A DNA stretch of 64,000 bases, taken from positions 96,001 through 160,000 of the forward strand of contig DASCPX010000129.1 in NCBI GenBank assembly GCA_036012755.1, in the 5' to 3' direction. The DNA is from Myxococcota bacterium (GTDB lineage: Bacteria > Myxococcota_A > UBA796 > CAJQPC01). This document shows, one piece after another, positions 1-64,000 of this stretch; the first letter of the stretch is position 1; every line of letters starts with the position of its first letter. Both the position numbers and the translations under genes were made by a program. Under the pieces are notes generated by a model. The model did not search any database. It was not told where the DNA came from and saw nothing but the letters and a program-made list of their open reading frames with translations.

Positions 1-323
1 TCGGCGACGCCTGGGAAGGTGAGGCGGCGGTGCTGGCCGAGACGCGGCGCTACGCAGAGGCCCGGATCCTGCTCGAGCGCGCGGTCGTGTCCCATCGACG
101 GCTGGATCGGGCCATCGAGGAGGAGCGGGCGACGGTGCGAGCCGCGCTGGTCGATTCCTTGAGCGGACTTCCCGGGCTCACTCGTCTCGACGAGCGACGA
201 GTCGGTCTCGATCTTCTGGGACCTCGCCAGCCTCTCGGACACCGACACCAGCACGGCGGACGTGACCATCTCCTCGAGCAGCGGAGACCCGGACTACTTC
301 GGCACGACGCTGGCGGCGGGTGA
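1..323 (+). CDS. 3' part of a helical/TPR-like protein, partial at the window edge; the tail probably reads through into a FG-GAP remnant
   Basis: Frame is open from the window start; AEARILLERAV is a TPR-like helix. After ~160 the sequence looks like out-of-frame read-through. Confidence 0.35.
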   Translation, partial: GDAWEGEAAVLAETRRYAEARILLERAVVSHRRLDRAIEEERATVRAALVDSLSGLPGLTRLDERRVGLDLLGPRQPLGHRHQHGGRDHLLEQRRPGLLRHDAGGG

Positions 324-468
324 CTTCGACGGCGACGGCAACACGGGCTCGCTGTTCGGTCTCGGCATGCTCGCGGTCGACATGGACTCGGACGGAGCTG
401 ACGATCTCGCGGTCGCGGCGCCCGGCGAGGGCAGCGGCGGCAGCGTCTACTTCCTCACGCTGCAGTAG
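163..468 (+). pseudogene. FG-GAP/integrin-like repeat protein, C-terminal remnant
   Basis: YFGTTLAAGDFDGDG and DMDSDGADDLAVAAPG...GSVY motifs. In-frame TGA at 160-162 upstream, no signal peptide, fewer than two full repeats. Confidence 0.6.
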
Positions 469-500
469 TCGGTGCCCTCAGCATCGGGTACAACGTGCCG

Positions 501-1070
501 ATGCTGAGGGATCGCCTCAAGAAGCGCCTCAAGGAGCTCGTCGGTAACGACGAGCCCGCCCGGGCCAACGACGAGCCCGCCCGGCCCACTGCGCCGCCGC
601 CGACCAAGGCTCCGGTGGTGGAGCCGGTGGCCAGGAAGCAAAACGGCTTCGCTGCGCTCGCGGCTGCCGCTGCTGCCGGAGAGCTCGACGAGGCTCGCCA
701 CGCGGATGAAGCGAGCACGGACGTGGCGGCCTACGCCGAGCGGGCGCGAGTGAACGGCCGCACCATCGAGCTGGCCGGGGCTGGCCTGAACGTCGCAGAG
801 GACGGGGTCGAGTTCCTCGGCCCGATCGACAACGAGTCCTCCCGGGCGAAGGCCGCGGGGTTGGTGCTCACGATCGACCGACATGAGTGCATCAGCTGTG
901 GCACCTGCATCGAGCACACAGAGGTCGTCTTCTTCCTCGGCGAGGACGACAAGTCCGGCGAGGAGGTCAAGGCCGAGGTGCTGGTTCAGGATGGTCCGAT
1001 GGACCTCATCCAGGACGCGATCGACGCCTGTCCGGTCACATGCATCGACTGGCTGGCCATAGGGGAGTAG
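501..1070 (+). CDS. Single-cluster ferredoxin-domain protein with N-terminal extension
   Basis: CISCGTC ... ACPVTCI cluster ligands. Start is GTG 495 or ATG 501. Confidence 0.8.
   Translation: MLRDRLKKRLKELVGNDEPARANDEPARPTAPPPTKAPVVEPVARKQNGFAALAAAAAAGELDEARHADEASTDVAAYAERARVNGRTIELAGAGLNVAEDGVEFLGPIDNESSRAKAAGLVLTIDRHECISCGTCIEHTEVVFFLGEDDKSGEEVKAEVLVQDGPMDLIQDAIDACPVTCIDWLAIGE
546..587 (+). repeat. 21-bp tandem duplication (NDEPAR x2)
   Basis: aacgacgagcccgcccgggcc / aacgacgagcccgcccggccc. Confidence 0.85.
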
Positions 1071-1093
1071 TCGACGGCTCCGTGGTAGCGTCG

Positions 1094-1906
1094 ATGGCCC
1101 CGGAGCCCCCCGTGAAGCGACGCTCATTCGTAGTCTCACTCGTTGCTGGAAGCGCGCTCGCTGCGTGGTCGCCGAGAGCCCATGCCCTCGACCTGGTCAG
1201 CAGCTCCATGGCCTCGACCGGAGGCGCGCTGGGCATCGTGGGCATCGTGCTCGTGGGCACCGCCAAGGGCGACGAGAGCCAGAAGACGACCGGGCGAGTC
1301 TTCATCATCGCGGGCTTTGCTGCCTCCGGTGCCTTCCTGGTCAGCTCGACCGTGCTGAACATGCTCGCGCTGGCCGTCTACTCCGACGAGATCGAGGCGC
1401 TGGAGCTCGAGGCCGCGGCGGGCCATGGCCCGATGCTGGACAGCCTCGCCGCGGGCTTCGATCTGAGCCCCGCCGAGGTGGCAGAGGCTGTCGGTGCTGC
1501 CCGCGCCCACGTGCCCGCGCTCCAGGACAACGAGGCCTTCTCTCACGCCCTCCTCGCGGAGCTCAGCCTCCGCACTGAGCTGACACAGGATCGGGCTCGG
1601 CCCATCGTGCAGCTGCTCGCCGAGGAGCGCGGTTTCTCGGACATGCCGGGGCACAGGGAGCTGAGCCGGATCACCGGCGTTCCCATCGCAGCGCTGGCGT
1701 CGCTCACGGATCGCGTCATCGGAGGCCACCTCGAGGCGAGCGCCGTCGCCGGAGAGATCCGCAGCGCCCGCGCCATCCTCAACCGCGACTCCCTGGTGGT
1801 CCTCGACAGGGTCATCGACAGCATCCTCGACGAGCACGGCGAGGAGGTCCACCACTGGATGCTGCTGCAGGCCGAAGCGGCGCGAGCGAGGGGCATCGTT
1901 CCCTGA
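1094..1906 (+). CDS. Exported/membrane protein, DUF3015/DUF2388-like
   Basis: Tat-like KRRSF...AHA leader, hydrophobic hairpin, AAGHGPMLDSLA motif resembling DUF3015. Lies upstream of a DUF4105 gene. Alternative start GTG 1112. Confidence 0.5.
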   Translation: MAPEPPVKRRSFVVSLVAGSALAAWSPRAHALDLVSSSMASTGGALGIVGIVLVGTAKGDESQKTTGRVFIIAGFAASGAFLVSSTVLNMLALAVYSDEIEALELEAAAGHGPMLDSLAAGFDLSPAEVAEAVGAARAHVPALQDNEAFSHALLAELSLRTELTQDRARPIVQLLAEERGFSDMPGHRELSRITGVPIAALASLTDRVIGGHLEASAVAGEIRSARAILNRDSLVVLDRVIDSILDEHGEEVHHWMLLQAEAARARGIVP

Positions 1907-4266
1907 GGCGGCGCCTGGTCGCGCTCGCCTGCCTTCTCGGGTCGGGCCCGAGCTGGGCGGACCAGGAGGTGGAGGGCACCTCGTGGGTCCTGGTCGACGA
2001 CGAGCTCCCTTGGGGGGAGGCGGAGGCGTCGCTCTTGGGAGAGCTGGCGGAGTCCTTGCCCCCGGCCTACCGAGATCCGGGCTGGACCGTGCGGATGAGC
2101 CTCCACCCCGCACCAGGGATGGACATCCGAGAAGAGCATGTGCTCGGACGGACCAACGCGGCGGGCCGCCGGGTCTCCCTGCGGCTCGACGGACTGGCAA
2201 AACGGCTCGGCGAGGGCTTCGCCGACGGCCTTGGGGGGGTGGTGCCGGAGGATCCGGAGGGCCTGGCCCTGGCCAGCCGGTACCTGGCCACTCGCGTCGT
2301 GATCCACGAGCTGACCCACGTCGTCGACAGGGGAGCCGACCTCAGCCACTCCGAGGCCTGGCGCAGCGTGGGGGACTGGTCCCTCACCGCCCGGGCCCCC
2401 GGTGTCATCCCGCGGGAGACCTTGGCGGAGTTCGCCTCTCCCCACGGTGCACGCAGTCCGTCAGAGGACCTCGCGACCTTCGCGGAGGTCTACTTTCTTC
2501 CCCCGCCGGTCGGCCCCACGGGCGCCGACGAGCACCCCAAGTGCGCCTTCCCGGGCAAGTTCCGCTTCTTCGCAGAGCGCTTCCCAGAGGGTCCCGACTA
2601 CTCCGGGGTCACCTGCAACAGTCCAGGCGACGAGGGCCTTGGCGCGGACGAGGTCCGCCGGGTCGAGATCCTCTGGGCGATGCCGTCCCTCGAAGCAGCC
2701 ACCTCGGCAGCCGGACACCTCATGTTGGTCCTCGAGCGGGAGACCCCAGGTGGGGTTCGGCTCGACACCTACTCGATGGTCGCGGACGATCGGGGCCTGG
2801 TGGAGAACTCCGCCTACTACCTGGCGATGGGGCTGGCCGGGGGCTTCTACTCGATGATCCAGCGCGAGCCGCTGGCCTCGGTCCAGCTCCGCTACGGCCG
2901 GGACGAGAACCGGGACATCGCGCGCTTCACCTGGCACCTCGACGAGGAGCAGGAGGCGAGGCTCCTCGCTCGCCTGCTCGATCTCGTCGAGCACTGGGAG
3001 CGTCCCTACTACTTCTTCCATCGAAACTGCACGGAGCTCATCGTCGAGCTCGCAGAGGCCGCCGGCACGCCGGTGGACGCGGCGCTGGTCAGCCCGCCGG
3101 ATCTCCTCCTCGCCGACCTCCTTCGCCAAGGAGTGATCAGCCCCGTCGAGGTGCCGGCCTCCTACCGCAGCAGCGCCACCCGAGCGCTGATGTCCAAGGA
3201 TGCCCGGGCGCAGGCGAGCGCTGATTTGTGCGGTGAGCGCTTCAGGGCAGAGTGGAGCGACCCCTCCCGTCGGGACGAGAGCTACCGGAGCATGCTCGGC
3301 CACGTCGAGCAGGTCGACACCAGCGAGTGCTGGTCGGAGCTGGCCCGCGTGCTGGCGTTGTCGGCGCCTCTCGAGCAGACCGAGTGGCTGGAGGTCTCTC
3401 GTAGCGGCGAGGACGTCGAGCAGCCGGGGCGCGCGGCGGCGCTCACGGCGGTGCGGGCTCACGTCTCGGTCGCGGAGCGCCTCGCCATCCAGCAGGAGAC
3501 AGAGGCCATCATCGAGGCGGAGCTGGTCCGGAGGGAGCCCGGCCCCGAGGCCCGGGACCACACACCCTATGTGCCCCTGGGCGCCGGCCTCGTCTGGGGC
3601 GGTCAGGGTCTGTGGCTGATCGAGGTCCGGCGGAGTGCCTTCGAGCTCGTCGTCGGAGAGCCGCGGCGCTTCCCCTCCGCCAAGGGAGTCGGCGGTGCCT
3701 TCCTCGATGGCGCGGTCGCCTGGTCCCCCTGGGATCGCGAGCAGCTCGTCATCGAGTACCAGGTCCTGCGTCTCGGTCGGCTCGACGAGCCCCTGCGTCG
3801 GCGACCGACTCTCGGGCCTGCTCTTCGGGTGGTCGGGGTGCATGGGGACCTGGCCCGCCACGCCACCTCGGTGGAGTGGGCGGCGATGGGTTTCAGCGTG
3901 AACATCCTCCACAGTCCGGACTGGCGAAACCACCTCGATCTGGCTGCCTTCGTCGCAGGCGAGTCGGCCTGGGACGACGGGGTTCCGGCCCACGATGTCG
4001 TGCTGCCGCTCGGGATCGAGGTGCTGCTCAGCGCCAGGGGTCGTCCGATCATGCTGCACGCCGACGCCAGCCACAGCCTGCTGTTCGGTTCCAGGGGTCC
4101 GCTCCGGCGGTTGGACTACGAGGCGGCCCTGCGAGTGGGCTCCCTGACGACCTGGGACGTGGGCGTCACGCCGGAGCTCCGGGCCTCTGGTCGCCAGTGG
4201 ATCGGCGATACGCCCACCTGGAATCGGCACCAGCTGGGGCTCGGTCTTCGCTTCGAGCGGTACTGA
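1903..4266 (+). CDS. Zincin (HExxH) + DUF4105/Lnb-like + C-terminal beta-barrel-like fusion protein
   Basis: IHELTH at ~2305 plus PSEDLA; AGHLML at ~2713; YYFFHRNC at ~3025; amphipathic beta C-terminus ending LRFERY. A signal peptide is present only if translation starts at CTG 1903 (ORF track start is 1969). Confidence 0.7.
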   Translation: MRRRLVALACLLGSGPSWADQEVEGTSWVLVDDELPWGEAEASLLGELAESLPPAYRDPGWTVRMSLHPAPGMDIREEHVLGRTNAAGRRVSLRLDGLAKRLGEGFADGLGGVVPEDPEGLALASRYLATRVVIHELTHVVDRGADLSHSEAWRSVGDWSLTARAPGVIPRETLAEFASPHGARSPSEDLATFAEVYFLPPPVGPTGADEHPKCAFPGKFRFFAERFPEGPDYSGVTCNSPGDEGLGADEVRRVEILWAMPSLEAATSAAGHLMLVLERETPGGVRLDTYSMVADDRGLVENSAYYLAMGLAGGFYSMIQREPLASVQLRYGRDENRDIARFTWHLDEEQEARLLARLLDLVEHWERPYYFFHRNCTELIVELAEAAGTPVDAALVSPPDLLLADLLRQGVISPVEVPASYRSSATRALMSKDARAQASADLCGERFRAEWSDPSRRDESYRSMLGHVEQVDTSECWSELARVLALSAPLEQTEWLEVSRSGEDVEQPGRAAALTAVRAHVSVAERLAIQQETEAIIEAELVRREPGPEARDHTPYVPLGAGLVWGGQGLWLIEVRRSAFELVVGEPRRFPSAKGVGGAFLDGAVAWSPWDREQLVIEYQVLRLGRLDEPLRRRPTLGPALRVVGVHGDLARHATSVEWAAMGFSVNILHSPDWRNHLDLAAFVAGESAWDDGVPAHDVVLPLGIEVLLSARGRPIMLHADASHSLLFGSRGPLRRLDYEAALRVGSLTTWDVGVTPELRASGRQWIGDTPTWNRHQLGLGLRFERY

Positions 4267-4309
4267 GTGAATCGGGGGCTGGACAGAGGGGGGATCCCCG
4301 AGGTACGAA

Positions 4310-4337
4310 GTGGTCGGACCACCAGACCACTGGACCA
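4310..4337. promoter_or_regulatory. FadR/GntR-type operator with two extra half-sites
   Basis: Palindrome GTGGTC-G-GACCAC at 4310-4322; GACCA at 4317, 4325 and 4333. Directly upstream of an operon encoding a FadR-subfamily regulator. Confidence 0.75.
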
Positions 4338-4342
4338 GTAGA

Positions 4343-5811
<1,469 letters not shown>

Positions 5812-5812
<1 letters not shown>

Positions 5813-6495
5813 TGCCCTTCGCGCCCATCAGGAAGCGCAAGCTGGGGGAGCAGATCGCAGAGAGCATCCGCGACGCCATCCTCGGCGGCGAGCTCACGGC
5901 GGGGGAGAGCCTGCCCTCGGAGCGCAGGCTGGCCGACCGCTTCGGCGTGAACCGCTCGAGCGTGCGCGAGGCTGTCCGTCGGCTCGAGGCCCTTGGCCTC
6001 GTCGAGGTCCGGCATGGGGGCGGGACCATCGTCAACGACGTCCTCGCCACCGCCGGTCTCCAGATCCTGCCCTTCCTCATCGCCCCGAACGGCGAACTCG
6101 ATCCGAAGCTCCTGGCCGACCTCCTGGACATTCGCGTCGCGCTGATGGGCTTCACCGCCTCGCGCGCGGCCCGGGGCGAGGGGCCCCTCGATGACCTGGA
6201 GGCCCTGGTCGAGGCAATGGAGTCAGAGCGGGATCCAGGGCGCCTGCAGACCCTGGACTTCGACTTCTTCGAGCTCCTGGTCGTCCGGAGCGACAACCGC
6301 GTGCTCGGCCTGATCAACAACGCCGTTCGCCGCGTCTACAACACCCACGCCGAGCTCTTCGCGATGCTCTACGGAGGCGGCATCGACACGACGCCGCACC
6401 GTCGGACACTCGAGGCTCTGCGTACCGGCGACGCCGATGGGGCTCGCCGCGCCATGGAGGCCCACGGCCTCATCGCCTGTGGAGGCATCTCATGA
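5812..6495 (+). CDS. GntR/FadR family transcriptional regulator
   Basis: LPSERRLADRFGVNRSSVREA winged HTH followed by an FCD-like domain. Confidence 0.92.
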
Positions 6496-7946
6496 TGGAA
6501 AGAGCCCGTAGGGCCCAGGCTCGCTGGGCCGCGCTGCCCGTCGAGGAGCGCGCGCGTCGGCTCCGCCCCGCGATCGACAGCCTGCTGGAGCGCCGCGAAC
6601 AGATCGCGGACATCGTCTGCGAGGAGAACGGAAAGCCCCGCGTCGAGGCCCTGCTTCACGAGATCGGAGCCTCCGTCGGCAAGCTCGACTGGCTCTGTCG
6701 CGAGGCCCCTTCGATCCTCGCGCCAGAGGCCCGGCGCCTGACCTGGATGCCCACGCGACGGGCCGAGGTCCACCGGGTCCCCCACGGGGTCGTGCTGGTC
6801 ATCTCTCCCTGGAACGTGCCTCTCGGGATCCCCCTCGGGCAGGTCGCCGCGGCGCTGCTCGCAGGCAACGCCGTGGTGCTCAAGCCGAGCGAGGTGACGC
6901 CTCGCTGCGGCGCTGTCGTCGGAGAGCTCTTTGCGGGCTGCGACCTTCCCAGCGGTCTCCTGCAGGTCGTCCAAGGCGATGGCGCCGTGGGCGCCTCGCT
7001 CATCGCCCAGAAGCCCGACAAGGTGCTGTTCACCGGGAGCGTCGCCACGGGGCGAAAGGTCATGAAGGCCGCCGCCGAGCACCCGATCCCGGTCGGTCTG
7101 GAGCTCGGAGGGATCGACGCGCTCATCGTCTGCGACGACGCGGACCTCGAGTACGCGGCCTCCGCGGCTGCCTGGGGAGCCACCTTCAACGGGGGCCAGG
7201 TCTGCGCGTCGGTCGAGCGCCTCCTGGTCCAGGCGAGCGTGTACGAGCCCTTCCTCGCCCTGCTCCAGGACAAGCTGGAGCGGGTCGATCCTGCGACCGA
7301 GCTCGGGCGGATCACCGCCCAGCGACAGAAGCGGGTCTACGAGCACCACCTCGAGGACATGAAGGCTCGAGGGCTGGACATCCGCACTGGCGGTGAGTTC
7401 ATCGACGAGCTGCGCCTGGCCCCCACGCTGGTGGCTGGAGAGGGTGTCGGCGAGTCCGCCGTGTGGCGCGAGGAGAGCTTCGGGCCGCTGGTGGCCGCGC
7501 GTCCCTTCGACACCGATGACCAGGCGGTCCAGCTCCATGACGCCACGGAGTTCGGCCTGACGGCGTCTGTCTTCTCTCGCAATCCGGAGCGGGCTCGCGC
7601 GCTCGCCGGGCGGCTGCGCGTCGGCCTGGTGTCGATCAACGACGTCGGCGCCTCGCTCTATGGACACGCGGAGCTGCCCTGGGGCGGGGTCGGCCAGTCT
7701 GGTTTCGGCCGGAGCCAGGGCAAGGAGGGCCTCCTCGAGCTCACCTACGCCAAGGTGATCGAGGACGGCCCGGCCGGCTTCGAGGCCAAGCGTCCCTGGT
7801 GGTACCCCTACGACCAGGACCAGCTGCAGCTGCTGTCGATGTTCGGACAGCTCATCGGCTCCCGGAGCCACCTGGGACGGGCTCGCCTCCTGGCGCGGAT
7901 GGGCGGCCGCGCCGCCCGCATGGTCACCCGCAGCCCGAGGCTCTGA
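6492..7946 (+). CDS. Aldehyde dehydrogenase
   Basis: ISPWN, LKPSE, FTGS, LELGG, GQVC, EESFGP motifs. Confidence 0.95.
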   Translation: MMERARRAQARWAALPVEERARRLRPAIDSLLERREQIADIVCEENGKPRVEALLHEIGASVGKLDWLCREAPSILAPEARRLTWMPTRRAEVHRVPHGVVLVISPWNVPLGIPLGQVAAALLAGNAVVLKPSEVTPRCGAVVGELFAGCDLPSGLLQVVQGDGAVGASLIAQKPDKVLFTGSVATGRKVMKAAAEHPIPVGLELGGIDALIVCDDADLEYAASAAAWGATFNGGQVCASVERLLVQASVYEPFLALLQDKLERVDPATELGRITAQRQKRVYEHHLEDMKARGLDIRTGGEFIDELRLAPTLVAGEGVGESAVWREESFGPLVAARPFDTDDQAVQLHDATEFGLTASVFSRNPERARALAGRLRVGLVSINDVGASLYGHAELPWGGVGQSGFGRSQGKEGLLELTYAKVIEDGPAGFEAKRPWWYPYDQDQLQLLSMFGQLIGSRSHLGRARLLARMGGRAARMVTRSPRL

Positions 7947-7947
7947 G

Positions 7948-8922
7948 ATGCACGAAGACAACCTCGTTCGCTACGTCGCCGGGGCTGGCGGACACGTGGA
8001 GTCCTGGTTCCTCCGGGCGAACGACCCGGACTCCCGCCGCGCCTTCTGGCTCAAGACGACCCTGCTCCAGGATCTGGAGGGTCGAGCCGTGGCCGAGGCC
8101 TGGTGTTGCACCTTCGATGGCGCGGACACCTGGGGTGGTCGCAGCACCGTGCCCCTGGGCGAAGCACGCCTGGTCGGTCCGCTCGTCGTCGGAGCCTGCG
8201 AGATGGATCTCGAGGCGGGGACCTGCCGGGGAGAGATCGGGGACCGCAGCTGGGACCTCCGCTTCGAGCGGGCGCCCGCGCCTCTCGCGGCACCCCTCTG
8301 CATGATGCCTATGGCCCGCATGAAGGAGTGGCCGGTTCCCCGCAGCAAGCTCCTGACACCAGCTCCGGCGCTGTTGTTCTCGGGCACGATGAGCTGGGGA
8401 GGGCAGGAGGTCGCCATCGAGCAGTGGCCGGGCATGCAGGGTCACAACTGGGGCAAGGAGCACGCCCACACCTACGCCTGGGGCCAGTGCCTGTTCTCGG
8501 ACGACGAGGGGGTCTTCGCCATGGTCGAGGCCTTCAGCGGCCGGCTGGCGATGGCGGGACGGCTGACGCCCTTCATCTCGGGCATGGTCGTGCGCCGAGG
8601 AGACCGCGTCTACCGCTGGGACCGCCTCGTCGACCTCTGGAACCAGGAACCAGAGGTCCACGACACGCACTGGCGGCTACGGCTCCGCGGCCCCGACGGC
8701 GATGCGGAGCTCCGGATGCGCGCCCTGCCCGACGAGATGGTCACCCTCGGCTACCGGAATCCGGACGAACACCTCTCCTACTGCTTCAACTCCAAGCTGG
8801 CCGAGGTCGAGCTCGTCGTGAACCCGACAACGGGCGACGGCTTCACCTGCCGGAGTCCCCATGGTGGGGCTCTCGAGATGCTCCGGCGCGAGCCCAATCC
8901 GCGCTTCGGGGAGGTCGTGTGA
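7948..8922 (+). CDS. Tocopherol cyclase/AttH-like beta-sheet protein
   Basis: ESWF, GMQGHNWG, YAWGQC motifs. Confidence 0.55.
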   Translation: MHEDNLVRYVAGAGGHVESWFLRANDPDSRRAFWLKTTLLQDLEGRAVAEAWCCTFDGADTWGGRSTVPLGEARLVGPLVVGACEMDLEAGTCRGEIGDRSWDLRFERAPAPLAAPLCMMPMARMKEWPVPRSKLLTPAPALLFSGTMSWGGQEVAIEQWPGMQGHNWGKEHAHTYAWGQCLFSDDEGVFAMVEAFSGRLAMAGRLTPFISGMVVRRGDRVYRWDRLVDLWNQEPEVHDTHWRLRLRGPDGDAELRMRALPDEMVTLGYRNPDEHLSYCFNSKLAEVELVVNPTTGDGFTCRSPHGGALEMLRREPNPRFGEVV

Positions 8923-11261
8923 GCGGTCTGTGTTTCTTCGAGACGATGTCCGGAGTCCTCGTGGACGACAAGGGCCTCTCCCACCTCGTCGACTTCGAGG
9001 TCAAGGCCGAGGCCAAGAGCGTGCGCGGCTTCCTACGAAGTGGGCGCAGCCGGCTCACCGGGGTCGTGCGTGCCCGTCCGTGGGCTGATGACGCGCCTCT
9101 CGAGGGCACCCTGGAGGTCGGCCCCCGTCTCTTCGTCTACGACTTCACCTTCCGTGACGAGGACCGCCTCTTCCGCCTGCGCGGCGAGAAGCACCTCGGC
9201 CCGACTCACCTGCTGCAGCGCATGACGACCCTGCACGCTGAGCTCTCAGAGGGCGAGACGGTCCTCGCGACCGGGACGATCCGCTTCGATCTGAACGAGG
9301 CCCCCGCGCTGTTGAGCTCGTTCTCTCCCTTTTCGGGCTTCAGGCGAGAAGACCTGCCCGGGACCTTCTCTCCCGAGGAGGTCGCCCTGATGCGTGCCTG
9401 GACGGAGACCGCGATCGTCCCCGGAGAACTCATCGCAGAGGCCGATGAACAGACCCACGAGGAAACCCTCGCCGTTCTTCGCCGGGCGCCGCCCCGGATT
9501 CGTCGCCTGACCAAGTGGGCACTTCGGGCGGTCGATCTCGCCGCCAGAGCCAGGTACGGCCGCGGCTTCGTCGGGCTCGACCTCGAGGACAGGCGCGCGC
9601 TCGCGGCGGGCATCGGGCGCGCCGGTGTCGGCGGTCAGGGGCTCCTCCTGCTCCTGGGCTTCGCGCCCAAGTCGGTGCACTTCGGTCGGCCGGAGTACCT
9701 CGAGGCCATCGGATCGATCAGCTACGACAACCCGGTCCGGGAGCCCGACCCGCGCTGGCTCCAGCAGGTCACGCCTCCAGAGGAGCTCGCACGCGACAGC
9801 GAGCTGGAGGCTGACGTGGTCATCGTCGGCACCGGCGCTGGCGGTGGACCCGTCGCCGCGATGCTCGCCGAGGCCGGCCTGGGCGTCGCGATCGTCGAGG
9901 AGGGGCGCTACGGGCTCCGCCAGGACTTCGAGGGTCCTCCGCTGGACCGCATGCATCGCTTCTGGCGGGACGGGGGCCTCCAGTTCACCCTGGGCAACGT
10001 CCCCATCGCCTTGCCGACCGGCAAGATGGTCGGCGGCACCACCGCCATCAACTCCGGGACGTGCTTCCGCACCCCGGACGCGGTGCTGGCCGAGTGGCGC
10101 TCAGAGGGCTTCCCGACGGACTTCTCCCCTCAGTCCTTCGGGCGCTGGCTGGACTCGGTGGAGGCGGAGCTGCAGGTCGAGCCCGGGGAGGCGCGCTACC
10201 TCGGTCGGATCGCAGAGGTCGTCGCCCGGGGCGCAGAGGCCATGGGCAAGCCCCACGGTCCCCTCCGCCGGAACGCGCCGGGATGCGATGGTCAAGGTGT
10301 GTGCGCGGTCGGCTGTCCGACCGACGCCAAGCGCTCGACGAACATCTCCTACATCCCGCGGGCGCTGGCGAGTGGAGCGGCGCTGTTCACCGGGCTCAAG
10401 GTCCACCGCGTGCTGATGCGGGGGCACCGAGCCGTCGGCGTCGAGGCTCGTGGACAGGACGAGCGCGGGGCTCCGCGAAGGCTCCGGATCAAGGCCCGGG
10501 CGGTCGTCATCGCGGCCGGGACGCTCGCTTCACCGCTTCTGTTGCACGCCAGCGGCGTCCGCCTGCCGATGCTCGGGAAGAACCTCTCCATCCACCCGGC
10601 GCTGGGCATGTTCGGCATGTTCGAGGAGCGCATGGAGGCCTGGAATGCCATCCCCCAGAGCTACGGGGTCGAGGGACTGGTCGACGAGCGCGTTCGCTTC
10701 GAGGGCTTCTACGTGCCCCCGCAGCTCGCTGCGCCGCTGATGCCCGTCGAGGGCCCCGAGCTCACCCGCTGGATGGACCGGGCCGCTCATGTCGCCCAGT
10801 TCGGCTTCATGGTGCGGGACCGTGGCGTCGGTTCGGTTCGGCCTGACTCCGGTGGTCGCCCGCTGATCCGCTACGACATCGACCGGGGGACCCTCGAGCG
10901 CTTCCGAAAGGGCTCGGCGCTCCTGGCCGAGCTCCTGCTCCGCGGGGGCGCCAGCGAGGTCCTCGCCGGGGTGGGATCCACGATCACCCTGACCACGCTG
11001 TCCGAAGCCCGCGCCCTGGCCGAGGCTCCGCTGCGCCCGAGCGCCTTCCGCTCCAGCGCCTTCCACCCCCTGGGGACCTGTCGCATGGGCGCTGACGCCG
11101 CCCGCGGCGTCGTGGACTTCGACCACAAGGTCTACGGGACGCGGAATCTGTACGTGATCGACGGCTCGACCGTGCCCAGTTCGTTGGGCGTCAACCCCCA
11201 GGTCACGATCATGGCGATGGCCGCTCGGGCGGGGCATCGTCTCGCTGCTGCCCTCGGATAG
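8919..11261 (+). CDS. GMC family oxidoreductase with N-terminal accessory domains
   Basis: GTGAGG, GGTTAINSG, HPLGTCRMG, GVNPQVTIMA motifs. GTGA overlap with the previous stop. Confidence 0.9.
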   Translation: MSGLCFFETMSGVLVDDKGLSHLVDFEVKAEAKSVRGFLRSGRSRLTGVVRARPWADDAPLEGTLEVGPRLFVYDFTFRDEDRLFRLRGEKHLGPTHLLQRMTTLHAELSEGETVLATGTIRFDLNEAPALLSSFSPFSGFRREDLPGTFSPEEVALMRAWTETAIVPGELIAEADEQTHEETLAVLRRAPPRIRRLTKWALRAVDLAARARYGRGFVGLDLEDRRALAAGIGRAGVGGQGLLLLLGFAPKSVHFGRPEYLEAIGSISYDNPVREPDPRWLQQVTPPEELARDSELEADVVIVGTGAGGGPVAAMLAEAGLGVAIVEEGRYGLRQDFEGPPLDRMHRFWRDGGLQFTLGNVPIALPTGKMVGGTTAINSGTCFRTPDAVLAEWRSEGFPTDFSPQSFGRWLDSVEAELQVEPGEARYLGRIAEVVARGAEAMGKPHGPLRRNAPGCDGQGVCAVGCPTDAKRSTNISYIPRALASGAALFTGLKVHRVLMRGHRAVGVEARGQDERGAPRRLRIKARAVVIAAGTLASPLLLHASGVRLPMLGKNLSIHPALGMFGMFEERMEAWNAIPQSYGVEGLVDERVRFEGFYVPPQLAAPLMPVEGPELTRWMDRAAHVAQFGFMVRDRGVGSVRPDSGGRPLIRYDIDRGTLERFRKGSALLAELLLRGGASEVLAGVGSTITLTTLSEARALAEAPLRPSAFRSSAFHPLGTCRMGADAARGVVDFDHKVYGTRNLYVIDGSTVPSSLGVNPQVTIMAMAARAGHRLAAALG

Positions 11262-11286
11262 GGGCGGAGGGCGCTACGCTCCAAGC

Positions 11287-12338
<1,052 letters not shown>

Positions 12339-12342
<4 letters not shown>

Positions 12343-13793
12343 GCGCGACTGTTCTCGCCATCGACGACGAGCCCGAGCTCCTCGGCAGCATCAGGAAGAT
12401 CCTCAGCCGGGAGGGGCTGCGGGTGTTGACCGCGTCCTCGGGCGAGCAGGGCCTGCTCCTGCTCCAGCAGGACGAGTCGCCCGATCTGGTGCTCACCGAC
12501 CTGATGATGCCCGGACTCGGCGGCATGGAGGTGCTTCGCAGCGTGCGCCGCCGCCACCCGGAGACCCCCGTCGTCGTGATGACGGCCTACGCCACGGTCG
12601 AGAACGCCGTCCAGTCGATCCGCGAGGGGGCATACGACGTCCTCACCAAGCCCTTCTCTCCCGACCAGCTGCTCCTGGTGGTCCAGCGGGCCGTCGAGCG
12701 TCGCCGGCTGCGGGTCGAGAACTCCGCCCTGCGCGCCCAGCTCGGGCGCGGCGAGAGCGACGGGCCTTCGCGCATCGTCGGCGAGTCCCAAGCCATCGAG
12801 CGGCTCCGGGAGCTGCTGCGTCGGGTGGGGCCCACGGAGCTCTCCGTCCTCATCACGGGCGAGTCCGGCACCGGGAAGGAGATCGTGGCGCAGGCTCTCC
12901 ACCTCGCCAGCAAGCGAGCGAAGAAGCCCTTCGTCCCGGTCGACTGCGCCGCCATCCCCGCCAACCTGATGGAGTCGGAGCTCTTCGGCCACGAGCGGGG
13001 CGCCTTCACCGGCGCGACCGGTCGTCGCAAGGGGCTGGTCGAGGCGGCGCACAAGGGCACCTTCTTCCTCGACGAGATCGGCGAGATGTCGCTGGATCTG
13101 CAGGTCAAGCTCCTGCGCCTGTTGCAGGAGCGGCAGTTCCGCCGGGTGGGCGGGACCGACATGCACGAGGTCGACCTGCGTGTGGTCGCGGCCACCAATC
13201 GCCAGCTGGACAAGATGGTCCGCGAGGGCGGCTTCCGCGAGGACCTCTTCCATCGCCTCAACGTCGTGCACGTTCACCTGCCCGCGCTGCGCGAGCGCCC
13301 GGAGGACGTGCCGATCCTCCTGCAGCACTTCGTCAAGCGCTGCGCCCTGGAGGCCGGGAGGGGTTCACTGCGACTCTCGAGCGACGTCGTCGACGCGCTC
13401 ACGCGCTACTCGTGGCCGGGCAACGTGCGCGAGCTGGTGAACTGTGCGCGCTATGTCGCTTCGCTGGCTCCTGGTCCAGAGGTGCGCCTGGCCGACCTGC
13501 CTCCGCGCCTGAAGGGGGTCGGAGGACCCGTGCCGCTGGCCTCTGAACAAGCTCGCGGCTCTCCCGGCTCTGCCGGCTCCGCCCTTGGCGAACCGGCGGC
13601 CATTCGCTACGACCTCCCCTACAAGAAGGCCAAGCGAATGTGGCTGGAGGTCTTCGAGTTCGCCTACATCACCTACCTGTTGAAGCGGCACGACAACAAC
13701 GTCTCCCACGCGGCTCGAGAGGCCGGCATCGACCGGAAGTCGATCCAACGGCTCATGAAGCGCAACAACATGAAGGGCACTCGGGATGAGTGA
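12339..13793 (+). CDS. Sigma54-dependent response regulator (NtrC family)
   Basis: REC domain, [22 protein letters not shown], Fis HTH. ATGA overlap with the kinase. Confidence 0.95.
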
Positions 13794-13811
13794 GCTATTC
13801 TCGGCGCCCTC

Positions 13812-15155
13812 GTGAGCGAAGTCACCAGCACCATCGCGGAGCCGCTCCGGCGGCAGATCCATCTCCGCAAGGGACGCCTCACCTGCGTCGCTGGTCCCGA
13901 CACGGGCGCCTCCTGGGAAGTGGACACAGACGTGCTCCACATCGGCGCCAAGGCCACCAACGACGTGATCCTCACCGACACCACCGTGAGCCGCCGCCAC
14001 GCAGAGGTCGTGCGCACCCGCGAGGGTGTGGTGCTTCGCGACTGCGGCTCCACCAATGGGACCTTCGTCGGGCCGATTCGCGTGAAGGAGGTCTTCCTCA
14101 CCCCCGAGATGAGCTTCCGGGTCGGCAAGACGGAGCTGTCGTTCTCTCCGACCGACGAGGTCATCGAGATCCGCCCCTCCAAGAAGCACCAACTCGACCA
14201 GATGGTCGGAGACGCTGTCGCGATGCGAGAGCTCTTCTCCATCATCGAGCGGGTGGCGCCGACGAACCTCACCTGCCTGATCACCGGAGAGACCGGCACC
14301 GGGAAGGAGCTGGCATCTCGCGCGGTCCACAACCTCTCACCCCGGAAGAACGGACCGTTTCGCGTCTTCGACTGCGGCGCGGCTCCGGAGACGCTCATCG
14401 AGTCCGAGCTCTTTGGCCACGAGAAGGGATCTTTCACCGGGGCAGTGCAGGCCCGCGAGGGCGTCTTCGAGGCCGCCCACCGCGGCACCATCTTCCTCGA
14501 CGAGATCGGAGAGCTCCCGCTCGACCTGCAGCCGAAGCTCCTACGCGTGCTGGAGCAGCGCGAGGTCCGCCGTGTCGGGTCGGGACGCACTCGCGCGGTC
14601 GACGTGCGGGTGGTCGCCGCCACCAACCGCAACCTGATCGAGGAGGTCCGCGGCGGCCGGTTCCGCGAGGATCTCTACTACCGCCTCGCCGTCGTCGAGC
14701 TCCACCTGCCCGCGCTCCGTGATCGGGTCGAGGACCTCCGCGCGCTGGTCGACCACATGCTGAAGCGGAACCAGGTCGAGCTGCAGGTGAGCGAGTCGGT
14801 GCTGGAGCTCTTCAAGGCCTACCACTGGCCCGGGAACGTGCGCGAGCTGGCGAACGTGGTCGAGCGCGCCATCCCGTTCACCGACGGCGAGGAGATCACC
14901 TTGCACGCCCTGCCGGATGCGCTGCGTTCACCCGGACCCGGCCGCGGACCCTCCGCCGCGGCGGTCGGTGCGAGCTCGAGCTCTGCCGACGTGCCCTTCA
15001 AGGACGCGAAGGTGAAGCTCATCGAGGCCTTCGAGCGCCAGTACCTGCTCGATCTCATCGACCGCCACGGCGGCAACGTGTCGAAGGCGGCTCGCGCCGC
15101 TGACATGGACCGGAAGTCCATCACCCGGCTCCTCAAGAAGCACGGGATCCGCTGA
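13812..15155 (+). CDS. FHA-domain sigma54 activator
   Basis: SRRH...GSTNGT FHA, GETGTGKE, GSFTGA, C-terminal HTH. Confidence 0.93.
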   Translation: MSEVTSTIAEPLRRQIHLRKGRLTCVAGPDTGASWEVDTDVLHIGAKATNDVILTDTTVSRRHAEVVRTREGVVLRDCGSTNGTFVGPIRVKEVFLTPEMSFRVGKTELSFSPTDEVIEIRPSKKHQLDQMVGDAVAMRELFSIIERVAPTNLTCLITGETGTGKELASRAVHNLSPRKNGPFRVFDCGAAPETLIESELFGHEKGSFTGAVQAREGVFEAAHRGTIFLDEIGELPLDLQPKLLRVLEQREVRRVGSGRTRAVDVRVVAATNRNLIEEVRGGRFREDLYYRLAVVELHLPALRDRVEDLRALVDHMLKRNQVELQVSESVLELFKAYHWPGNVRELANVVERAIPFTDGEEITLHALPDALRSPGPGRGPSAAAVGASSSSADVPFKDAKVKLIEAFERQYLLDLIDRHGGNVSKAARAADMDRKSITRLLKKHGIR

Positions 15156-15158
15156 GGG

Positions 15159-15611
15159 TCACCCGCGGCGCAGGAGCCTCTTCAACAGCGAGCGTCTGCC
15201 CAGCGGCGCCTCCTCGACCGGTCGTCTTCCCGCGAGCACCGCGCGGATCCACGCGACGAGGCGCTCGTCCGAGAGTTGGCCTCGCGCGTAGCCCTCCGCG
15301 GTCTCCATGACCTCTTCGGCGGAGCCCGCCCCCATCGGGTCGATGACGGCCACCGGAGTCGGTCGAAGGTCGGTCTTCAGGGTTCGGCAGAGGCTGATCG
15401 CTCCCCTGGGGTTTCGGGGGTCCACGGCGACGATGACGAGCTCCGGCGCAAGATCCCGCACCCTCTTCATGGCGGTGCGCGAGGGATCGTCGGGGAGCAC
15501 CCGAAACTCGTCCCGAAGGGCGCCGATGAGCGCCAGCCTATGGCCAGGGTCCCCCACGAGGACCAGCAGGCTCGGTCGCGGTTGGCTGTTCGTCACGGCT
15601 ACAAGCGCCAT
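15159..15611 (-). CDS. Atypical receiver-domain-like protein
   Basis: CheY-like pattern (APELVIVAVD, LCRTLK, PVAVI) lacking the canonical acidic residues. Start uncertain (15611 or 15596). Confidence 0.55.
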   Translation of the reverse strand: MALVAVTNSQPRPSLLVLVGDPGHRLALIGALRDEFRVLPDDPSRTAMKRVRDLAPELVIVAVDPRNPRGAISLCRTLKTDLRPTPVAVIDPMGAGSAEEVMETAEGYARGQLSDERLVAWIRAVLAGRRPVEEAPLGRRSLLKRLLRRG

Positions 15612-15656
15612 GGTAGCGTGCGGAGCACCCTGAACAGATGCTGGAGTCCACTCTTC

Positions 15657-16160
15657 ATGAGCAACCGTCTGCAGGATATCCAGGTCGAGCTGAGGTCCAT
15701 CCTGGATGCTCGGTTGGCCGAGCTGACAAAGGTCATCTCGGAGACCGAGAAGACGACCCGCGACATCGTCTCCGCCGAGCTCGAGATAGCCCGCACGACG
15801 CAGGCGGCCGAGGGGCTGGAGTCGGAGGCCGAGCGCCTGAAGAAGGACGCCGCGTCGATCAGGGCGCGCACCGCCGACATCACGAAGAGCCACTCCAAGC
15901 GGGTGGAGGAGCGCGACCTCTTGAAGCTGGAGCTGGAGGGCCTCGAGAAGGATGGCAGCGAGCTTAGAAAGGAGGTCACGAGCCTGGAGAAGAAGGTCAA
16001 GAGAGCAGAGGAGCGGAGCTCCAAGCTCGCTGCCGACAAGGACAACCTGGAGAGCAAGCTCAAGGAGCTTCGTGAGCAGATCGCGAAGATGAAGAAGCTG
16101 AAGGCCGACCTGATGAGCTCGATGAGGGGGAACATGAGCGAGCTCACCGGGGGCGACTAG
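15657..16160 (+). CDS. Coiled-coil protein
   Basis: Continuous E/K/L heptads; GGAG RBS at 15643. Confidence 0.8.
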   Translation: MSNRLQDIQVELRSILDARLAELTKVISETEKTTRDIVSAELEIARTTQAAEGLESEAERLKKDAASIRARTADITKSHSKRVEERDLLKLELEGLEKDGSELRKEVTSLEKKVKRAEERSSKLAADKDNLESKLKELREQIAKMKKLKADLMSSMRGNMSELTGGD

Positions 16161-16290
16161 TGCCCCTCGGCAGAAGTCGCGACGCGCCTTCCACCGGCGC
16201 CTTCGGCGCGCGCCGCGGCGCGGCGCTGGGGCACTCGTTTCCTTCCAGGGGGGCCCCTCCCCCCGGGCCTACGGCCCTCCCCCCGTCGCA
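16158..16290. repeat. Intergenic REP-like palindromic/C-tract element
   Basis: agtgcccc...ggggcact stem, then two CCCTCCCCCCG copies flanking GGGCC-TAC-GGCCC. Confidence 0.45.
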
Positions 16291-16331
16291 GCCCCGACTG
16301 CGTCGGAACTTACGCGGGAGAGAACTAGTCA

Positions 16332-18122
16332 ATGGCGCGTAAGGGCTCCAAGAAGCCGGGGGCCGACGACGCGCTGGCGGCGGCGCTCGCACTTCGGGAT
16401 GTGCTGTCGACTGCCGCCGGCACCCTTGCGGTCCTGAAGACCCAGGGAGTCTCCCTGGAGGCCATCCACGACTCCGAGAGGGTCCGCTACGAGGCCTACG
16501 GCTCACGCTTCGACAAGCTCGCTCGCCGGGCCCGCTTCCTGCGCATCCGCTGCGAGGTCTACTCTTCCGTCGAGTGGCCCTCGCTGGACATCGAGTCCCT
16601 CGAGCGCACGGTGGACATCAAGGAGCCGCCTGCTCCGGTCGCTGCCGAGGTCATCGAGTTCTTCGAAGACAACGATGAGAACACCACGCCGCTGCCGGAC
16701 GTCTCGGACCGGACGGATCCGCATGGCTTCGAGGACGACGAGGCCACCGTCCTTCACACGCCCGTGGAGGGACCGGCCACGCTCGTCCCTGAGACGTCCG
16801 CCGACCAGGAGGGCAGCGTCGATCTTGACGCGAGCCTGGAGGCCGAGCTGGTGGACGATCTCGGCGAGGCCAGCGTGGACATCGTCGAGGATGAGTCCGC
16901 GAGTGATGACGAGATCGCACCGGAACCGGAGCCGGAACCGGAGCCGGAAGCGGAACCGGAAGCGGAAGCGGAACCTGGTGCTGTCTTCGAGCCGCGCGTG
17001 GTCGAACAGGTCGTGGTCGAACAGGTCGTGGTCGATCCTCTGCCCGTCGTCGAGGAAGACCCGGAACCTGAGCCTGAGCCCGAGCCTGAGCCGGAACCTG
17101 AAGCGGAGCTGGAGCCGGAACCTGAACCTGAACCTGATCCAGCCGGGATCGTGGATGTCGACCAGGTCGCAACGGAGATGGAGACCTTCGACCCGGTGGA
17201 GGCGGTCCTCTTCGAGGTCGACGCCGGCGCACGGGACGACACCGGCGTTCACAGCGGGAACGACAACCCCGCGAACCTCGTGGACGAGCTCGGCAAGACC
17301 ATCCTGCCGACCATCAAGGACCGCTCGAGCGGCACGGGCCCCGTGGCGGCAGCGGCCGTCCAGATGAACCCGGATGGGAGCGCCACGGCCATCGGGGGAG
17401 AGGACGAAGACGAGGACATCGAGCTCGCGCTCGGTGACGCGGGTCCTGAGTACGATGCGATGCCCGTGGCGGATTCCGGCTTCGCCTTCGAGCACGAGGA
17501 GCCCGAGTACGAGGACGACGAGGAGTCCCAGGACCTCCCCAAGGCCCCGAAGCTGACGCCGGACGAGCCCGCCTACTCCAACTACCACGACGGCAGCGTC
17601 GAGCTGACCGGCGACGACATCTCGCAGATCGAGGAGGTGGACGAGGGCAGGATCCGGACCCTCGAGGAGCAGGCCCAGGAGGCCCTCGAGCGGGGCGACC
17701 TTCACGCGGCCGCGACCTCCTACAGCGATCTCCTCGAGCTCGATCCGACCAACCTCGACGCCTACCTCGGGCGTGGCCGTTGCTACCTCGATCTCGGCGA
17801 CTACGCGGCCGCGATGTCGGACTTCCAGAAGGGCGAGGACCTCGACCCGGAGGGACCGGAGAGCCTGGTGGCCATGGGCGAGCTCTTCTTCGCGCGCAAG
17901 GAATACAGCCGGGCCATCGAGTTCTTCGATCAGGCCATCGAGCTCGACGGCTCGCACGCCATGGCGCGCTGTCGGCGAGGCATCTCCTACTACTACAAGA
18001 AGAGCTACCGCCAGGCGTTCCTGGACTTGCAGAAGGCCTACACGCTGGACCCGGAGATCCCGAACATCCGCAAGTACGTCCAGATGGCCATCAAGAAGCT
18101 GGAGCGGTCCGGCGAGGGCTGA
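16332..18122 (+). CDS. TPR protein with long acidic, Glu-Pro-repeat linker
   Basis: About four C-terminal TPRs; (EP)n tracts and VVEQ repeats at 16920-17140. Confidence 0.85.
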
Positions 18123-18232
18123 ACTCCGGGTGCGTAAGCGCCTTCGCGGGAGCCTCCTGCCAAGCGCGTAGTCGCGTTCGCGCTTCGTCTTTTCCAGACG
18201 GCCAAGACCCTGGAATCAGGATCCCAGAGGAG

Positions 18233-18249
18233 TTGGCATGGTCCCTGCA
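18233..18249 (+). promoter_or_regulatory. Sigma54 (-24/-12) promoter
   Basis: TTGGCATG-GTCC-CTGCA with exact GG-N10-GC spacing, intergenic, upstream of a small ORF. Confidence 0.7.
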
Positions 18250-18283
18250 GTAGGACCGGCGAACGATAGCTGGACGCGTCCGC

Positions 18284-18472
18284 ATGATCCCGATGACCGA
18301 GACCAAGAACGACCTCTTCAAGAACCGGAACCGTACGGTGGCGCGCTCGTTCTACCGGCACCTGAAGGCCGAGGGCTTCTCGCACGAGCAGATCATCGAG
18401 CTCTCCACGACGCTCCTGGATCTGGTCGCCAGCGATCTGCAGCAGCGCAAGGCCGAGGTCCAGGCCAAGTAG
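18284..18472 (+). CDS. Small helical hypothetical protein (59-62 aa)
   Basis: Host-like codon usage; amphipathic ARSFYRHLKAEGFSHEQIIEL. Start 18284 or 18293. Confidence 0.75.
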   Translation: MIPMTETKNDLFKNRNRTVARSFYRHLKAEGFSHEQIIELSTTLLDLVASDLQQRKAEVQAK

Positions 18473-18475
18473 GCC

Positions 18476-19378
18476 TCAGTCCGGCTTCAGCACCGTCATC
18501 AGCTCTCGCCACTCCCGAGGGCTCATCCCGCTGCCCTCCTGGTGGACGTCCTCGCCCCTGATCATGCGGCGGACGACCTCGATCGACGCGCGTGACAGAA
18601 AGGCGCCCTGCAGGCGGTAGTCGACGAAGGCCTCCCAGGCGTGGGGGACCCAGGCTTGGACGAACTGCGCGATGGCCTCGCCGTAGACGCGGATCTCGTA
18701 CTGGGCGTGGGGGTGCATCCGCAGCGACAGGAAGTGCAGCAGGTTGTGGAGGTCGATCTTCCAGTACCACTGGGTGTAGTAGTTGACCGGGAGGTCCATC
18801 CTGGCGAGCTCGCGGGCGAGCTGGTGCTCCTCCATGAGCTCTTCATAGGTGTCGTAGCTCTGCAGCGCGTCGCGCTTGAGCAGCTCGAGGACCTGGGCCG
18901 CAGCCTCGGGCTCGAGGGTCTCGCCGCGGCCTTGCTTGTTGTCCTTCGACTGGACCGCCAGCTGCTCGGGTGCCGGGATGTAGAACTCCTTGTCGAGCAC
19001 CGAGTACCGGGCGCTGTACTCGTTCACGTTCGCCGTGCGATGGCGAATCCACTGCCTCGCGACGAAGATGGGCAGCTTGCAGTGGAGCTTGATCTCGGCC
19101 ATCTCCAGGGGGGTCGTGTGGCGATGGCGCATGAGGTAGCGGATCAGCCCGCGGTCCTGGCGCATCTTCTTCGTACCCCGGCCGTAGCTGACCCTGGCAG
19201 CCTGCACGATGGCGGAGTCGTCGCCCATGTAGTCGACGCAGCGGACGAAGCCGTGGTCGAGGCATGGGATCGGCTCGTAGAGCATCTCTTCCAGCGCAGG
19301 CACCGTCGCGCGCCTGGTCTCGTGGCGCTGCGCCTTGGCCTCGTCGATGGCCTCGCGCATGTCTCCACTGAGCTTCAT
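18476..19378 (-). CDS. thyX: FAD-dependent thymidylate synthase
   Basis: [37 protein letters not shown]. Confidence 0.96.
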
Positions 19379-19423
19379 GGACCTCTCCAGCGGGGTAGAG
19401 TCCCTAACCCCCGTGGAGGAACG

Positions 19424-20548
19424 ATGACGCCCGAAGCCTTCGCCGAAGAGGCCACGAAAGCTCTCGGAAACGGAGACGCCGAGCAGGCGCTGGAGTGGAT
19501 GGGTCGCGCCGTCGAGTCCTCTGAGCACCCGCGGCCTGATCTCGAGCACGGCATGGCGGTCATCCTGCTCCAGCTGGGCCGACCCGGCGAGGCCCTGCCG
19601 CACCTGGAGAGCGCCCTGGAGCTCGCCTGGGAGGCCAACGTGCCGGGGGCCTTCCTGGCCCACATCCACACGGCGCTGGCCGCGGCGCACGAAGACCTCG
19701 ACCATCCAGGGCGCGCCTTGGAGATCTACGACAAGCTCTACGACATCGACGCCCGTCACGAGGCCCGCTCGAGCCACGCCCACCTGCTGCTCGGCATGGG
19801 GCGAACGGACGAAGGCATCGAGGAGCTCGGGCGCTACCTCGAGCTCGCGGACGTGGCGGACGAGTTCAAGGAAGCGGCGTCCAGCTTCATGAAGGACGTC
19901 GTGGACTTCCGCGACGACTGCGACCCCCGCGAGCTCCTCGGGGCCCACCGCGGCGGCTACGTCGAGTTCTTCGACGCCAAGGCGGCGGAGATGGCCGAGC
20001 AGGGCTGGATCGCCGAACCGGCCCGAATGACCCGGGCGCCGGACGGGCGGCTGTTGCCCGTCATCCCAGAAGGTGCCCGCCCCTACGCTGCGGTCCGTGT
20101 CGACCTCGCCAGCCCCGAAGGTGGCGCCGGCCAGATCGGCGATCAGCCCATGATCGTGGCGCTGGCAGGCTTCGAGACCCTCGCCCAGGCTCCGGTCTCC
20201 TTCCTGGACAAGACGCAGCCCTTTCCGATCTGGATCGCATCCCAGTGCCCGTGGGACCAGATGCCCATCACGGTCGTCGTGGGTCGCGGCGACGCAGAGG
20301 AGCTGGTCGAGCCCATCGTCGCCGAGTGGTACACAGCCGGCTTCAACGGTGCCTTCGGAAGCGCCGAGCTGGGTCGCTTCCACTACATCAGCGACCCCGA
20401 GCCCACCCACGATGGCCGCGGGGTGCGCTTCCACGTCGACCTCGGGCGCGCCGAGCTGCGCTGCATCGACGCCCTCATCGACGCTCTGGTGCCGGTCCAC
20501 TCGGTCCATGGCGTCGACAAGCTGCTGTTTGGACGAGGTCACGCCTGA
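19424..20548 (+). CDS. TPR protein with C-terminal DUF3531-like domain
   Basis: N-terminal TPRs; C-terminal [10 protein letters not shown]...FH...VDLG...IDALIDAL...LLFG; GGAGG RBS. Confidence 0.7.
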
Positions 20549-20985
20549 GGGCCCTGCTCTGGGAGGCCCTGCGGATCGCCGGTGCTCTCGGCCTGTTCTT
20601 GGGAGTGATCCTCTGTGCGACCTTCCTCCCGGCTGCCGACTTCGGCTCCGATGGGGACGGGGCATCAAAGGCACCCTGCGAGGTCCTGTCCAACACCAGC
20701 TCCAGCTACTCGGACGAGGGTGGGCAGATCTACGAGCTCGTCTTCGACCACGAGGGCGGCCAGGGCGTCGCCTACACCTATGACGCCGAGCTCATGGGCT
20801 CGACCACCTGCATGCAGCCCAATGGGGCTCCGGAGCGCATCCGCCCGGTCGGCTCTGAGATGAAGCCCTTCGGCGCCGAGACGCTGTTCGTCCTCGTCTT
20901 CGTCCTCGGCGGGCTCGCGATGATCATCGGCGCCACCGTGATGAAGCGGCGTCACATCGCCAGGATCATGGAAGGCACCGAGTAG
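20545..20985 (+). CDS. Two-TM membrane protein
   Basis: Two hydrophobic segments around a small beta domain. Probable CTG start in a CTGA overlap. Confidence 0.65.
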
Positions 20986-21002
20986 TCAGCAGAGGAACAG
21001 GA

Positions 21003-22691
21003 TCATGCGGGAAGGCCTACCCGATCCCGGGCCTCCATGCGCCCGTAGATCCTGCGATACGCGCCGTCCTGGGTGACCAGATCTTCGTGCCTGCCGGTCT
21101 GCACGATGCGGCCCTGTTCCAGCACGAGCACTCGATCCGCGCGCTGGATCGTGGCCCTCCTGTGGGTCACGACGACCGTCGCCATGCCTCCGATGCGCTC
21201 CTCCAGGGCCTGCCAGAAGGCGGCCTCGGTGTCGGCGTCCAGCGCCGCTGTGGCATCGTCCAACAGGAGCACGTCGGGCTCGCCGACCAGCGCACGGGCC
21301 AGGGCCACGCGCTGCTGTTGACCACCGGACAGCGTCACGCCGCGCTCGCCGACCCAGGTGTCGAGGCCCTCCGAGAACGCAGGCAGATCCTGCTCCAGGC
21401 GCGAGATGCGAAGGGCCGCGTCGAGGTCCCCCTCCCGCCCGAGCATGATGTTCTCCGACAGCGGAGCCGACAGGAGCACCGGGTCCTGGGGCACGACCGC
21501 GAGCTCGAGGCCCACCCGTCGGGAGCCAGAGCTCGGACGGGCGCCGCTGATTGCATGCACGAGCGTGGTCTTGCCCGCGCCGACCGCGCCGACGACCGCG
21601 ACGATCTCGCCCGGGCTGACGACGAAGTCGACCTCGCGAAGCAAGGTCGCGCCGTCCTCGCTGATGACAGAGGCCCCGCGGAGCTCGACGCCTCCGCCCT
21701 CGGGTGGGTCGTCGAGGGCTTCGTCGCCGGGGGCCTCGTCCAGCAGTCCGTCGAGTCGCCGCAGCGCTGTCGCGGTCTGCTTGTAGCGGGAGAGGAACAT
21801 GCCGACATCGAACATCGGCCAGATGAGGACGTTGACGAGGCCCTCGAAGGTGATGAACTCGCCGAGGGTGAGCTCCTCGCCGAGCACATGGAGCCCGCCG
21901 GCGAGCAGCAGCGCGACCAGCGCGATCTGCCAGCCGTAGCCATAGAGCAGGAGCACCCCCTGCTGGACCCGCTGGGTCTGGACCTCCGCGTGTTCCTGGC
22001 GCTCGATCTGGCCGGCGAAGCGACTCCGGGCCTGGGCCACGAGGCGGCAGGCCTGCACGATGCGGATGCCCCCGAAGGTGCTGGTCAGCTCGTCGTTGAT
22101 CCCGCTGATGGCCTGCTGGACAGCAAGGAAGCGCTTGCCCAGCGCATCCTGGGCGAAGGCCTGGAGTCCGAGGAGGACAGGGAGGGGCAACAGGATCCAC
22201 AACGTCAGCTGCCAGTCGATCGAGGCCATGGCCACCACGCAGGCAAGGACGATGAGCGTGGCCTCGTAGGTCCGGAAGACGCCGGAGCAGAGGAACCAGC
22301 TGATCTTGTCGCCGGCGTCGTCGGTCAGGCGGGTCACCACGTCGCCGGTGCGCCAGCGTCGGTAGAAGCTCTCGTCGAGCCGCGAGAGGTGACCGAAGAC
22401 CACGGTGCGCGCCCGCCACTGGAGCCGCGCGTTCATGTAGCTCCTGGTGCCCTGCAGGAAGACATAGAGCAGGCGGTGGCTGACACCGAGCAGCGCGAGC
22501 CAGAGGGCGATCTCGCGCAGGGTCGCGGCCTCGCCGCTGCCGATGGCGTCGACGATGTACTGCCAGAGCCAGGGAAACGCGGTGACCAGCACAGCGCTCC
22601 CGAGGGACAGCACGAGCACGATGCCCAGACCCACCGGCGAGCCCTTCCAGAGCGCGAGGCCCCAACGCCAGACGACGCGCAGGTCGCTCAT
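21003..22691 (-). CDS. ABC exporter half (TMD+NBD), degenerate Walker B
   Basis: GAVGAGKT, LSGGQ, LLLDD; ATGA overlap. Confidence 0.92.
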   Translation of the reverse strand: MSDLRVVWRWGLALWKGSPVGLGIVLVLSLGSAVLVTAFPWLWQYIVDAIGSGEAATLREIALWLALLGVSHRLLYVFLQGTRSYMNARLQWRARTVVFGHLSRLDESFYRRWRTGDVVTRLTDDAGDKISWFLCSGVFRTYEATLIVLACVVAMASIDWQLTLWILLPLPVLLGLQAFAQDALGKRFLAVQQAISGINDELTSTFGGIRIVQACRLVAQARSRFAGQIERQEHAEVQTQRVQQGVLLLYGYGWQIALVALLLAGGLHVLGEELTLGEFITFEGLVNVLIWPMFDVGMFLSRYKQTATALRRLDGLLDEAPGDEALDDPPEGGGVELRGASVISEDGATLLREVDFVVSPGEIVAVVGAVGAGKTTLVHAISGARPSSGSRRVGLELAVVPQDPVLLSAPLSENIMLGREGDLDAALRISRLEQDLPAFSEGLDTWVGERGVTLSGGQQQRVALARALVGEPDVLLLDDATAALDADTEAAFWQALEERIGGMATVVVTHRRATIQRADRVLVLEQGRIVQTGRHEDLVTQDGAYRRIYGRMEARDRVGLPA

Positions 22692-24376
22692 GCGGCGGCC
22701 TGGAGTTGATGCAGCGCCGCGTAGAGCCCACCGGCGTCGATGAGCTCGTCGTGGGTGCCGAGCTCCTCGACCACACCGGCTCGCAGGACTGCAATGGTGT
22801 CGCAGGCCCGCACCGTGGCGAGGCGGTGGGCGACGGTGACGACCGTGCGTCCGGCCATCAGGCGGGACAGCGCCCCTTGGACGAGCGCCTCTGTCTCCGG
22901 GTCCACGGCGCTGGTCGCTTCGTCGAGGACCAGGATCTCGGGGTCGTCGACGATGGCGCGGGCGAAGGTGAGCAGCTGGCGCTCCCCCCTGGAGAGGTTG
23001 GAGCCTCCATCCCGGAGCTCGTGGTGCAGGGGCATGTCGATGCCCAGGGTGTCCAGCGCGCGCCTCGCTCGATCCTGGTCGCCGCCGAGGTTGTCCAGCA
23101 CGCTCCCAGCGAAGAGGTGGACATCCTGCAGGACCAGCCCGATGCGTTGGCGGAGGTCCTCGACCGCGAGATCCCGGAGATCGACGCCGTCGATGCGCAC
23201 GCTCCCAGCGGTGGGGTCCCGGAAGCGCAGCAGCAGGTTCAAGACCGTGCTCTTTCCTGCTCCGGTAGCCCCGACGATGCCGACGTGGAGGCCCGCGGGG
23301 ATGTCGAGGCTCAGGCCTCGCAGGACTGGTGTTCCCTCGACGTATTCGAACCGGACCTCGTCGAGCTGCATGCCGAGCTCCACCCCTGGCCAGGGCACCG
23401 CCTCCTCGGGATCCGTGATGTTGCGTGGTGTGTCGAGGATGTCGCTGACCCGGATGGCCGCAGCTCGGGCCCTCTCCAGGGTCGAGAGGTGGTGGGACAG
23501 CCGAATGAGCGGGTGGAACATCTGGCGGAGGTAGCCGAGGCCCATCACCAACGCGCCGATGGTCAAGGTCCCCTGGTCGACCTTCCATGCGCCGACCGCG
23601 AGCAGCACCACCATGCCCAGGCTGCGAACCAGGACCACCGAGTTGAAGTACCAGATGCCCTGCATGTGGGACTTGAACTCCTTGTGGAAGACCTCTTCGT
23701 TGAGCGCCTCGCTGCGGTCGCGCGCCCACTGCTCCCGGCGGAAGCCGCGCAGGGTGGGCATCGCGCGGACGAGCTCGGTGAGCAGTCCCGTCAGCGTCGA
23801 GCGCACCTTGCGCAGGGCCAGGAAGTAAGGGGGGGCGACCTTGCGGAAGAGCGCGAAGAGCAGGAGATAGAAGGGCAGCACTGCGGCGCACAGGGGCGCG
23901 ATCTCCGGGGCCGAGACCGCCATCACGGAGAACATGCCGACGAAGAGCAGGACATCCGCGGGCAGAGCCAGCAGGACCTCGGCGAAGAGCACCCGCAAGG
24001 CGTCGGTGTCGCCCTGCACACGGGTGATGAGGCGCCCGCTGGTGTGCTGGTCGTGGAAGGCCAGGTCGTGCTCGACGAGGTGGTCGAACAAGAGGCGCTT
24101 GAGCCCCTTCATCGCCCGCTGGGCGCAGATCTCGATGCCAACCCGCGCGGCGTAGGTGAGCCCCAGGTTTCCGGCGAGCACGGCGGTGAAGAGCGCTGCC
24201 TTCACCACCAGCCCTTCGCGGTCACCCCTCGCGAGGTCCTCGTCGATCGCGGTCGCCAGCAACCAGGGACCAGCGAGGTTGAGCCCGGTGGCCGCGATGA
24301 GACCCAGGATCGAGGCCGTGAGCAGGCCAAGACGTCCCCGAAACAGCGGGGCCAGTCTCAGGAGGGGGTGAGGCAC
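22688..24376 (-). CDS. ABC exporter half (TMD+NBD)
   Basis: GATGAGKS, LSRGE, VLDEATS, AHRL. Heterodimer partner of the adjacent gene. Confidence 0.93.
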   Translation of the reverse strand: MPHPLLRLAPLFRGRLGLLTASILGLIAATGLNLAGPWLLATAIDEDLARGDREGLVVKAALFTAVLAGNLGLTYAARVGIEICAQRAMKGLKRLLFDHLVEHDLAFHDQHTSGRLITRVQGDTDALRVLFAEVLLALPADVLLFVGMFSVMAVSAPEIAPLCAAVLPFYLLLFALFRKVAPPYFLALRKVRSTLTGLLTELVRAMPTLRGFRREQWARDRSEALNEEVFHKEFKSHMQGIWYFNSVVLVRSLGMVVLLAVGAWKVDQGTLTIGALVMGLGYLRQMFHPLIRLSHHLSTLERARAAAIRVSDILDTPRNITDPEEAVPWPGVELGMQLDEVRFEYVEGTPVLRGLSLDIPAGLHVGIVGATGAGKSTVLNLLLRFRDPTAGSVRIDGVDLRDLAVEDLRQRIGLVLQDVHLFAGSVLDNLGGDQDRARRALDTLGIDMPLHHELRDGGSNLSRGERQLLTFARAIVDDPEILVLDEATSAVDPETEALVQGALSRLMAGRTVVTVAHRLATVRACDTIAVLRAGVVEELGTHDELIDAGGLYAALHQLQAAA

Positions 24377-24412
24377 CGCGACAGGGTAATCACCGGACTC
24401 GGTGCAGAACCC

Positions 24413-25351
24413 TCAGAGCAGCCACTGCATGGCCGCCCAGGCCCCTGCGGCTGCCGCCAGTGGCACGCTCAGGTTGTCGTCGATCCTGCGGGAGACGAGC
24501 TCCGCCACGGTCGCCAGCGGTGCTGCACAGGCGGCCACGACCACCGCGCCGAGGAGGCCGACGGCCGGGTGGAAGACCCACACCGTGACGAAGGTCACGA
24601 TCAAGGCGGTCGCCAGGAAGGCCGCGCTGCCCTGGAGGCTGCGCCCATTCATCAGCTTGATCCTGCCGTAGCGTCGGCCGATGATCGCCGCTATCGGATC
24701 TGCGGCGCCGAGCACGATGACCGCCACGGCGCAGAGCAGCTTCGAGCCCGTCAGCGACAGCAGGAACAAGGCTGTGCAGTACCAGGTGGCCGAGTTCACG
24801 CGGTGGGCCTCGTGGGGGTGGCTCACCTTGGAGAAGACCCACAGCAGGGCGTCGTTCCAGCGGGGCAGGTAGCGGCGCGACAGCTCCAGGGTCCAGGCGA
24901 CGCCGACGAAGGTGGCCGCGACAGCCTGCATCCAGCTGACCGTGAGCACGTGCTCGATGAGCCCGAGCGCCACGAAGCCCCCGAGGACGTGGAGGAGGTT
25001 GCGGGCGTAGTTGCTCGGCCGCAGGGAGGGCACGTGGATGTCGAAGGCCGAGAGCTCGACCGCGAGGGCCTCGTAGGCAGGCTGCAGGGCCAGGCGAAGG
25101 GACTCCCACGCGGCCCGTACGTCCAGCGCGTCCGCGCCGGGCGTGTACTCCCGGATCAAGGCGAGCAGGCTCCCCATGTGTTCGCGCAGCGGGTTGACCA
25201 GGCTGCCCTCCACCAGCGCCTCGAGGCGCTCGGTGAGAGAGGCGAGCCGTCTCGACGCCGCCGCCTCGAAGCCCTCGGTCCAGCGCACCGGGTCGAGGTC
25301 GTGAAGCAGGGCCCGCAGGTCGAGCGCGATGGCTGCTGCTGCTGCGCTCAC
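24413..25351 (-). CDS. CTP-dependent diacylglycerol/polyprenol (phytol/dolichol-type) kinase family protein
   Basis: ARNLLH, ADPIAAIIGRRYG, RSLQGS, DDNLSVP motifs; N-terminal helical extension. Confidence 0.85.
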   Translation of the reverse strand: MSAAAAAIALDLRALLHDLDPVRWTEGFEAAASRRLASLTERLEALVEGSLVNPLREHMGSLLALIREYTPGADALDVRAAWESLRLALQPAYEALAVELSAFDIHVPSLRPSNYARNLLHVLGGFVALGLIEHVLTVSWMQAVAATFVGVAWTLELSRRYLPRWNDALLWVFSKVSHPHEAHRVNSATWYCTALFLLSLTGSKLLCAVAVIVLGAADPIAAIIGRRYGRIKLMNGRSLQGSAAFLATALIVTFVTVWVFHPAVGLLGAVVVAACAAPLATVAELVSRRIDDNLSVPLAAAAGAWAAMQWLL

Positions 25352-25549
25352 TCGGCGCCCCTGGGCGATGCGGGCGGGGGCGTTGCTTTCTTCACTGGGG
25401 CTCCGAGGCCTGAACGTAGCCCGTGAGGTCGCTCCTGGTCACTGGCATCTGGCTCAACCCATTGCAGAACGCGTCCGTTATATGCCTGCCCACTTGCCCG
25501 ATCGGCTCGCGGATCCTAATCTTCCGCGTCTTTCGCATGGAGGCTGTAC

Positions 25550-25966
25550 ATGTCGACCGCCGACGCCTCGCCCAACGATGTCCCCGTCGAGGACGAATAC
25601 CTCTCAGTCGACGAGGTCGTGCACCTCAGAGGCATCCTGCGCGAGCGGGCCGAGAAGCTGCTCGACACCTCCCGCCAGAGCCTGACGGAGCTCACCGAGC
25701 TCAAGGAGGTCGACGCGGACGCTGTCGACCAGGCCGCGAACGAGTCGGATCGCGGCTTCTCGCTGCGCCTCGCGGATCGCGACCGGCTCATGCTCCGCAA
25801 GATCCGCAAGGCCCTGGAGCGCGTCGATGAGGGGGAGTACAGCGTCTGCGAGAGCTGCGGCGAGCCCATCACCTACAAGCGGCTCCTCGCCCGCCCTGTG
25901 GCGACCCTGTGCATCGACTGCAAGACCACAGCAGAGCAGCAGGAACGCCGCAGGTGGGACTTCTGA
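25550..25966 (+). CDS. dksA: RNA polymerase-binding factor DksA/TraR family
   Basis: DAVDQA coiled-coil tip, CESC...CIDC zinc finger; GGAGG RBS. Confidence 0.9.
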   Translation: MSTADASPNDVPVEDEYLSVDEVVHLRGILRERAEKLLDTSRQSLTELTELKEVDADAVDQAANESDRGFSLRLADRDRLMLRKIRKALERVDEGEYSVCESCGEPITYKRLLARPVATLCIDCKTTAEQQERRRWDF

Positions 25967-25985
25967 GCTCCGAGCGCTGTTCGGC

Positions 25986-26609
25986 ATGCTCGAGATAGCC
26001 CCCCGCCGAGCTGAGCTGGAGCGCCTCGGATTCACGATCGTCCGCGATCTGCCTGACGAGGTCGTCGGCGTTCGCATGCGCTTCCACTGGGACCTCACGA
26101 TGCGGCTGTTCACGGTCTGCCGCCTGCGCAAGGTCGCGCGGCTGGAGCGTGACGGCCTCGAGCGGGAGCAGGACAGCATCGAGGCCATCGCCAAGAAGAC
26201 CGACACCTCGGTCCTCCCTCGCGGCTTCCAGTTCGGCTGGCAGCTCATCGACATCTGGCTCGCGGACAGCGCCTCTGAAGAAGTGCTCGCCTTCGCCGGC
26301 GACAAGATCGGCAAGGGCTTCGGCCTGTCCTGGCACCCGGCGGTCGTCACCGCTGATGGGGCCACCTTCGCCTCTCCCATCTGGGGGGCGGCGATGTGGC
26401 CCAAGAACAAGCACGTCATCGAGCGCGTCGGCACCCTCGAAGGCCCTGACGAGGCCCCCCTGGCAGGTCTGGGCCTCGCGCTGACGGTGCTCGTGTTCTG
26501 GCCGGCGTTGGCCGGCGTCGTGTTGATGCTCTGCGGCCTTCCGCTGATCGCCTTCCCCCTCGGCTACCTGCTGGAGAAGGACCGGTCGCCCCCTCAGCTG
26601 GACGGCTGA
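25986..26609 (+). CDS. Hypothetical protein with C-terminal TM hairpin
   Basis: Host-like codon usage, hydrophobic C-terminus. Confidence 0.7.
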   Translation: MLEIAPRRAELERLGFTIVRDLPDEVVGVRMRFHWDLTMRLFTVCRLRKVARLERDGLEREQDSIEAIAKKTDTSVLPRGFQFGWQLIDIWLADSASEEVLAFAGDKIGKGFGLSWHPAVVTADGATFASPIWGAAMWPKNKHVIERVGTLEGPDEAPLAGLGLALTVLVFWPALAGVVLMLCGLPLIAFPLGYLLEKDRSPPQLDG

Positions 26610-27427
26610 AAGCAGCTGAGCTCGCCCAGCTCGACCCAGGGCCTGTCCTCGCTGTTGGCCAGCGGCATGGACCTCGCCGTGAGGATCTCGACGCCTCGCT
26701 TCGTGAGCGCCAGCGTGTGCTCGAACTGGGCGGACAGCGAGCCGTCGCTGGTGACCGCGGTCCAGCCGTCGTCCAACTCGTGGCAGCGCCAGTCGCCGAG
26801 GTTGATCATCGGCTCGATGGTGAAGCACATGCCGCGCTTGAGCTTCGGGCCGGTGCCGGGCACGCCGTGGTGGGGAACGCTGGGCTCGCTGTGGAAGACA
26901 CGCCCGATGCCGTGGCCGCAGTAGGCGCGAACCACCGAGCATCCGTTGGCCTCGGCGTAGGTCTGGATCGCGTGACCGATGTCCCCCACACGGGCTCCAG
27001 GCCGCATCGCTGCGCGGATGCCGATCTCCAGGCACCCTCGGGCGACCTCTGTGACCTGGCGGGCTCGGGGGCTGGGCTCGCCGACGTAGAAGGTCGCGCT
27101 CGTGTCGCCGTGGAAGCCGTTGTTCCTGGGCAGGACGGGGGTCACGTCGACGTTGATGATGTCCCCTCTCTCCAGCGCGTATGAGCCGGGGATGCCGTGG
27201 CAGACGACGTTGTTGACGCTCGTGCAGCAGCTCTTGGGGAAGCCCTTGTAGCCGAGCGGGGCGGAGCGAGCGTGGCGCTCTGTGGTGTAGGCCTCGACGA
27301 GGGCGTCGATCTCTCCGGTGGTGATGCCCGGGCGGATCTGGTGCGACACCATGCAGAGGATCTCGGCAGCCAGCTTGCAGGCCCGCCGCATGCCCTCGAT
27401 CTCCGCGCCCGAGTGGTAGTTGATCAC
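26594..27427 (-). CDS. map: Type I methionine aminopeptidase
   Basis: VCHGIP, DVT, HGDT, GHGIG, FTIEPMIN, AQFEHT. Confidence 0.96.
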   Translation of the reverse strand: MINYHSGAEIEGMRRACKLAAEILCMVSHQIRPGITTGEIDALVEAYTTERHARSAPLGYKGFPKSCCTSVNNVVCHGIPGSYALERGDIINVDVTPVLPRNNGFHGDTSATFYVGEPSPRARQVTEVARGCLEIGIRAAMRPGARVGDIGHAIQTYAEANGCSVVRAYCGHGIGRVFHSEPSVPHHGVPGTGPKLKRGMCFTIEPMINLGDWRCHELDDGWTAVTSDGSLSAQFEHTLALTKRGVEILTARSMPLANSEDRPWVELGELSCFQPSS

Positions 27428-27476
27428 GCCGTCGCCCTCGCCGTCGTCCTGATAGCTTGGAGGTCGAGAACAGACC

Positions 27477-27878
27477 ATGTCAGCCAGCTTCCAGACCCAG
27501 ACGGAACTCTTCGCGCCACCCGCGCGCCTCTTCGACGCCTGGCTCTCCACCATCGAGCAGGCGACCATCACCGGGGCCCCGGCACTCGTCGAGCCCTTCG
27601 TCGGGGGCCGATTCTCTCTCTGGGGCGGCTCCGTGACGGGCCAGCTCGTGTTCATCCAGCGACCCGACCGCATCGCCCAGACATGGCGAACAGAGGACTT
27701 CGGGCCCCGAGCAGATGACAGTCGGTTGGAGCTCAGCTTCGAGCCCACCGCTCGCGGGACGCGTCTTTGCATCACGCAGGACCGCATCCCCCCCGCTCTA
27801 CGCAGGCAGTTCGTCTACGCCTGGAGCCAGGTGTACCTGCCGGCGTTGTCGGCCTGGACCGCCGCCCTGGTCGCCTGA
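27477..27878 (+). CDS. SRPBCC/AHSA1-like domain protein
   Basis: VGGRFSLWGG, RIAQTWR, GTRL. Confidence 0.85.
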   Translation: MSASFQTQTELFAPPARLFDAWLSTIEQATITGAPALVEPFVGGRFSLWGGSVTGQLVFIQRPDRIAQTWRTEDFGPRADDSRLELSFEPTARGTRLCITQDRIPPALRRQFVYAWSQVYLPALSAWTAALVA

Positions 27879-29129
27879 GTGTTGTTCCTGCTCTCCTGCA
27901 GCTGGTCTCCGACTCTCGTCGATGGCGTCAACAGCGTGGCTGTCGATGGCGTCGACGGGCTCTCCTGCACCCTCCGCGCAGACGAGCGCGAGGTCCACGA
28001 GGGCGTCGTCAACGAAGACGGCGAGTACAGACTCCACGGGCTGCTGGCCGAGGAGGTCTACGACTGCTCAGCTGGCGACGTGCTCTTCGAGGTGGAGACC
28101 GAGCCGCTGCCCGAGTGGATCCCGCCGATCACGCTGTCGGGTGACCCGGAGCTGAGCTCTGGCGCGTACACGCTGTTCTCCCACTTCGTCCAGGAACCTG
28201 GCACGGGCCACACGGAGCAGGTCCTGCTCATCGTCGACCGCGAGGGCCAGGTTCGCTGGTACCACCGGCTTCCTCCCGAGATCGGCGTGACGGACGCGAG
28301 CTACACGCCCGACGGCCAGGTGCTCTACGGGGGACGCAACGGGAGCCCCGCCATCGTCAGCCTCTCTGGGGAGAAGCTGTGGACCTGGGACATCGTCGGC
28401 CAGCACCACGACATCGAGATGCTGCCCTCTGGGCGGGTCGCGGCGCTCGTGTACGTGCAGTACTCGGACTACCTGGGCTTCGGCGTGAAGGTCGTCGACC
28501 CCGAGACCGACGAGCTCGAGTACTTCATCCAGGACAGCGAGTTGGAGCTGGAGCTCCCGGATGAAGTCGAGGACGACCGCGATCTCTTCCACGCCAACGC
28601 GCTCCATGTCGAGGAGCGCCACGGCGAGCTCGTCCGACTCTGGGTCAACCTCCAGCACACCTCCCAGCTCATCCGGATTCAGCCGCGGGACCGGGTCATC
28701 GACCTCGACGTCGGCCCCGACAGCGAGTGGACTATGGATGGGGACTGGTGGGAAGGCCCTCATGACCCCAAGTTCTCCGGGGATCGTGTCTTGTTCTTCG
28801 ACAACGGCAACGCCGAGCGCGGGACCCGGATCCAGGAGGTCCTCTTCGACGAGGACGACCTCCAGGCGGTCACCAGCTGGACCTGGTCGCCGGGCTGGTT
28901 CGAGGAGGTCTGGGGGGGCGTCGCCTACCTGCCGGACGACCACGTGCTCGTCGTGCGCGGCCACTGTCGGACCTGCACCTCAGAGGGGCAGAGCGCCTTG
29001 ATCGAGGTGGATCGACAGGGTGGAGTCGTCTGGCAGCTGGAGTTCGAGGAGCTCTCCGGTCTGTACCGGGCCCAGCCCCTGGGCGGATGTGACATCTTCC
29101 TCAACCGCCTCTACTGTCCCGAGGGATAG
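27879..29129 (+). CDS. Arylsulfate sulfotransferase-like beta-propeller lipoprotein
   Basis: DREGQVRWY, QHHD, FHANAL, PHD, FDNG; N-terminus MLFLLSC. Confidence 0.8.
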   Translation: MLFLLSCSWSPTLVDGVNSVAVDGVDGLSCTLRADEREVHEGVVNEDGEYRLHGLLAEEVYDCSAGDVLFEVETEPLPEWIPPITLSGDPELSSGAYTLFSHFVQEPGTGHTEQVLLIVDREGQVRWYHRLPPEIGVTDASYTPDGQVLYGGRNGSPAIVSLSGEKLWTWDIVGQHHDIEMLPSGRVAALVYVQYSDYLGFGVKVVDPETDELEYFIQDSELELELPDEVEDDRDLFHANALHVEERHGELVRLWVNLQHTSQLIRIQPRDRVIDLDVGPDSEWTMDGDWWEGPHDPKFSGDRVLFFDNGNAERGTRIQEVLFDEDDLQAVTSWTWSPGWFEEVWGGVAYLPDDHVLVVRGHCRTCTSEGQSALIEVDRQGGVVWQLEFEELSGLYRAQPLGGCDIFLNRLYCPEG

Positions 29130-29138
29130 AGTCCGGGC

Positions 29139-30443
29139 GTGCTGGCCCCCTTCCTGGCGTGCATTGGCAGCTCGGTCATCGACCGGACCCCTCCGAGCGC
29201 TCCGGTCACCAGCCTCGCCCTGGAGCCAGTCATCGTGCGGGCCTCCGGGACGCTCGTGTGCCGTCTCGCAGGAGAGCCCCACGAGCTCCACAGGGTCGCC
29301 GCCGTTGATGGTGTCTACGCTCTCCATGGCTTGCTGGCGGACTCCACCTACAGCTGCAACGTCGGCCTGGGCGAGCCCTTCGAGGTCACGACGGAGCCCC
29401 TGCCAGACTGGGTCCCGAGGCCTGTCGTCGGGGGGGATCCGGGGAGCAGCGAGGTCGGATACCTGCTGGCCCAGACCTTCTGGCAGGACGATGAGGATCG
29501 TGTGGGCCAGCCCGCGCTCGTGATCCTGGATCGCGAGGGACGTGTTCGCTGGTACCACGCCCTCGGCGAGGACTACGAGGCCGTCGACGCCAGCTACCTT
29601 GGTGACGGACGAGTGCTCTATGGCGGCAACGGTGGCCCTGTCCGAGAGGTCGACCTCTACGGTGAGCCGATCTGGGAGTCCTGGCAAGGCATCCATCACG
29701 ACGTCGAGGAGCTCCCGTCGGGCCTCGTCGCTGGCCTCATCGAGGCGCCACAGCCCGACTACATGGCCTTCGGCGTCGTGGTCTTCGACCCGAACACTGG
29801 CGAGGAGACCTGGCGCTGGGAGTCTCAGGACCACCTCGACACCTTGCCGCTGCCGGCGGAGCACTCCATCTACGACGTCTGGCACGCCAACTCCTTGCAG
29901 ATCGAAGAGGTCGACGGCGTCGTGGAGTCGGCCTGGATCAACGTCCGGAACCAGGACCTCATCCTTCGCATCGATCGCGACAGTGGCGACGTGGACCTGA
30001 GCATCGATCCCAGGGAGTGGTCGATCCAGAAGGCCGGCGGCGAGGACGCCGAGTGGTTCCACCAGCCCCACGACGTCCAGGTCCGTGGCCACGAGATCCT
30101 GCTCTACGACAATGGCTGGGTGGGTGGCTACAGCCGCATCATGGAGTTCGAGTTCGACGAGGACAGCCGCGTCGCGACGGGGACCTTCCAGTGGGGCGAG
30201 AGCTGGTACGAGTCCGTCTGGGGAGGCGTCGACGAGCTCGGCGGGGGACACCTCATCGTCGCTCGGGGCCACTGCACGGGCTGCCCCACGAAGGGGACCG
30301 GCGGGAGTCAGCTCATCGAGGTCGACCGCAGCGCCCACGAGGACGTCTGGCGCGTCCGCTTCGAAGAGGAGGGCGTCGGGCTCTACCGGGTCCGTCCCAT
30401 CGATGGCTGCTCGATCTTCAGCACCTCGCGCTACTGCGACTGA
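29139..30443 (+). CDS. Arylsulfate sulfotransferase-like lipoprotein (tandem paralog)
   Basis: DREGRVRWY, IHHD, WHANSL, QPHD, YDNG; N-terminus MLAPFLAC. Confidence 0.82.
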   Translation: MLAPFLACIGSSVIDRTPPSAPVTSLALEPVIVRASGTLVCRLAGEPHELHRVAAVDGVYALHGLLADSTYSCNVGLGEPFEVTTEPLPDWVPRPVVGGDPGSSEVGYLLAQTFWQDDEDRVGQPALVILDREGRVRWYHALGEDYEAVDASYLGDGRVLYGGNGGPVREVDLYGEPIWESWQGIHHDVEELPSGLVAGLIEAPQPDYMAFGVVVFDPNTGEETWRWESQDHLDTLPLPAEHSIYDVWHANSLQIEEVDGVVESAWINVRNQDLILRIDRDSGDVDLSIDPREWSIQKAGGEDAEWFHQPHDVQVRGHEILLYDNGWVGGYSRIMEFEFDEDSRVATGTFQWGESWYESVWGGVDELGGGHLIVARGHCTGCPTKGTGGSQLIEVDRSAHEDVWRVRFEEEGVGLYRVRPIDGCSIFSTSRYCD

Positions 30444-33400
30444 GCCAGGGGCGCTTCGCCCACCGTGAAGCGTCCTTGCTCGGTGCGGCCGAAGTTCTCC
30501 GGGCGGTACATCTCCTCGGCCGTCGCGGCCGGGTAGCTGTATTCGCCAGGGGTCGTGGCGCGGGCCACGTAGCTGTAGGTGTGGACGCCAGCTGGCATCC
30601 AGTCCGCGTAGAGCATGACCTGGTCGTCTCGGAGCTCCCGGTGGACGAAGACCCAGTCGCTCCACGTCGGGCTCTCGTCCGACCAGCCGGTGTCGTACCA
30701 ACCGCCGTAGTAGCCGTAGTAGCCGTAGCCGGTGTCCTGGAGCTCCCCGTCGCCCAGCGAGGACGCGGAGGTGGCGAAGAAGGTATCCACAGGCTCCAGG
30801 CCCGCTGGGAGCGGGCTGACGACCGCCACGTAGGTCCGGTCGATCGGCGTCGACACGCGGAGCTCGATCTCGACCATCGCGCCCGGGTCGACCTGGTCGG
30901 CCACACCGGCCCCCTCGATGATCGTCATCGTTCGCGTGACGGTGAAGCCCGCGTCCCGTGGCGGCATCTCGTCCATCCCATAGGCCAGTCGCAGCTCGTA
31001 GTACGCGCGCCCGTCCAGAGGTTGGATGGTGACGTCCTTCGAGTCGATACGGTCGATGGGCACCTCGTGCTGCAGCCACTCGCCGGGGGTGAGCTCCTCT
31101 TCGAGCAACAGCGCCCCGATCCTCACGCTGACGGCCCTTGCGGGGTCCCCTTCGTAGACCTCGGCGTAGGCCGAGAGCGCCTGGAAGCTGCGCAGGGTCG
31201 TATAGGTGTTGCCCCACCGGCCCTGGTTGCGGCCGGCGACGATGCCGTTGGCGAGCTTCGGCACGAGCGCGTGCTCGGGCTCGACCACCATGAGCGCGCG
31301 GAGGGCAGCCGCCGTCGGGGCCATGTCGCCGTCGAAGAGCGCGGCCCAGCGGGCCATGTCGTCGTCCTTCACGACGGCTCGGGTGGCCTCGACGAAGAGG
31401 TGGCCCTCGATCTGTCCCTGGAGCTCTGTCGTGCGAGCGTCCGGACCGCTCGTGCGGCCGATGGTCTCCATCAGCTCGAAGCGCCCCGTCAGCGACAGCT
31501 TGTCCCTGCGGTCCCACAAGGCCGAGTTCCAGCCGGGGTCACCCTCGCCAATGCGGGCGAGGGTCAGGGCCACGCGAGAGCGCGCGGACCACGTCGTCTC
31601 CTCCGCCCACCATGTCGGCGTCCAGCGGCCGTCCATGAAGTTGCGGAGGAAGCGCACGGTCTCCTCCGAGACTCCAGGCCCCACGCCTTGGAGCTGTGCG
31701 TGGTGAAGGACCTCGGCGAGGTGAGCAGTGGCCAGCACGGAGGGCTCCTTCTGGCCGGGCCAGTAGGCGTAGCCGCCGCTGGCGTGCTCGAAGAGCTCGA
31801 TGCGAGCGAGCCCGGCGTCGATCAACGCGTCGAGCTCCGCGGGGTCCCGGTCGAGTCCGGCCAGGTCACCGAGGTCCTTCGCCAGGATCGCGGCCAGCAG
31901 GCGCGAGGAGGTCTGCTCCAGGCAACCGTGGGGGTACTGGACGAGGTAGTCGAGGCTGGCGTCGGTGCCGACGAGGACGGTGTTCGAGATCTGGATGTCG
32001 AGCCCGCCGACGCCTGGTTGGGCGCCCTTGGGCATGGTGATGTGTTCAGTGACCTCGCCGGCCGAGGTCCCCGCGGTCGCGACGGTCTCCACCGGGATCG
32101 GTCGCTCGATCGGGATGGTCACCTCCACGCGGTCACGATCCGGTCCGGCCTCGACGTCGAAGGTGAAGACGGCCTCGCCAGGCTCCGGCTCCTGGAGCTC
32201 GAAGGCGACCTCGACGTTGCCCCGAGCTGGCACGGTGACGCTTGTGGTGCCATCGATCAGCTCCACGCCGACGGCCTCTGCGACGACCGCGACCTCGCGG
32301 TCCTCGTCCACGTTGTTGTGCACGACGATGCCGGCCCGGGCCCGGTCACCGACCCGCAACAGCCGCGGCAGGGCAGGCTGCGCGATGAGGGGTCGGCTGA
32401 CCTGGATCTCCCGCTCGGCGCTGCCGAAGCCCTCGGCCTCGTGGAGGACCACAGCCATGATCCTGAAGGTCGTGAGGTCGTCCGGCAGGGTGAAGGTCAC
32501 CCGGACCTTGCCCTCTGCGTCGGCCTCCAGATCCGGCTCCCAGAGGGGAGTCGTCTCGAAGCGTGAGCGCAGGGCGGGCCCGGAGTCGCCGCCGCCGCCG
32601 CCGGCTGGGGCGCCCTTGACCAGCAGCGCGCCGCGGTCGAGCACCTGCCGGCGGGAGTCGGCGGTGCGCACGTTCAAGGGATGGCTGCGCCAGTAGCGGT
32701 CGAAGGGATCCGGGGTCTCGTAGGCGGTCAGGCTGAGGACGCCGTGGTCGACGGCGTAGAGCACCACCTGGGCGCCCTCGGCAGGGCTGCCGTTGCGCGT
32801 GACCGAGACATCGACGGTGACATTCTGGCCGGGCTGGTACACCGAGTCGTCGCTCTCGATCGCGACGTCCAGGTGGCGACCCTCGGCGGAGACCTCGAGC
32901 TCGGTGTAGCCGAGGTGCCAGCTCGGCGTTCCGGCGTCCGGGGAGTCCGCGGGCGGCGCGCTCTCGGTGAGCAGGACGGAGACGAAGACGTTGGGTGCGG
33001 CCTGCTCCGTCAGCGGGATCTCGACGGTCTCGGCAGCGGTCGCCAGCTTCACGACGCGGCGATCGAGGATGCGCTCGCGTTCTACGGTGATCAGGGCGGT
33101 CATGCCCTCCTTCGGGGCCTTCACGAGCAGCTTGGCCGTGTCGCCCGGGGCGTAGCTGCGCTTGTCGGGGACGAGCTCGACGAGGTTGTCGTCTCCGCGC
33201 GCCCAGCTGGCGCCGGAGCCCGCGACGTAGAGGCCTGCTTCGCCCTTGCTGGTCCGGCCCTCGCTGTCCTTCGCGCTGGCGCTGATGACGTAGTAGCCGG
33301 CCTCCTTCGGTGTGAAGGGCACCTTCGCGGCGGTCTCCTCGGAGCTCACGGTTGCCGTCTCGACGGCCTCGTCGGTGGGCTCGCTCTCCCAGGTCCAGTA

Positions 33401-36091
33401 GCCGTCCATGCCTTTCTTCCGGACGACGTCCCAGGTGCGCCTGGAGATGACGACATCGACCGGCACCCCGGCCTGGACCGTGCCCTCGGGGCTCACCGTG
33501 ACGAACTCGAAGGCGGCGCCCTCACCGGCCCTGCCCAGACCGGTCGTGCTTCGGAGGCCCACGTAGAAGCTGGCTGGATGCACCAGCGTGTGGGCCCGGT
33601 TCGCGACCCGTTGGCGGGCGGAGTCGGTGACCTGGACCTCGAGCTCGACCTCGAGGGTTCGGGCCTCGTCGCTGACGGGGACCGTCACGGAGAAGGGGAT
33701 CGCGCCGGTGGCGTCCAGGACGCCCGTTCCCTCTGCGAGGGTCTCTATGCCCTGGTACTCACGCTCCCACCATCCCCTGCTCTCGTCGCCGGCGAAGGTG
33801 AAATCGTCCCAGCCCTCCGGGCGTGGGCGGACCTCTGAAGCGCGGGCGACCCAGCGGGCCTCTGCGCCTCCCATGGCAGCTCCAAAGAGGAAGTTGCCGG
33901 TACCGGTGGCCTCGAGCTCATCACCGGCGATGCCGTGCTCGTCGGCCGAGACCTCGACCCTGAAGCTCGGCGCCCGGTAGGTGTGCACAGGCACGCTCGC
34001 GTAGGTGCTGCCTTGCAGTCCGTCCTTCGTCGCGAACTCGATCGAGCAGCCGGCGGAGCCCATCGCCATCTCTTCCGGCAGCTCGACGTCGAAGGAGAGG
34101 TGGCCATCATCGACCGTTGCCGCTCCATCGAGGAGCACAGCCCCGCGCGCGTCGCTGCAGCTCCAGTTGGCTTCGGCCGGCACGATTGCGAGACCCTCGT
34201 GGTTGGCGAGGCGGGCGCTGGCGGCCACGTGAGCGGTGTCGCCTGGCTTGTAGACGCCGCGGTCGGTGAAGCTGAAGGTCCGCAGCTCGCGGTCATCGTC
34301 CGCGCTGCCGCTGTAGCTCAGGTCGAAGTCCCAGAGGTACAGATCGTGGGGGTTGTCGGAGCTGGTGATTGCCGTGTCGCCGTCGCTCTGGACGACGGCG
34401 AAGATCGGCTCGGACCAGTACCGCCAGCCGGGCTCGACGACATCGGTGGAGACGGCGAGGCCGTCATCGTCGGTCACCCCCGTCCAGATGTTCCTTCTGC
34501 CGCGCACCAGCGTGACCGTGGCGCCGGCGACGGGCTCGCCATCGGAGAGGCGCGTGACCCAGGTGGTGACGCCGGAGGGGCCGGCCTTGACAGTCGTGCC
34601 AAGGTCCGAGACCTGGAGCAGCGCCTTCTGGTAGTAGGCGCTGCCGTCGTAGCGCGTCACCGATGGGCTCGACGTCTCGACCAGCAGCAGGGTGTCGCCC
34701 CGCTCCAGCCATGGGGCGAGGTCGATCCTGTCGATGTGGATGCTGTCGTCCTTTGCGCGAGCCGTGAAGAGCTTCTCTGGCTTCGCGACCTTGCGGCTCC
34801 GCGAGTCCATCAGGTTCGAGCCGCCACCAAGGACCGCGATGACCTGGTCGACGGTCAGAGCCTTCACGCCGACGGAGAGCTCGGAGACGTTGCGGGTTCG
34901 AGCCGGGAGCTCGGTCGGGTTCGTCGACGGGTAGAGCTTGGGGCCGCTCGCGGCGTCGACCATCGGGTCCATGTGACCTGTCGTGAAGCTCCACTCCAGC
35001 GGGGTCGCGTACTCCTGGCCGTGGCTGTCCTTCCAGCCACCCTCGACCTTCACGGTGTACTCGGTCATCGGCTCCAGCCGGACTCCATGACTCCAGGTCC
35101 AGTAGCTGTAGGCCTCCGCGGGATCCCAGCCGTCCGGGGGTTCTGGGCTGATCGAGATCTTCGCTCCGAGCTCCGCGGCGTCCGTCACCGTCGCGAGCTC
35201 CAGGCGGATCGCCGTGTAGGGATCCACCTCCCTGCCCGTGGGTTGGTGATCGGCGATCCCCGGAGGTGGGTAGGTCGAGAACGACAGCTCGAGCTCGCTC
35301 CCGGTGCCGCGGGAGCCCTCCATCCCGGGCAGGCCGGCGGCCAGGACGAGCTGGTAGGACGTGTTCGGGGCAAGGGTCGCCTCGAGGAGCACGGCGCGCT
35401 CGAGCTCCTTGGGGATGCGCACGTCGTCGAGGCTCTCGGGCTCCGGGCGAGAGGCCGTGAACTGGATGGAGTTCCCGGAGGTGTCGGCGATCGTCGTGCG
35501 AACGCGCACTTCTTCGGGGTCGGTGGGCTGATCGAAGACCAGGAGGATCGGGTCCTCCGGGTTGGCCTGGTCGGTGCCCTCACGAGGCCAGGTGCGACGC
35601 AGTTCGGGTGGCGCGGTGTGGAAGGTCCAGCTGAGCGCTTTCTCCAGTGAGCTGCCGTCTGTGGCCACGGTGCCGGCGGGCACGCTGCAAGTGATGTTGG
35701 AGCTGCGGGGGAAGTGGCCGCCCTCGGGTGAGAAGACGGCTGTGGTGGTCCCTGCCCACCGGGCGAGGCCCTCGACGCTGTCGCAGGACAGCGGCACCGT
35801 CGCCTCGTCGATGCTCGTGAGCGCCGTGAGGGGCCTGTCGAAGACCACGATGGCTTGCATCGGTCGGGCCTGGTCGCCTGTCGGACCGACGAAGCCAACC
35901 TGCAGACCCGCGCCGACGTCGATCTCGCCGGCTGGCGAGAGGTCGCCTCGGCCTATTGGGAGGATCTCGGCGAAGAACGCGGCGGCCGGTTCCACCTCGA
36001 GCGCGCTCGCGGCAGCCTTCCGCTTGGGACCGAGTGTCCGGGTCTGGACGTCATCGTCGCCCCAGCACGCAAGGGCTAGCATGAGCAACAC
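30431..36091 (-). CDS. Alpha-2-macroglobulin family lipoprotein with Ig-like N-terminal domains
   Basis: TDRGVYKPG, LPDDLTTFR, thioester YPHGCLEQ, AEEMYRPE; GGAGG RBS before GTG. Confidence 0.95.
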   Translation of the reverse strand: MLLMLALACWGDDDVQTRTLGPKRKAAASALEVEPAAAFFAEILPIGRGDLSPAGEIDVGAGLQVGFVGPTGDQARPMQAIVVFDRPLTALTSIDEATVPLSCDSVEGLARWAGTTTAVFSPEGGHFPRSSNITCSVPAGTVATDGSSLEKALSWTFHTAPPELRRTWPREGTDQANPEDPILLVFDQPTDPEEVRVRTTIADTSGNSIQFTASRPEPESLDDVRIPKELERAVLLEATLAPNTSYQLVLAAGLPGMEGSRGTGSELELSFSTYPPPGIADHQPTGREVDPYTAIRLELATVTDAAELGAKISISPEPPDGWDPAEAYSYWTWSHGVRLEPMTEYTVKVEGGWKDSHGQEYATPLEWSFTTGHMDPMVDAASGPKLYPSTNPTELPARTRNVSELSVGVKALTVDQVIAVLGGGSNLMDSRSRKVAKPEKLFTARAKDDSIHIDRIDLAPWLERGDTLLLVETSSPSVTRYDGSAYYQKALLQVSDLGTTVKAGPSGVTTWVTRLSDGEPVAGATVTLVRGRRNIWTGVTDDDGLAVSTDVVEPGWRYWSEPIFAVVQSDGDTAITSSDNPHDLYLWDFDLSYSGSADDDRELRTFSFTDRGVYKPGDTAHVAASARLANHEGLAIVPAEANWSCSDARGAVLLDGAATVDDGHLSFDVELPEEMAMGSAGCSIEFATKDGLQGSTYASVPVHTYRAPSFRVEVSADEHGIAGDELEATGTGNFLFGAAMGGAEARWVARASEVRPRPEGWDDFTFAGDESRGWWEREYQGIETLAEGTGVLDATGAIPFSVTVPVSDEARTLEVELEVQVTDSARQRVANRAHTLVHPASFYVGLRSTTGLGRAGEGAAFEFVTVSPEGTVQAGVPVDVVISRRTWDVVRKKGMDGYWTWESEPTDEAVETATVSSEETAAKVPFTPKEAGYYVISASAKDSEGRTSKGEAGLYVAGSGASWARGDDNLVELVPDKRSYAPGDTAKLLVKAPKEGMTALITVERERILDRRVVKLATAAETVEIPLTEQAAPNVFVSVLLTESAPPADSPDAGTPSWHLGYTELEVSAEGRHLDVAIESDDSVYQPGQNVTVDVSVTRNGSPAEGAQVVLYAVDHGVLSLTAYETPDPFDRYWRSHPLNVRTADSRRQVLDRGALLVKGAPAGGGGGDSGPALRSRFETTPLWEPDLEADAEGKVRVTFTLPDDLTTFRIMAVVLHEAEGFGSAEREIQVSRPLIAQPALPRLLRVGDRARAGIVVHNNVDEDREVAVVAEAVGVELIDGTTSVTVPARGNVEVAFELQEPEPGEAVFTFDVEAGPDRDRVEVTIPIERPIPVETVATAGTSAGEVTEHITMPKGAQPGVGGLDIQISNTVLVGTDASLDYLVQYPHGCLEQTSSRLLAAILAKDLGDLAGLDRDPAELDALIDAGLARIELFEHASGGYAYWPGQKEPSVLATAHLAEVLHHAQLQGVGPGVSEETVRFLRNFMDGRWTPTWWAEETTWSARSRVALTLARIGEGDPGWNSALWDRRDKLSLTGRFELMETIGRTSGPDARTTELQGQIEGHLFVEATRAVVKDDDMARWAALFDGDMAPTAAALRALMVVEPEHALVPKLANGIVAGRNQGRWGNTYTTLRSFQALSAYAEVYEGDPARAVSVRIGALLLEEELTPGEWLQHEVPIDRIDSKDVTIQPLDGRAYYELRLAYGMDEMPPRDAGFTVTRTMTIIEGAGVADQVDPGAMVEIELRVSTPIDRTYVAVVSPLPAGLEPVDTFFATSASSLGDGELQDTGYGYYGYYGGWYDTGWSDESPTWSDWVFVHRELRDDQVMLYADWMPAGVHTYSYVARATTPGEYSYPAATAEEMYRPENFGRTEQGRFTVGEAPLAQSQ

Positions 36092-36126
36092 CGTGCACCT
36101 CCGAAGGGGGAGGATAGGGTACGGAG

Positions 36127-37239
36127 GTGCAGGAATCCTGGCTGGACCGGGCTCCTTCCCACTCGGATGAGCTCCCGACCCGCTGCGACGTGTTGGTGGT
36201 CGGCGGCGGGCTGGCTGGCATCGGGTGCGCGCTGGAGTTGGCACGCGGGGGCGCCTCGGTCGTACTCTGCGAGGCCTCGGACCGCCTGGGCGGCGGTTCC
36301 ATCGGTCGTGACCCGGGCCTGGTCCAGGTCGGAACCAGCGAGCACACCCACCGCCTGCGAGCGGCGCTGGGTGACACGCGCTGCGCCGACTACCTCGCGG
36401 TCTCGCGGCGATCTTCCGCGCTTTTGAGCGAGCACGTCGCGGTGCGCGAGGGCCTCGTGCGCCTCGGTCTCGGGGCGGAGGTCGATGAGCTCGAAGCGGC
36501 CGTCGAGGCGGCCGTCGAGCTGGGTCTTCAGAGCCGCTTGGAGGAGACGGTGGCGGGTCCTGCACGCTCTGTCGAGGGCGATGGCCTGGTCGATCCAGTC
36601 GAGCTCGTCGAGGTCCTCGCGGCCAAGGCTCGGGAGGCCGGAGCCAGGCTGGTGACGCGCGCCCGGGTCCGTCACATCGCGCCGGGTCCGAGGGCTCGCG
36701 TCGACTGGCGGGAGCTGAGCTGCGAGATGGTGATCTACACCGCGGGGTACCAGACCCAGGGTCTCGACCGCTGGTTCGACGACAAGCTCTACCCGGTGCG
36801 CCTGCAGACGCTTGCCTTCGAGGGGGAGCTGCCGTTGGAGGGCGCGTCCGCTCAGCACGGCTACCTCACCTGGCGGCGGACCCCATGGGGCGTGCTGGCC
36901 GGTGGGGCCCGGTGGGCCACGCCGCACATGGAGCTCGGCGAGACCGACCCTGTGTGCTCAGCCATGGTCGGAGCCCGGATCTCGGCGATGACGGCCCGGA
37001 CCTTCCCCTCCGTCTCGAACGAGATCCTCGCCGCGCAGGCCCGCATCGAGTGCTTCACCTGCGACAACCTGCCGCTGGTCGGAGCCCTGCCCGGTCAGCC
37101 CCGGAAGCTGGTCTGCACCGGCTTCGGGGAGCACGCACTGTCACTGGCTCCAGGCTGCGCGGAAGGGCTCGCGCGGAGCATCCTCACAGGCGAAGCTGCC
37201 CTGCCCGAGCTGCTCTGTCCTGGCCGGATGGTGCTCTGA
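36127..37239 (+). CDS. FAD-dependent oxidoreductase (DAO family)
   Basis: VVGGGLAG, DNLPLVG, GFGEHAL. Confidence 0.88.
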   Translation: MQESWLDRAPSHSDELPTRCDVLVVGGGLAGIGCALELARGGASVVLCEASDRLGGGSIGRDPGLVQVGTSEHTHRLRAALGDTRCADYLAVSRRSSALLSEHVAVREGLVRLGLGAEVDELEAAVEAAVELGLQSRLEETVAGPARSVEGDGLVDPVELVEVLAAKAREAGARLVTRARVRHIAPGPRARVDWRELSCEMVIYTAGYQTQGLDRWFDDKLYPVRLQTLAFEGELPLEGASAQHGYLTWRRTPWGVLAGGARWATPHMELGETDPVCSAMVGARISAMTARTFPSVSNEILAAQARIECFTCDNLPLVGALPGQPRKLVCTGFGEHALSLAPGCAEGLARSILTGEAALPELLCPGRMVL

Positions 37240-37245
37240 GGACGG

Positions 37246-37734
37246 TTAGTCGTCATCGACGGCAAGCTCCAGCTGCCAGTCCATCATGATGCCGACGTGG
37301 GCGTCCTCGACCGAGCCGTCGGGGCCGACGATGACCGTCGTCGGAAAGGTGTCGATGTCGTAGAGCGCCAGGGTCTCCTTGTCGCCGAGCAGGATCGGGT
37401 AGCGCATGTCGAGCTTCTTTCCGAAGGCCTTCAGCCCGGCTGGCGTACCGTCCGCTGCGATGCCGAGCACGGGTACGTCCGGGTGGTCGACGGCGAACTG
37501 GGAGAAGGTCGGGATCTCCGTCCGACAGGGCCCGCACCAGGTCGCCCAGAAGTTCAGGACCACGGTCTGGCCTTTGTAGTCGGACAGCGCGTGGGTCTCT
37601 CCGTCGACGTCCAGCAACACGAACTCGGGAGAGATCTCCGGCAGATCGGGCCCGGGGCGCAAGGCCGAGAAGGCCAGGTAGACAGCCGCCGCGATGGCGA
37701 TGCTGATGCCCCAGTCGCGGAGATAGCGCCACAT
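37246..37734 (-). CDS. TlpA/ResA-like thiol-disulfide oxidoreductase
   Basis: N-terminal TM; NFWATWCGPC; FPTT. Confidence 0.92.
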   Translation of the reverse strand: MWRYLRDWGISIAIAAAVYLAFSALRPGPDLPEISPEFVLLDVDGETHALSDYKGQTVVLNFWATWCGPCRTEIPTFSQFAVDHPDVPVLGIAADGTPAGLKAFGKKLDMRYPILLGDKETLALYDIDTFPTTVIVGPDGSVEDAHVGIMMDWQLELAVDDD

Positions 37735-37779
37735 ACTCTCTACGTATGCAGGATCGGGCCCTGCGGATACCCTCGCGGT

Positions 37780-38445
37780 GTGCTGTTGCTGTTTGCCTGC
37801 TCCGAGATCACCCCGATCGAGAGCGACGAGGACTTCACGAATCGCCTTCGCGACGAGGTCGCATCGCGCCTCACCGGGCACACGGTCGAACTCAGCGCCG
37901 AGCTCCAACTGAGCGTCACCGCACCCGACGGCTTCGAGCAGGAGCTCCACCTGGACTCTGTCCGAGCGGACTGCCTGAAGAGCCCTGATGGCTGCAAGCA
38001 GGCAGTGATCGCCTATGTCGATCGACAGGGGCGGATGGCCGAGGCCCGCTCCGAGCCCCTCCGCTTCGCGCTCTTGCGACCGATGCTCTTCAACGGCGGC
38101 GTCGCCCGCGCTCTCGAGCTGGAGCATCGCCCCTTCGTCGAGGACCTCGTCGTCGTGCTCGTCCTGGACAGCGACGACCGCACGCGCATCGTCGACACGA
38201 CCGAGCTTGCTTCCAGAGACTCCGACTTCGACACGGCGCTTTCCTACGCCATGGCCCAGCTGGGCACGGAGCCTCGCCGAGCTGCCGATCGCATGCTGGT
38301 CGCCGAGCTGTGGACCGACGAGTGCGTGAGGCCACTGTCCCCGGATTTGCTGTTGCTCGACGGGGAGCCCGAGCCGGCCTTGGAAGCTCCGAAGCTCTCC
38401 GAGCACCGCTTCTGTTGGCGAGGATCGAGCTGGATTCGGCTATGA
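37780..38445 (+). CDS. Putative lipoprotein, DUF1444-like (possibly truncated)
   Basis: MLLLFAC; LRPML, RPFVEDLVVVLVLD...AMAQL pattern. Confidence 0.5.
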   Translation: MLLLFACSEITPIESDEDFTNRLRDEVASRLTGHTVELSAELQLSVTAPDGFEQELHLDSVRADCLKSPDGCKQAVIAYVDRQGRMAEARSEPLRFALLRPMLFNGGVARALELEHRPFVEDLVVVLVLDSDDRTRIVDTTELASRDSDFDTALSYAMAQLGTEPRRAADRMLVAELWTDECVRPLSPDLLLLDGEPEPALEAPKLSEHRFCWRGSSWIRL

Positions 38446-38473
38446 ACCGGTGCTTCCAGACGTTCTCGTGCAC

Positions 38474-39153
38474 ATGGACGCCACGGTCGCTTCGATCCGC
38501 TTCGGTCTGGGCCCCCGCCCAGGAGAGCTCGCCGACATCGGAGACGCGCCCCGCGACTGGCTGATCCGACAGCTCGGCGCCGCTGGCGGGCCGGATGGGC
38601 CGAGCCGCAGCGAGGTGGTCCACAGGCTCGTCCGTGCCTTCCGGAAGACAGACAAGGACGCCTTCCGGGAGGAGTCCAGGGAGCGCTACCGCGAGGACGC
38701 CGAGGCGGCGGCCCGCTACGCGGTCGAGACCGCCGCGCCCTTCTTCGAGCGGTTGGTGCGTTTCTTCAGCAACCACCTGGCCGTCAGCATCGACAGGCCG
38801 GAGATCGCCGGCCTCGTCGGAAGCTACGAGCGGCACGCCATCCGGCCGAACCTCCGCGGCAGCTATGCCCGCCTGCTCATCGCCTCCGTCATGCACCCGG
38901 CGATGCTCATCTACCTGGACAACAACGGCTCCATCGGCCCGAACAGCAAGGTCGGTCAGCGCAAGGGCAAGGGCCTCAACGAGAACCTCGCCAGGGAGAT
39001 CCTGGAGCTCCACACCCTGGGAGTGGACGGAGGCTACGAGCAGGCCGATGTCGAGGGCTTCGCCCGCATCCTCACCTGCTGGTCCTGGGGCGCGATCTGA
39101 GCCGGCGCGAGCTCGCTCTCTGGCTGGCCAGCCCGGAGTTCCAGCGCCGATGA
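38474..39153 (+). pseudogene. DUF1800 family gene with internal deletion and frameshift
   Basis: HPAMLIYLDN, NENLAREILELHTLG, then a stop at 39098-39100. The C-terminal LASPEFQRR* persists in another frame, ending 39153. Confidence 0.85.
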
Positions 39154-39752
39154 GCAGTCGTCGCCAGTTCCTCCTCGGGAGCGCATCGTTGGGGCTGCTG
39201 GGCCTCTCCGAGCCGGTCTTCGCGCGGCCGAAGGCCCGCTTCGTGCTCCTGATCCTCCGCGGTGGGCTCGATGGGCTCAGCACGCTGGTGCCCTACGGCG
39301 GCCCCCACCACGCCCAGGCGCGTGGAGACGCTGCTGTGAGCGAGTTCTTCGACCTCGACGGTTTCTTCGGTCTGCACGAGTCCCTCGACCCGATCCGGCC
39401 CCTCTGGCGTCGCGGCGAGCTCCTGCCGGTCCACGCGGTCGGGCTGCCCTATCGGGAGCGGTCCCACTTCGACGCCCAGGATCTGTTGGAGAACGGCACG
39501 TCCAGCCCCAACGGTGCGCGGGATGGCTGGCTCGACCGGGCGCTGCGCATCACCGGGCTCAGCGGCGGGCGTGTGCTCTGCGACTGGCCGGGCCTGGACG
39601 AGCTGTACGAGGGCCGCGATCTGCGGGCCACCACGGACGTGCGCGGGCTCTTCAAGGGAGTCCTCCGAGACCACCTCGGCGTCGCAGTCTCAGATCTCGA
39701 CGAGGTGGTCTTCCCGGACAGCGAAGCGGTGCGGCCGGTCACTCTGGGCTGA
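39150..39752 (+). pseudogene. DUF1501 family gene with large in-frame internal deletion
   Basis: Tat SRRQFL, LRGGLDGL, RSHFDAQ, GWLDRAL joined directly to the C-terminal GGRV..DWPGL..RDL..TTDVR; only 200 aa. Confidence 0.75.
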
Positions 39753-41379
39753 GCGCGGCCCTCGGGATGGAGTAGACGGTGGTCGTCGCCGTCCTCGCGT
39801 TGAAGGACTCCAGGGGCTCGAAGTTCGCGACGACCCAGGCGTCGAGCTCCTCGTTGGCGGCGTCGGCGACGCCGGTGACCCGGTTCTCGAGCACGTAGGG
39901 GAGGTCGCCGGAGCCGGTGCACTGCTGCCGGAGCTTGGCGAGGGACTCGGAGAGGGTCAGGTCGGGGGCCTCGGTCGTGCGAGGGCACATCTGGCGCTGG
40001 GCGTGGAAGCTGATGCCCTGGGTTCGCGTGATGATCGAGCCACCCGCGCCAAAGTGGTCCACCACGAACTCGCCGACCTCGCGGTTCTGCCAGCCCTCCT
40101 CCCAGGTGCCGGCCCCCGGACGTCGTTTCTCCAGGTGTGGCCAGGTCACGCACGCGGCGAGCAGGCAGGCCCCGAGCGCGATCCACCCCCCAGGCCAGGG
40201 CTTCCAGAAGCGCTGGATCACCAGGTCCAGCGGTGCGCACATCGAGGCGATGCCGCGACCGACGAGGAGGAAGACGAAGGGGTAGGCGTAGTAGCGGTAC
40301 CGGAAGGGCGCGCGGGCGGCCTCCTGCAACACCACCGGCGCCAGGATCACCAGGAACAGGATCCCCCAGCGCCAGTCCCAGGACAGCCGGCGATGGCGGT
40401 CCTGCGGTGGCAGTCCGATACCGAGCACGCCGAGCCAGAAGGCGACCAGCACCAGGCCCCAGGGCAGCCCTGCGTCCCGCACGAGCGCCAGACCTCGCTG
40501 GATCGCCATTGTCGGGGCGTCGCCCATGCGTTCGGTGACGAACTCGACGGCGGTTGTGAAGCCAGAGCCGGAGCCCGACTGGGCACCCAGGACCCCCTCG
40601 CTGTAGACATGGGTGACCTGGTCCATCGAGAAGTTCGGGTATGGCTCCATGAACCAGCGGAAGGTGAGGAAGCCAGCGCCGAGCAGGATCAGGGGGCCCA
40701 GGAGCCGCCGGCGCCAACTTCCCTGGTGCAACAGCAGCACCAGCGCGCATGGCAGCGGGAACAACAGGCCCATGTAGTGGGTGGCGGTCGCCGTCCCCGC
40801 GGCGACGCCGGCGAGCACGATGGCGATCGCGGGTCCCCGGGTCCCCCAGATCGTGAAGGCAATGAGCAAGGCCACCGAGAGGCTGAAGACCGGATCGACG
40901 CCATAGAGCTGTTGGCTCAGGAGCAGGTCCGGGCTGGTGGCGACGAAGAAGGCGGCCAACAGGGCTGGTCCCCGCCCGCTGGTCATGCGCCCGATCCAGT
41001 AGATGACGAGCGCTGTGAGGTAGCCGGCAAAGTGGTTGGCGAGGTGGCCTCCGAAGACCACGTCGTCGGTCCACAGAGCCATCCCTGCGGTCGCCCAGCC
41101 GTAGACCGGCAGGCGGTGGAGGTCCAGGTAGCCGCCCTCCATCAGGGCTCGGGCGTTCGCGGCCCAGTTCCCGGCGTCCGGTCCGAAGAGCACGAAGTCA
41201 CTGGCGGTGCCGTAGTCCCACCACCACTCCGGCACGTCGAGCTCCGGTACATGGTCCGGCTGTCCGCGCCTCCACGCCGAGGCGCGCATGTACGTGACGA
41301 ACCAGATGGCGCCTGCGTCTGCGAGGATCGCGACCAGGACGCGCAGGATGGGCCACAGGCGCTTCAGCGGAGCCTCCAC
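39739..41379 (-). CDS. Multi-TM GT-C-like (ArnT/PMT-type) glycosyltransferase
   Basis: About 11 TM segments; FGPD..W loop, HRLPVY, YRYY; soluble C-terminal domain. Start GTG 41379 or CTG 41367. Confidence 0.65.
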   Translation of the reverse strand: MEAPLKRLWPILRVLVAILADAGAIWFVTYMRASAWRRGQPDHVPELDVPEWWWDYGTASDFVLFGPDAGNWAANARALMEGGYLDLHRLPVYGWATAGMALWTDDVVFGGHLANHFAGYLTALVIYWIGRMTSGRGPALLAAFFVATSPDLLLSQQLYGVDPVFSLSVALLIAFTIWGTRGPAIAIVLAGVAAGTATATHYMGLLFPLPCALVLLLHQGSWRRRLLGPLILLGAGFLTFRWFMEPYPNFSMDQVTHVYSEGVLGAQSGSGSGFTTAVEFVTERMGDAPTMAIQRGLALVRDAGLPWGLVLVAFWLGVLGIGLPPQDRHRRLSWDWRWGILFLVILAPVVLQEAARAPFRYRYYAYPFVFLLVGRGIASMCAPLDLVIQRFWKPWPGGWIALGACLLAACVTWPHLEKRRPGAGTWEEGWQNREVGEFVVDHFGAGGSIITRTQGISFHAQRQMCPRTTEAPDLTLSESLAKLRQQCTGSGDLPYVLENRVTGVADAANEELDAWVVANFEPLESFNARTATTTVYSIPRAALSPE

Positions 41380-43127
41380 ACGCCGTAGCGTCCAGACTCG
41401 AAGAGCAGCACGCCGTCCTCGAGCAGCAGCTCCGCGAGCTGCTCCTCTGGAGCTCGGAACTGCTCCTCGAAGGTGGCCTCCGACAGGAAGGGGTAGGACT
41501 TGTGGATGAAGTTCACGCGGCCAGCCAGCACATGAGTGACGCCCTCTCGACGTAGCCAGTCGAGCGTGTCGTCGCCGTGGACGTAGATCAGGTGCCGCGT
41601 CGGGACGTGGTCCTCGACGCTGGAGAGCACGTAGGGGCGGTCGAGGTAGTAGTCGGGCCAGGCGAACAGGACGGCGAGCCGCGCATCCTCTGGGAGGTGC
41701 TCGCTGGCGAAGCGCGCTGCGTCGTGGCCGGGCACCCGGGCCTCGAGATCCACCTCGCCGACGGGGACCTGCTCGAGCCAGGGTCCGAGGTTCGAGGGCA
41801 GCCCGGCGAGCCAGGCGGCGCCGATCCCAGCGAGCCCCCAGCGCGGCAGCGCCGAGGCGCCGATCCCAGCGACGATGGCGAGGATCGGCAGGGTCGGCAG
41901 CAGGTAGCGCAGCCAGTGCGGACCGGCAGCCCAGCCGACGCAGCCCACCAGCGCGACGGCTGCGACTGCCAGGAGGTCCCCGCGCTTCCTGATCACCACG
42001 ACCAGCGCCAGGATCGCGCCGAGCAGGAACAGGGGTGAGATGCGGCCGAGGAACACGTAGGTCGTCGTCTCCGCGTGCACCGTGGCGTTCCAGGGCAACA
42101 GGAGCAGATCGATGGCCTCTCTGCCGAGGCCGTAGCGCTCGACGAAGACGAACTCGAAGCGCTCGGATGTCCAGCCCTCGAAGGGGAAGAGCGGGTGGAG
42201 GCCCTCCAGCGCGTTGCGCAGCCACCACGGGACCAGCGAGGACAGGGCCGCGCCGCCGGTCGCCAGGGTGCTCTTCGTCTCGCGCGTTCGAACGAGGTGG
42301 ACCAACCAGATGCCGGCGAGCACCGGCGCCGCCGTGTACTTCAGCGAGATGGCGACGGCCCCGAACAGCGCCATGCGCCAGTGTCTCCCCTGGAGCGCCG
42401 CGTCGAGACACAACAGGCACGCCAGCGCCATGGGCAGGTTGTTGTAGGCGAGGCCAAGCTCGCGGACGAAGGTGTAGCTCCCAGCCAGGGCCAACACGGC
42501 GATGACCCCCGCAGCGGGACCGGCGAGGCGCCGCGCGAGGGCCTCTGTGCGGAGCAGCAGCAACAGGCCGATGCAGAGATGGAGGAGCTTGGCGGCGGTG
42601 GCTCCGCCAACGGCCATCGCCGCCGCGTAGACCAGGTGCAGGGGCAAGGGCCTCGCGGCGTTCGGGCGGAGCTCTCCGGTGGGCAGGGAGCCCTCGGACA
42701 AGAGCTGCTTGGGCAGCGCGAGGTGCTGGTAGACCTCGTCGGTGTCGGTCGGCTCGCCGAGGGCGACGAGGCCGGCGACGATGGCCAGCGGGAGCAGGAG
42801 CGCGAGCACCCCCCACGGCGCCGCGGGCAGACGCACCACCGGGCGCCGCAGCCAGCCAGCCGTGGCGAGGAGCAGGGCGCCGCCGAAGAGGATGGGCTGG
42901 GCGACGCCGAAGGTCAGTGGCAGGAGCAGGACTCCCAGGAGCCCGAGACCGGCCATCAGCGCTTCATCGATCTCGGCGTCCCCGAGCAGCGCCGCGCCGA
43001 GGCCGGTACAACCGATGCCCGCCACCAACAGCCCGGCGAGCCCCCTGAGCGCTGGAGGGGGGCCGACCACGGCGAACGCCAGGAGCAGGATCCCCGCGGC
43101 GAGCAGGTGCGGGAGGAGGCGCCTCAC
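41364..43127 (-). CDS. Multi-TM GT-C-like glycosyltransferase
   Basis: DTDEVYQHLALPK acidic loop, KYT, PWWLRN...HPLFPF, RYLLP. Confidence 0.7.
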   Translation of the reverse strand: MRRLLPHLLAAGILLLAFAVVGPPPALRGLAGLLVAGIGCTGLGAALLGDAEIDEALMAGLGLLGVLLLPLTFGVAQPILFGGALLLATAGWLRRPVVRLPAAPWGVLALLLPLAIVAGLVALGEPTDTDEVYQHLALPKQLLSEGSLPTGELRPNAARPLPLHLVYAAAMAVGGATAAKLLHLCIGLLLLLRTEALARRLAGPAAGVIAVLALAGSYTFVRELGLAYNNLPMALACLLCLDAALQGRHWRMALFGAVAISLKYTAAPVLAGIWLVHLVRTRETKSTLATGGAALSSLVPWWLRNALEGLHPLFPFEGWTSERFEFVFVERYGLGREAIDLLLLPWNATVHAETTTYVFLGRISPLFLLGAILALVVVIRKRGDLLAVAAVALVGCVGWAAGPHWLRYLLPTLPILAIVAGIGASALPRWGLAGIGAAWLAGLPSNLGPWLEQVPVGEVDLEARVPGHDAARFASEHLPEDARLAVLFAWPDYYLDRPYVLSSVEDHVPTRHLIYVHGDDTLDWLRREGVTHVLAGRVNFIHKSYPFLSEATFEEQFRAPEEQLAELLLEDGVLLFESGRYGVWRLR

Positions 43128-43136
43128 CGGCGCAGG

Positions 43137-43961
43137 TTACTCCGAGGCCGGATCCGGAGCGGCCACCGGCAGGCGGACGAGCCGGGTCTGGCCATTCTCT
43201 CGGTAGAGCAGCCACCCCTCGCTGCGCGATGGCCCGCGTTGGTGTCCGGGCCCATCGACACCGAAGCCGTCCGAGCAGGCGATGTCGACGTCCTCGCCAT
43301 TCCAGCTCTCCCAGCAAGCCACGTCCCCGTCGAGGCTGAGCCCACGCGCCGTGTGGGCGTCCGTCCACGTGCACTGCTTCATGGCGCCGACGCGCTGCAG
43401 GCAGACGCGCTCATCGTCGAGCCAGGCGATGGTGGGTCCGTCCGCCGACACGTGGCGGCCCTCGGCCCACTGCACGGCGGCGCCGTCCTCTGGGGCCATC
43501 ATCACGACCTCGTCCTCGACCCAGGCCACGAAGCCGTCGCCGATCGCGGGGGCTCGCCACGGCGTCGGGGCTGCCTCGATCGACTCTCGGGTGTTCCCGT
43601 CGAGGATCTCGATGGACACGGGGGTGGTGACGACCGCCCGCTGGCCGTCCGTCGAGAAGGGCCCGATGGCTTCCACCGGGCTGGGCTTGTCGGTGGGTGT
43701 GCCGCTCGGCAGGTGCCACCAGCCCGCGGCTCCGATGAGCACGCCGTCGGCCAGGCCCGGGGAGTCCACGGCTCGCTCGAGCTCGACCTGCTGTCCCGTC
43801 TCGAGGTTCACCGCTCGGTTGACCGGGCCGCCGAAGCAGCCGACCGCCCAGTCTCCGGCCAGCGCGGGATAGCGAGCGTCACGACAGGTACCCCCCAGCC
43901 ACGGCAAGGAGGTCCTCTCCGTCGCCAGGGCGGGGGACAACGACAGGAGGGCGAGGATTAC
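43137..43961 (-). CDS. Secreted beta-repeat (propeller-like) protein
   Basis: Signal-like ILALLSLSPALA; repeated P.I.G..VAW motifs. No canonical start precedes the signal (GTA/ATC). Confidence 0.6.
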   Translation of the reverse strand, partial: VILALLSLSPALATERTSLPWLGGTCRDARYPALAGDWAVGCFGGPVNRAVNLETGQQVELERAVDSPGLADGVLIGAAGWWHLPSGTPTDKPSPVEAIGPFSTDGQRAVVTTPVSIEILDGNTRESIEAAPTPWRAPAIGDGFVAWVEDEVVMMAPEDGAAVQWAEGRHVSADGPTIAWLDDERVCLQRVGAMKQCTWTDAHTARGLSLDGDVACWESWNGEDVDIACSDGFGVDGPGHQRGPSRSEGWLLYRENGQTRLVRLPVAAPDPASE

Positions 43962-45349
43962 TCCTCTTCCTCGCAGTAGGCGCCTGTGTCCTCGCTGACG
44001 CCGCAGCAGGTCACGGTGATGATGGCCGTGGCCTCTGTGGACTCGCCCGTGCAGTCCGAGACGGTCAGCTTGAGCTCGTACTCGTTGCTGTCGCAGACCC
44101 CGGGCTCGGTGGCCTCTGCGTCCTCGAGCTTGAGGAAGGTCACGAGCGAGGTGTCGTCCGTGAAGGTGCCGTTGCCGGTGACCAGCTCCCACTGGTAGGT
44201 CAGCGGGTCGCTGTCGGCGTCGGTGACCGTCACGTCGGTCCCGATCTCGAGCGTCTGGTCCGTGCAGTCGTCGCAGTTGAAGACGTAGCCGCTCGGCGAG
44301 CAGCACGAGAGCCCCGCGTCGATGGTGTCGGGCGTCGGGAAGTTCACGACTGGGAGCGCGTTGGAGAGGCGCTCCTCGAGGACGAGGGTGATGAGGTCCG
44401 GGATCGACCAGTTGTTTCCGTCGGAGACCGTCAGCGACAGCACGTAGGTGCCCGCCACGTCCCCGTAGAAGGTCGCGTCCCCATCGGTCCGGGCGGAGAA
44501 GTTCGCGTTGGTCGCGGCGCTCTCCGCCGGCTTGTTCTGGAGCTCCCAGAAGAACGACAGCTCGTCGTCGTCCGGATCGACCGAGCCGGAGCCGTCCAGC
44601 GCCACGTGCGTGCAGTCGTAGGAGGTGATGTCCTCGCCCGCGCTGGCGGTCGGTGCACCGTCTTCTCCGGTGACGGTCACGACCGTCGAGTCGGCGAGTC
44701 CGCAGCTGTAGTCGTTGCAGACCAGGAGGTTGAAGACGAAGACGCCCCGCTCGTCGGGGGTGAAGCTGGCGGTCTCCGCTGTGGCGTCGGTGATGTCTGC
44801 GTCGGTGAGGGCCGACTTGTCGGGCCACTGCTCCAGCGACCAGCCGTAGGTCAGGCCCTTGCCCAGCGGGTCGTAGGAGGCTGATCCGTCCAGCGTGAGG
44901 GTGGTGTCGACCTCTGTGGTCTGGTCAGCACCCGCGTCGGCGACCGGGAGATCCTCCGGCAGCATGGCCTCGACGACTGCGAAGTCGGTGGCGGACCAGA
45001 GCTTGGAGTCGTTGACGGACAGGGCGACGACGTAGGTGCCGACCTTGTCCGGGCTGAAGCAGACCGTCACCGCCGTGGGGCTGTTGTTCGGCGCGAAGCT
45101 GTCCTCGTTCACCGCGGAGCCCTCCGGCACCCACTCGAAGGTCCACTTGTAGGACAGGGCGTCCCCGTCCGGATCGTGGCTCTTGGAGCCGTCCAGGCAG
45201 ACCTGTTGGTCGGCGTAGAGGGCCTGATCCTCGCCAGCGTCGGCGGTCGGGGCGTCGTTGGTCTCGACGATGCCGCTGTCAGGGTTGTCCTTGTTGCAGG
45301 CGACGAGCATGAGCCCAGCCGCGAGCGCCATCGGGATGGTGGTGCGCAT
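43958..45349 (-). CDS. PKD-repeat lipoprotein
   Basis: Lipobox LVAC; three to four PxAxAG.D...LDGS.S.DPDGD.L.Y.W repeats. Confidence 0.88.
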   Translation of the reverse strand: MRTTIPMALAAGLMLVACNKDNPDSGIVETNDAPTADAGEDQALYADQQVCLDGSKSHDPDGDALSYKWTFEWVPEGSAVNEDSFAPNNSPTAVTVCFSPDKVGTYVVALSVNDSKLWSATDFAVVEAMLPEDLPVADAGADQTTEVDTTLTLDGSASYDPLGKGLTYGWSLEQWPDKSALTDADITDATAETASFTPDERGVFVFNLLVCNDYSCGLADSTVVTVTGEDGAPTASAGEDITSYDCTHVALDGSGSVDPDDDELSFFWELQNKPAESAATNANFSARTDGDATFYGDVAGTYVLSLTVSDGNNWSIPDLITLVLEERLSNALPVVNFPTPDTIDAGLSCCSPSGYVFNCDDCTDQTLEIGTDVTVTDADSDPLTYQWELVTGNGTFTDDTSLVTFLKLEDAEATEPGVCDSNEYELKLTVSDCTGESTEATAIITVTCCGVSEDTGAYCEEEE

Positions 45350-45357
45350 GGGGTCTC

Positions 45358-46764
45358 CTATTTGCCTTCGCCAGTGCATGTGATGGTCAGCCGTACGGTG
45401 TCTGTGTCGCTGGCGTTGCAGTCGGCCACGAGGAGCTCCAGGTCGTACTCGTAGGTCGCTCCGCTGTTGTAGACACCCGGCAGCGGCGGGGTCTGGACCG
45501 TGGTGGCGGCGGTGTACTCGGAGTCGATCGTCATCTCGCCGGTGGCCTCGGTCCAGCGGTAGGACAGCTGGTCGCCGTCTGGATCGAGTGAACCCGAGCC
45601 GTCCAGGTCGAACTCGAAGGAGGGGCAGTCCTCGCAGTTCCAGCCGCTGTAGCTGAGGCGCTCGCAGTCCGTGGTCGACGAGACGCTGTCCGCGGCGCCC
45701 GCGTTGGCGATGGGCGGCTCGTTCTCCGTGATGTCCGAGGTGGTCATCGTGACGACGTCGGGGGCCGACCACTGCGAGCCGTCGAAGACCTGCAGCTGGA
45801 AGGTGTAGTCCCCCGGGACATCCCAGGTGAAGGTCGCGTTGGGCAGGGTCGCGTCGTCGAAGTTCGCGTCCGTCGCGGTGGACTCGGCAGGGGCGGTGAC
45901 CAGCGACCACTGGTAGGTCAGCTCAGCTCCGTCGGGGTCCCAGGAGCCGTAGCCGTTGAGCGTCAGCTCGTTTCCGTCGCAGGGCGGCGCCTCGTCGGCG
46001 TCACCGGCGTCCGCGATGGGGGCGGCGTCGCCTTCGCTGCAGCTCACCGAGGCGTAGTCCGGCTCGGACCACTGGAAGCCATCGGAGACGACCAGGGAGA
46101 CGACGAAGACGCCTTCGCAGTCGCAGATGAGCGACGGTGTCGCCGTGCCCTGGTTGTAGAGGTCATCGCTCTCGAGCTCCGAGCAGTCGGGCGAGGACGA
46201 CAGCGCCCAGTCGAACTCGATCTCCTCGCCCTCTGGATCCGAGGAGCCGGAGCCGTCGAGGGTCACCCGGGTGTCGACCGAGGTGTCGTGATCCGGGCCC
46301 GCGTCGGCGATCGGTCTGGCGTCGCCGGGTGCGACGTCGATGATGACGATGTCCGGCTCGGAGCTCTCGAGGTCGTCGCTGACGACCAGCGCGAGCACGT
46401 AGGTGCCTGCGACATCCGGGACGAAGCTGGTCGCGACCGCTGTCGCCCCGTTGTTGTCGGTGAGCGCGACTTCGTCCACGATCGAGGCGGTCGGGACGGA
46501 CTCGAAGCTCCAGGCGTAGGCCGGAACGAACTTGTCCTGGGCGCAGCCTTCCGGGTAGCCGCTGGGGCCAAGCCCGTTCTCTTCGTCGATCTGGTCGCCC
46601 GAGAGCTCCGCCGTGACGCCGAGAGAAAGTGACTGGTCGGCGCCGGCGTATGCCACCGGCGCGCAGTAGGGATCGCCCGTGTCCACGTCCTTGTCGCAGC
46701 CCGCTGACAACAGCAGCGAGGCACCGATCAAGCCGAGGAGGGGCTTTCTGGTCTGGTCGAGCAT
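45358..46764 (-). CDS. PKD-repeat lipoprotein (paralog)
   Basis: Lipobox SAGC; four PKD-like repeats. Confidence 0.88.
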   Translation of the reverse strand: MLDQTRKPLLGLIGASLLLSAGCDKDVDTGDPYCAPVAYAGADQSLSLGVTAELSGDQIDEENGLGPSGYPEGCAQDKFVPAYAWSFESVPTASIVDEVALTDNNGATAVATSFVPDVAGTYVLALVVSDDLESSEPDIVIIDVAPGDARPIADAGPDHDTSVDTRVTLDGSGSSDPEGEEIEFDWALSSSPDCSELESDDLYNQGTATPSLICDCEGVFVVSLVVSDGFQWSEPDYASVSCSEGDAAPIADAGDADEAPPCDGNELTLNGYGSWDPDGAELTYQWSLVTAPAESTATDANFDDATLPNATFTWDVPGDYTFQLQVFDGSQWSAPDVVTMTTSDITENEPPIANAGAADSVSSTTDCERLSYSGWNCEDCPSFEFDLDGSGSLDPDGDQLSYRWTEATGEMTIDSEYTAATTVQTPPLPGVYNSGATYEYDLELLVADCNASDTDTVRLTITCTGEGK

Positions 46765-46798
46765 GGGGGTGCTCCAAAAAGCTGGTCGTGGGCGCGCC

Positions 46799-46822
46799 GG
46801 ACCCCTTGCAAAAAAGGGGTCC
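46799..46822 (-). promoter_or_regulatory. 9-bp hairpin in the leader of the PKD operon
   Basis: GGACCCCTT-N6-AAGGGGTCC perfect inverted repeat. Confidence 0.55.
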
Positions 46823-46834
46823 TCGGGCTGCGCT

Positions 46835-46864
46835 AAGCTACCCGCTTGGTGAAGGGAGCGTCAA
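46835..46864 (-). promoter_or_regulatory. Sigma70-type promoter of the PKD/GT-C operon
   Basis: TTGACG-N18-TAGCTT on the minus strand. Confidence 0.65.
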
Positions 46865-46868
46865 CAAA

Positions 46869-47615
46869 GTGAAAGCGGTGCTCCTCGCCGCGTCTGCCGC
46901 GGGTGTGGGCGCACCAGCAGCGCCGCTTCATGGACCCTCCGTAGAGGCCGTCAGCAGCCTCCAGGTGTCAGCAGGGTATCGCGTCGGCGAGATGCCGCCA
47001 TTTTCTGCCTCCGAGAGGGACATCGGGGCATTCGGATTGGGGGGGCGTTGGGCGCCTCACCCCTCCGTCGAGCTTCGGGCGGCCTGGGAAGGGCTGAGGG
47101 CGACCTGGCCGGCTGGCAACACGGCACTCGGCTCCGGCGATCTGCATCTCGGGACCCGGGCGCGTCCCTACGCCGGGGCCGGCGCGGTCCCGGGGGTCTG
47201 GCTCGACTGGGAGGTGAAGCTCCCCAACGCCCCAGAGGACACGGGGCTCGGCACCGACGAGACGGACGTGCTGGGGCTGCTCTACCTCGCCTGGAGCGGT
47301 GAGCGATGGCGCCTCCAGGCCGGCGGTGGACTGGCCATCCTGGGGAGCCCGGTGCAGCACGCGGCTCAGGACGACGCAGCGCTCGTCCACGCCCGCGGCG
47401 CCCTGATGCTCGGTCCCACCTGGCTGTCCGCCGGCCTCGACGGTCGCCTCGCTTCCCCCCGCAACCCCCTGGACCTGAGCCTCGATGTCGGAGCCAGCTG
47501 GACTCGCGGGCGCCTGCAGCTCGGTGTGGAGGGCCTCGCTGGGCTGAGCCCGGCGGCACCGGACTACGGGGGCCGGCTGGTGGTGGGCCTTGTCCCACTG
47601 CCCGAGGGGTCTTAG
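46869..47615 (+). CDS. Putative outer-membrane beta-barrel protein
   Basis: Alternating beta strands; GSGDL.LG, VKLP, GLGTDETD pattern. Confidence 0.6.
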   Translation: MKAVLLAASAAGVGAPAAPLHGPSVEAVSSLQVSAGYRVGEMPPFSASERDIGAFGLGGRWAPHPSVELRAAWEGLRATWPAGNTALGSGDLHLGTRARPYAGAGAVPGVWLDWEVKLPNAPEDTGLGTDETDVLGLLYLAWSGERWRLQAGGGLAILGSPVQHAAQDDAALVHARGALMLGPTWLSAGLDGRLASPRNPLDLSLDVGASWTRGRLQLGVEGLAGLSPAAPDYGGRLVVGLVPLPEGS

Positions 47616-47624
47616 GACGGCGGC

Positions 47625-48353
47625 ATGCTGCCGATGATCCTCCAGACGATGTTCGCCGGCCGTGACGGCAAGGTGCGCATCTACGCCAAGAAGATCCGCA
47701 ACAAGGACACGCCGGTCGAAGAGCGCCAGAACATGGCCTACTGGCTGGCAGAGGACGGCAAGCCGGACGCGATCCTGGCCATGCTCGGTCGCTTCGAGAT
47801 GACCTACGAGCACGGCATGAAGGACGTGGACGAGAAGGAGATCGTCGAGAACCTCGTCCTCGAGCTCGGCGAAGACGCCGTGGAGCCGCTGGCGACCTTC
47901 TTGCGACGCTGCCACATGTTCGCTCGGCCCATGGGGCTGTACGAGCGCCTCGCCGGTCCCGAGCGGGCCAGGGCGCTGATCCTGGAGCTCCTCCAGGTCG
48001 AGTACGAGAAGAGCGAGCTCAAGCCCAAGAAGAAGAAGGACCTGTTGATCCGCCTCGCGGACTTCAAGGGCGAGGACGTCATCGCGTCCGCCGTGCGCTT
48101 CCTGGACGACTTCGACGAGGGCTGTCGCTACGGCGCGGTCGAGGTGCTCCTTGCGCAGGAAGAGGTCCCGGAGATCCGGGATCCGCTGATCGCGATGCTG
48201 GCCGATCCCGACGAGGAGTCGGGGCGGCTGCAGCACCGGATCGCAGAGGGCGCCGCGGCGCGCGCGTGGGATCTCGGGGAGCACGCCAAGGCGATCGGCG
48301 ATCGTCCGCCGACGAACTTCAAGGTGGTCGGCAGGAAGCTCGTCTCCGGCTGA
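47625..48353 (+). CDS. HEAT-repeat-like protein
   Basis: All-helical; FLDDFDEGCRYGAVEVL. Confidence 0.7.
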   Translation: MLPMILQTMFAGRDGKVRIYAKKIRNKDTPVEERQNMAYWLAEDGKPDAILAMLGRFEMTYEHGMKDVDEKEIVENLVLELGEDAVEPLATFLRRCHMFARPMGLYERLAGPERARALILELLQVEYEKSELKPKKKKDLLIRLADFKGEDVIASAVRFLDDFDEGCRYGAVEVLLAQEEVPEIRDPLIAMLADPDEESGRLQHRIAEGAAARAWDLGEHAKAIGDRPPTNFKVVGRKLVSG

Positions 48354-48362
48354 TGGGCTGAC

Positions 48363-49064
48363 TCACTCGGCGTCTTCTTCGCCCGCTGCCTCCTCCAACC
48401 GGAGGCTCAGGTGGGCGAGCTTGCCCAGCATCCTGTCGGCCGTGCGCTGGAGCTCCCGAGTCCGCTCGGGCCCCAGCCGGTCCAGCTGCTCGTCCTCGAG
48501 GTCCGCGAAGCCCCCCTCGGCGAGCATCCGCTCCATCTTGTCCAGCGAGCGCGCGAAGCGCGGCTTGGGGCGCCGACCTCTTCGGGGGCCGGACGTCTTC
48601 CTGTGGGCGGCGACCGCTGCGAGCAGCTCGCGCGTCGTCCAGCTTCCGCCCCGTGCCCGAGCCAGGAGGTCCTCCTGCACCGGCCCGGGTAGCCCGAGCA
48701 CCGCGAAGCCATGGCTTGCCGTCAGCTGTTCCAGCGCTGAGACGCCGAGCCGGTCCTCCAGCTCCACCAGGCCGCACGCGCGAAACAGGGTCGAGGGGCT
48801 CACGCCCCCCTCGCCGTGGCGCGACAGCGCCCGCCCCAACGCCCGAAACGAAGGGTCGTTCTGCCCGCGGGTCCTCCAGGCCCCGACGTCGCCGTCGTAG
48901 AGCTCGCGGATCACCAGGGTGCCGATCTCCAGCGCCGTGTTCCTGACCATGCTGCGGGCCAGCTCCACCACCGCCGCCGCCGTGCGATCGATTCGCTCCG
49001 GAGGCAGCGCCGAGAGCACCTCGGTCCCCGGCGTCAGCGGGCTCTGGTCGTCGGCCTTCGACAT
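48363..49064 (-). CDS. Putative DNA-binding protein (DUF1016-N/ParB-HTH-like)
   Basis: EIG...GVSPSTL...LTASH...WTTREL pattern. Confidence 0.55.
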   Translation of the reverse strand: MSKADDQSPLTPGTEVLSALPPERIDRTAAAVVELARSMVRNTALEIGTLVIRELYDGDVGAWRTRGQNDPSFRALGRALSRHGEGGVSPSTLFRACGLVELEDRLGVSALEQLTASHGFAVLGLPGPVQEDLLARARGGSWTTRELLAAVAAHRKTSGPRRGRRPKPRFARSLDKMERMLAEGGFADLEDEQLDRLGPERTRELQRTADRMLGKLAHLSLRLEEAAGEEDAE

Positions 49065-49097
49065 GGGTGAACTCCGCCCTCGGAGCCTATCAGGCGC

Positions 49098-50465
49098 TCA
49101 ACGCTCCAGCTGGTACGGGCCCCCCCCCAGGTTCCATCGCGCCATGGCCATCCCCAGTCGGGCAGCCTCCCGCAGCGCCCCGCTGGCCACCGCGTCGCGC
49201 GCGAGCCGCGCCATGGGCTCGGGCCGCAGGTAGAAGCTGCGCCACGCGTAGCGCATCAGCGAGGACAGCTCAGCAGGCGGGAGATCCGTCACGGTCTTGC
49301 GGTGGACGTCCCCGTCGACCGGGTTTCGCACATCGGCACCGGAGAGGTGGCCGTAGTCCTCGAACAACGGTGTGCCGGGAAAGGCGACCAGCGAGGAGAA
49401 CTGGACGTAGTCGGCGCCGATCTCCCGCGCGAAGCGGATCGTGCGCCGCACGTCCTCGCGCCCTTCGCCCGGAGCACCGAGGATGATGTAGGCCAGCGGC
49501 CGGATCCCGGCGGCCCGTGTGGCCGAGAAGGCAGCCCGCACGGCCTCGATGGAGACGTCCTTTCGCAGCAGCTCCAGGGTCTCGGCGTTCCCGGACTCGA
49601 CCCCGTAGGCGACCACCCGGCAGCCCGCCCGCCGCATGAGCCGGAGCGTCTCGGCGTCCACGCCGTCCACGCGCCCCTCGCACTTCCACTCGAGGTCCAG
49701 TCCGCGGCGCAGGATGTCCTCGCAGATCTCCCGCACCCGTCGGCCATGGAGGGTGAAGTTGTCGTCGTAGAAGTTGACGAAGCCGACGCCCGAGCGAGCC
49801 AGGTCCTCCATCTCGTCGACGACGTCCGTTGCGCTGCGGGCCCGCCAGCGGCTGCCCGAGACGCTCTTGTCGCAGAAGCTGCAGCGGAAGGGACAGCCTC
49901 GCGAGGTGATCATCGTGGCGAAGCCCGGTCGCGTCGCCATGAGGTAGCGGTAGCCCCCTTGCGGCAGCAGATCCCTGGCTGGACGAGCGATGTCCTCCAC
50001 CGCGCGCACAGGCTCGTGCTCTTCGAAGAGCACGTCCCGCGTCATCACGCCGGGGGGTGGTGGACCGCCGCTGGCCAGCCAGTCCAGGTAGGGGACCACG
50101 ACCTCTTCGCCCTCGCCGATGACGAGGTGGTCGATGTCGGGGCATTCCTCGAAGACCTGCTCGCGGACAGCGGTGGCGTGTGGTCCACCGAGCACGATGG
50201 TCTCTACGAATGGCCGCGCCAGCGAGGCGGCGCGGTAGGCGACGTCCGAGACCGGCGTCATCGCACCGAGCCCGAGCACGCGCGGCCGGCGCCGACGGAT
50301 CTCCGCTTCGAACTCCGCCCAGCTCGAGCCCTGCGCGTAGGCATCGAGGATCTGGACCGCCCTCCCACACCGGATGAGCTCGGCGGCCAGGTAGGCGAGT
50401 CCCAGCGGCGGGACCGCGAGGCCCGCGTCGCGGGCGTTCCGGCGCGGAGGGCGAACCAGGAGCAC
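49098..50465 (-). CDS. Cobalamin-binding radical SAM protein
   Basis: PPLGLAYLAA, GGPHAT, SRGCPFRCSFC, DDNF, GVESG. Confidence 0.93.
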   Translation of the reverse strand: MLLVRPPRRNARDAGLAVPPLGLAYLAAELIRCGRAVQILDAYAQGSSWAEFEAEIRRRRPRVLGLGAMTPVSDVAYRAASLARPFVETIVLGGPHATAVREQVFEECPDIDHLVIGEGEEVVVPYLDWLASGGPPPPGVMTRDVLFEEHEPVRAVEDIARPARDLLPQGGYRYLMATRPGFATMITSRGCPFRCSFCDKSVSGSRWRARSATDVVDEMEDLARSGVGFVNFYDDNFTLHGRRVREICEDILRRGLDLEWKCEGRVDGVDAETLRLMRRAGCRVVAYGVESGNAETLELLRKDVSIEAVRAAFSATRAAGIRPLAYIILGAPGEGREDVRRTIRFAREIGADYVQFSSLVAFPGTPLFEDYGHLSGADVRNPVDGDVHRKTVTDLPPAELSSLMRYAWRSFYLRPEPMARLARDAVASGALREAARLGMAMARWNLGGGPYQLER

Positions 50466-50483
50466 GGTCCCGAGGATACCCGC

Positions 50484-52133
50484 CTACCAGGTCAACTCCG
50501 TCAGCCGTTCTCGTGCGCGTGGCGCGTAGACGTCGTCCCCGCAGCGGTCGAGGAAGGCGTTGTAGCGACCGACCGCGGCGGTCTTGTTGTCCAGGTTGTC
50601 CGCGTAGAGGTCCCCGAGCAGCCGGTTCGCCAGGCAGTTTCGGGGGCAGTACTGCAGGGTCGTCAAGAGCTCCATCTCTGCGGCCTTGTACTCCCCGTTG
50701 CGTCCGTACAGGAGCCCGAGGTTGTTGTGGCCCTTGCAGTAGGACGGTGACTCCCTCAGGGCGGAGAGGAAGGCCTCTTCGGCCTCGTCGCGGTTGCCGA
50801 GGATCGCCTCCTCCCGGCCGAGGTTGTTCCACGCGTCGAGGTAGCCCGGATCGGCCTCGACGGCGCGCCGGTAGGCTGCGCGTGCGAGCCCGAACTCCTG
50901 GTCGAGGTGCAGCGCTTCGCCGTAGCCGTACCAAGCCTCTGCCGAGTCCGGGTTGCGCTCCGTCGCCTGGGCCCAGAGCGTCGGTTCGGTGTGCCAGACG
51001 CGGTTCTGGAAGAAGGTGAGCGCCATGAGCGAGAGCGCCAGGAAGACCGCTGCGACGTGCCCTTGCCGCCCGAGGCGATCGAGCCCCAGCGCCGCGGCTG
51101 TGGTGAAGCCCAGCAGGCTGAGGTGCACGCGGTGCTCCGCCATCGTCTCTTTCAGCGCGACGAAGGACGACGAGGGCAGCAGCAAGAGCGCGAACCAGAG
51201 CCAGCAGAAGGCCAGCATCGGGTGCTTCTTCGCCTTCCAGATCGCCACCGCCGTCCCGCCGAGGACCCCCGCCATCGCCGCGACAGAGCGCAGCGTCGGC
51301 CCGGTCTCCGGGTGGTCGTGGAAGACGCTCTGTCCCCAGGGAAGGACGCTGAGCTGCACGTAGCGGATCCAGACCTCGAACTGGGTGAAGACCTGGACGT
51401 CCAGCGGCCTCTGGGGTGGCAGTGGCGAGGTCACGGTGCCGTACATCGAGTAGCGCCACGCGAAGAAGCCGAGCACGCCGACGAGACCGGGGAGGTGGTC
51501 CCGCCAGCGCAGGGCGCGCCAGTTCATCGAGCGCAGCGCCACCACGTCGATGAGCAGGAAGGCCACAGGCATCGTGACCGCGACCTCCTTCGTGAAGGCC
51601 CCCGCCAGTACGGAGAGCCACGCCCCGGCGAAGTGCTGCCAGCCACCCACCTGGCGCCAGCGCACGAAGCTCCAGCAGCCGAGCAGGTAGAACAGCGCGC
51701 AGAGCTGCTCGCTGCGGCCCGTGACGTAGCTGACGGACTCGGTGTTGAGCGGGTGGGCTGCCCAGAGTCCAGCGGCGATCGCGCCCACGACCAGGGGGCG
51801 GGCGTGGCCCCGGAGCTCGGCGATCGCGGAGATCAGCAGGAAGGCGAGGCCCACCTCCAGCCCGAAGATGACCGCGTCGACGAGGTGGTAGAGGAAGGGC
51901 TCCTGCTCGGCGAAGTGGTAGTTGAGCGCGTAGCTCGCGATGGTGATGGGCCGGCTCAGGTTGTAGCCGAGCATCATCTTCCAGTGCTCGAGCATCCGGA
52001 TGGTCCGGTTGCCGATGACCTCGACCTTGTCGTCGTAGGTGAAGGCGCCCTCGAGGGAGTTGAAGTACGCCAGCGCTACGACTGCCAGCAGGGCCGCCCA
52101 GGTGATCCAGCGCTGGGCCTCTCGGCTGTTCAT
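50484..52133 (-). CDS. TMTC-like GT-C membrane glycosyltransferase with C-terminal TPRs
   Basis: FTYDD, RP, HPLNTESVSYVTGR, KE, AEHRVHL, then TPR repeats. Confidence 0.85.
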   Translation of the reverse strand: MNSREAQRWITWAALLAVVALAYFNSLEGAFTYDDKVEVIGNRTIRMLEHWKMMLGYNLSRPITIASYALNYHFAEQEPFLYHLVDAVIFGLEVGLAFLLISAIAELRGHARPLVVGAIAAGLWAAHPLNTESVSYVTGRSEQLCALFYLLGCWSFVRWRQVGGWQHFAGAWLSVLAGAFTKEVAVTMPVAFLLIDVVALRSMNWRALRWRDHLPGLVGVLGFFAWRYSMYGTVTSPLPPQRPLDVQVFTQFEVWIRYVQLSVLPWGQSVFHDHPETGPTLRSVAAMAGVLGGTAVAIWKAKKHPMLAFCWLWFALLLLPSSSFVALKETMAEHRVHLSLLGFTTAAALGLDRLGRQGHVAAVFLALSLMALTFFQNRVWHTEPTLWAQATERNPDSAEAWYGYGEALHLDQEFGLARAAYRRAVEADPGYLDAWNNLGREEAILGNRDEAEEAFLSALRESPSYCKGHNNLGLLYGRNGEYKAAEMELLTTLQYCPRNCLANRLLGDLYADNLDNKTAAVGRYNAFLDRCGDDVYAPRARERLTELTW

Positions 52134-53275
52134 CGAGCGGAGCTCACGACCTCATCGTAGAGCGCCGCGTGCTGGCGGGCGACCGTCGCGAAGGACAGGC
52201 GTTCGGTGACGTAGTCGCGACCGCGCGTTGCCATCGCGTTCGCCGCCGCTGTGTCGTCGAGCAAGGTGCGGATGCGCTCGCGGAGACCCTCGACGTCCGC
52301 GTGGCGCACGAGCAGGCCGGCCCCGGCCTGGGAGATGAGCTCACCGCAGCCACAGTCGCCGCCGACCACCACGGGGGTGCCGCACATGAGGCCCTCGAAG
52401 GGCACCAGCCCGAAGACCTCGTCCGTCGAGGGGTAGACGAGCACGTCTGCGTCCACGAGCAGCGCGAGGCGCTCGGGCCCCTCCAGCAGGCCGGTGAAGA
52501 CGACGCTGCTGGAGGCTCGCTCCCGGGCGGTGTTCATGCCCCCCATGTCGTTCCCGCCGACCACCAGGGTGGCGTCCGAGATGCCGGTCTGGAATGCCTC
52601 CACGAGGTGCTCGACCCCTTTCCTCGGGCTGACCTGGCCGAGGTAGGCGACGATGCGGCCCTCGACCCCCCAGCGCTCTCTGAAGAGCCCTTTCTCGGGC
52701 AGATCCTCGAACTCGTCGAGCATCAGCCCGTTGGGGATGGTGGCGATCCTCTCGGGGCGGAAACCGTCCTGCACGAAGCGCCCTGCTTCGCTCCTGCTGA
52801 CGGCGATGAGCTTGCGAGCGCCGCCGGGCAGGCGTCCCGAGAAGAGCAGGTCCCAGACCAGCTTGGCGCCGACCTTGCGCTCGTGTCGACGCAGGGTCCC
52901 GTTGGGTGTCATGACGTAGGGGATGCTCCGCCGCCCGGCGAAAGCCACCGCCGCGTTGTTGAGCAGGTGGCGGTGGCCGTGCAGGTGGACGAGATCCACG
53001 TCGTCGAGGATGTCCAGGGGCACGTCTCGCGGGACGAAGAGCTGGTGCTGGTAGGCCAGCGTGTTGCTCCAGTTCATCGACGTCAGGACGCGCACGCCGT
53101 CGTGGACGCGATCTCGCGGTACGCGGGCTCGGGCGGCGTCGCAGGCGTCGGTGGTCCAGACGCTGCACTCGACTCCCTGCTCGGAGAGCGCGCGGGTCAG
53201 ACCGTGCACGATTCGGGGGATCCCGCCATAGGCCCAGGTCGGCGGGAAGTAGGGGCTCACGTGGAGCACGTGCAT
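52130..53275 (-). CDS. GT4 family glycosyltransferase
   Basis: YGG, IPNG, RKG, EVFGLVPFE (Ex7E). Confidence 0.92.
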   Translation of the reverse strand: MHVLHVSPYFPPTWAYGGIPRIVHGLTRALSEQGVECSVWTTDACDAARARVPRDRVHDGVRVLTSMNWSNTLAYQHQLFVPRDVPLDILDDVDLVHLHGHRHLLNNAAVAFAGRRSIPYVMTPNGTLRRHERKVGAKLVWDLLFSGRLPGGARKLIAVSRSEAGRFVQDGFRPERIATIPNGLMLDEFEDLPEKGLFRERWGVEGRIVAYLGQVSPRKGVEHLVEAFQTGISDATLVVGGNDMGGMNTARERASSSVVFTGLLEGPERLALLVDADVLVYPSTDEVFGLVPFEGLMCGTPVVVGGDCGCGELISQAGAGLLVRHADVEGLRERIRTLLDDTAAANAMATRGRDYVTERLSFATVARQHAALYDEVVSSAR

Positions 53276-53313
53276 CGGAGACGTCCTATCACAGGGGCTT
53301 TGCACCGGGTGCG

Positions 53314-53343
53314 TTGACGCTCACCCTCGGGCAGCCATACGCT
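53314..53343 (+). promoter_or_regulatory. Sigma70-type promoter
   Basis: TTGACG-N18-TACGCT, then AAGGAGAGG RBS before ATG 53368. Confidence 0.7.
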
Positions 53344-53367
53344 GCTGCCGGTTCCAAGGAGAGGCCC

Positions 53368-53715
53368 ATGCTCGTCCTGCTCATGTCGCTGACTGGTTGC
53401 GGTCCGAACTGCCAGTCGACCTGCCAGCGTCTCTACGGTGACGGAGTTCAGACCGTCAACGGCGAGCAACAAGAGGACTGCGGGATCGAACGCGCGGGTC
53501 GGAAGAGCAACGACCTCGTCGACACCTGCATGGAAGAGTGCGACGACGCGCTGGACACACCCGGCGAGATGGGCCCCTACGATCCGTACACGCGGACCGG
53601 CTCCAACGAGTCAGTCGACCTCGACAACGAGCGCCAGGCGGCCATCTGGATGCAGTGCGTCGCCGAGACCAGCTGCGACCGCCTCACGGAGGGCTACTGC
53701 GCGCCGGTCTGGTAG
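53368..53715 (+). CDS. Small Cys-rich lipoprotein
   Basis: MLVLLMSLTGC followed by 8 Cys; strong RBS. Confidence 0.8.
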   Translation: MLVLLMSLTGCGPNCQSTCQRLYGDGVQTVNGEQQEDCGIERAGRKSNDLVDTCMEECDDALDTPGEMGPYDPYTRTGSNESVDLDNERQAAIWMQCVAETSCDRLTEGYCAPVW

Positions 53716-53732
53716 GGGTTAGTCGAGCCCCG

Positions 53733-53999
53733 ATGTTCTTCCTCAGCTTGCTGTGGGGCTGCAACGCCACCTGCTCCCAGGCCTGCAAGCGCCTGCTGGA
53801 GTGCGACGCCGTGGACACCACCGGCGTCGAGCGCGACCTCTGCGAGGAGACCTGCCGCGTGCAGGAGCAGACCTACGAAGACTGGGAGGACGAGGACCTC
53901 CAGGAGCGCTTCGACGAGGCCCGCAACTGCATCCGCGATTCGACCTGCGCGGACATCGCGGACGGTGTCTGCTACGACGAAGAGCTGTTTCCCTACTGA
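53733..53999 (+). CDS. Small Cys-rich lipoprotein (paralog)
   Basis: MFFLSLLWGC followed by 8 Cys in the same pattern. Confidence 0.78.
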   Translation: MFFLSLLWGCNATCSQACKRLLECDAVDTTGVERDLCEETCRVQEQTYEDWEDEDLQERFDEARNCIRDSTCADIADGVCYDEELFPY

Positions 54000-54003
54000 A
54001 GAC

Positions 54004-54975
54004 GTGAGACTGCTCTTCCTCCACACCGGCGGCACCCTCGGCATGAAGGGGGAGCCCGGCCCGCTGGAACCAGAGGACTACGAGGAGACCGTCCTTCCCT
54101 TCGTCCGGGGCCTCGAGGAGCTCGGCGAGATCGAGCACCGGTTCCTCTGCAACATCGACAGCTCCGACATGGATCCGACCCGCTGGCAGGACATCGCTCG
54201 GACGGTCGCAGAGAACATCGACACCTACTGTGGCTTCGTCGTGCTCCACGGCACGGACACGATGGCTTACAGCGCGGCAGCCTGCGCCCTGTTGCTGGAG
54301 AACCTCCCCAAGCCGGTGGTCTTCACCGGAGCCCAGCGGCCGATCCACCAGCTGCGCAGCGACGGACGCCAGAACCTCATCCACGCGACCATCTGCGCCA
54401 CCCGCGACGTTCCAGAGGTCGCCGTCTACTTCGACGGCAAGCTCCTGCGCGCCTCGCGGACCACGAAGTACTCGGTCCAGAGCTACTCGGCCTACCGCTC
54501 CCCGGGCACCCCTCCGCTGATGACGATGGGCGCTGACATCCTGCAGCCGCTGGTGCCCAGGCGCCCACGCGGGCCCTTTCGCCTGCGGTCCGGCTTCGAG
54601 CGTCACGTCGCGGTCCTGACGCTCTTTCCGGGCATCGAGTCGCGGGTGCTCGACGCGGTCGTCGACGGCGGAGCGCGTGGGGTCATCCTGCGCTCGTTCG
54701 GCGCGGGCAACGTTCCCTTGATGGGGTGGCCAGAGGCCGTCGCCCGAGCCCGGGCCGCCGGGGCGGTGGTCATCGTCGCCACCCAGTGCGTGGAGGGAAG
54801 GGTGGAGCTCGGTCGCTACGCTGGCTCGGCGGCCGTGCTCGACGCGGGTGCCCTGAGCGCAGCCGACATGACGCTCGAGGGTGCCCTCACGAAGACCATG
54901 TTCCTCCTGGCCCAGGACGAGGCCTTCGAGGAGTCCTGGCCCCACGATCTGGCAGGCGAGGTCTCACCGCACTGA
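54004..54975 (+). CDS. ansA: Type I (cytoplasmic) L-asparaginase
   Basis: TGGTLGM, IDSSD, HGTDTMAY, FGAGN. Confidence 0.9.
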   Translation: MRLLFLHTGGTLGMKGEPGPLEPEDYEETVLPFVRGLEELGEIEHRFLCNIDSSDMDPTRWQDIARTVAENIDTYCGFVVLHGTDTMAYSAAACALLLENLPKPVVFTGAQRPIHQLRSDGRQNLIHATICATRDVPEVAVYFDGKLLRASRTTKYSVQSYSAYRSPGTPPLMTMGADILQPLVPRRPRGPFRLRSGFERHVAVLTLFPGIESRVLDAVVDGGARGVILRSFGAGNVPLMGWPEAVARARAAGAVVIVATQCVEGRVELGRYAGSAAVLDAGALSAADMTLEGALTKTMFLLAQDEAFEESWPHDLAGEVSPH

Positions 54976-55278
54976 GGCGAGGAAGCTCCGGTGGGCGTCC
55001 GTCGTCTCCGCGTGGGGGCTGCCTGTCGTGCTCCCGCGGAGCCCCGGAACCCCAGTGCTGTCGAGCTCCGCTCCGGCGTGGCAGTGGGCGCAGCCGTCGT
55101 GGAGGAAGGCCTCCAGTCCAGCGAGCTCCCCGGCGCTCAGGCTGTCCTCGCCAGCGAGCCAGCGGTCGAAGCGGGTGTCTCCGGCCGGGGCGAAGACCTT
55201 CGTCGCCCGCTCGCGCAGGTCCGGCTCGCGGTGGGTCTCCTCGACGTCTCCGGAGCAGGCGATCAGCAAGATCAGCAA
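54964..55278 (-). pseudogene. Di-heme cytochrome c peroxidase remnant
   Basis: Lipoprotein N-terminus joined to TRFDRWLAG..LS..EL.GL..F...GCAHCH (second-heme region); only 104 aa. Confidence 0.7.
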
Positions 55279-55796
55279 GGAAACTCCTGGATTCTCTCGG
55301 GCACCTCGGCGAGGAAGCCGAGGACCGCGACGCCGAAGGTGACGGCGAGGACAGCCTCCGCGTTGGCGGGGGTGATGCCGCCGAGGGCGAAGACTGGAAT
55401 GCCCAGCCGACGCTGTGCCGCCTCCAGCCCTTCGAGCCCGAGGGTGGGTCTGTCGTCTTCGGGCTTCGAGGTGGGTCGGAAGACGGGACTCAACAGCACG
55501 TAGTCGGCCCCGGCGTCCTCGGCGGAGAGCGCCTCCTCGAGGGAGTGCGTGGAGACACCGAGGAGTCCCTCGTGGGCGCGCCAGGCCCCGATGTCCTCGC
55601 CGCTGGGCAGGTGAAGCCCACAGCCGGCCACCGGGGCGTCCGGGCAGCGGAGGTGCACGATGTGACCGGCGGCGAGGTGAGCCACCGGGACCTGCTCACG
55701 GATCAGGGCGGGCCGTCCGACCGCCGAGAGCCAGTCCCGGAGCTGTCCTCGGCCAGGCGAGATCGGTAGGATCCGCCTCATCATCTGGAGCGGCAT
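55272..55796 (-). CDS. thiE: Thiamine phosphate synthase/TenI family protein (short)
   Basis: GLHL, GVSTHS, DY...SPVF.PTSK, ALGGI; adjacent to thiG. ThiE vs TenI not resolved. Confidence 0.7.
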   Translation of the reverse strand: MPLQMMRRILPISPGRGQLRDWLSAVGRPALIREQVPVAHLAAGHIVHLRCPDAPVAGCGLHLPSGEDIGAWRAHEGLLGVSTHSLEEALSAEDAGADYVLLSPVFRPTSKPEDDRPTLGLEGLEAAQRRLGIPVFALGGITPANAEAVLAVTFGVAVLGFLAEVPERIQEFPC

Positions 55797-55805
55797 CCCG
55801 GCAGT

Positions 55806-56576
55806 CTACCCGCGGCCGATGAGCCCCTCGATGGGCGAGGACGCAGTCGCGTAGAGCTTCTTCGGGATGCGGCCGGCTTCGAAGGCCATGCGCCCGGCCT
55901 CGGTCGCCGCTCTCATCGCGCCAGCCATCTTCAGGGGGTCCTTCGCGGCAGCGATGGCCGTGTTCATGAGCAGCCCGTCGACCCCGAGCTCCATCGCGAT
56001 GGCGGCGTCGCTGGCGGTCCCGACCCCGGCGTCCACGATGACCGGGACCTTCGCCGCGTCGAGGATCAACGCCAGGTTGTAGGGGTTTCGGATGCCGAGA
56101 CCCGAGCCGATGGGCGCCGCCAGCGGCATGACGGCCGCGCAGCCGATGTCCTCGAGCTTCCTGCAGACGATCGGGTCGTCCAGGCAGTAGGGCATCACGG
56201 TGAAGCCGTCCTCGCAGAGCACGCGAGCGGCCTCCAGGGTCCCCTCGTTGTCGGGGAAGAGCGTCTTCGGATCTCCGATGACCTCGAGCTTCACGAGCTC
56301 TGTGCCCAACAGCTCCCGCGCGAGACGGGCCGTGACGATGGCCTCTTCCGCCGTGAAGCAGCCCGCCGTGTTGGGCAGGATGAGGATCCTGTCCCGATCT
56401 ATGAAGTCCAGGATGTTGTGGCCCTTGGCCGCCGTGAGGTCGACCCGGCGCACCGCGATGGTGACCATGGCCGTCCCAGTGGCCTCGTGACAGGCCTGCA
56501 TCTCAGGAAAGTCCTTGTACTTTCCGGTGCCTACGATGAGTCGCGAAGAGAGGGTGTGGGAGCCGATCTGGAGCAT
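55806..56576 (-). CDS. thiG: Thiazole synthase
   Basis: [32 protein letters not shown]. Confidence 0.97.
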
Positions 56577-56595
56577 GGCGCGCACCTAACGCGGC

Positions 56596-57379
56596 TCAGA
56601 GCTCGGTGACGTTCACCCGGGTCGCGAAGCTCCATCCCGAATCCGCCGTCAACGACGCCGTGCCGCTGTAGACATCGCTGGTGCCGTAGCCCCCCTGGAC
56701 CGTGAGATCCCGTACGTCCACCTCGATGTTCTCTCCGTCCACCTCGATCACCGTGCCGAGGTCTCCGCCATCGAGGGTCACGCGCATCGCGTCACCGCTG
56801 TCGCTCTTGACGACCACGCTGCCCGAAAACAGCAGGTTCACGTAGAAGGTGCCGTCGCAGAAGACCAGCTCGCCCTCATCGCTGAAGGTCGCCGTCGCCG
56901 GGGCGTCTGCGGTCCCTGTCAGGGCCGCGGTCTGGTCCGTCGGGCTTCCGTCTGTGTCGAGCCAGACCGCCGTGTTCGTGTCGACGTCTTCGTCGCAGTC
57001 ATCCGGGTTGTCCGCGTAGCCGGGGCAGCTCACAGGCGCTCACGGTGCCCTCGCCCCCGTAGCCGTCTCCGTCGCTGTCCTCGTAGTAGGTCGTGCCGTC
57101 GATGGGGTCGTCGTCCGGCACCCCGTCACAGTCGTCGTCGATGTCGTTGCAGATCTCGTCGGCGTCGGGGTTCACCAGCTCCCTGCCGTCATCGCAGTCG
57201 CTGCCGTCGCTGAGGTAGCCGTCGGGCATCTCGCAGTCGTCGTTGGTCGTGTCGGGATCGCCGAAGCCGTCGCCGTCAGCGTCGGCGTACCACTCTACGG
57301 CGCAGCCGACGTCCCCGCTGTCTCCCGAGTCGGTCCCGGGTGGTGTCTTGGTGCAGGCGAGAGCCAGGACAACGAGCAT
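56596..57379 (-). pseudogene. Acidic Cys-repeat (putative metal-binding motif) lipoprotein, frameshifted/truncated
   Basis: MLVVLALAC; WYADADGDGFG, DCDD...EICNDIDDDCDG; frame switch near 57020-57030 (ELP / GYADNPDDC). Confidence 0.75.
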
Positions 57380-57442
57380 GTTTCCGCCGTCGGCGGGAGG
57401 GTACTCGGCCCGTGATAGGGTCGCGCGCTTCCAGAGGTTCCC

Positions 57443-59212
57443 ATGGTCCAGCGGCCCTACGCCGAGCTGTCCTTTCCCGGCATCGCGCTGGGGGTGATCC
57501 AGGGCATCCTGATGACCGCCGCCTTCGTCTACATCGCGCTGAAGCTGGGCTTTGGCCTTGGTGGTTCGACCGTCGCAGCGATCATCGGCTTCACCTTCCT
57601 CCGCGGCGCGCTGCGGCGGAAGTCGATCGTCGAGAACAACATCAACCAGACGGTGGCCTCCGGTATCAACACCGCCTCGGCGGGTGTGGTCTTCACCCTG
57701 CCGGCGCTGCTGTTGCTCAGCGTCGACGACCCCAGCCTCCGTGACTTCCCGATCGGTCCGCTCATCTTCGCGGCGGTCGCCGGCTCGCTGATGGGCATCG
57801 TGCTCATCATTCCGCTGCGAAAGCAGATGATCGAGTTCGAGCGCCTGCGCTTCCCGAGCGGGACCGCTGTCGCGACGCTCTTGCGCTCTCCTGGAGAGGG
57901 CCTCGCCCAGGGCATCCTCTTGCTCGTCGGAGCCTTGCTGGCCCTGGGGCTCACGGTGCTGGTGAACATGGCGTTCATCCCAGAGGAGATCGACATCGGG
58001 CACGCCTTGGAGCTGCCCGCCTGGCTTCCCTTCGCCCTCTACATCTCCGCGGCCAACTTCGGCGCCGGGCTGCTCTCCGGGAAGGGCGGCCTGCCCTTTG
58101 CCCTCGGCGGGGTCCTGGCCTGGTGGATCATCACGCCCATCGCCGTGTCCTCCGGCTGGATCGACCCTCCGGCGACCATGGCCGCAGCGGACGTCGCGGT
58201 CTGGCAGGCGGGCGAGGCATACAGCCAGATGCTGAGACCGCTGGGCATCGGCATGCTCATCGGTGGTGCCCTCGCGGGGGTCGCCTCCGCGTTGCCGGCG
58301 GTGAAGGGTGCGTTCCAGTCCCTCCAGGCGGCCGCGAAGCTCGCCCGGGACAAGGGCGTCTCACCCGACGAGATGTCGCCCAAGCTGCTCGCCGGCGGGG
58401 CCGTGGGAGCCTTCGTCCTGCTGTTCATCGCGTCGATGCTCGCCAGCGGCCTCGGGCCTGCACATTCCTTGATGATCGCCGTCGTTGCGGCGCTCTGGCT
58501 CGGCCTCGCCGGAGTCATCGTCGCCACCGCGACCGGGCACACGGACATCAGCCCGCTGTCGGGCCTGGCCCTGATCGCGGTCACGCTGATGTACTTCCTG
58601 ACCGACGGCAACGTGACCGCTGCGATCCTCATCGGCGTCTCGGTCTGTATCGCGACGAACCAGTGCGCCGACATGATGAGCGACCTCAAGACGGGTCACC
58701 TCGTCGGCGCCACTCCGCGCAACCAGCAGATCGCCCAGCTGTTGTTGTGCTGGCTCGGCCCGCTGGTCGCCATCGGCGTGCTCTTCCTCCTCTGGGAGAT
58801 GCCAGGGGACGGCTCCCCGGGCTTCGGGCCGGACTCGTTGGCCTGTATCGAGGAGACCGCGGACTGCCTGCTGGCCCCTCAGGCTGGCGCGCTGCAAGGC
58901 ATGATCGAGGCCCTGCGCGACTCCGACGCCGCCGTCGACAAGTACATCGGCGGGACCGTCATCGGCGGCGCGCTGAGCGTCTTCCCCATCGGCGGCGTCG
59001 CGGTGCTCGTCGGGCTGGCGATGTACCTGCCCTTTTCGATCACCCTGGCCTATGGCGTCGGCTGCGTGCTCGCGATGGCGCTCCAGAAGTACATGGGTCG
59101 GGCCTTCATCGGCAAGAAGCTCGTCCCCTTCGCGGCTGGCCTCATCGTCGGCGAGGCGCTCACCCAGCTCGCCTGGTCCATCTACCGCATGGCGACCGGA
59201 GGTGGAGAGTGA
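57443..59212 (+). CDS. OPT/YSL family oligopeptide transporter
   Basis: LKLG, ENNINQT, LRFPSG, DLKTGHLVGATP, APQA. Confidence 0.93.
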   Translation: MVQRPYAELSFPGIALGVIQGILMTAAFVYIALKLGFGLGGSTVAAIIGFTFLRGALRRKSIVENNINQTVASGINTASAGVVFTLPALLLLSVDDPSLRDFPIGPLIFAAVAGSLMGIVLIIPLRKQMIEFERLRFPSGTAVATLLRSPGEGLAQGILLLVGALLALGLTVLVNMAFIPEEIDIGHALELPAWLPFALYISAANFGAGLLSGKGGLPFALGGVLAWWIITPIAVSSGWIDPPATMAAADVAVWQAGEAYSQMLRPLGIGMLIGGALAGVASALPAVKGAFQSLQAAAKLARDKGVSPDEMSPKLLAGGAVGAFVLLFIASMLASGLGPAHSLMIAVVAALWLGLAGVIVATATGHTDISPLSGLALIAVTLMYFLTDGNVTAAILIGVSVCIATNQCADMMSDLKTGHLVGATPRNQQIAQLLLCWLGPLVAIGVLFLLWEMPGDGSPGFGPDSLACIEETADCLLAPQAGALQGMIEALRDSDAAVDKYIGGTVIGGALSVFPIGGVAVLVGLAMYLPFSITLAYGVGCVLAMALQKYMGRAFIGKKLVPFAAGLIVGEALTQLAWSIYRMATGGGE

Positions 59213-60117
59213 AGAAGACCATCGCTTTTCTGATGCTCTTCGTCGGGCTCGGCGTCGCGGCTGCGTCGGGCTCGCGGAACGGAGAGAGCCACGCGGCCTA
59301 CCGGATCGCGCTCACGGAACTCCCAGGGGTCGAGGCCTCCTTCGTCGAAGTCGAGGCCCAGGCCACCGGCATCGAGGAGGAGGAGGAGCAACTTCGAGAG
59401 GATGTCTTCCAGATCCAGGCCGCCTGGCGGGCCGAGGACGACGCCGAGCGGACCCTCGCCGAGGAAGAGGGCCGCGAGTTCGTGGCCCCGGAGCGAGAGG
59501 ACCCCTTCACCGCGCGACGCGAGGATCTCGCTGCCCGAAGTGCGGACGTCATGCAGCGCTACGACGAGCTCGCCGAGCGCAAGGCGACCCTGGAAGCGGC
59601 CTCCCTGCCCGAGCCCGCCCAGCGGCTGTCCGAGTGGTTCGCGGTCGGAGGTGTCGGCTGGATCGTCGGCCTGGTCTTGATCGCGGCGGGCGCCGTGCTC
59701 GCGCGGCGACAGATCGAGGCGGAGAATCGAGGAGAGACCACGGGAAGCGACGAAGACTCCGTCGACTTCCTCGTGAACCTCCAGAAGGTCCAGGAGCGCC
59801 TCGAGAAGCTCAGCGAGGACATCGCGGAGCTGCCGATGGACGATGACGCCCCGGCGGCCCGCCAGTTCATCGACGACACTTTCGACGAGCTGATCATGCC
59901 CATAGTCGACGCTCGCGGCCGCTACTCGGCTCGTCACGGCGTCGGGGTCTTCGCCAGCTACTTCGGCGCTTTTGCCGGCGGGGAGCGCAACCTCTCCCGC
60001 ACCTGGTCCGCCCTCACCGACGGCCACGCGGAGGAGGCGCGGGCCTCTCTGGTCAAGGCGCGTGACGCCTTCGCGGAGGCTGAAGACGCCTGGAACGAGG
60101 CCGAGGCCAAGGGCTAG
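59209..60117 (+). CDS. Membrane protein with coiled-coil, translationally coupled to OPT
   Basis: GTGA overlap; two hydrophobic segments; GERNLSRTWSALTDG. Confidence 0.75.
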   Translation: MKKTIAFLMLFVGLGVAAASGSRNGESHAAYRIALTELPGVEASFVEVEAQATGIEEEEEQLREDVFQIQAAWRAEDDAERTLAEEEGREFVAPEREDPFTARREDLAARSADVMQRYDELAERKATLEAASLPEPAQRLSEWFAVGGVGWIVGLVLIAAGAVLARRQIEAENRGETTGSDEDSVDFLVNLQKVQERLEKLSEDIAELPMDDDAPAARQFIDDTFDELIMPIVDARGRYSARHGVGVFASYFGAFAGGERNLSRTWSALTDGHAEEARASLVKARDAFAEAEDAWNEAEAKG

Positions 60118-61085
60118 AAGCAGCTCCCCCACTGCCGGCCTGGTGCGTCGGACTCGACCGGGGGGAGCGTATCGAGCACCCTGGCGAGCCTCTCCGTGAT
60201 GAGCGTCCGACCCTGGCGAGTGGCGTGCCAGTCACGGCTCAACGAGTCCGCCGGCAGCGTCTCGGTGCTGAAGTCGACGAGGTCGACGGGCTGCTCCGAC
60301 CACCAGGCCCGGGTGGGGGCGAGCTCGTCCTCGCAGTGGAAGTCGCCGCGTCCGGCGGGTAGGACGACCACGAGCCGGGCGTTGGCATCGAGGCTCCGTT
60401 GCACCAACAGCGGCATCAGGCTCTCGTCCAACGAAGCCCGGGTCGGCCAGGGCTCCGGGGCCGGCTCCCGTCCGACGGGGTCTTCCAACAGGCGAGGCGC
60501 CTCGTTCGGGCCGATCTCCTCGGCGAAGAGGCGCTCCGTGGCGGGCCCCACGATCGGCCCTTCCTTGTGCAGACCGAGGATTGCCTCGGCCGGCGTGTTC
60601 GCGATGCCCTCGACGACCTGCCGTCGCAGGGACACCCGGTTCCGCAGGGCGAGCTGCAGGGCGGCGTTGTCATCGGGCAGAGCCCGCCCCGTGAGCTCCG
60701 GATCTGCGCTGCTGAGGAGTTGCAGGAGCGCCTCCTGGTCGTCCGGATCGTCGAGCACCACGTCGTCCATGCTCTGGGGCGAGACATAGAGCACGACACG
60801 GTCGAGGTCCCGGGCCCTCTGCAGGACCGCGATCCAGTGCGCGGGGCTGGCGCCGCTGACGGATCCAGCGGTGGCGCCGAGGGTCCGGGGATCGAGGCCC
60901 GCCTGGGTCACGGAGTTGCCGATCAGCAGGACGGGAGCTGGCCCCTCGAGGCGGCCGATCAGGGGCCCGGTCCTGGGGCTGGTCGGCGTGTCGACCCCCT
61001 GAAGCAACATCGCGCCGATCCCTACCACCAGGAGCGGCAGCCCGACCGACAGGGCGATCTCAGAAGCGGAAGTAGATGAAGTCAC
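60114..61085 (-). CDS. SGNH-like acyltransferase partner of MBOAT (AlgJ/DltD-like)
   Basis: N-terminal TM, LIGNS, DWH (DxH) motifs. Confidence 0.7.
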   Translation of the reverse strand: MTSSTSASEIALSVGLPLLVVGIGAMLLQGVDTPTSPRTGPLIGRLEGPAPVLLIGNSVTQAGLDPRTLGATAGSVSGASPAHWIAVLQRARDLDRVVLYVSPQSMDDVVLDDPDDQEALLQLLSSADPELTGRALPDDNAALQLALRNRVSLRRQVVEGIANTPAEAILGLHKEGPIVGPATERLFAEEIGPNEAPRLLEDPVGREPAPEPWPTRASLDESLMPLLVQRSLDANARLVVVLPAGRGDFHCEDELAPTRAWWSEQPVDLVDFSTETLPADSLSRDWHATRQGRTLITERLARVLDTLPPVESDAPGRQWGSCF

Positions 61086-62451
61086 GTGCCGTGTCGCGGG
61101 AGAAGAGGAAGATGGCGAAGACCGCCAGGCCCCAGAGCGTGGTCACCACGGGGGTCAGGTGAGGGCGGGCCCAGAGCCGGCGCAGCCAGCGGCCGCCCTC
61201 GCTGCCACAGAGCAGCACCAGTCCGCCGCCGGCGCTGATCGAGAGCACGACGACGGCGCCGACGAGCTCCTCCCACGAGCCGGCGAAGGGGTTCCGTACG
61301 AGGTGGCCGGCCAGGGCCGGGAGTGAGGTCTCTCGGAAGATCAGCCAGCCGACGCAGGTGAAGAAGAACATCGACACCACCGCCGACATCCTGCCGAAGC
61401 GACTGGCGACAACGGCGGCCGGCACGCGCCTCGAGAGGCTGCGGTAGAGCATCAACAGCGCAGCGTGGTAGCCGCCCCAGATGACGAAATGCCAGGCGGC
61501 GCCATGCCAGAGTCCGGACAACAACAGCGCCCCGCTGGTCGCCAGCGCGGTGCGCATCGGGCCCCGGCGGGAGCCTCCGAAGGGCACGTAGACGTACTCG
61601 TGGATCCAGGACGAGAGCGAGATGTGCCAGCGCTTCCAGAAGTCCGAGGGGCTGGTCGCACGGTAGGGGTTGTCGAAGTTCCGGCGCAGCTCGAAACCCA
61701 GCATGCGGGCCGTTCCGCGGGCGATGTCCGTGTAGCCGCTGAAGTCCGCCAGGATCTGCACGGCGAAGCCGATGGTCGCGGCGTGCACCAGCCAGCCTCC
61801 AGGCTCCTCCATCGCGAAGACCCGGTCGGCGTAGAGGCCCACCGTGTCTGCCACCACGACCTTCTGCACCGCTCCCCAGAGCGCCAGCGTCAACCCGCTC
61901 GCGAAGCGCTCGCCCGACAGCTTCCGCGGGCTCTCGACCTGTGGCAACAAGTCTCGAGCGCGCTCGATGGGCCCCGCGACGAGCTGCGGGAACATGCAGA
62001 CGTAGGTCGCGTAGTCCAGCAGATCCCGGCGCGGCTCGACCTTTCCCCGGTAGACATCGAAGGTGTACGACATCGTCTGGAAGGTGAAGAAGCTGATGCC
62101 CACCGGCAGCAGGATGCCCAGCGTGCTCGGCGTGCCGAGGCCCAGGGCGGCGACGTTCTCGAGGAAGAAGTCGAAGTACTTGAAGACACCGAGCAGACCG
62201 AGGTTTCCGGTCAGGCTCAGGGCCAGCAGCCACCTCTTGTGGTCCGGGTGGCGCCCCATCGCAAGGCCCACCCCGTAGTCGAGGAAGGTCGAGAACAGGA
62301 TGAGCAGGACGAACCAGGGGTGGACCCAGCCGTAGAAGACCAGCGACGCCGACAGCAGCACCGCGTTCTGGGCGCGTCGGTGGCGGACCCCCCAGAAGAC
62401 GACCAGGACGGCGGCGAAGAAGACAGGGAACTGCCACTGGACGAAGCTCAC
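61060..62451 (-). CDS. MBOAT O-acyltransferase (AlgI/DltB family)
   Basis: LPVGISFFTFQ, FPQLVAGPI, DFSGY, FWKRWHISL, GLWHG. Confidence 0.95.
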   Translation of the reverse strand: MSFVQWQFPVFFAAVLVVFWGVRHRRAQNAVLLSASLVFYGWVHPWFVLLILFSTFLDYGVGLAMGRHPDHKRWLLALSLTGNLGLLGVFKYFDFFLENVAALGLGTPSTLGILLPVGISFFTFQTMSYTFDVYRGKVEPRRDLLDYATYVCMFPQLVAGPIERARDLLPQVESPRKLSGERFASGLTLALWGAVQKVVVADTVGLYADRVFAMEEPGGWLVHAATIGFAVQILADFSGYTDIARGTARMLGFELRRNFDNPYRATSPSDFWKRWHISLSSWIHEYVYVPFGGSRRGPMRTALATSGALLLSGLWHGAAWHFVIWGGYHAALLMLYRSLSRRVPAAVVASRFGRMSAVVSMFFFTCVGWLIFRETSLPALAGHLVRNPFAGSWEELVGAVVVLSISAGGGLVLLCGSEGGRWLRRLWARPHLTPVVTTLWGLAVFAIFLFSRDTARDFIYFRF

Positions 62452-62496
62452 GCGGCGCCAGACTACTCCGGGCCGGGCGCTCTCCCGATTGCGCGT

Positions 62497-63012
62497 CTAC
62501 TCGTCGTCGCTCGGGCGTGCTCCCGCGTGCTTCCACCACTCCTCGATATTGCCAAGGTGGCGCTGGAACGCGAACGCCCCTGTGGCCAGGAGCAAGTCGG
62601 TGTAGTGGAGGTGGGACGTGAAGTCCGGCAGCCCCTGAGTCAGCCCCCAGAATGACCACTGTTCGGATCTGCTCGATCCGGCGAACTACCCGAATCTGGT
62701 CGGAGCCCGCGAGTAGGAGCGCTGTCTGCCAGCAGCCGAACAGGCTCCAGACCATCCAACCAACGCAAAGAGCAACCACCGCCTCCTGGGGCCACGCTCG
62801 GATGGAGTCTTCGATGTCGATGTCCCCTGGCGCGCCTGTTGCGAGCACCCACGCGCCCTCGAACCCCAGAGCATCAGAAACCAGGGGAAGACGAGCACGC
62901 GCGCGAGAACCAACCACCTCCACCCATCGAGCAGGGCGAACCGCTGGGCCCGTCGCTCGGGCTCCCGGAACCGTGCGACTGTCAAGAGGTGCGTGTGGAA
63001 GCGTGTCAGCAC
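62497..63012 (-). pseudogene. Doubly frameshifted membrane-protein gene
   Basis: Hydrophobic segments in three successive frames (switches near 62865 and 62645), ending ...PSDDE*; TAGCGT-N6-GTG start. Confidence 0.45.
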
Positions 63013-63184
63013 ACGACGACGCTACATAGTGCCGGATGGCAGTCCGTCAAGATGGCCGGTCTGCGGTGATCCGGCGGTCGAGGGACATGATCAGCAGTGG
63101 CCTTCCCGCGTGGGGTGAGTTCGTTAAGGAAGCCATCTTCTGCCAGGTGCCGAACCGACAACACCACGAGGTGTCTCTCTCAGC

Positions 63185-63766
63185 ATGTTCATAGCACTCA
63201 TTTCCTTGGTTCACTCCGCCGAGCCTGCCCTCGCCGACGGAGATCTCGTCTTCCAGCGCTCCCGCTCGGACCAGGCCGCGGCCATCGCGCTCGCGACCGG
63301 GTCGCCGTGGACCCACATGGGCGTAGTCTTCCTCGTCGACGGCGAGCCGATGGTGCTCGAGGCCGTCCAGCCGGTGAAGTGGACACCCTATTCGGCGTGG
63401 GTGGCTCGAGGAGTCGACGGCGAGGTCCACGTGAAGCGGCTGAAGGAGCCACCGGACGCCGAACAGATCGCGGCCATGCGGACCCTCGGCGAGTCCTGGG
63501 TGGGCCTCGACTACGACCTCGCCTTCGGCTGGAGCGACGATCGGATGTACTGCTCGGAGCTCGCGTGGAAGCTCTACGACCGAGGCGCCGACGAGCAGGT
63601 CGGTGAGCTGGCGCGCTTCGGTGACCACGCGCTGGAGCACCCGGAGGTTCGCCGGAAGCTGGAGCAGCGCTACGGGAAGGACCTGCCCCTCGCGGAGACG
63701 GTCATCAGCCCGGGGGCGATGTACGACGATCCCGATTTGACCCTGGTCCTGCCCAGCGCCGAGTAG
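63185..63766 (+). CDS. YiiX/YebB-like permuted papain-like (NlpC/P60) enzyme
   Basis: GDLVFQ, WTHMG, LEA, YD..F, MYCSEL. Confidence 0.92.
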   Translation: MFIALISLVHSAEPALADGDLVFQRSRSDQAAAIALATGSPWTHMGVVFLVDGEPMVLEAVQPVKWTPYSAWVARGVDGEVHVKRLKEPPDAEQIAAMRTLGESWVGLDYDLAFGWSDDRMYCSELAWKLYDRGADEQVGELARFGDHALEHPEVRRKLEQRYGKDLPLAETVISPGAMYDDPDLTLVLPSAE

Positions 63767-63769
63767 GCG

Positions 63770-64000
63770 CTACCAGCGGGGGCGACCCGGCACGCCGCCG
63801 ACGTACTCCGCGCTGTGGCCTTGGAAGCTGCTGACGATCGGGGTCGAGGCCAGGCCCCCCCAGGTGCGCGCGACGGGGACCAGCAGCAGGGCGGCGAGGG
63901 TGGCCAGGGCCAGCCATGAGCGCCGCTTCGCGGGGCGCCAGCCCTTGTGGACTGCGCGCAGACCCATCGCGACGACACAGGCCCCGTTGAGGTGTTCGTG
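63770..64000 (-). CDS. 3' end of a membrane protein, partial at the window edge
   Basis: Frame is open to the window end; hydrophobic segments. Confidence 0.45.
   Translation of the reverse strand, partial: HEHLNGACVVAMGLRAVHKGWRPAKRRSWLALATLAALLLVPVARTWGGLASTPIVSSFQGHSAEYVGGVPGRPRW

What the first reader, a model, noticed from the sequence alone, without database searches (positions are those of the whole stretch)
27879..57379. Ultra-short, uncharged lipoprotein signal peptides used repeatedly: possible non-canonical export/lipidation route
Seen in sequence: eight unrelated exported-type proteins start with only 6-10 hydrophobic residues, then a lipobox-like Cys, with no Lys/Arg n-region. 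They are MLFLLSC (27879), MLAPFLAC (29139), MLLMLALAC (36091-), MLLLFAC (37780), MLVLLMSLTGC (53368), MFFLSLLWGC (53733), MLILLIAC (55278-) and MLVVLALAC (57379-). MFIALISLVHS (63185) and ILALLSLSPALA (43958-) look like SPase I analogues. Starts at 27879 and 29139 cannot be extended (in-frame stops at 27876 and 29127). Those at 36091, 53368 and 55278 have good RBSs. Established: canonical type II signals are about 15-25 aa with a basic n-region, as in the two PKD lipoproteins here. Inference: this lineage's Sec/Lgt/LspA machinery accepts signals too short to span a bilayer, or uses another route.
Basis: partly seen in the sequence, partly recalled or inferred. Interest (0 to 1): 0.8.

Follow-up and report, generated by a model that had tools for sequence, protein, structure and literature searches.

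The report
Seven-residue uncharged lipoprotein export signals
In this uncultured high-GC bacterium and its family, hundreds of envelope proteins start with only Met, about six greasy residues and the lipid-attachment cysteine, with no basic residues, so the textbook rule for export signals does not hold here.

Summary
All eight short N-termini are at the stated coordinates. Seven have no credible longer start. One (53368) also allows a TTG start 18 codons upstream that would give a normal basic n-region.

The trait is genome-wide, not local. With my own crude gene caller, 415 genes have as their most upstream ATG/GTG/TTG a start 5-12 codons before a lipobox Cys, with no charged residue between (mode: Cys at residue 8). 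That is 33 times the rate at internal start-like codons.

Five lines of evidence fix these starts:
- in-frame stops lie just upstream;
- Shine-Dalgarno sites sit at the right spacing;
- coding GC3 begins at the start codon;
- a leaderless-type TANNNT box begins at -12;
- orthologues keep the Cys and the short leader.

SecY, SecA, Ffh, TatC and Lnt are single-copy. LspA and Lgt copy numbers match those of relatives with normal signals. I found no sign of another export route, so the ordinary Sec/Lgt/LspA pathway most likely accepts these minimal signals.

The trait is strongest in the window's own family, weaker in two sister families, and near my method's background elsewhere. It is mosaic from gene to gene. 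This scan reported the same trait three times before on other pieces of this genome. No paper describing it was found.

The parts
27879..29129 (+). ASST-like (arylsulfotransferase-family beta-propeller) lipoprotein, 416 aa. N-terminus MLFLLSC. The GTG start directly abuts the TGA of the upstream AHSA1-domain gene.
   Evidence: PF05935, E 2.9e-10; codon score 191, GC3 0.89.
29139..30443 (+). Paralogue of the above, 434 aa. N-terminus MLAPFLAC, GTG start. TAGAGT at 29127-29132 begins at -12; its TAG is the stop of the preceding gene.
   Evidence: PF05935, E 7.4e-20; G002 orthologue MWLLGLAC.
30431..36091 (-). Bacterial alpha-2-macroglobulin, 1886 aa, with a CLEQ thioester motif at residue 1390. 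N-terminus MLLMLALAC, GTG start. GGAGGT Shine-Dalgarno site at 36097-36102.
   Evidence: 10 Pfam families; 12 of 12 family orthologues short and uncharged.
37780..38445 (+). Lipoprotein of no known family, 221 aa. N-terminus MLLLFAC, GTG start. TACCCT at 37768-37773 begins at -12. It lies 45 bp from the divergent TlpA-like gene.
   Evidence: codon score 54 against 5 for the antisense ORF; same-genus orthologues MWLLLIAC and MWMILLAC.
37246..37734 (-). Comparator: TlpA/AhpC-like thioredoxin (CGPC site) with an uncleaved N-terminal membrane anchor that keeps basic residues (MWRYLRDW...).
53368..53715 (+). Small Cys-rich lipoprotein, 115 aa. N-terminus MLVLLMSLTGC, ATG start with AAGGAG at 53356-53361. 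An alternative TTG at 53314 would add a basic n-region.
   Evidence: family present in 39 of 41 genomes; orthologue N-termini are mixed.
53733..53999 (+). Small Cys-rich lipoprotein, 88 aa. N-terminus MFFLSLLWGC, ATG start.
   Evidence: GC3 0.93. No orthologue check was done.
54964..55278 (-). Small CxxCH (c-type cytochrome-like) lipoprotein, 104 aa. N-terminus MLILLIAC. The TTG start overlaps the stop of the thiE-like gene; CAGGAG Shine-Dalgarno site.
   Evidence: (G002 orthologue MLMLLLSC, ATG start).
56999..57379 (-). MopE-motif Cys-rich lipoprotein. N-terminus MLVVLALAC, ATG start. It probably continues into 56596-57033 through a frameshift.
   Evidence: (PF11617, below cut-off).
63185..63766 (+). 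Peptidase_C92 protein with an SPase I-type signal that has no n-region (MFIALISLVHSAEPALA, then DGD).
   Evidence: PF05708, E 9.6e-26, from residue 16; four orthologues, none with a K/R n-region.
43137..43958 (-). Protein of no known family whose signal-like stretch (ILALLSLSPALA) has no ATG/GTG/TTG in front of it. The start is unresolved.
   Evidence: the G002 orthologue has a GTG start giving MHGVGLLLLTVAGAADD.
43958..46764 (-). Comparators: two PKD-domain lipoproteins with canonical basic signals (MRTTIPMALAAGLMLVAC and MLDQTRKPLLGLIGASLLLSAGC).

Best explanation
These are genuine translation starts of genuine lipoprotein precursors. The signal peptide has been cut down to Met, a 4-7 residue Leu-rich hydrophobic core and the lipobox (consensus M-L-L-L-L-L-A-C). 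There is no n-region and no charge.

Proposed mechanism (inferred):
- The very hydrophobic stub is recognised by the ordinary targeting and translocation machinery (SRP/SecA, SecYEG).
- Lgt adds diacylglycerol to the Cys, LspA removes the 6-10 residue leader, and Lnt adds the third acyl chain.
- The basic n-region has become dispensable in this family. Extra h-region hydrophobicity and an acidic, Pro-rich mature N-terminus compensate for its loss.
- n-regions are being lost gene by gene, by shifts of the start to a codon inside the old h-region. The family's frequent use of leaderless mRNAs may help: a new -10 box 12 nt before an internal ATG/GTG makes a truncated but translatable transcript.

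Shown here: the starts, their conservation, the genome-wide and family-wide extent, the presence of unremarkable machinery, and the leaderless signature.

Inferred: actual export, lipidation and cleavage; the compensation; and the evolutionary link to leaderless transcription.
For: The starts are real.
- 415 genes have an uncharged leader of 5-12 codons from their most upstream start.
- 136 of 432 have an in-frame stop within 3 codons upstream.
- A Shine-Dalgarno match of at least 4 nt occurs in 56%, with spacing peaking at 4-7 nt. Internal start-like codons show 36% with flat spacing.
- GC3 is 0.86 in the leader codons and 0.87 in the mature part, but 0.59 in the in-frame -30..-13 stretch.
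- TANNNT begins at exactly -12 in 16.4% of these starts, against 0.5% or less at most offsets from -15 to -23 (0-0.9%).
- Zheng et al. 2011 place this box about 12 bp upstream of leaderless starts (PMC3160421, passages).

Enrichment: 7.24% at first start codons against 0.216% at internal ones.

Conservation.
- Alpha-2-macroglobulin: 12 of 12 orthologues in the window's family are short and uncharged. 5 of 5 in three other families have K/R.
- ASST-like proteins: 14 of 16 family members read by eye have only uncharged leaders.
- The 37780 and 55278 orthologues keep the Cys 6-7 residues from the start.

Cargo type. E. coli alpha-2-macroglobulin is a periplasmic protein anchored to the inner membrane (PMC4498604, passages).

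Machinery.
- lspA-lspA-lgt-lgt operon plus three more lgt.
- SecY single-copy and 55% identical by eye to E. coli SecY over 413 residues.
- SecA, Ffh, TatC and Lnt single-copy; SPase I in three copies.

Compensation.
- Mean Kyte-Doolittle hydropathy at positions -6..-2 is 3.04 (Leu 55%) in short leaders, 2.63 in the genome's own canonical ones, and 2.44 in outgroup canonical ones.
- Positions +2..+15 are 14-25% Asp/Glu and 3-9% Lys/Arg.

The loss is specific to cleaved signals.
- Long TM-like N-termini mostly keep K/R (57 with, 23 without).
- Pinned-start lipobox proteins mostly lack it (133 without, 53 with).
- Twin-arginine lipoprotein signals persist (one search list, read by eye).
Against: - No transcript, peptide or lipid data exist for this organism; no RNA run was listed. 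Export, lipidation and cleavage are therefore inferred.
- The trait is mosaic. In the conserved 53368 family, 10 of 16 orthologues in the window's own family keep a K/R n-region, including both same-genus relatives. In this genome 53368 itself could start at an upstream TTG.
- By a scheme that favours canonical starts, the genome still has 214 canonical-looking lipoprotein signals.
- My gene caller is a home-made codon log-odds model. The lipobox filter fixes positions -1 and -3, so the consensus at those positions is partly built in.
- Net charge after the Cys is about the same for short (-2.1) and canonical (-1.9) signals, so an acidic mature end is not specific to the short class.
- One SecY column does separate strong-trait genera from outgroups: Ser in the window's family against Gly in the outgroups. 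It aligns with E. coli V411, three residues after pore-ring I408. A small adaptation of the machinery therefore cannot be excluded.
- I did not compare SecA, Ffh, LspA or Lgt residue by residue.
Confidence: 0.7

Rival explanations
1. The short signals need an adapted or additional component. Candidates are a SecY/SecA/SRP variant with relaxed proofreading (prlA-like), a specialised Lgt or LspA paralogue, an unusual membrane lipid composition, or an undescribed targeting factor. Under this reading the 'code' change is in the machinery, not only in the substrates.
For: - The trait is clade-specific and graded, as expected if something heritable in the host permits it.
- One SecY column in TM10 separates strong-trait genera (Ser) from outgroups (Gly). 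It lies next to the pore-ring Ile that aligns with E. coli I408.
- The genome has two LspA and five Lgt genes.
Against: - LspA (1-2 copies) and Lgt (3-6 copies) numbers are the same in families with normal signals. One strong-trait genus has a single LspA.
- SecY is otherwise conserved: 61-70% identity across families, with 1 discriminating column.
- SecA, Ffh, TatC and Lnt are single-copy with full family scores.
- Canonical and short signals coexist in one genome, and even within one orthologue family.
- No candidate extra factor was looked for systematically.
Confidence: 0.17
2. The true starts lie upstream at non-canonical codons (CTG, ATC, ACG and the like) or are hidden by frameshifts or assembly errors. 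The real signals would then be of normal length.
For: - 43958- has a signal-like stretch with no canonical start. A CTG six codons further up would give an Arg-Gly-Arg n-region.
- 53368 has an upstream TTG.
- Shine-Dalgarno sequences read in frame give Arg/Gly codons just upstream, which look like remnants of n-regions.
Against: - 136 of 432 genes have a stop within 3 codons upstream, and 17 have it directly adjacent.
- Coding GC3 starts at the proposed start codon.
- The Shine-Dalgarno and -10 signals are positioned for the short start.
- The same short starts recur in independent assemblies of relatives.
Confidence: 0.05
3. The stubs are translated but are not export signals. The proteins would stay in the cytoplasm, or be tethered to the inner leaflet by the greasy N-terminus.
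For: No experimental evidence of export exists. Six or seven residues are fewer than the hydrophobic cores studied in model signals (recalled).
Against: - The cargo families are periplasmic or surface types: alpha-2-macroglobulin, PKD-like, CxxCH cytochrome, Cys-rich MopE repeats, TlpA neighbours (PMC4498604).
- The lipobox consensus and the invariant Cys are conserved.
- Orthologues in sister families carry full canonical signals at the same position.
Confidence: 0.05

Closest known systems
Canonical Sec/SPase II (type II) lipoprotein signal peptides, E. coli Lpp type
   Same: - Lipobox L-(A/S)-(G/A)-C with an invariant Cys at +1.
- A hydrophobic core directly before it.
- Lgt, LspA and Lnt are all encoded.
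- Same kinds of cargo.
- The review PMC9360617 (passages) describes the canonical form as a positively charged n-region, a hydrophobic h-region and a lipobox.
   Different: - No n-region and no charged residue at all.
- Cys at residue 7-13 (mode 8). The Cys position of 15-35 usually required is my recollection of the PROSITE PS51257 rule, not a result of any call.
- The core is richer in Leu.
- The form is used by about three quarters of the genome's lipoprotein candidates rather than as a rare exception.
Engineered E. coli signal peptides with neutral n-regions or idealised poly-Leu cores, and prlA (secY) suppressors
   Same: Laboratory work showed that loss of the N-terminal positive charge can be offset by a more hydrophobic core, and that SecY variants accept defective signals. 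This is recalled from the work of Inouye, Kendall, Mizushima and Silhavy, which I did not read here. The term prlA4 I408N appears in the search listing. The natural signals here show the same trade-off.
   Different: - Those are mutants of single proteins in a host that normally requires the charge. Here it is the natural default of a whole clade.
- The SecY here keeps the pore-ring Ile and differs from outgroups at one neighbouring column only.
Leaderless (TA-led) genes of high-GC bacteria (Actinobacteria, Deinococcus-Thermus)
   Same: TANNNT whose first T lies 12 nt before the start codon, no -35 signal, and ATG and GTG used about equally. This is as described by Zheng et al. 2011 (PMC3160421, passages) and for Deinococcus deserti (PMC4007540, abstract and passages).
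   Different: - Found here in a Desulfuromusa/Thermodesulfobacteriota-like, deltaproteobacterial-type lineage (nearest SecY titles).
- Twice as frequent on short-signal lipoprotein genes as on other genes (31% against 14%).
- No transcript data confirm it.
Bacterial alpha-2-macroglobulin ECAM/YfhM
   Same: Same domain set and thioester motif. ECAM is periplasmic and anchored to the inner membrane, with a 22-residue signal removed for expression (PMC4498604, passages).
   Different: The leader here is 8 residues before the Cys and uncharged.

Membership tests
Type II (SPase II) lipoprotein signal peptide | Lipobox [LVI][ASTVI][GAS]C with Cys at +1 of the mature protein | tested here: met
   All eight window proteins have it. 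Genome-wide, position -3 is Leu in 70% and -2 is Leu in 62%. Positions -1 and -3 were restricted by my filter. The Cys is conserved in orthologues.
Type II (SPase II) lipoprotein signal peptide | Positively charged n-region (at least one Lys/Arg near the N-terminus) | tested here: not met
   No K/R/D/E lies between Met and Cys in 8 of 8 window cases and in 415 genes genome-wide.
Type II (SPase II) lipoprotein signal peptide | Usual length, with Cys roughly at residue 15-35 (rule recalled, from no call) | tested here: not met
   Cys is at residues 7-11 in the window. Genome-wide, the Cys lies 5-12 codons after the start codon, i.e. at residue 6-13 (mode 8).
Type II (SPase II) lipoprotein signal peptide | Diacylglyceryl transfer by Lgt and cleavage by LspA | not testable with these tools
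   The enzymes are encoded: 2 LspA, 5 Lgt and 1 Lnt. No biochemical data exist.
Leaderless (TA-led) genes | -10-like TANNNT starting about 12 nt before the start codon | tested here: met
   29139 has TAGAGT and 37780 has TACCCT, both at -12. The other six window genes lack it. Genome-wide it is present at 16.4% of short-lipobox starts.
Leaderless (TA-led) genes | Transcription start at or within a few nt of the start codon | not testable with these tools
   No RNA run was listed. The strict sigma-70 consensus scan found 0 sites in 27400-38500.
Bacterial alpha-2-macroglobulin (30431-36091-) | MG domains, bait region, thioester domain with the CxEQ motif, and C-terminal MG10 | tested here: met
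   Ten Pfam families match, including bMG10, A2M_BRD, A2M, bMG3, MG2 and TED. CLEQ is at residue 1390.
Twin-arginine (Tat) signal | RR motif in the n-region | tested here: not met
   None of the eight has any Arg. The RRQF stretch before 27879 belongs to the C-terminus of the upstream AHSA1-domain protein and is separated from it by a TGA.

The most novel reading that the evidence does not exclude
A family-level clade of uncultured bacteria has in effect rewritten the Sec signal rule. For cleaved signals of both SPase II and SPase I type, the basic n-region is dispensable and a 6-7 residue Leu-rich stub is the default.

This erosion went hand in hand with a shift to leaderless mRNAs. New -10 boxes 12 nt before in-frame ATG/GTG codons inside old signal peptides create shorter but still working precursors.

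If so, this clade holds the shortest natural signal peptides in routine use. Standard predictors would miss most of its envelope proteome. The clade would also offer a natural system for asking what the n-region is really for.
Probability: 0.3. Interest if true: 0.8.

Novelty: new variant of a known kind. Interest (0 to 1): 0.65.

Why it matters
Signal-peptide rules (basic n-region, minimum length) are built into every predictor and into textbook models of how SecA, SRP, SecY and the membrane orient a precursor.

- A clade in which roughly three quarters of lipoprotein candidates ignore the n-region rule shows that the rule is not a physical necessity.
- It gives natural minimal signals that can be tested in reporter fusions.
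- Secretome, lipoproteome and surface-protein counts for these marine or sediment MAGs are probably large underestimates.
- Gene callers that prefer longer ORFs will often mis-start these genes.
- The coupling with leaderless transcription suggests a simple route by which N-terminal targeting signals can shrink during evolution.

Tried and rejected
- **RNA evidence.** The look-up of sequencing runs for window 28201-38200 listed no RNA holder (after a one-base size slip).
- **Promoter scan.** The strict sigma-70/terminator consensus scan of 27400-38500 found 0 promoters and 0 terminators. This is uninformative at 69% GC.
- **Taxonomy.** The search for related loci with SecY gave one close relative titled only 'uncultured proteobacterium'. 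The other hits were 50-58% identical: Desulfuromusa, Thermodesulfobacteriota and Alphaproteobacteria. No lineage name could be verified. The 'Myxococcota' label of earlier notes is untested here.
- **TGA read-through before 27879.** I considered a read-through that would give a long RR-containing signal. I rejected it because the upstream ORF is a complete AHSA1/SRPBCC protein (Pfam 13-120 of 133).
- **Trait-specific duplication of lspA/lgt.** Rejected.
- **Divergent SecY.** Only one discriminating column. My recollection that E. coli V411G is a prlA allele could not be confirmed: the term V411G had 0 occurrences in the papers found.
- **Orthologue check for 57379-.** It failed because the MopE-like repeat hits more than 100 places per genome.
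- **First classification of relatives.** The first version left too many ambiguous 'C/S' cases and was replaced by the scheme.
- **Literature.** Searches for short, ultrashort or minimal signal peptides, n-region, lipobox and Myxococcota found no paper describing such signals. The library lacks most subscription journals.
- **Not used.** Structure prediction, complex prediction, protein-atlas and homologue-database searches.

Full report
**The window and the eight N-termini**

The window is C129:96001-160000 of a 6.73-Mb, 250-contig, 68% GC assembly, 96% complete. All eight N-termini exist as described: four GTG, three ATG and one TTG start.

How far each could be extended upstream:
- 27879 abuts the TGA of the upstream gene.
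- 29139 has an in-frame TAG three codons upstream.
- 55278- has no ATG/GTG/TTG in 139 open upstream codons.
- 57379- has none for 208 codons, 36091- none for 51, and 37780 none for 63.
- The only alternative for 53733 lies inside the preceding gene.
- 53368 is ambiguous. A TTG 18 codons upstream would add an n-region with Lys and Arg, although the ATG has an AAGGAG site six bases before it.

**What the genes are**

Pfam identifies:
- two ASST-like beta-propeller paralogues (27879 and 29139);
- a full bacterial alpha-2-macroglobulin (36091-), with a CLEQ thioester motif;
- a MopE-motif protein (57379-);
- a Peptidase_C92 protein (63185).

The 55278- protein has a CxxCH haem motif. The long antisense ORF over 37780 is spurious there. 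The + strand ORF scores as coding (54 against 5). The true minus-strand gene is a 162-aa TlpA-like thioredoxin starting at 37734, with a basic membrane anchor.

**Genome-wide extent**

No gene caller was available, so I trained a codon log-odds model on long high-GC3 ORFs. It called 5775 genes.
- 432 genes have their most upstream ATG/GTG/TTG only 5-12 codons before a lipobox Cys. The distribution peaks sharply at 7.
- 415 of these have no charged residue in between.
- The consensus is M-L-L-L-L-L-A-C, followed by Thr/Ser/Gly and a Pro-, Asp- and Glu-rich stretch.
- The pattern occurs at 7.24% of first start codons (410 of 5660) and at 0.216% of internal in-frame start-like codons (187 of 86431). 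That is a 33-fold excess.
- SPase I-type leaders of the same kind are also common (for example M-L-L-L-I-G-L-A-V-A, then Q-D).
- Among genes whose start is pinned by a stop within 5 codons, lipobox proteins lack K/R in 133 cases and have it in 53. Long TM-like N-termini keep K/R in 57 and lack it in 23.
- Canonical signals remain, including twin-arginine ones (99 canonical-only candidates listed).

**Are the short starts the real starts?**

Four independent signals say yes.
1. In-frame stops lie within 3 codons upstream in 136 of 432 genes, and within 10 codons in 216.
2. Shine-Dalgarno matches occur in 56%, with spacing peaking at 4-7 nt. Internal controls show 36% with flat spacing.
3. Third-position GC is 0.86 in the leader codons and 0.87 in the mature part. 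It is 0.59, without periodicity, in the in-frame stretch -30..-13.
4. There is a sharp excess of in-frame stops exactly three codons upstream (92 of 432). This comes from a TANNNT hexamer, mostly TAGnnT, that begins at -12.
   - It is present at 16.4% of these starts, against 0.5% or less at most offsets from -15 to -23 (0-0.9%).
   - Genome-wide, 516 genes have a stop at -12..-10. Of these, 48% have T at -7, against 14% in controls.
   - Only 53 of the 230 TANNNT cases are the end of an upstream gene.
   - No -35 signal accompanies the motif.
   - This is the described signature of leaderless genes in high-GC bacteria: TANNNT about 12 bp upstream of the start (Zheng et al. 2011, PMC3160421, passages; see also PMC4007540).
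   - In the window, 29139 (TAGAGT) and 37780 (TACCCT) carry it.

A leaderless transcript cannot encode anything upstream of its start codon.

**Orthologues**

I compared 40 relatives, labelled only by handles: family f1 is the window's own, and f2-f7 belong to the same order.
- **Alpha-2-macroglobulin.** All 12 f1 orthologues begin with M/V/L plus 7-10 uncharged residues before the Cys. The five orthologues from f2, f3 and f4 begin MRS..., MRR... or MKPR....
- **ASST-like family.** 14 of 16 f1 N-termini that I could read have only uncharged leaders. Two, both from one genome, also allow a longer start with Arg. Three outgroup members have longer leaders, two of them with Arg.
- **37780 protein.** It exists only in the genus. 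Both orthologues read MW(L/M)...AC, one with a stop three codons upstream.
- **55278 protein.** The orthologue reads MLMLLLSC from an ATG.
- **C92 peptidase.** Four orthologues all lack a K/R n-region.
- **53368 family.** It is present in 39 of 41 genomes and is mixed. 10 of 16 f1 orthologues keep VRK/MR-type n-regions, including both same-genus relatives. Six, counting this genome, are uncharged. This counts against a simple all-or-none picture.
- **43958- protein.** No canonical start precedes the hydrophobic stretch in this genome. The closest relative has a GTG there.

**Distribution across relatives**

I ran the same pipeline on 40-220 kb samples from 16 relatives, letting a canonical start take priority whenever one was possible.

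| Group | SHORT | CANON |
|---|---|---|
| This genome | 683 (426 unextendable) | 214 |
| Five other f1 genera | 40 | 29 |
| f4 + f7 | 12 | 25 |
| f2 + f3 + f5 | 3 | 38 |
| Other orders of the class | 2 (0 unextendable) | 20 |

The samples are small and kin are not independent. Still, the trait is clearly graded: strongest in f1 and near the method's background outside the order.

The leaderless signature follows the same distribution. It is found at 6.8% of pinned ORFs here and 6.1% in other f1 genera, against 1.3%, 0.4% and 2.1% in the three outgroup sets. Within this genome it is twice as frequent on short-lipobox genes (31%) as on genes without a hydrophobic N-terminus (14%), and rarer on canonical lipoprotein genes (7%).

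**Machinery**

- The genome has an lspA-lspA-lgt-lgt operon plus three more lgt genes. However, 1-2 LspA and 3-6 Lgt genes occur in every family of the order, and one strong-trait genus has a single LspA.
- SecY is single-copy in 37 of 41 genomes searched, with none showing more than one. It aligns to E. coli SecY over 413 residues (E 6e-132).
- Only one SecY alignment column separates strong-trait genera (Ser) from outgroups (Gly). It corresponds to E. coli residue 411, three after the conserved pore-ring Ile.
- SecA, Ffh, TatC and Lnt are single-copy with full family scores, and there are three SPase I genes.
- I did not compare SecA, Ffh, LspA or Lgt residue by residue.

**Compensation**

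- Short leaders are more hydrophobic at positions -6..-2 (mean hydropathy 3.04, Leu 55%) than this genome's canonical ones (2.63, 43%) or outgroup canonical ones (2.44, 37%).
- The region after the Cys is acidic, but equally so in both classes.

**Reading**

The most economical explanation is that the ordinary Sec, Lgt, LspA and Lnt pathway handles minimal signals whose n-region has become dispensable in this clade, and that the n-region is being lost piecemeal. The mosaic within orthologue families fits relaxed constraint better than a single switch.

The link to leaderless transcription is an inference. De Groot et al. note that one base change can create a TAnnnT box and a new start (PMC4007540, passage). 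In a clade that translates leaderless mRNAs well, that would readily produce 5'-truncated precursors.

An adapted machinery component remains possible. The alternative of mis-called starts is largely excluded.

**Literature and earlier notes**

- The review PMC9360617 (passages) gives the canonical description.
- PMC4498604 (passages) states that E. coli alpha-2-macroglobulin is a periplasmic protein anchored to the inner membrane, with a 22-residue signal.
- Three full-text searches found no report of genome-wide ultrashort uncharged signals. Subscription journals are mostly outside that library.
- The classical E. coli work on neutral n-regions and poly-Leu cores is recalled, not read.
- Earlier notes of this scan report the same trait on three other pieces of this genome. 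My tests agree with them, and with their statement that the rest of the order shows it more weakly.
- What I did not see in the summaries that call returned is the leaderless -10 signature and its co-distribution, the GC3 onset test, and the mosaic in the 53368 family.

Noticed in passing
genome-wide; in the window 29127-29132 and 37768-37773: A TANNNT (mostly TAGnnT) box begins exactly 12 nt before the start codon of about 7% of pinned ORFs in this genome and in its family, but 0.4-2% in other families. This is a leaderless-mRNA signature in a lineage where it has not, to my knowledge, been described.
   Followed up: yes
window 56596-57379 (-): The MopE-motif lipoprotein ORF (56999-57379) and the next ORF (56596-57033) overlap by 35 nt in different frames, and the repeat motif continues across the junction. 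This is probably one gene with a frameshift or an assembly error.
   Followed up: partly
window 56999-57379 (-) and relatives: The Cys-rich MopE-like metal-binding repeat is hugely expanded. The 126-aa query hit 36-117 scored places in each of the 41 genomes of the order, with the scoring cap reached in most.
   Followed up: no
window 43940-43960 (-): A gene downstream of the PKD lipoprotein has a signal-like stretch but no ATG/GTG/TTG before it. Its frame overlaps the TAA of the upstream gene. A non-canonical start (ATC or CTG), or coupling to the upstream stop, is possible. The closest relative has a GTG start there.
   Followed up: partly
window 55272-55285 (-): The TTG start of the small CxxCH lipoprotein overlaps the TGA stop of the thiE-like gene (TTGCTGA). 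This suggests translational coupling between a thiamine gene and an envelope cytochrome.
   Followed up: no
G000 contig C59:100000-102591: Tandem lspA-lspA-lgt-lgt operon. Three further lgt copies lie elsewhere (C203, C40, C127). Multiple lgt genes are the rule across the whole order.
   Followed up: partly
window 53368-53715 (+) and relatives: A small Cys-rich lipoprotein (GCGPNCQSTCQRLYG...) is conserved in 39 of 41 genomes of the order and has no Pfam family.
   Followed up: partly
window 20605-20985 (+): A 126-aa ORF with no Pfam match begins [14 protein letters not shown]. It may be another very short leader, with Cys at residue 4. It was not examined.
   Followed up: no
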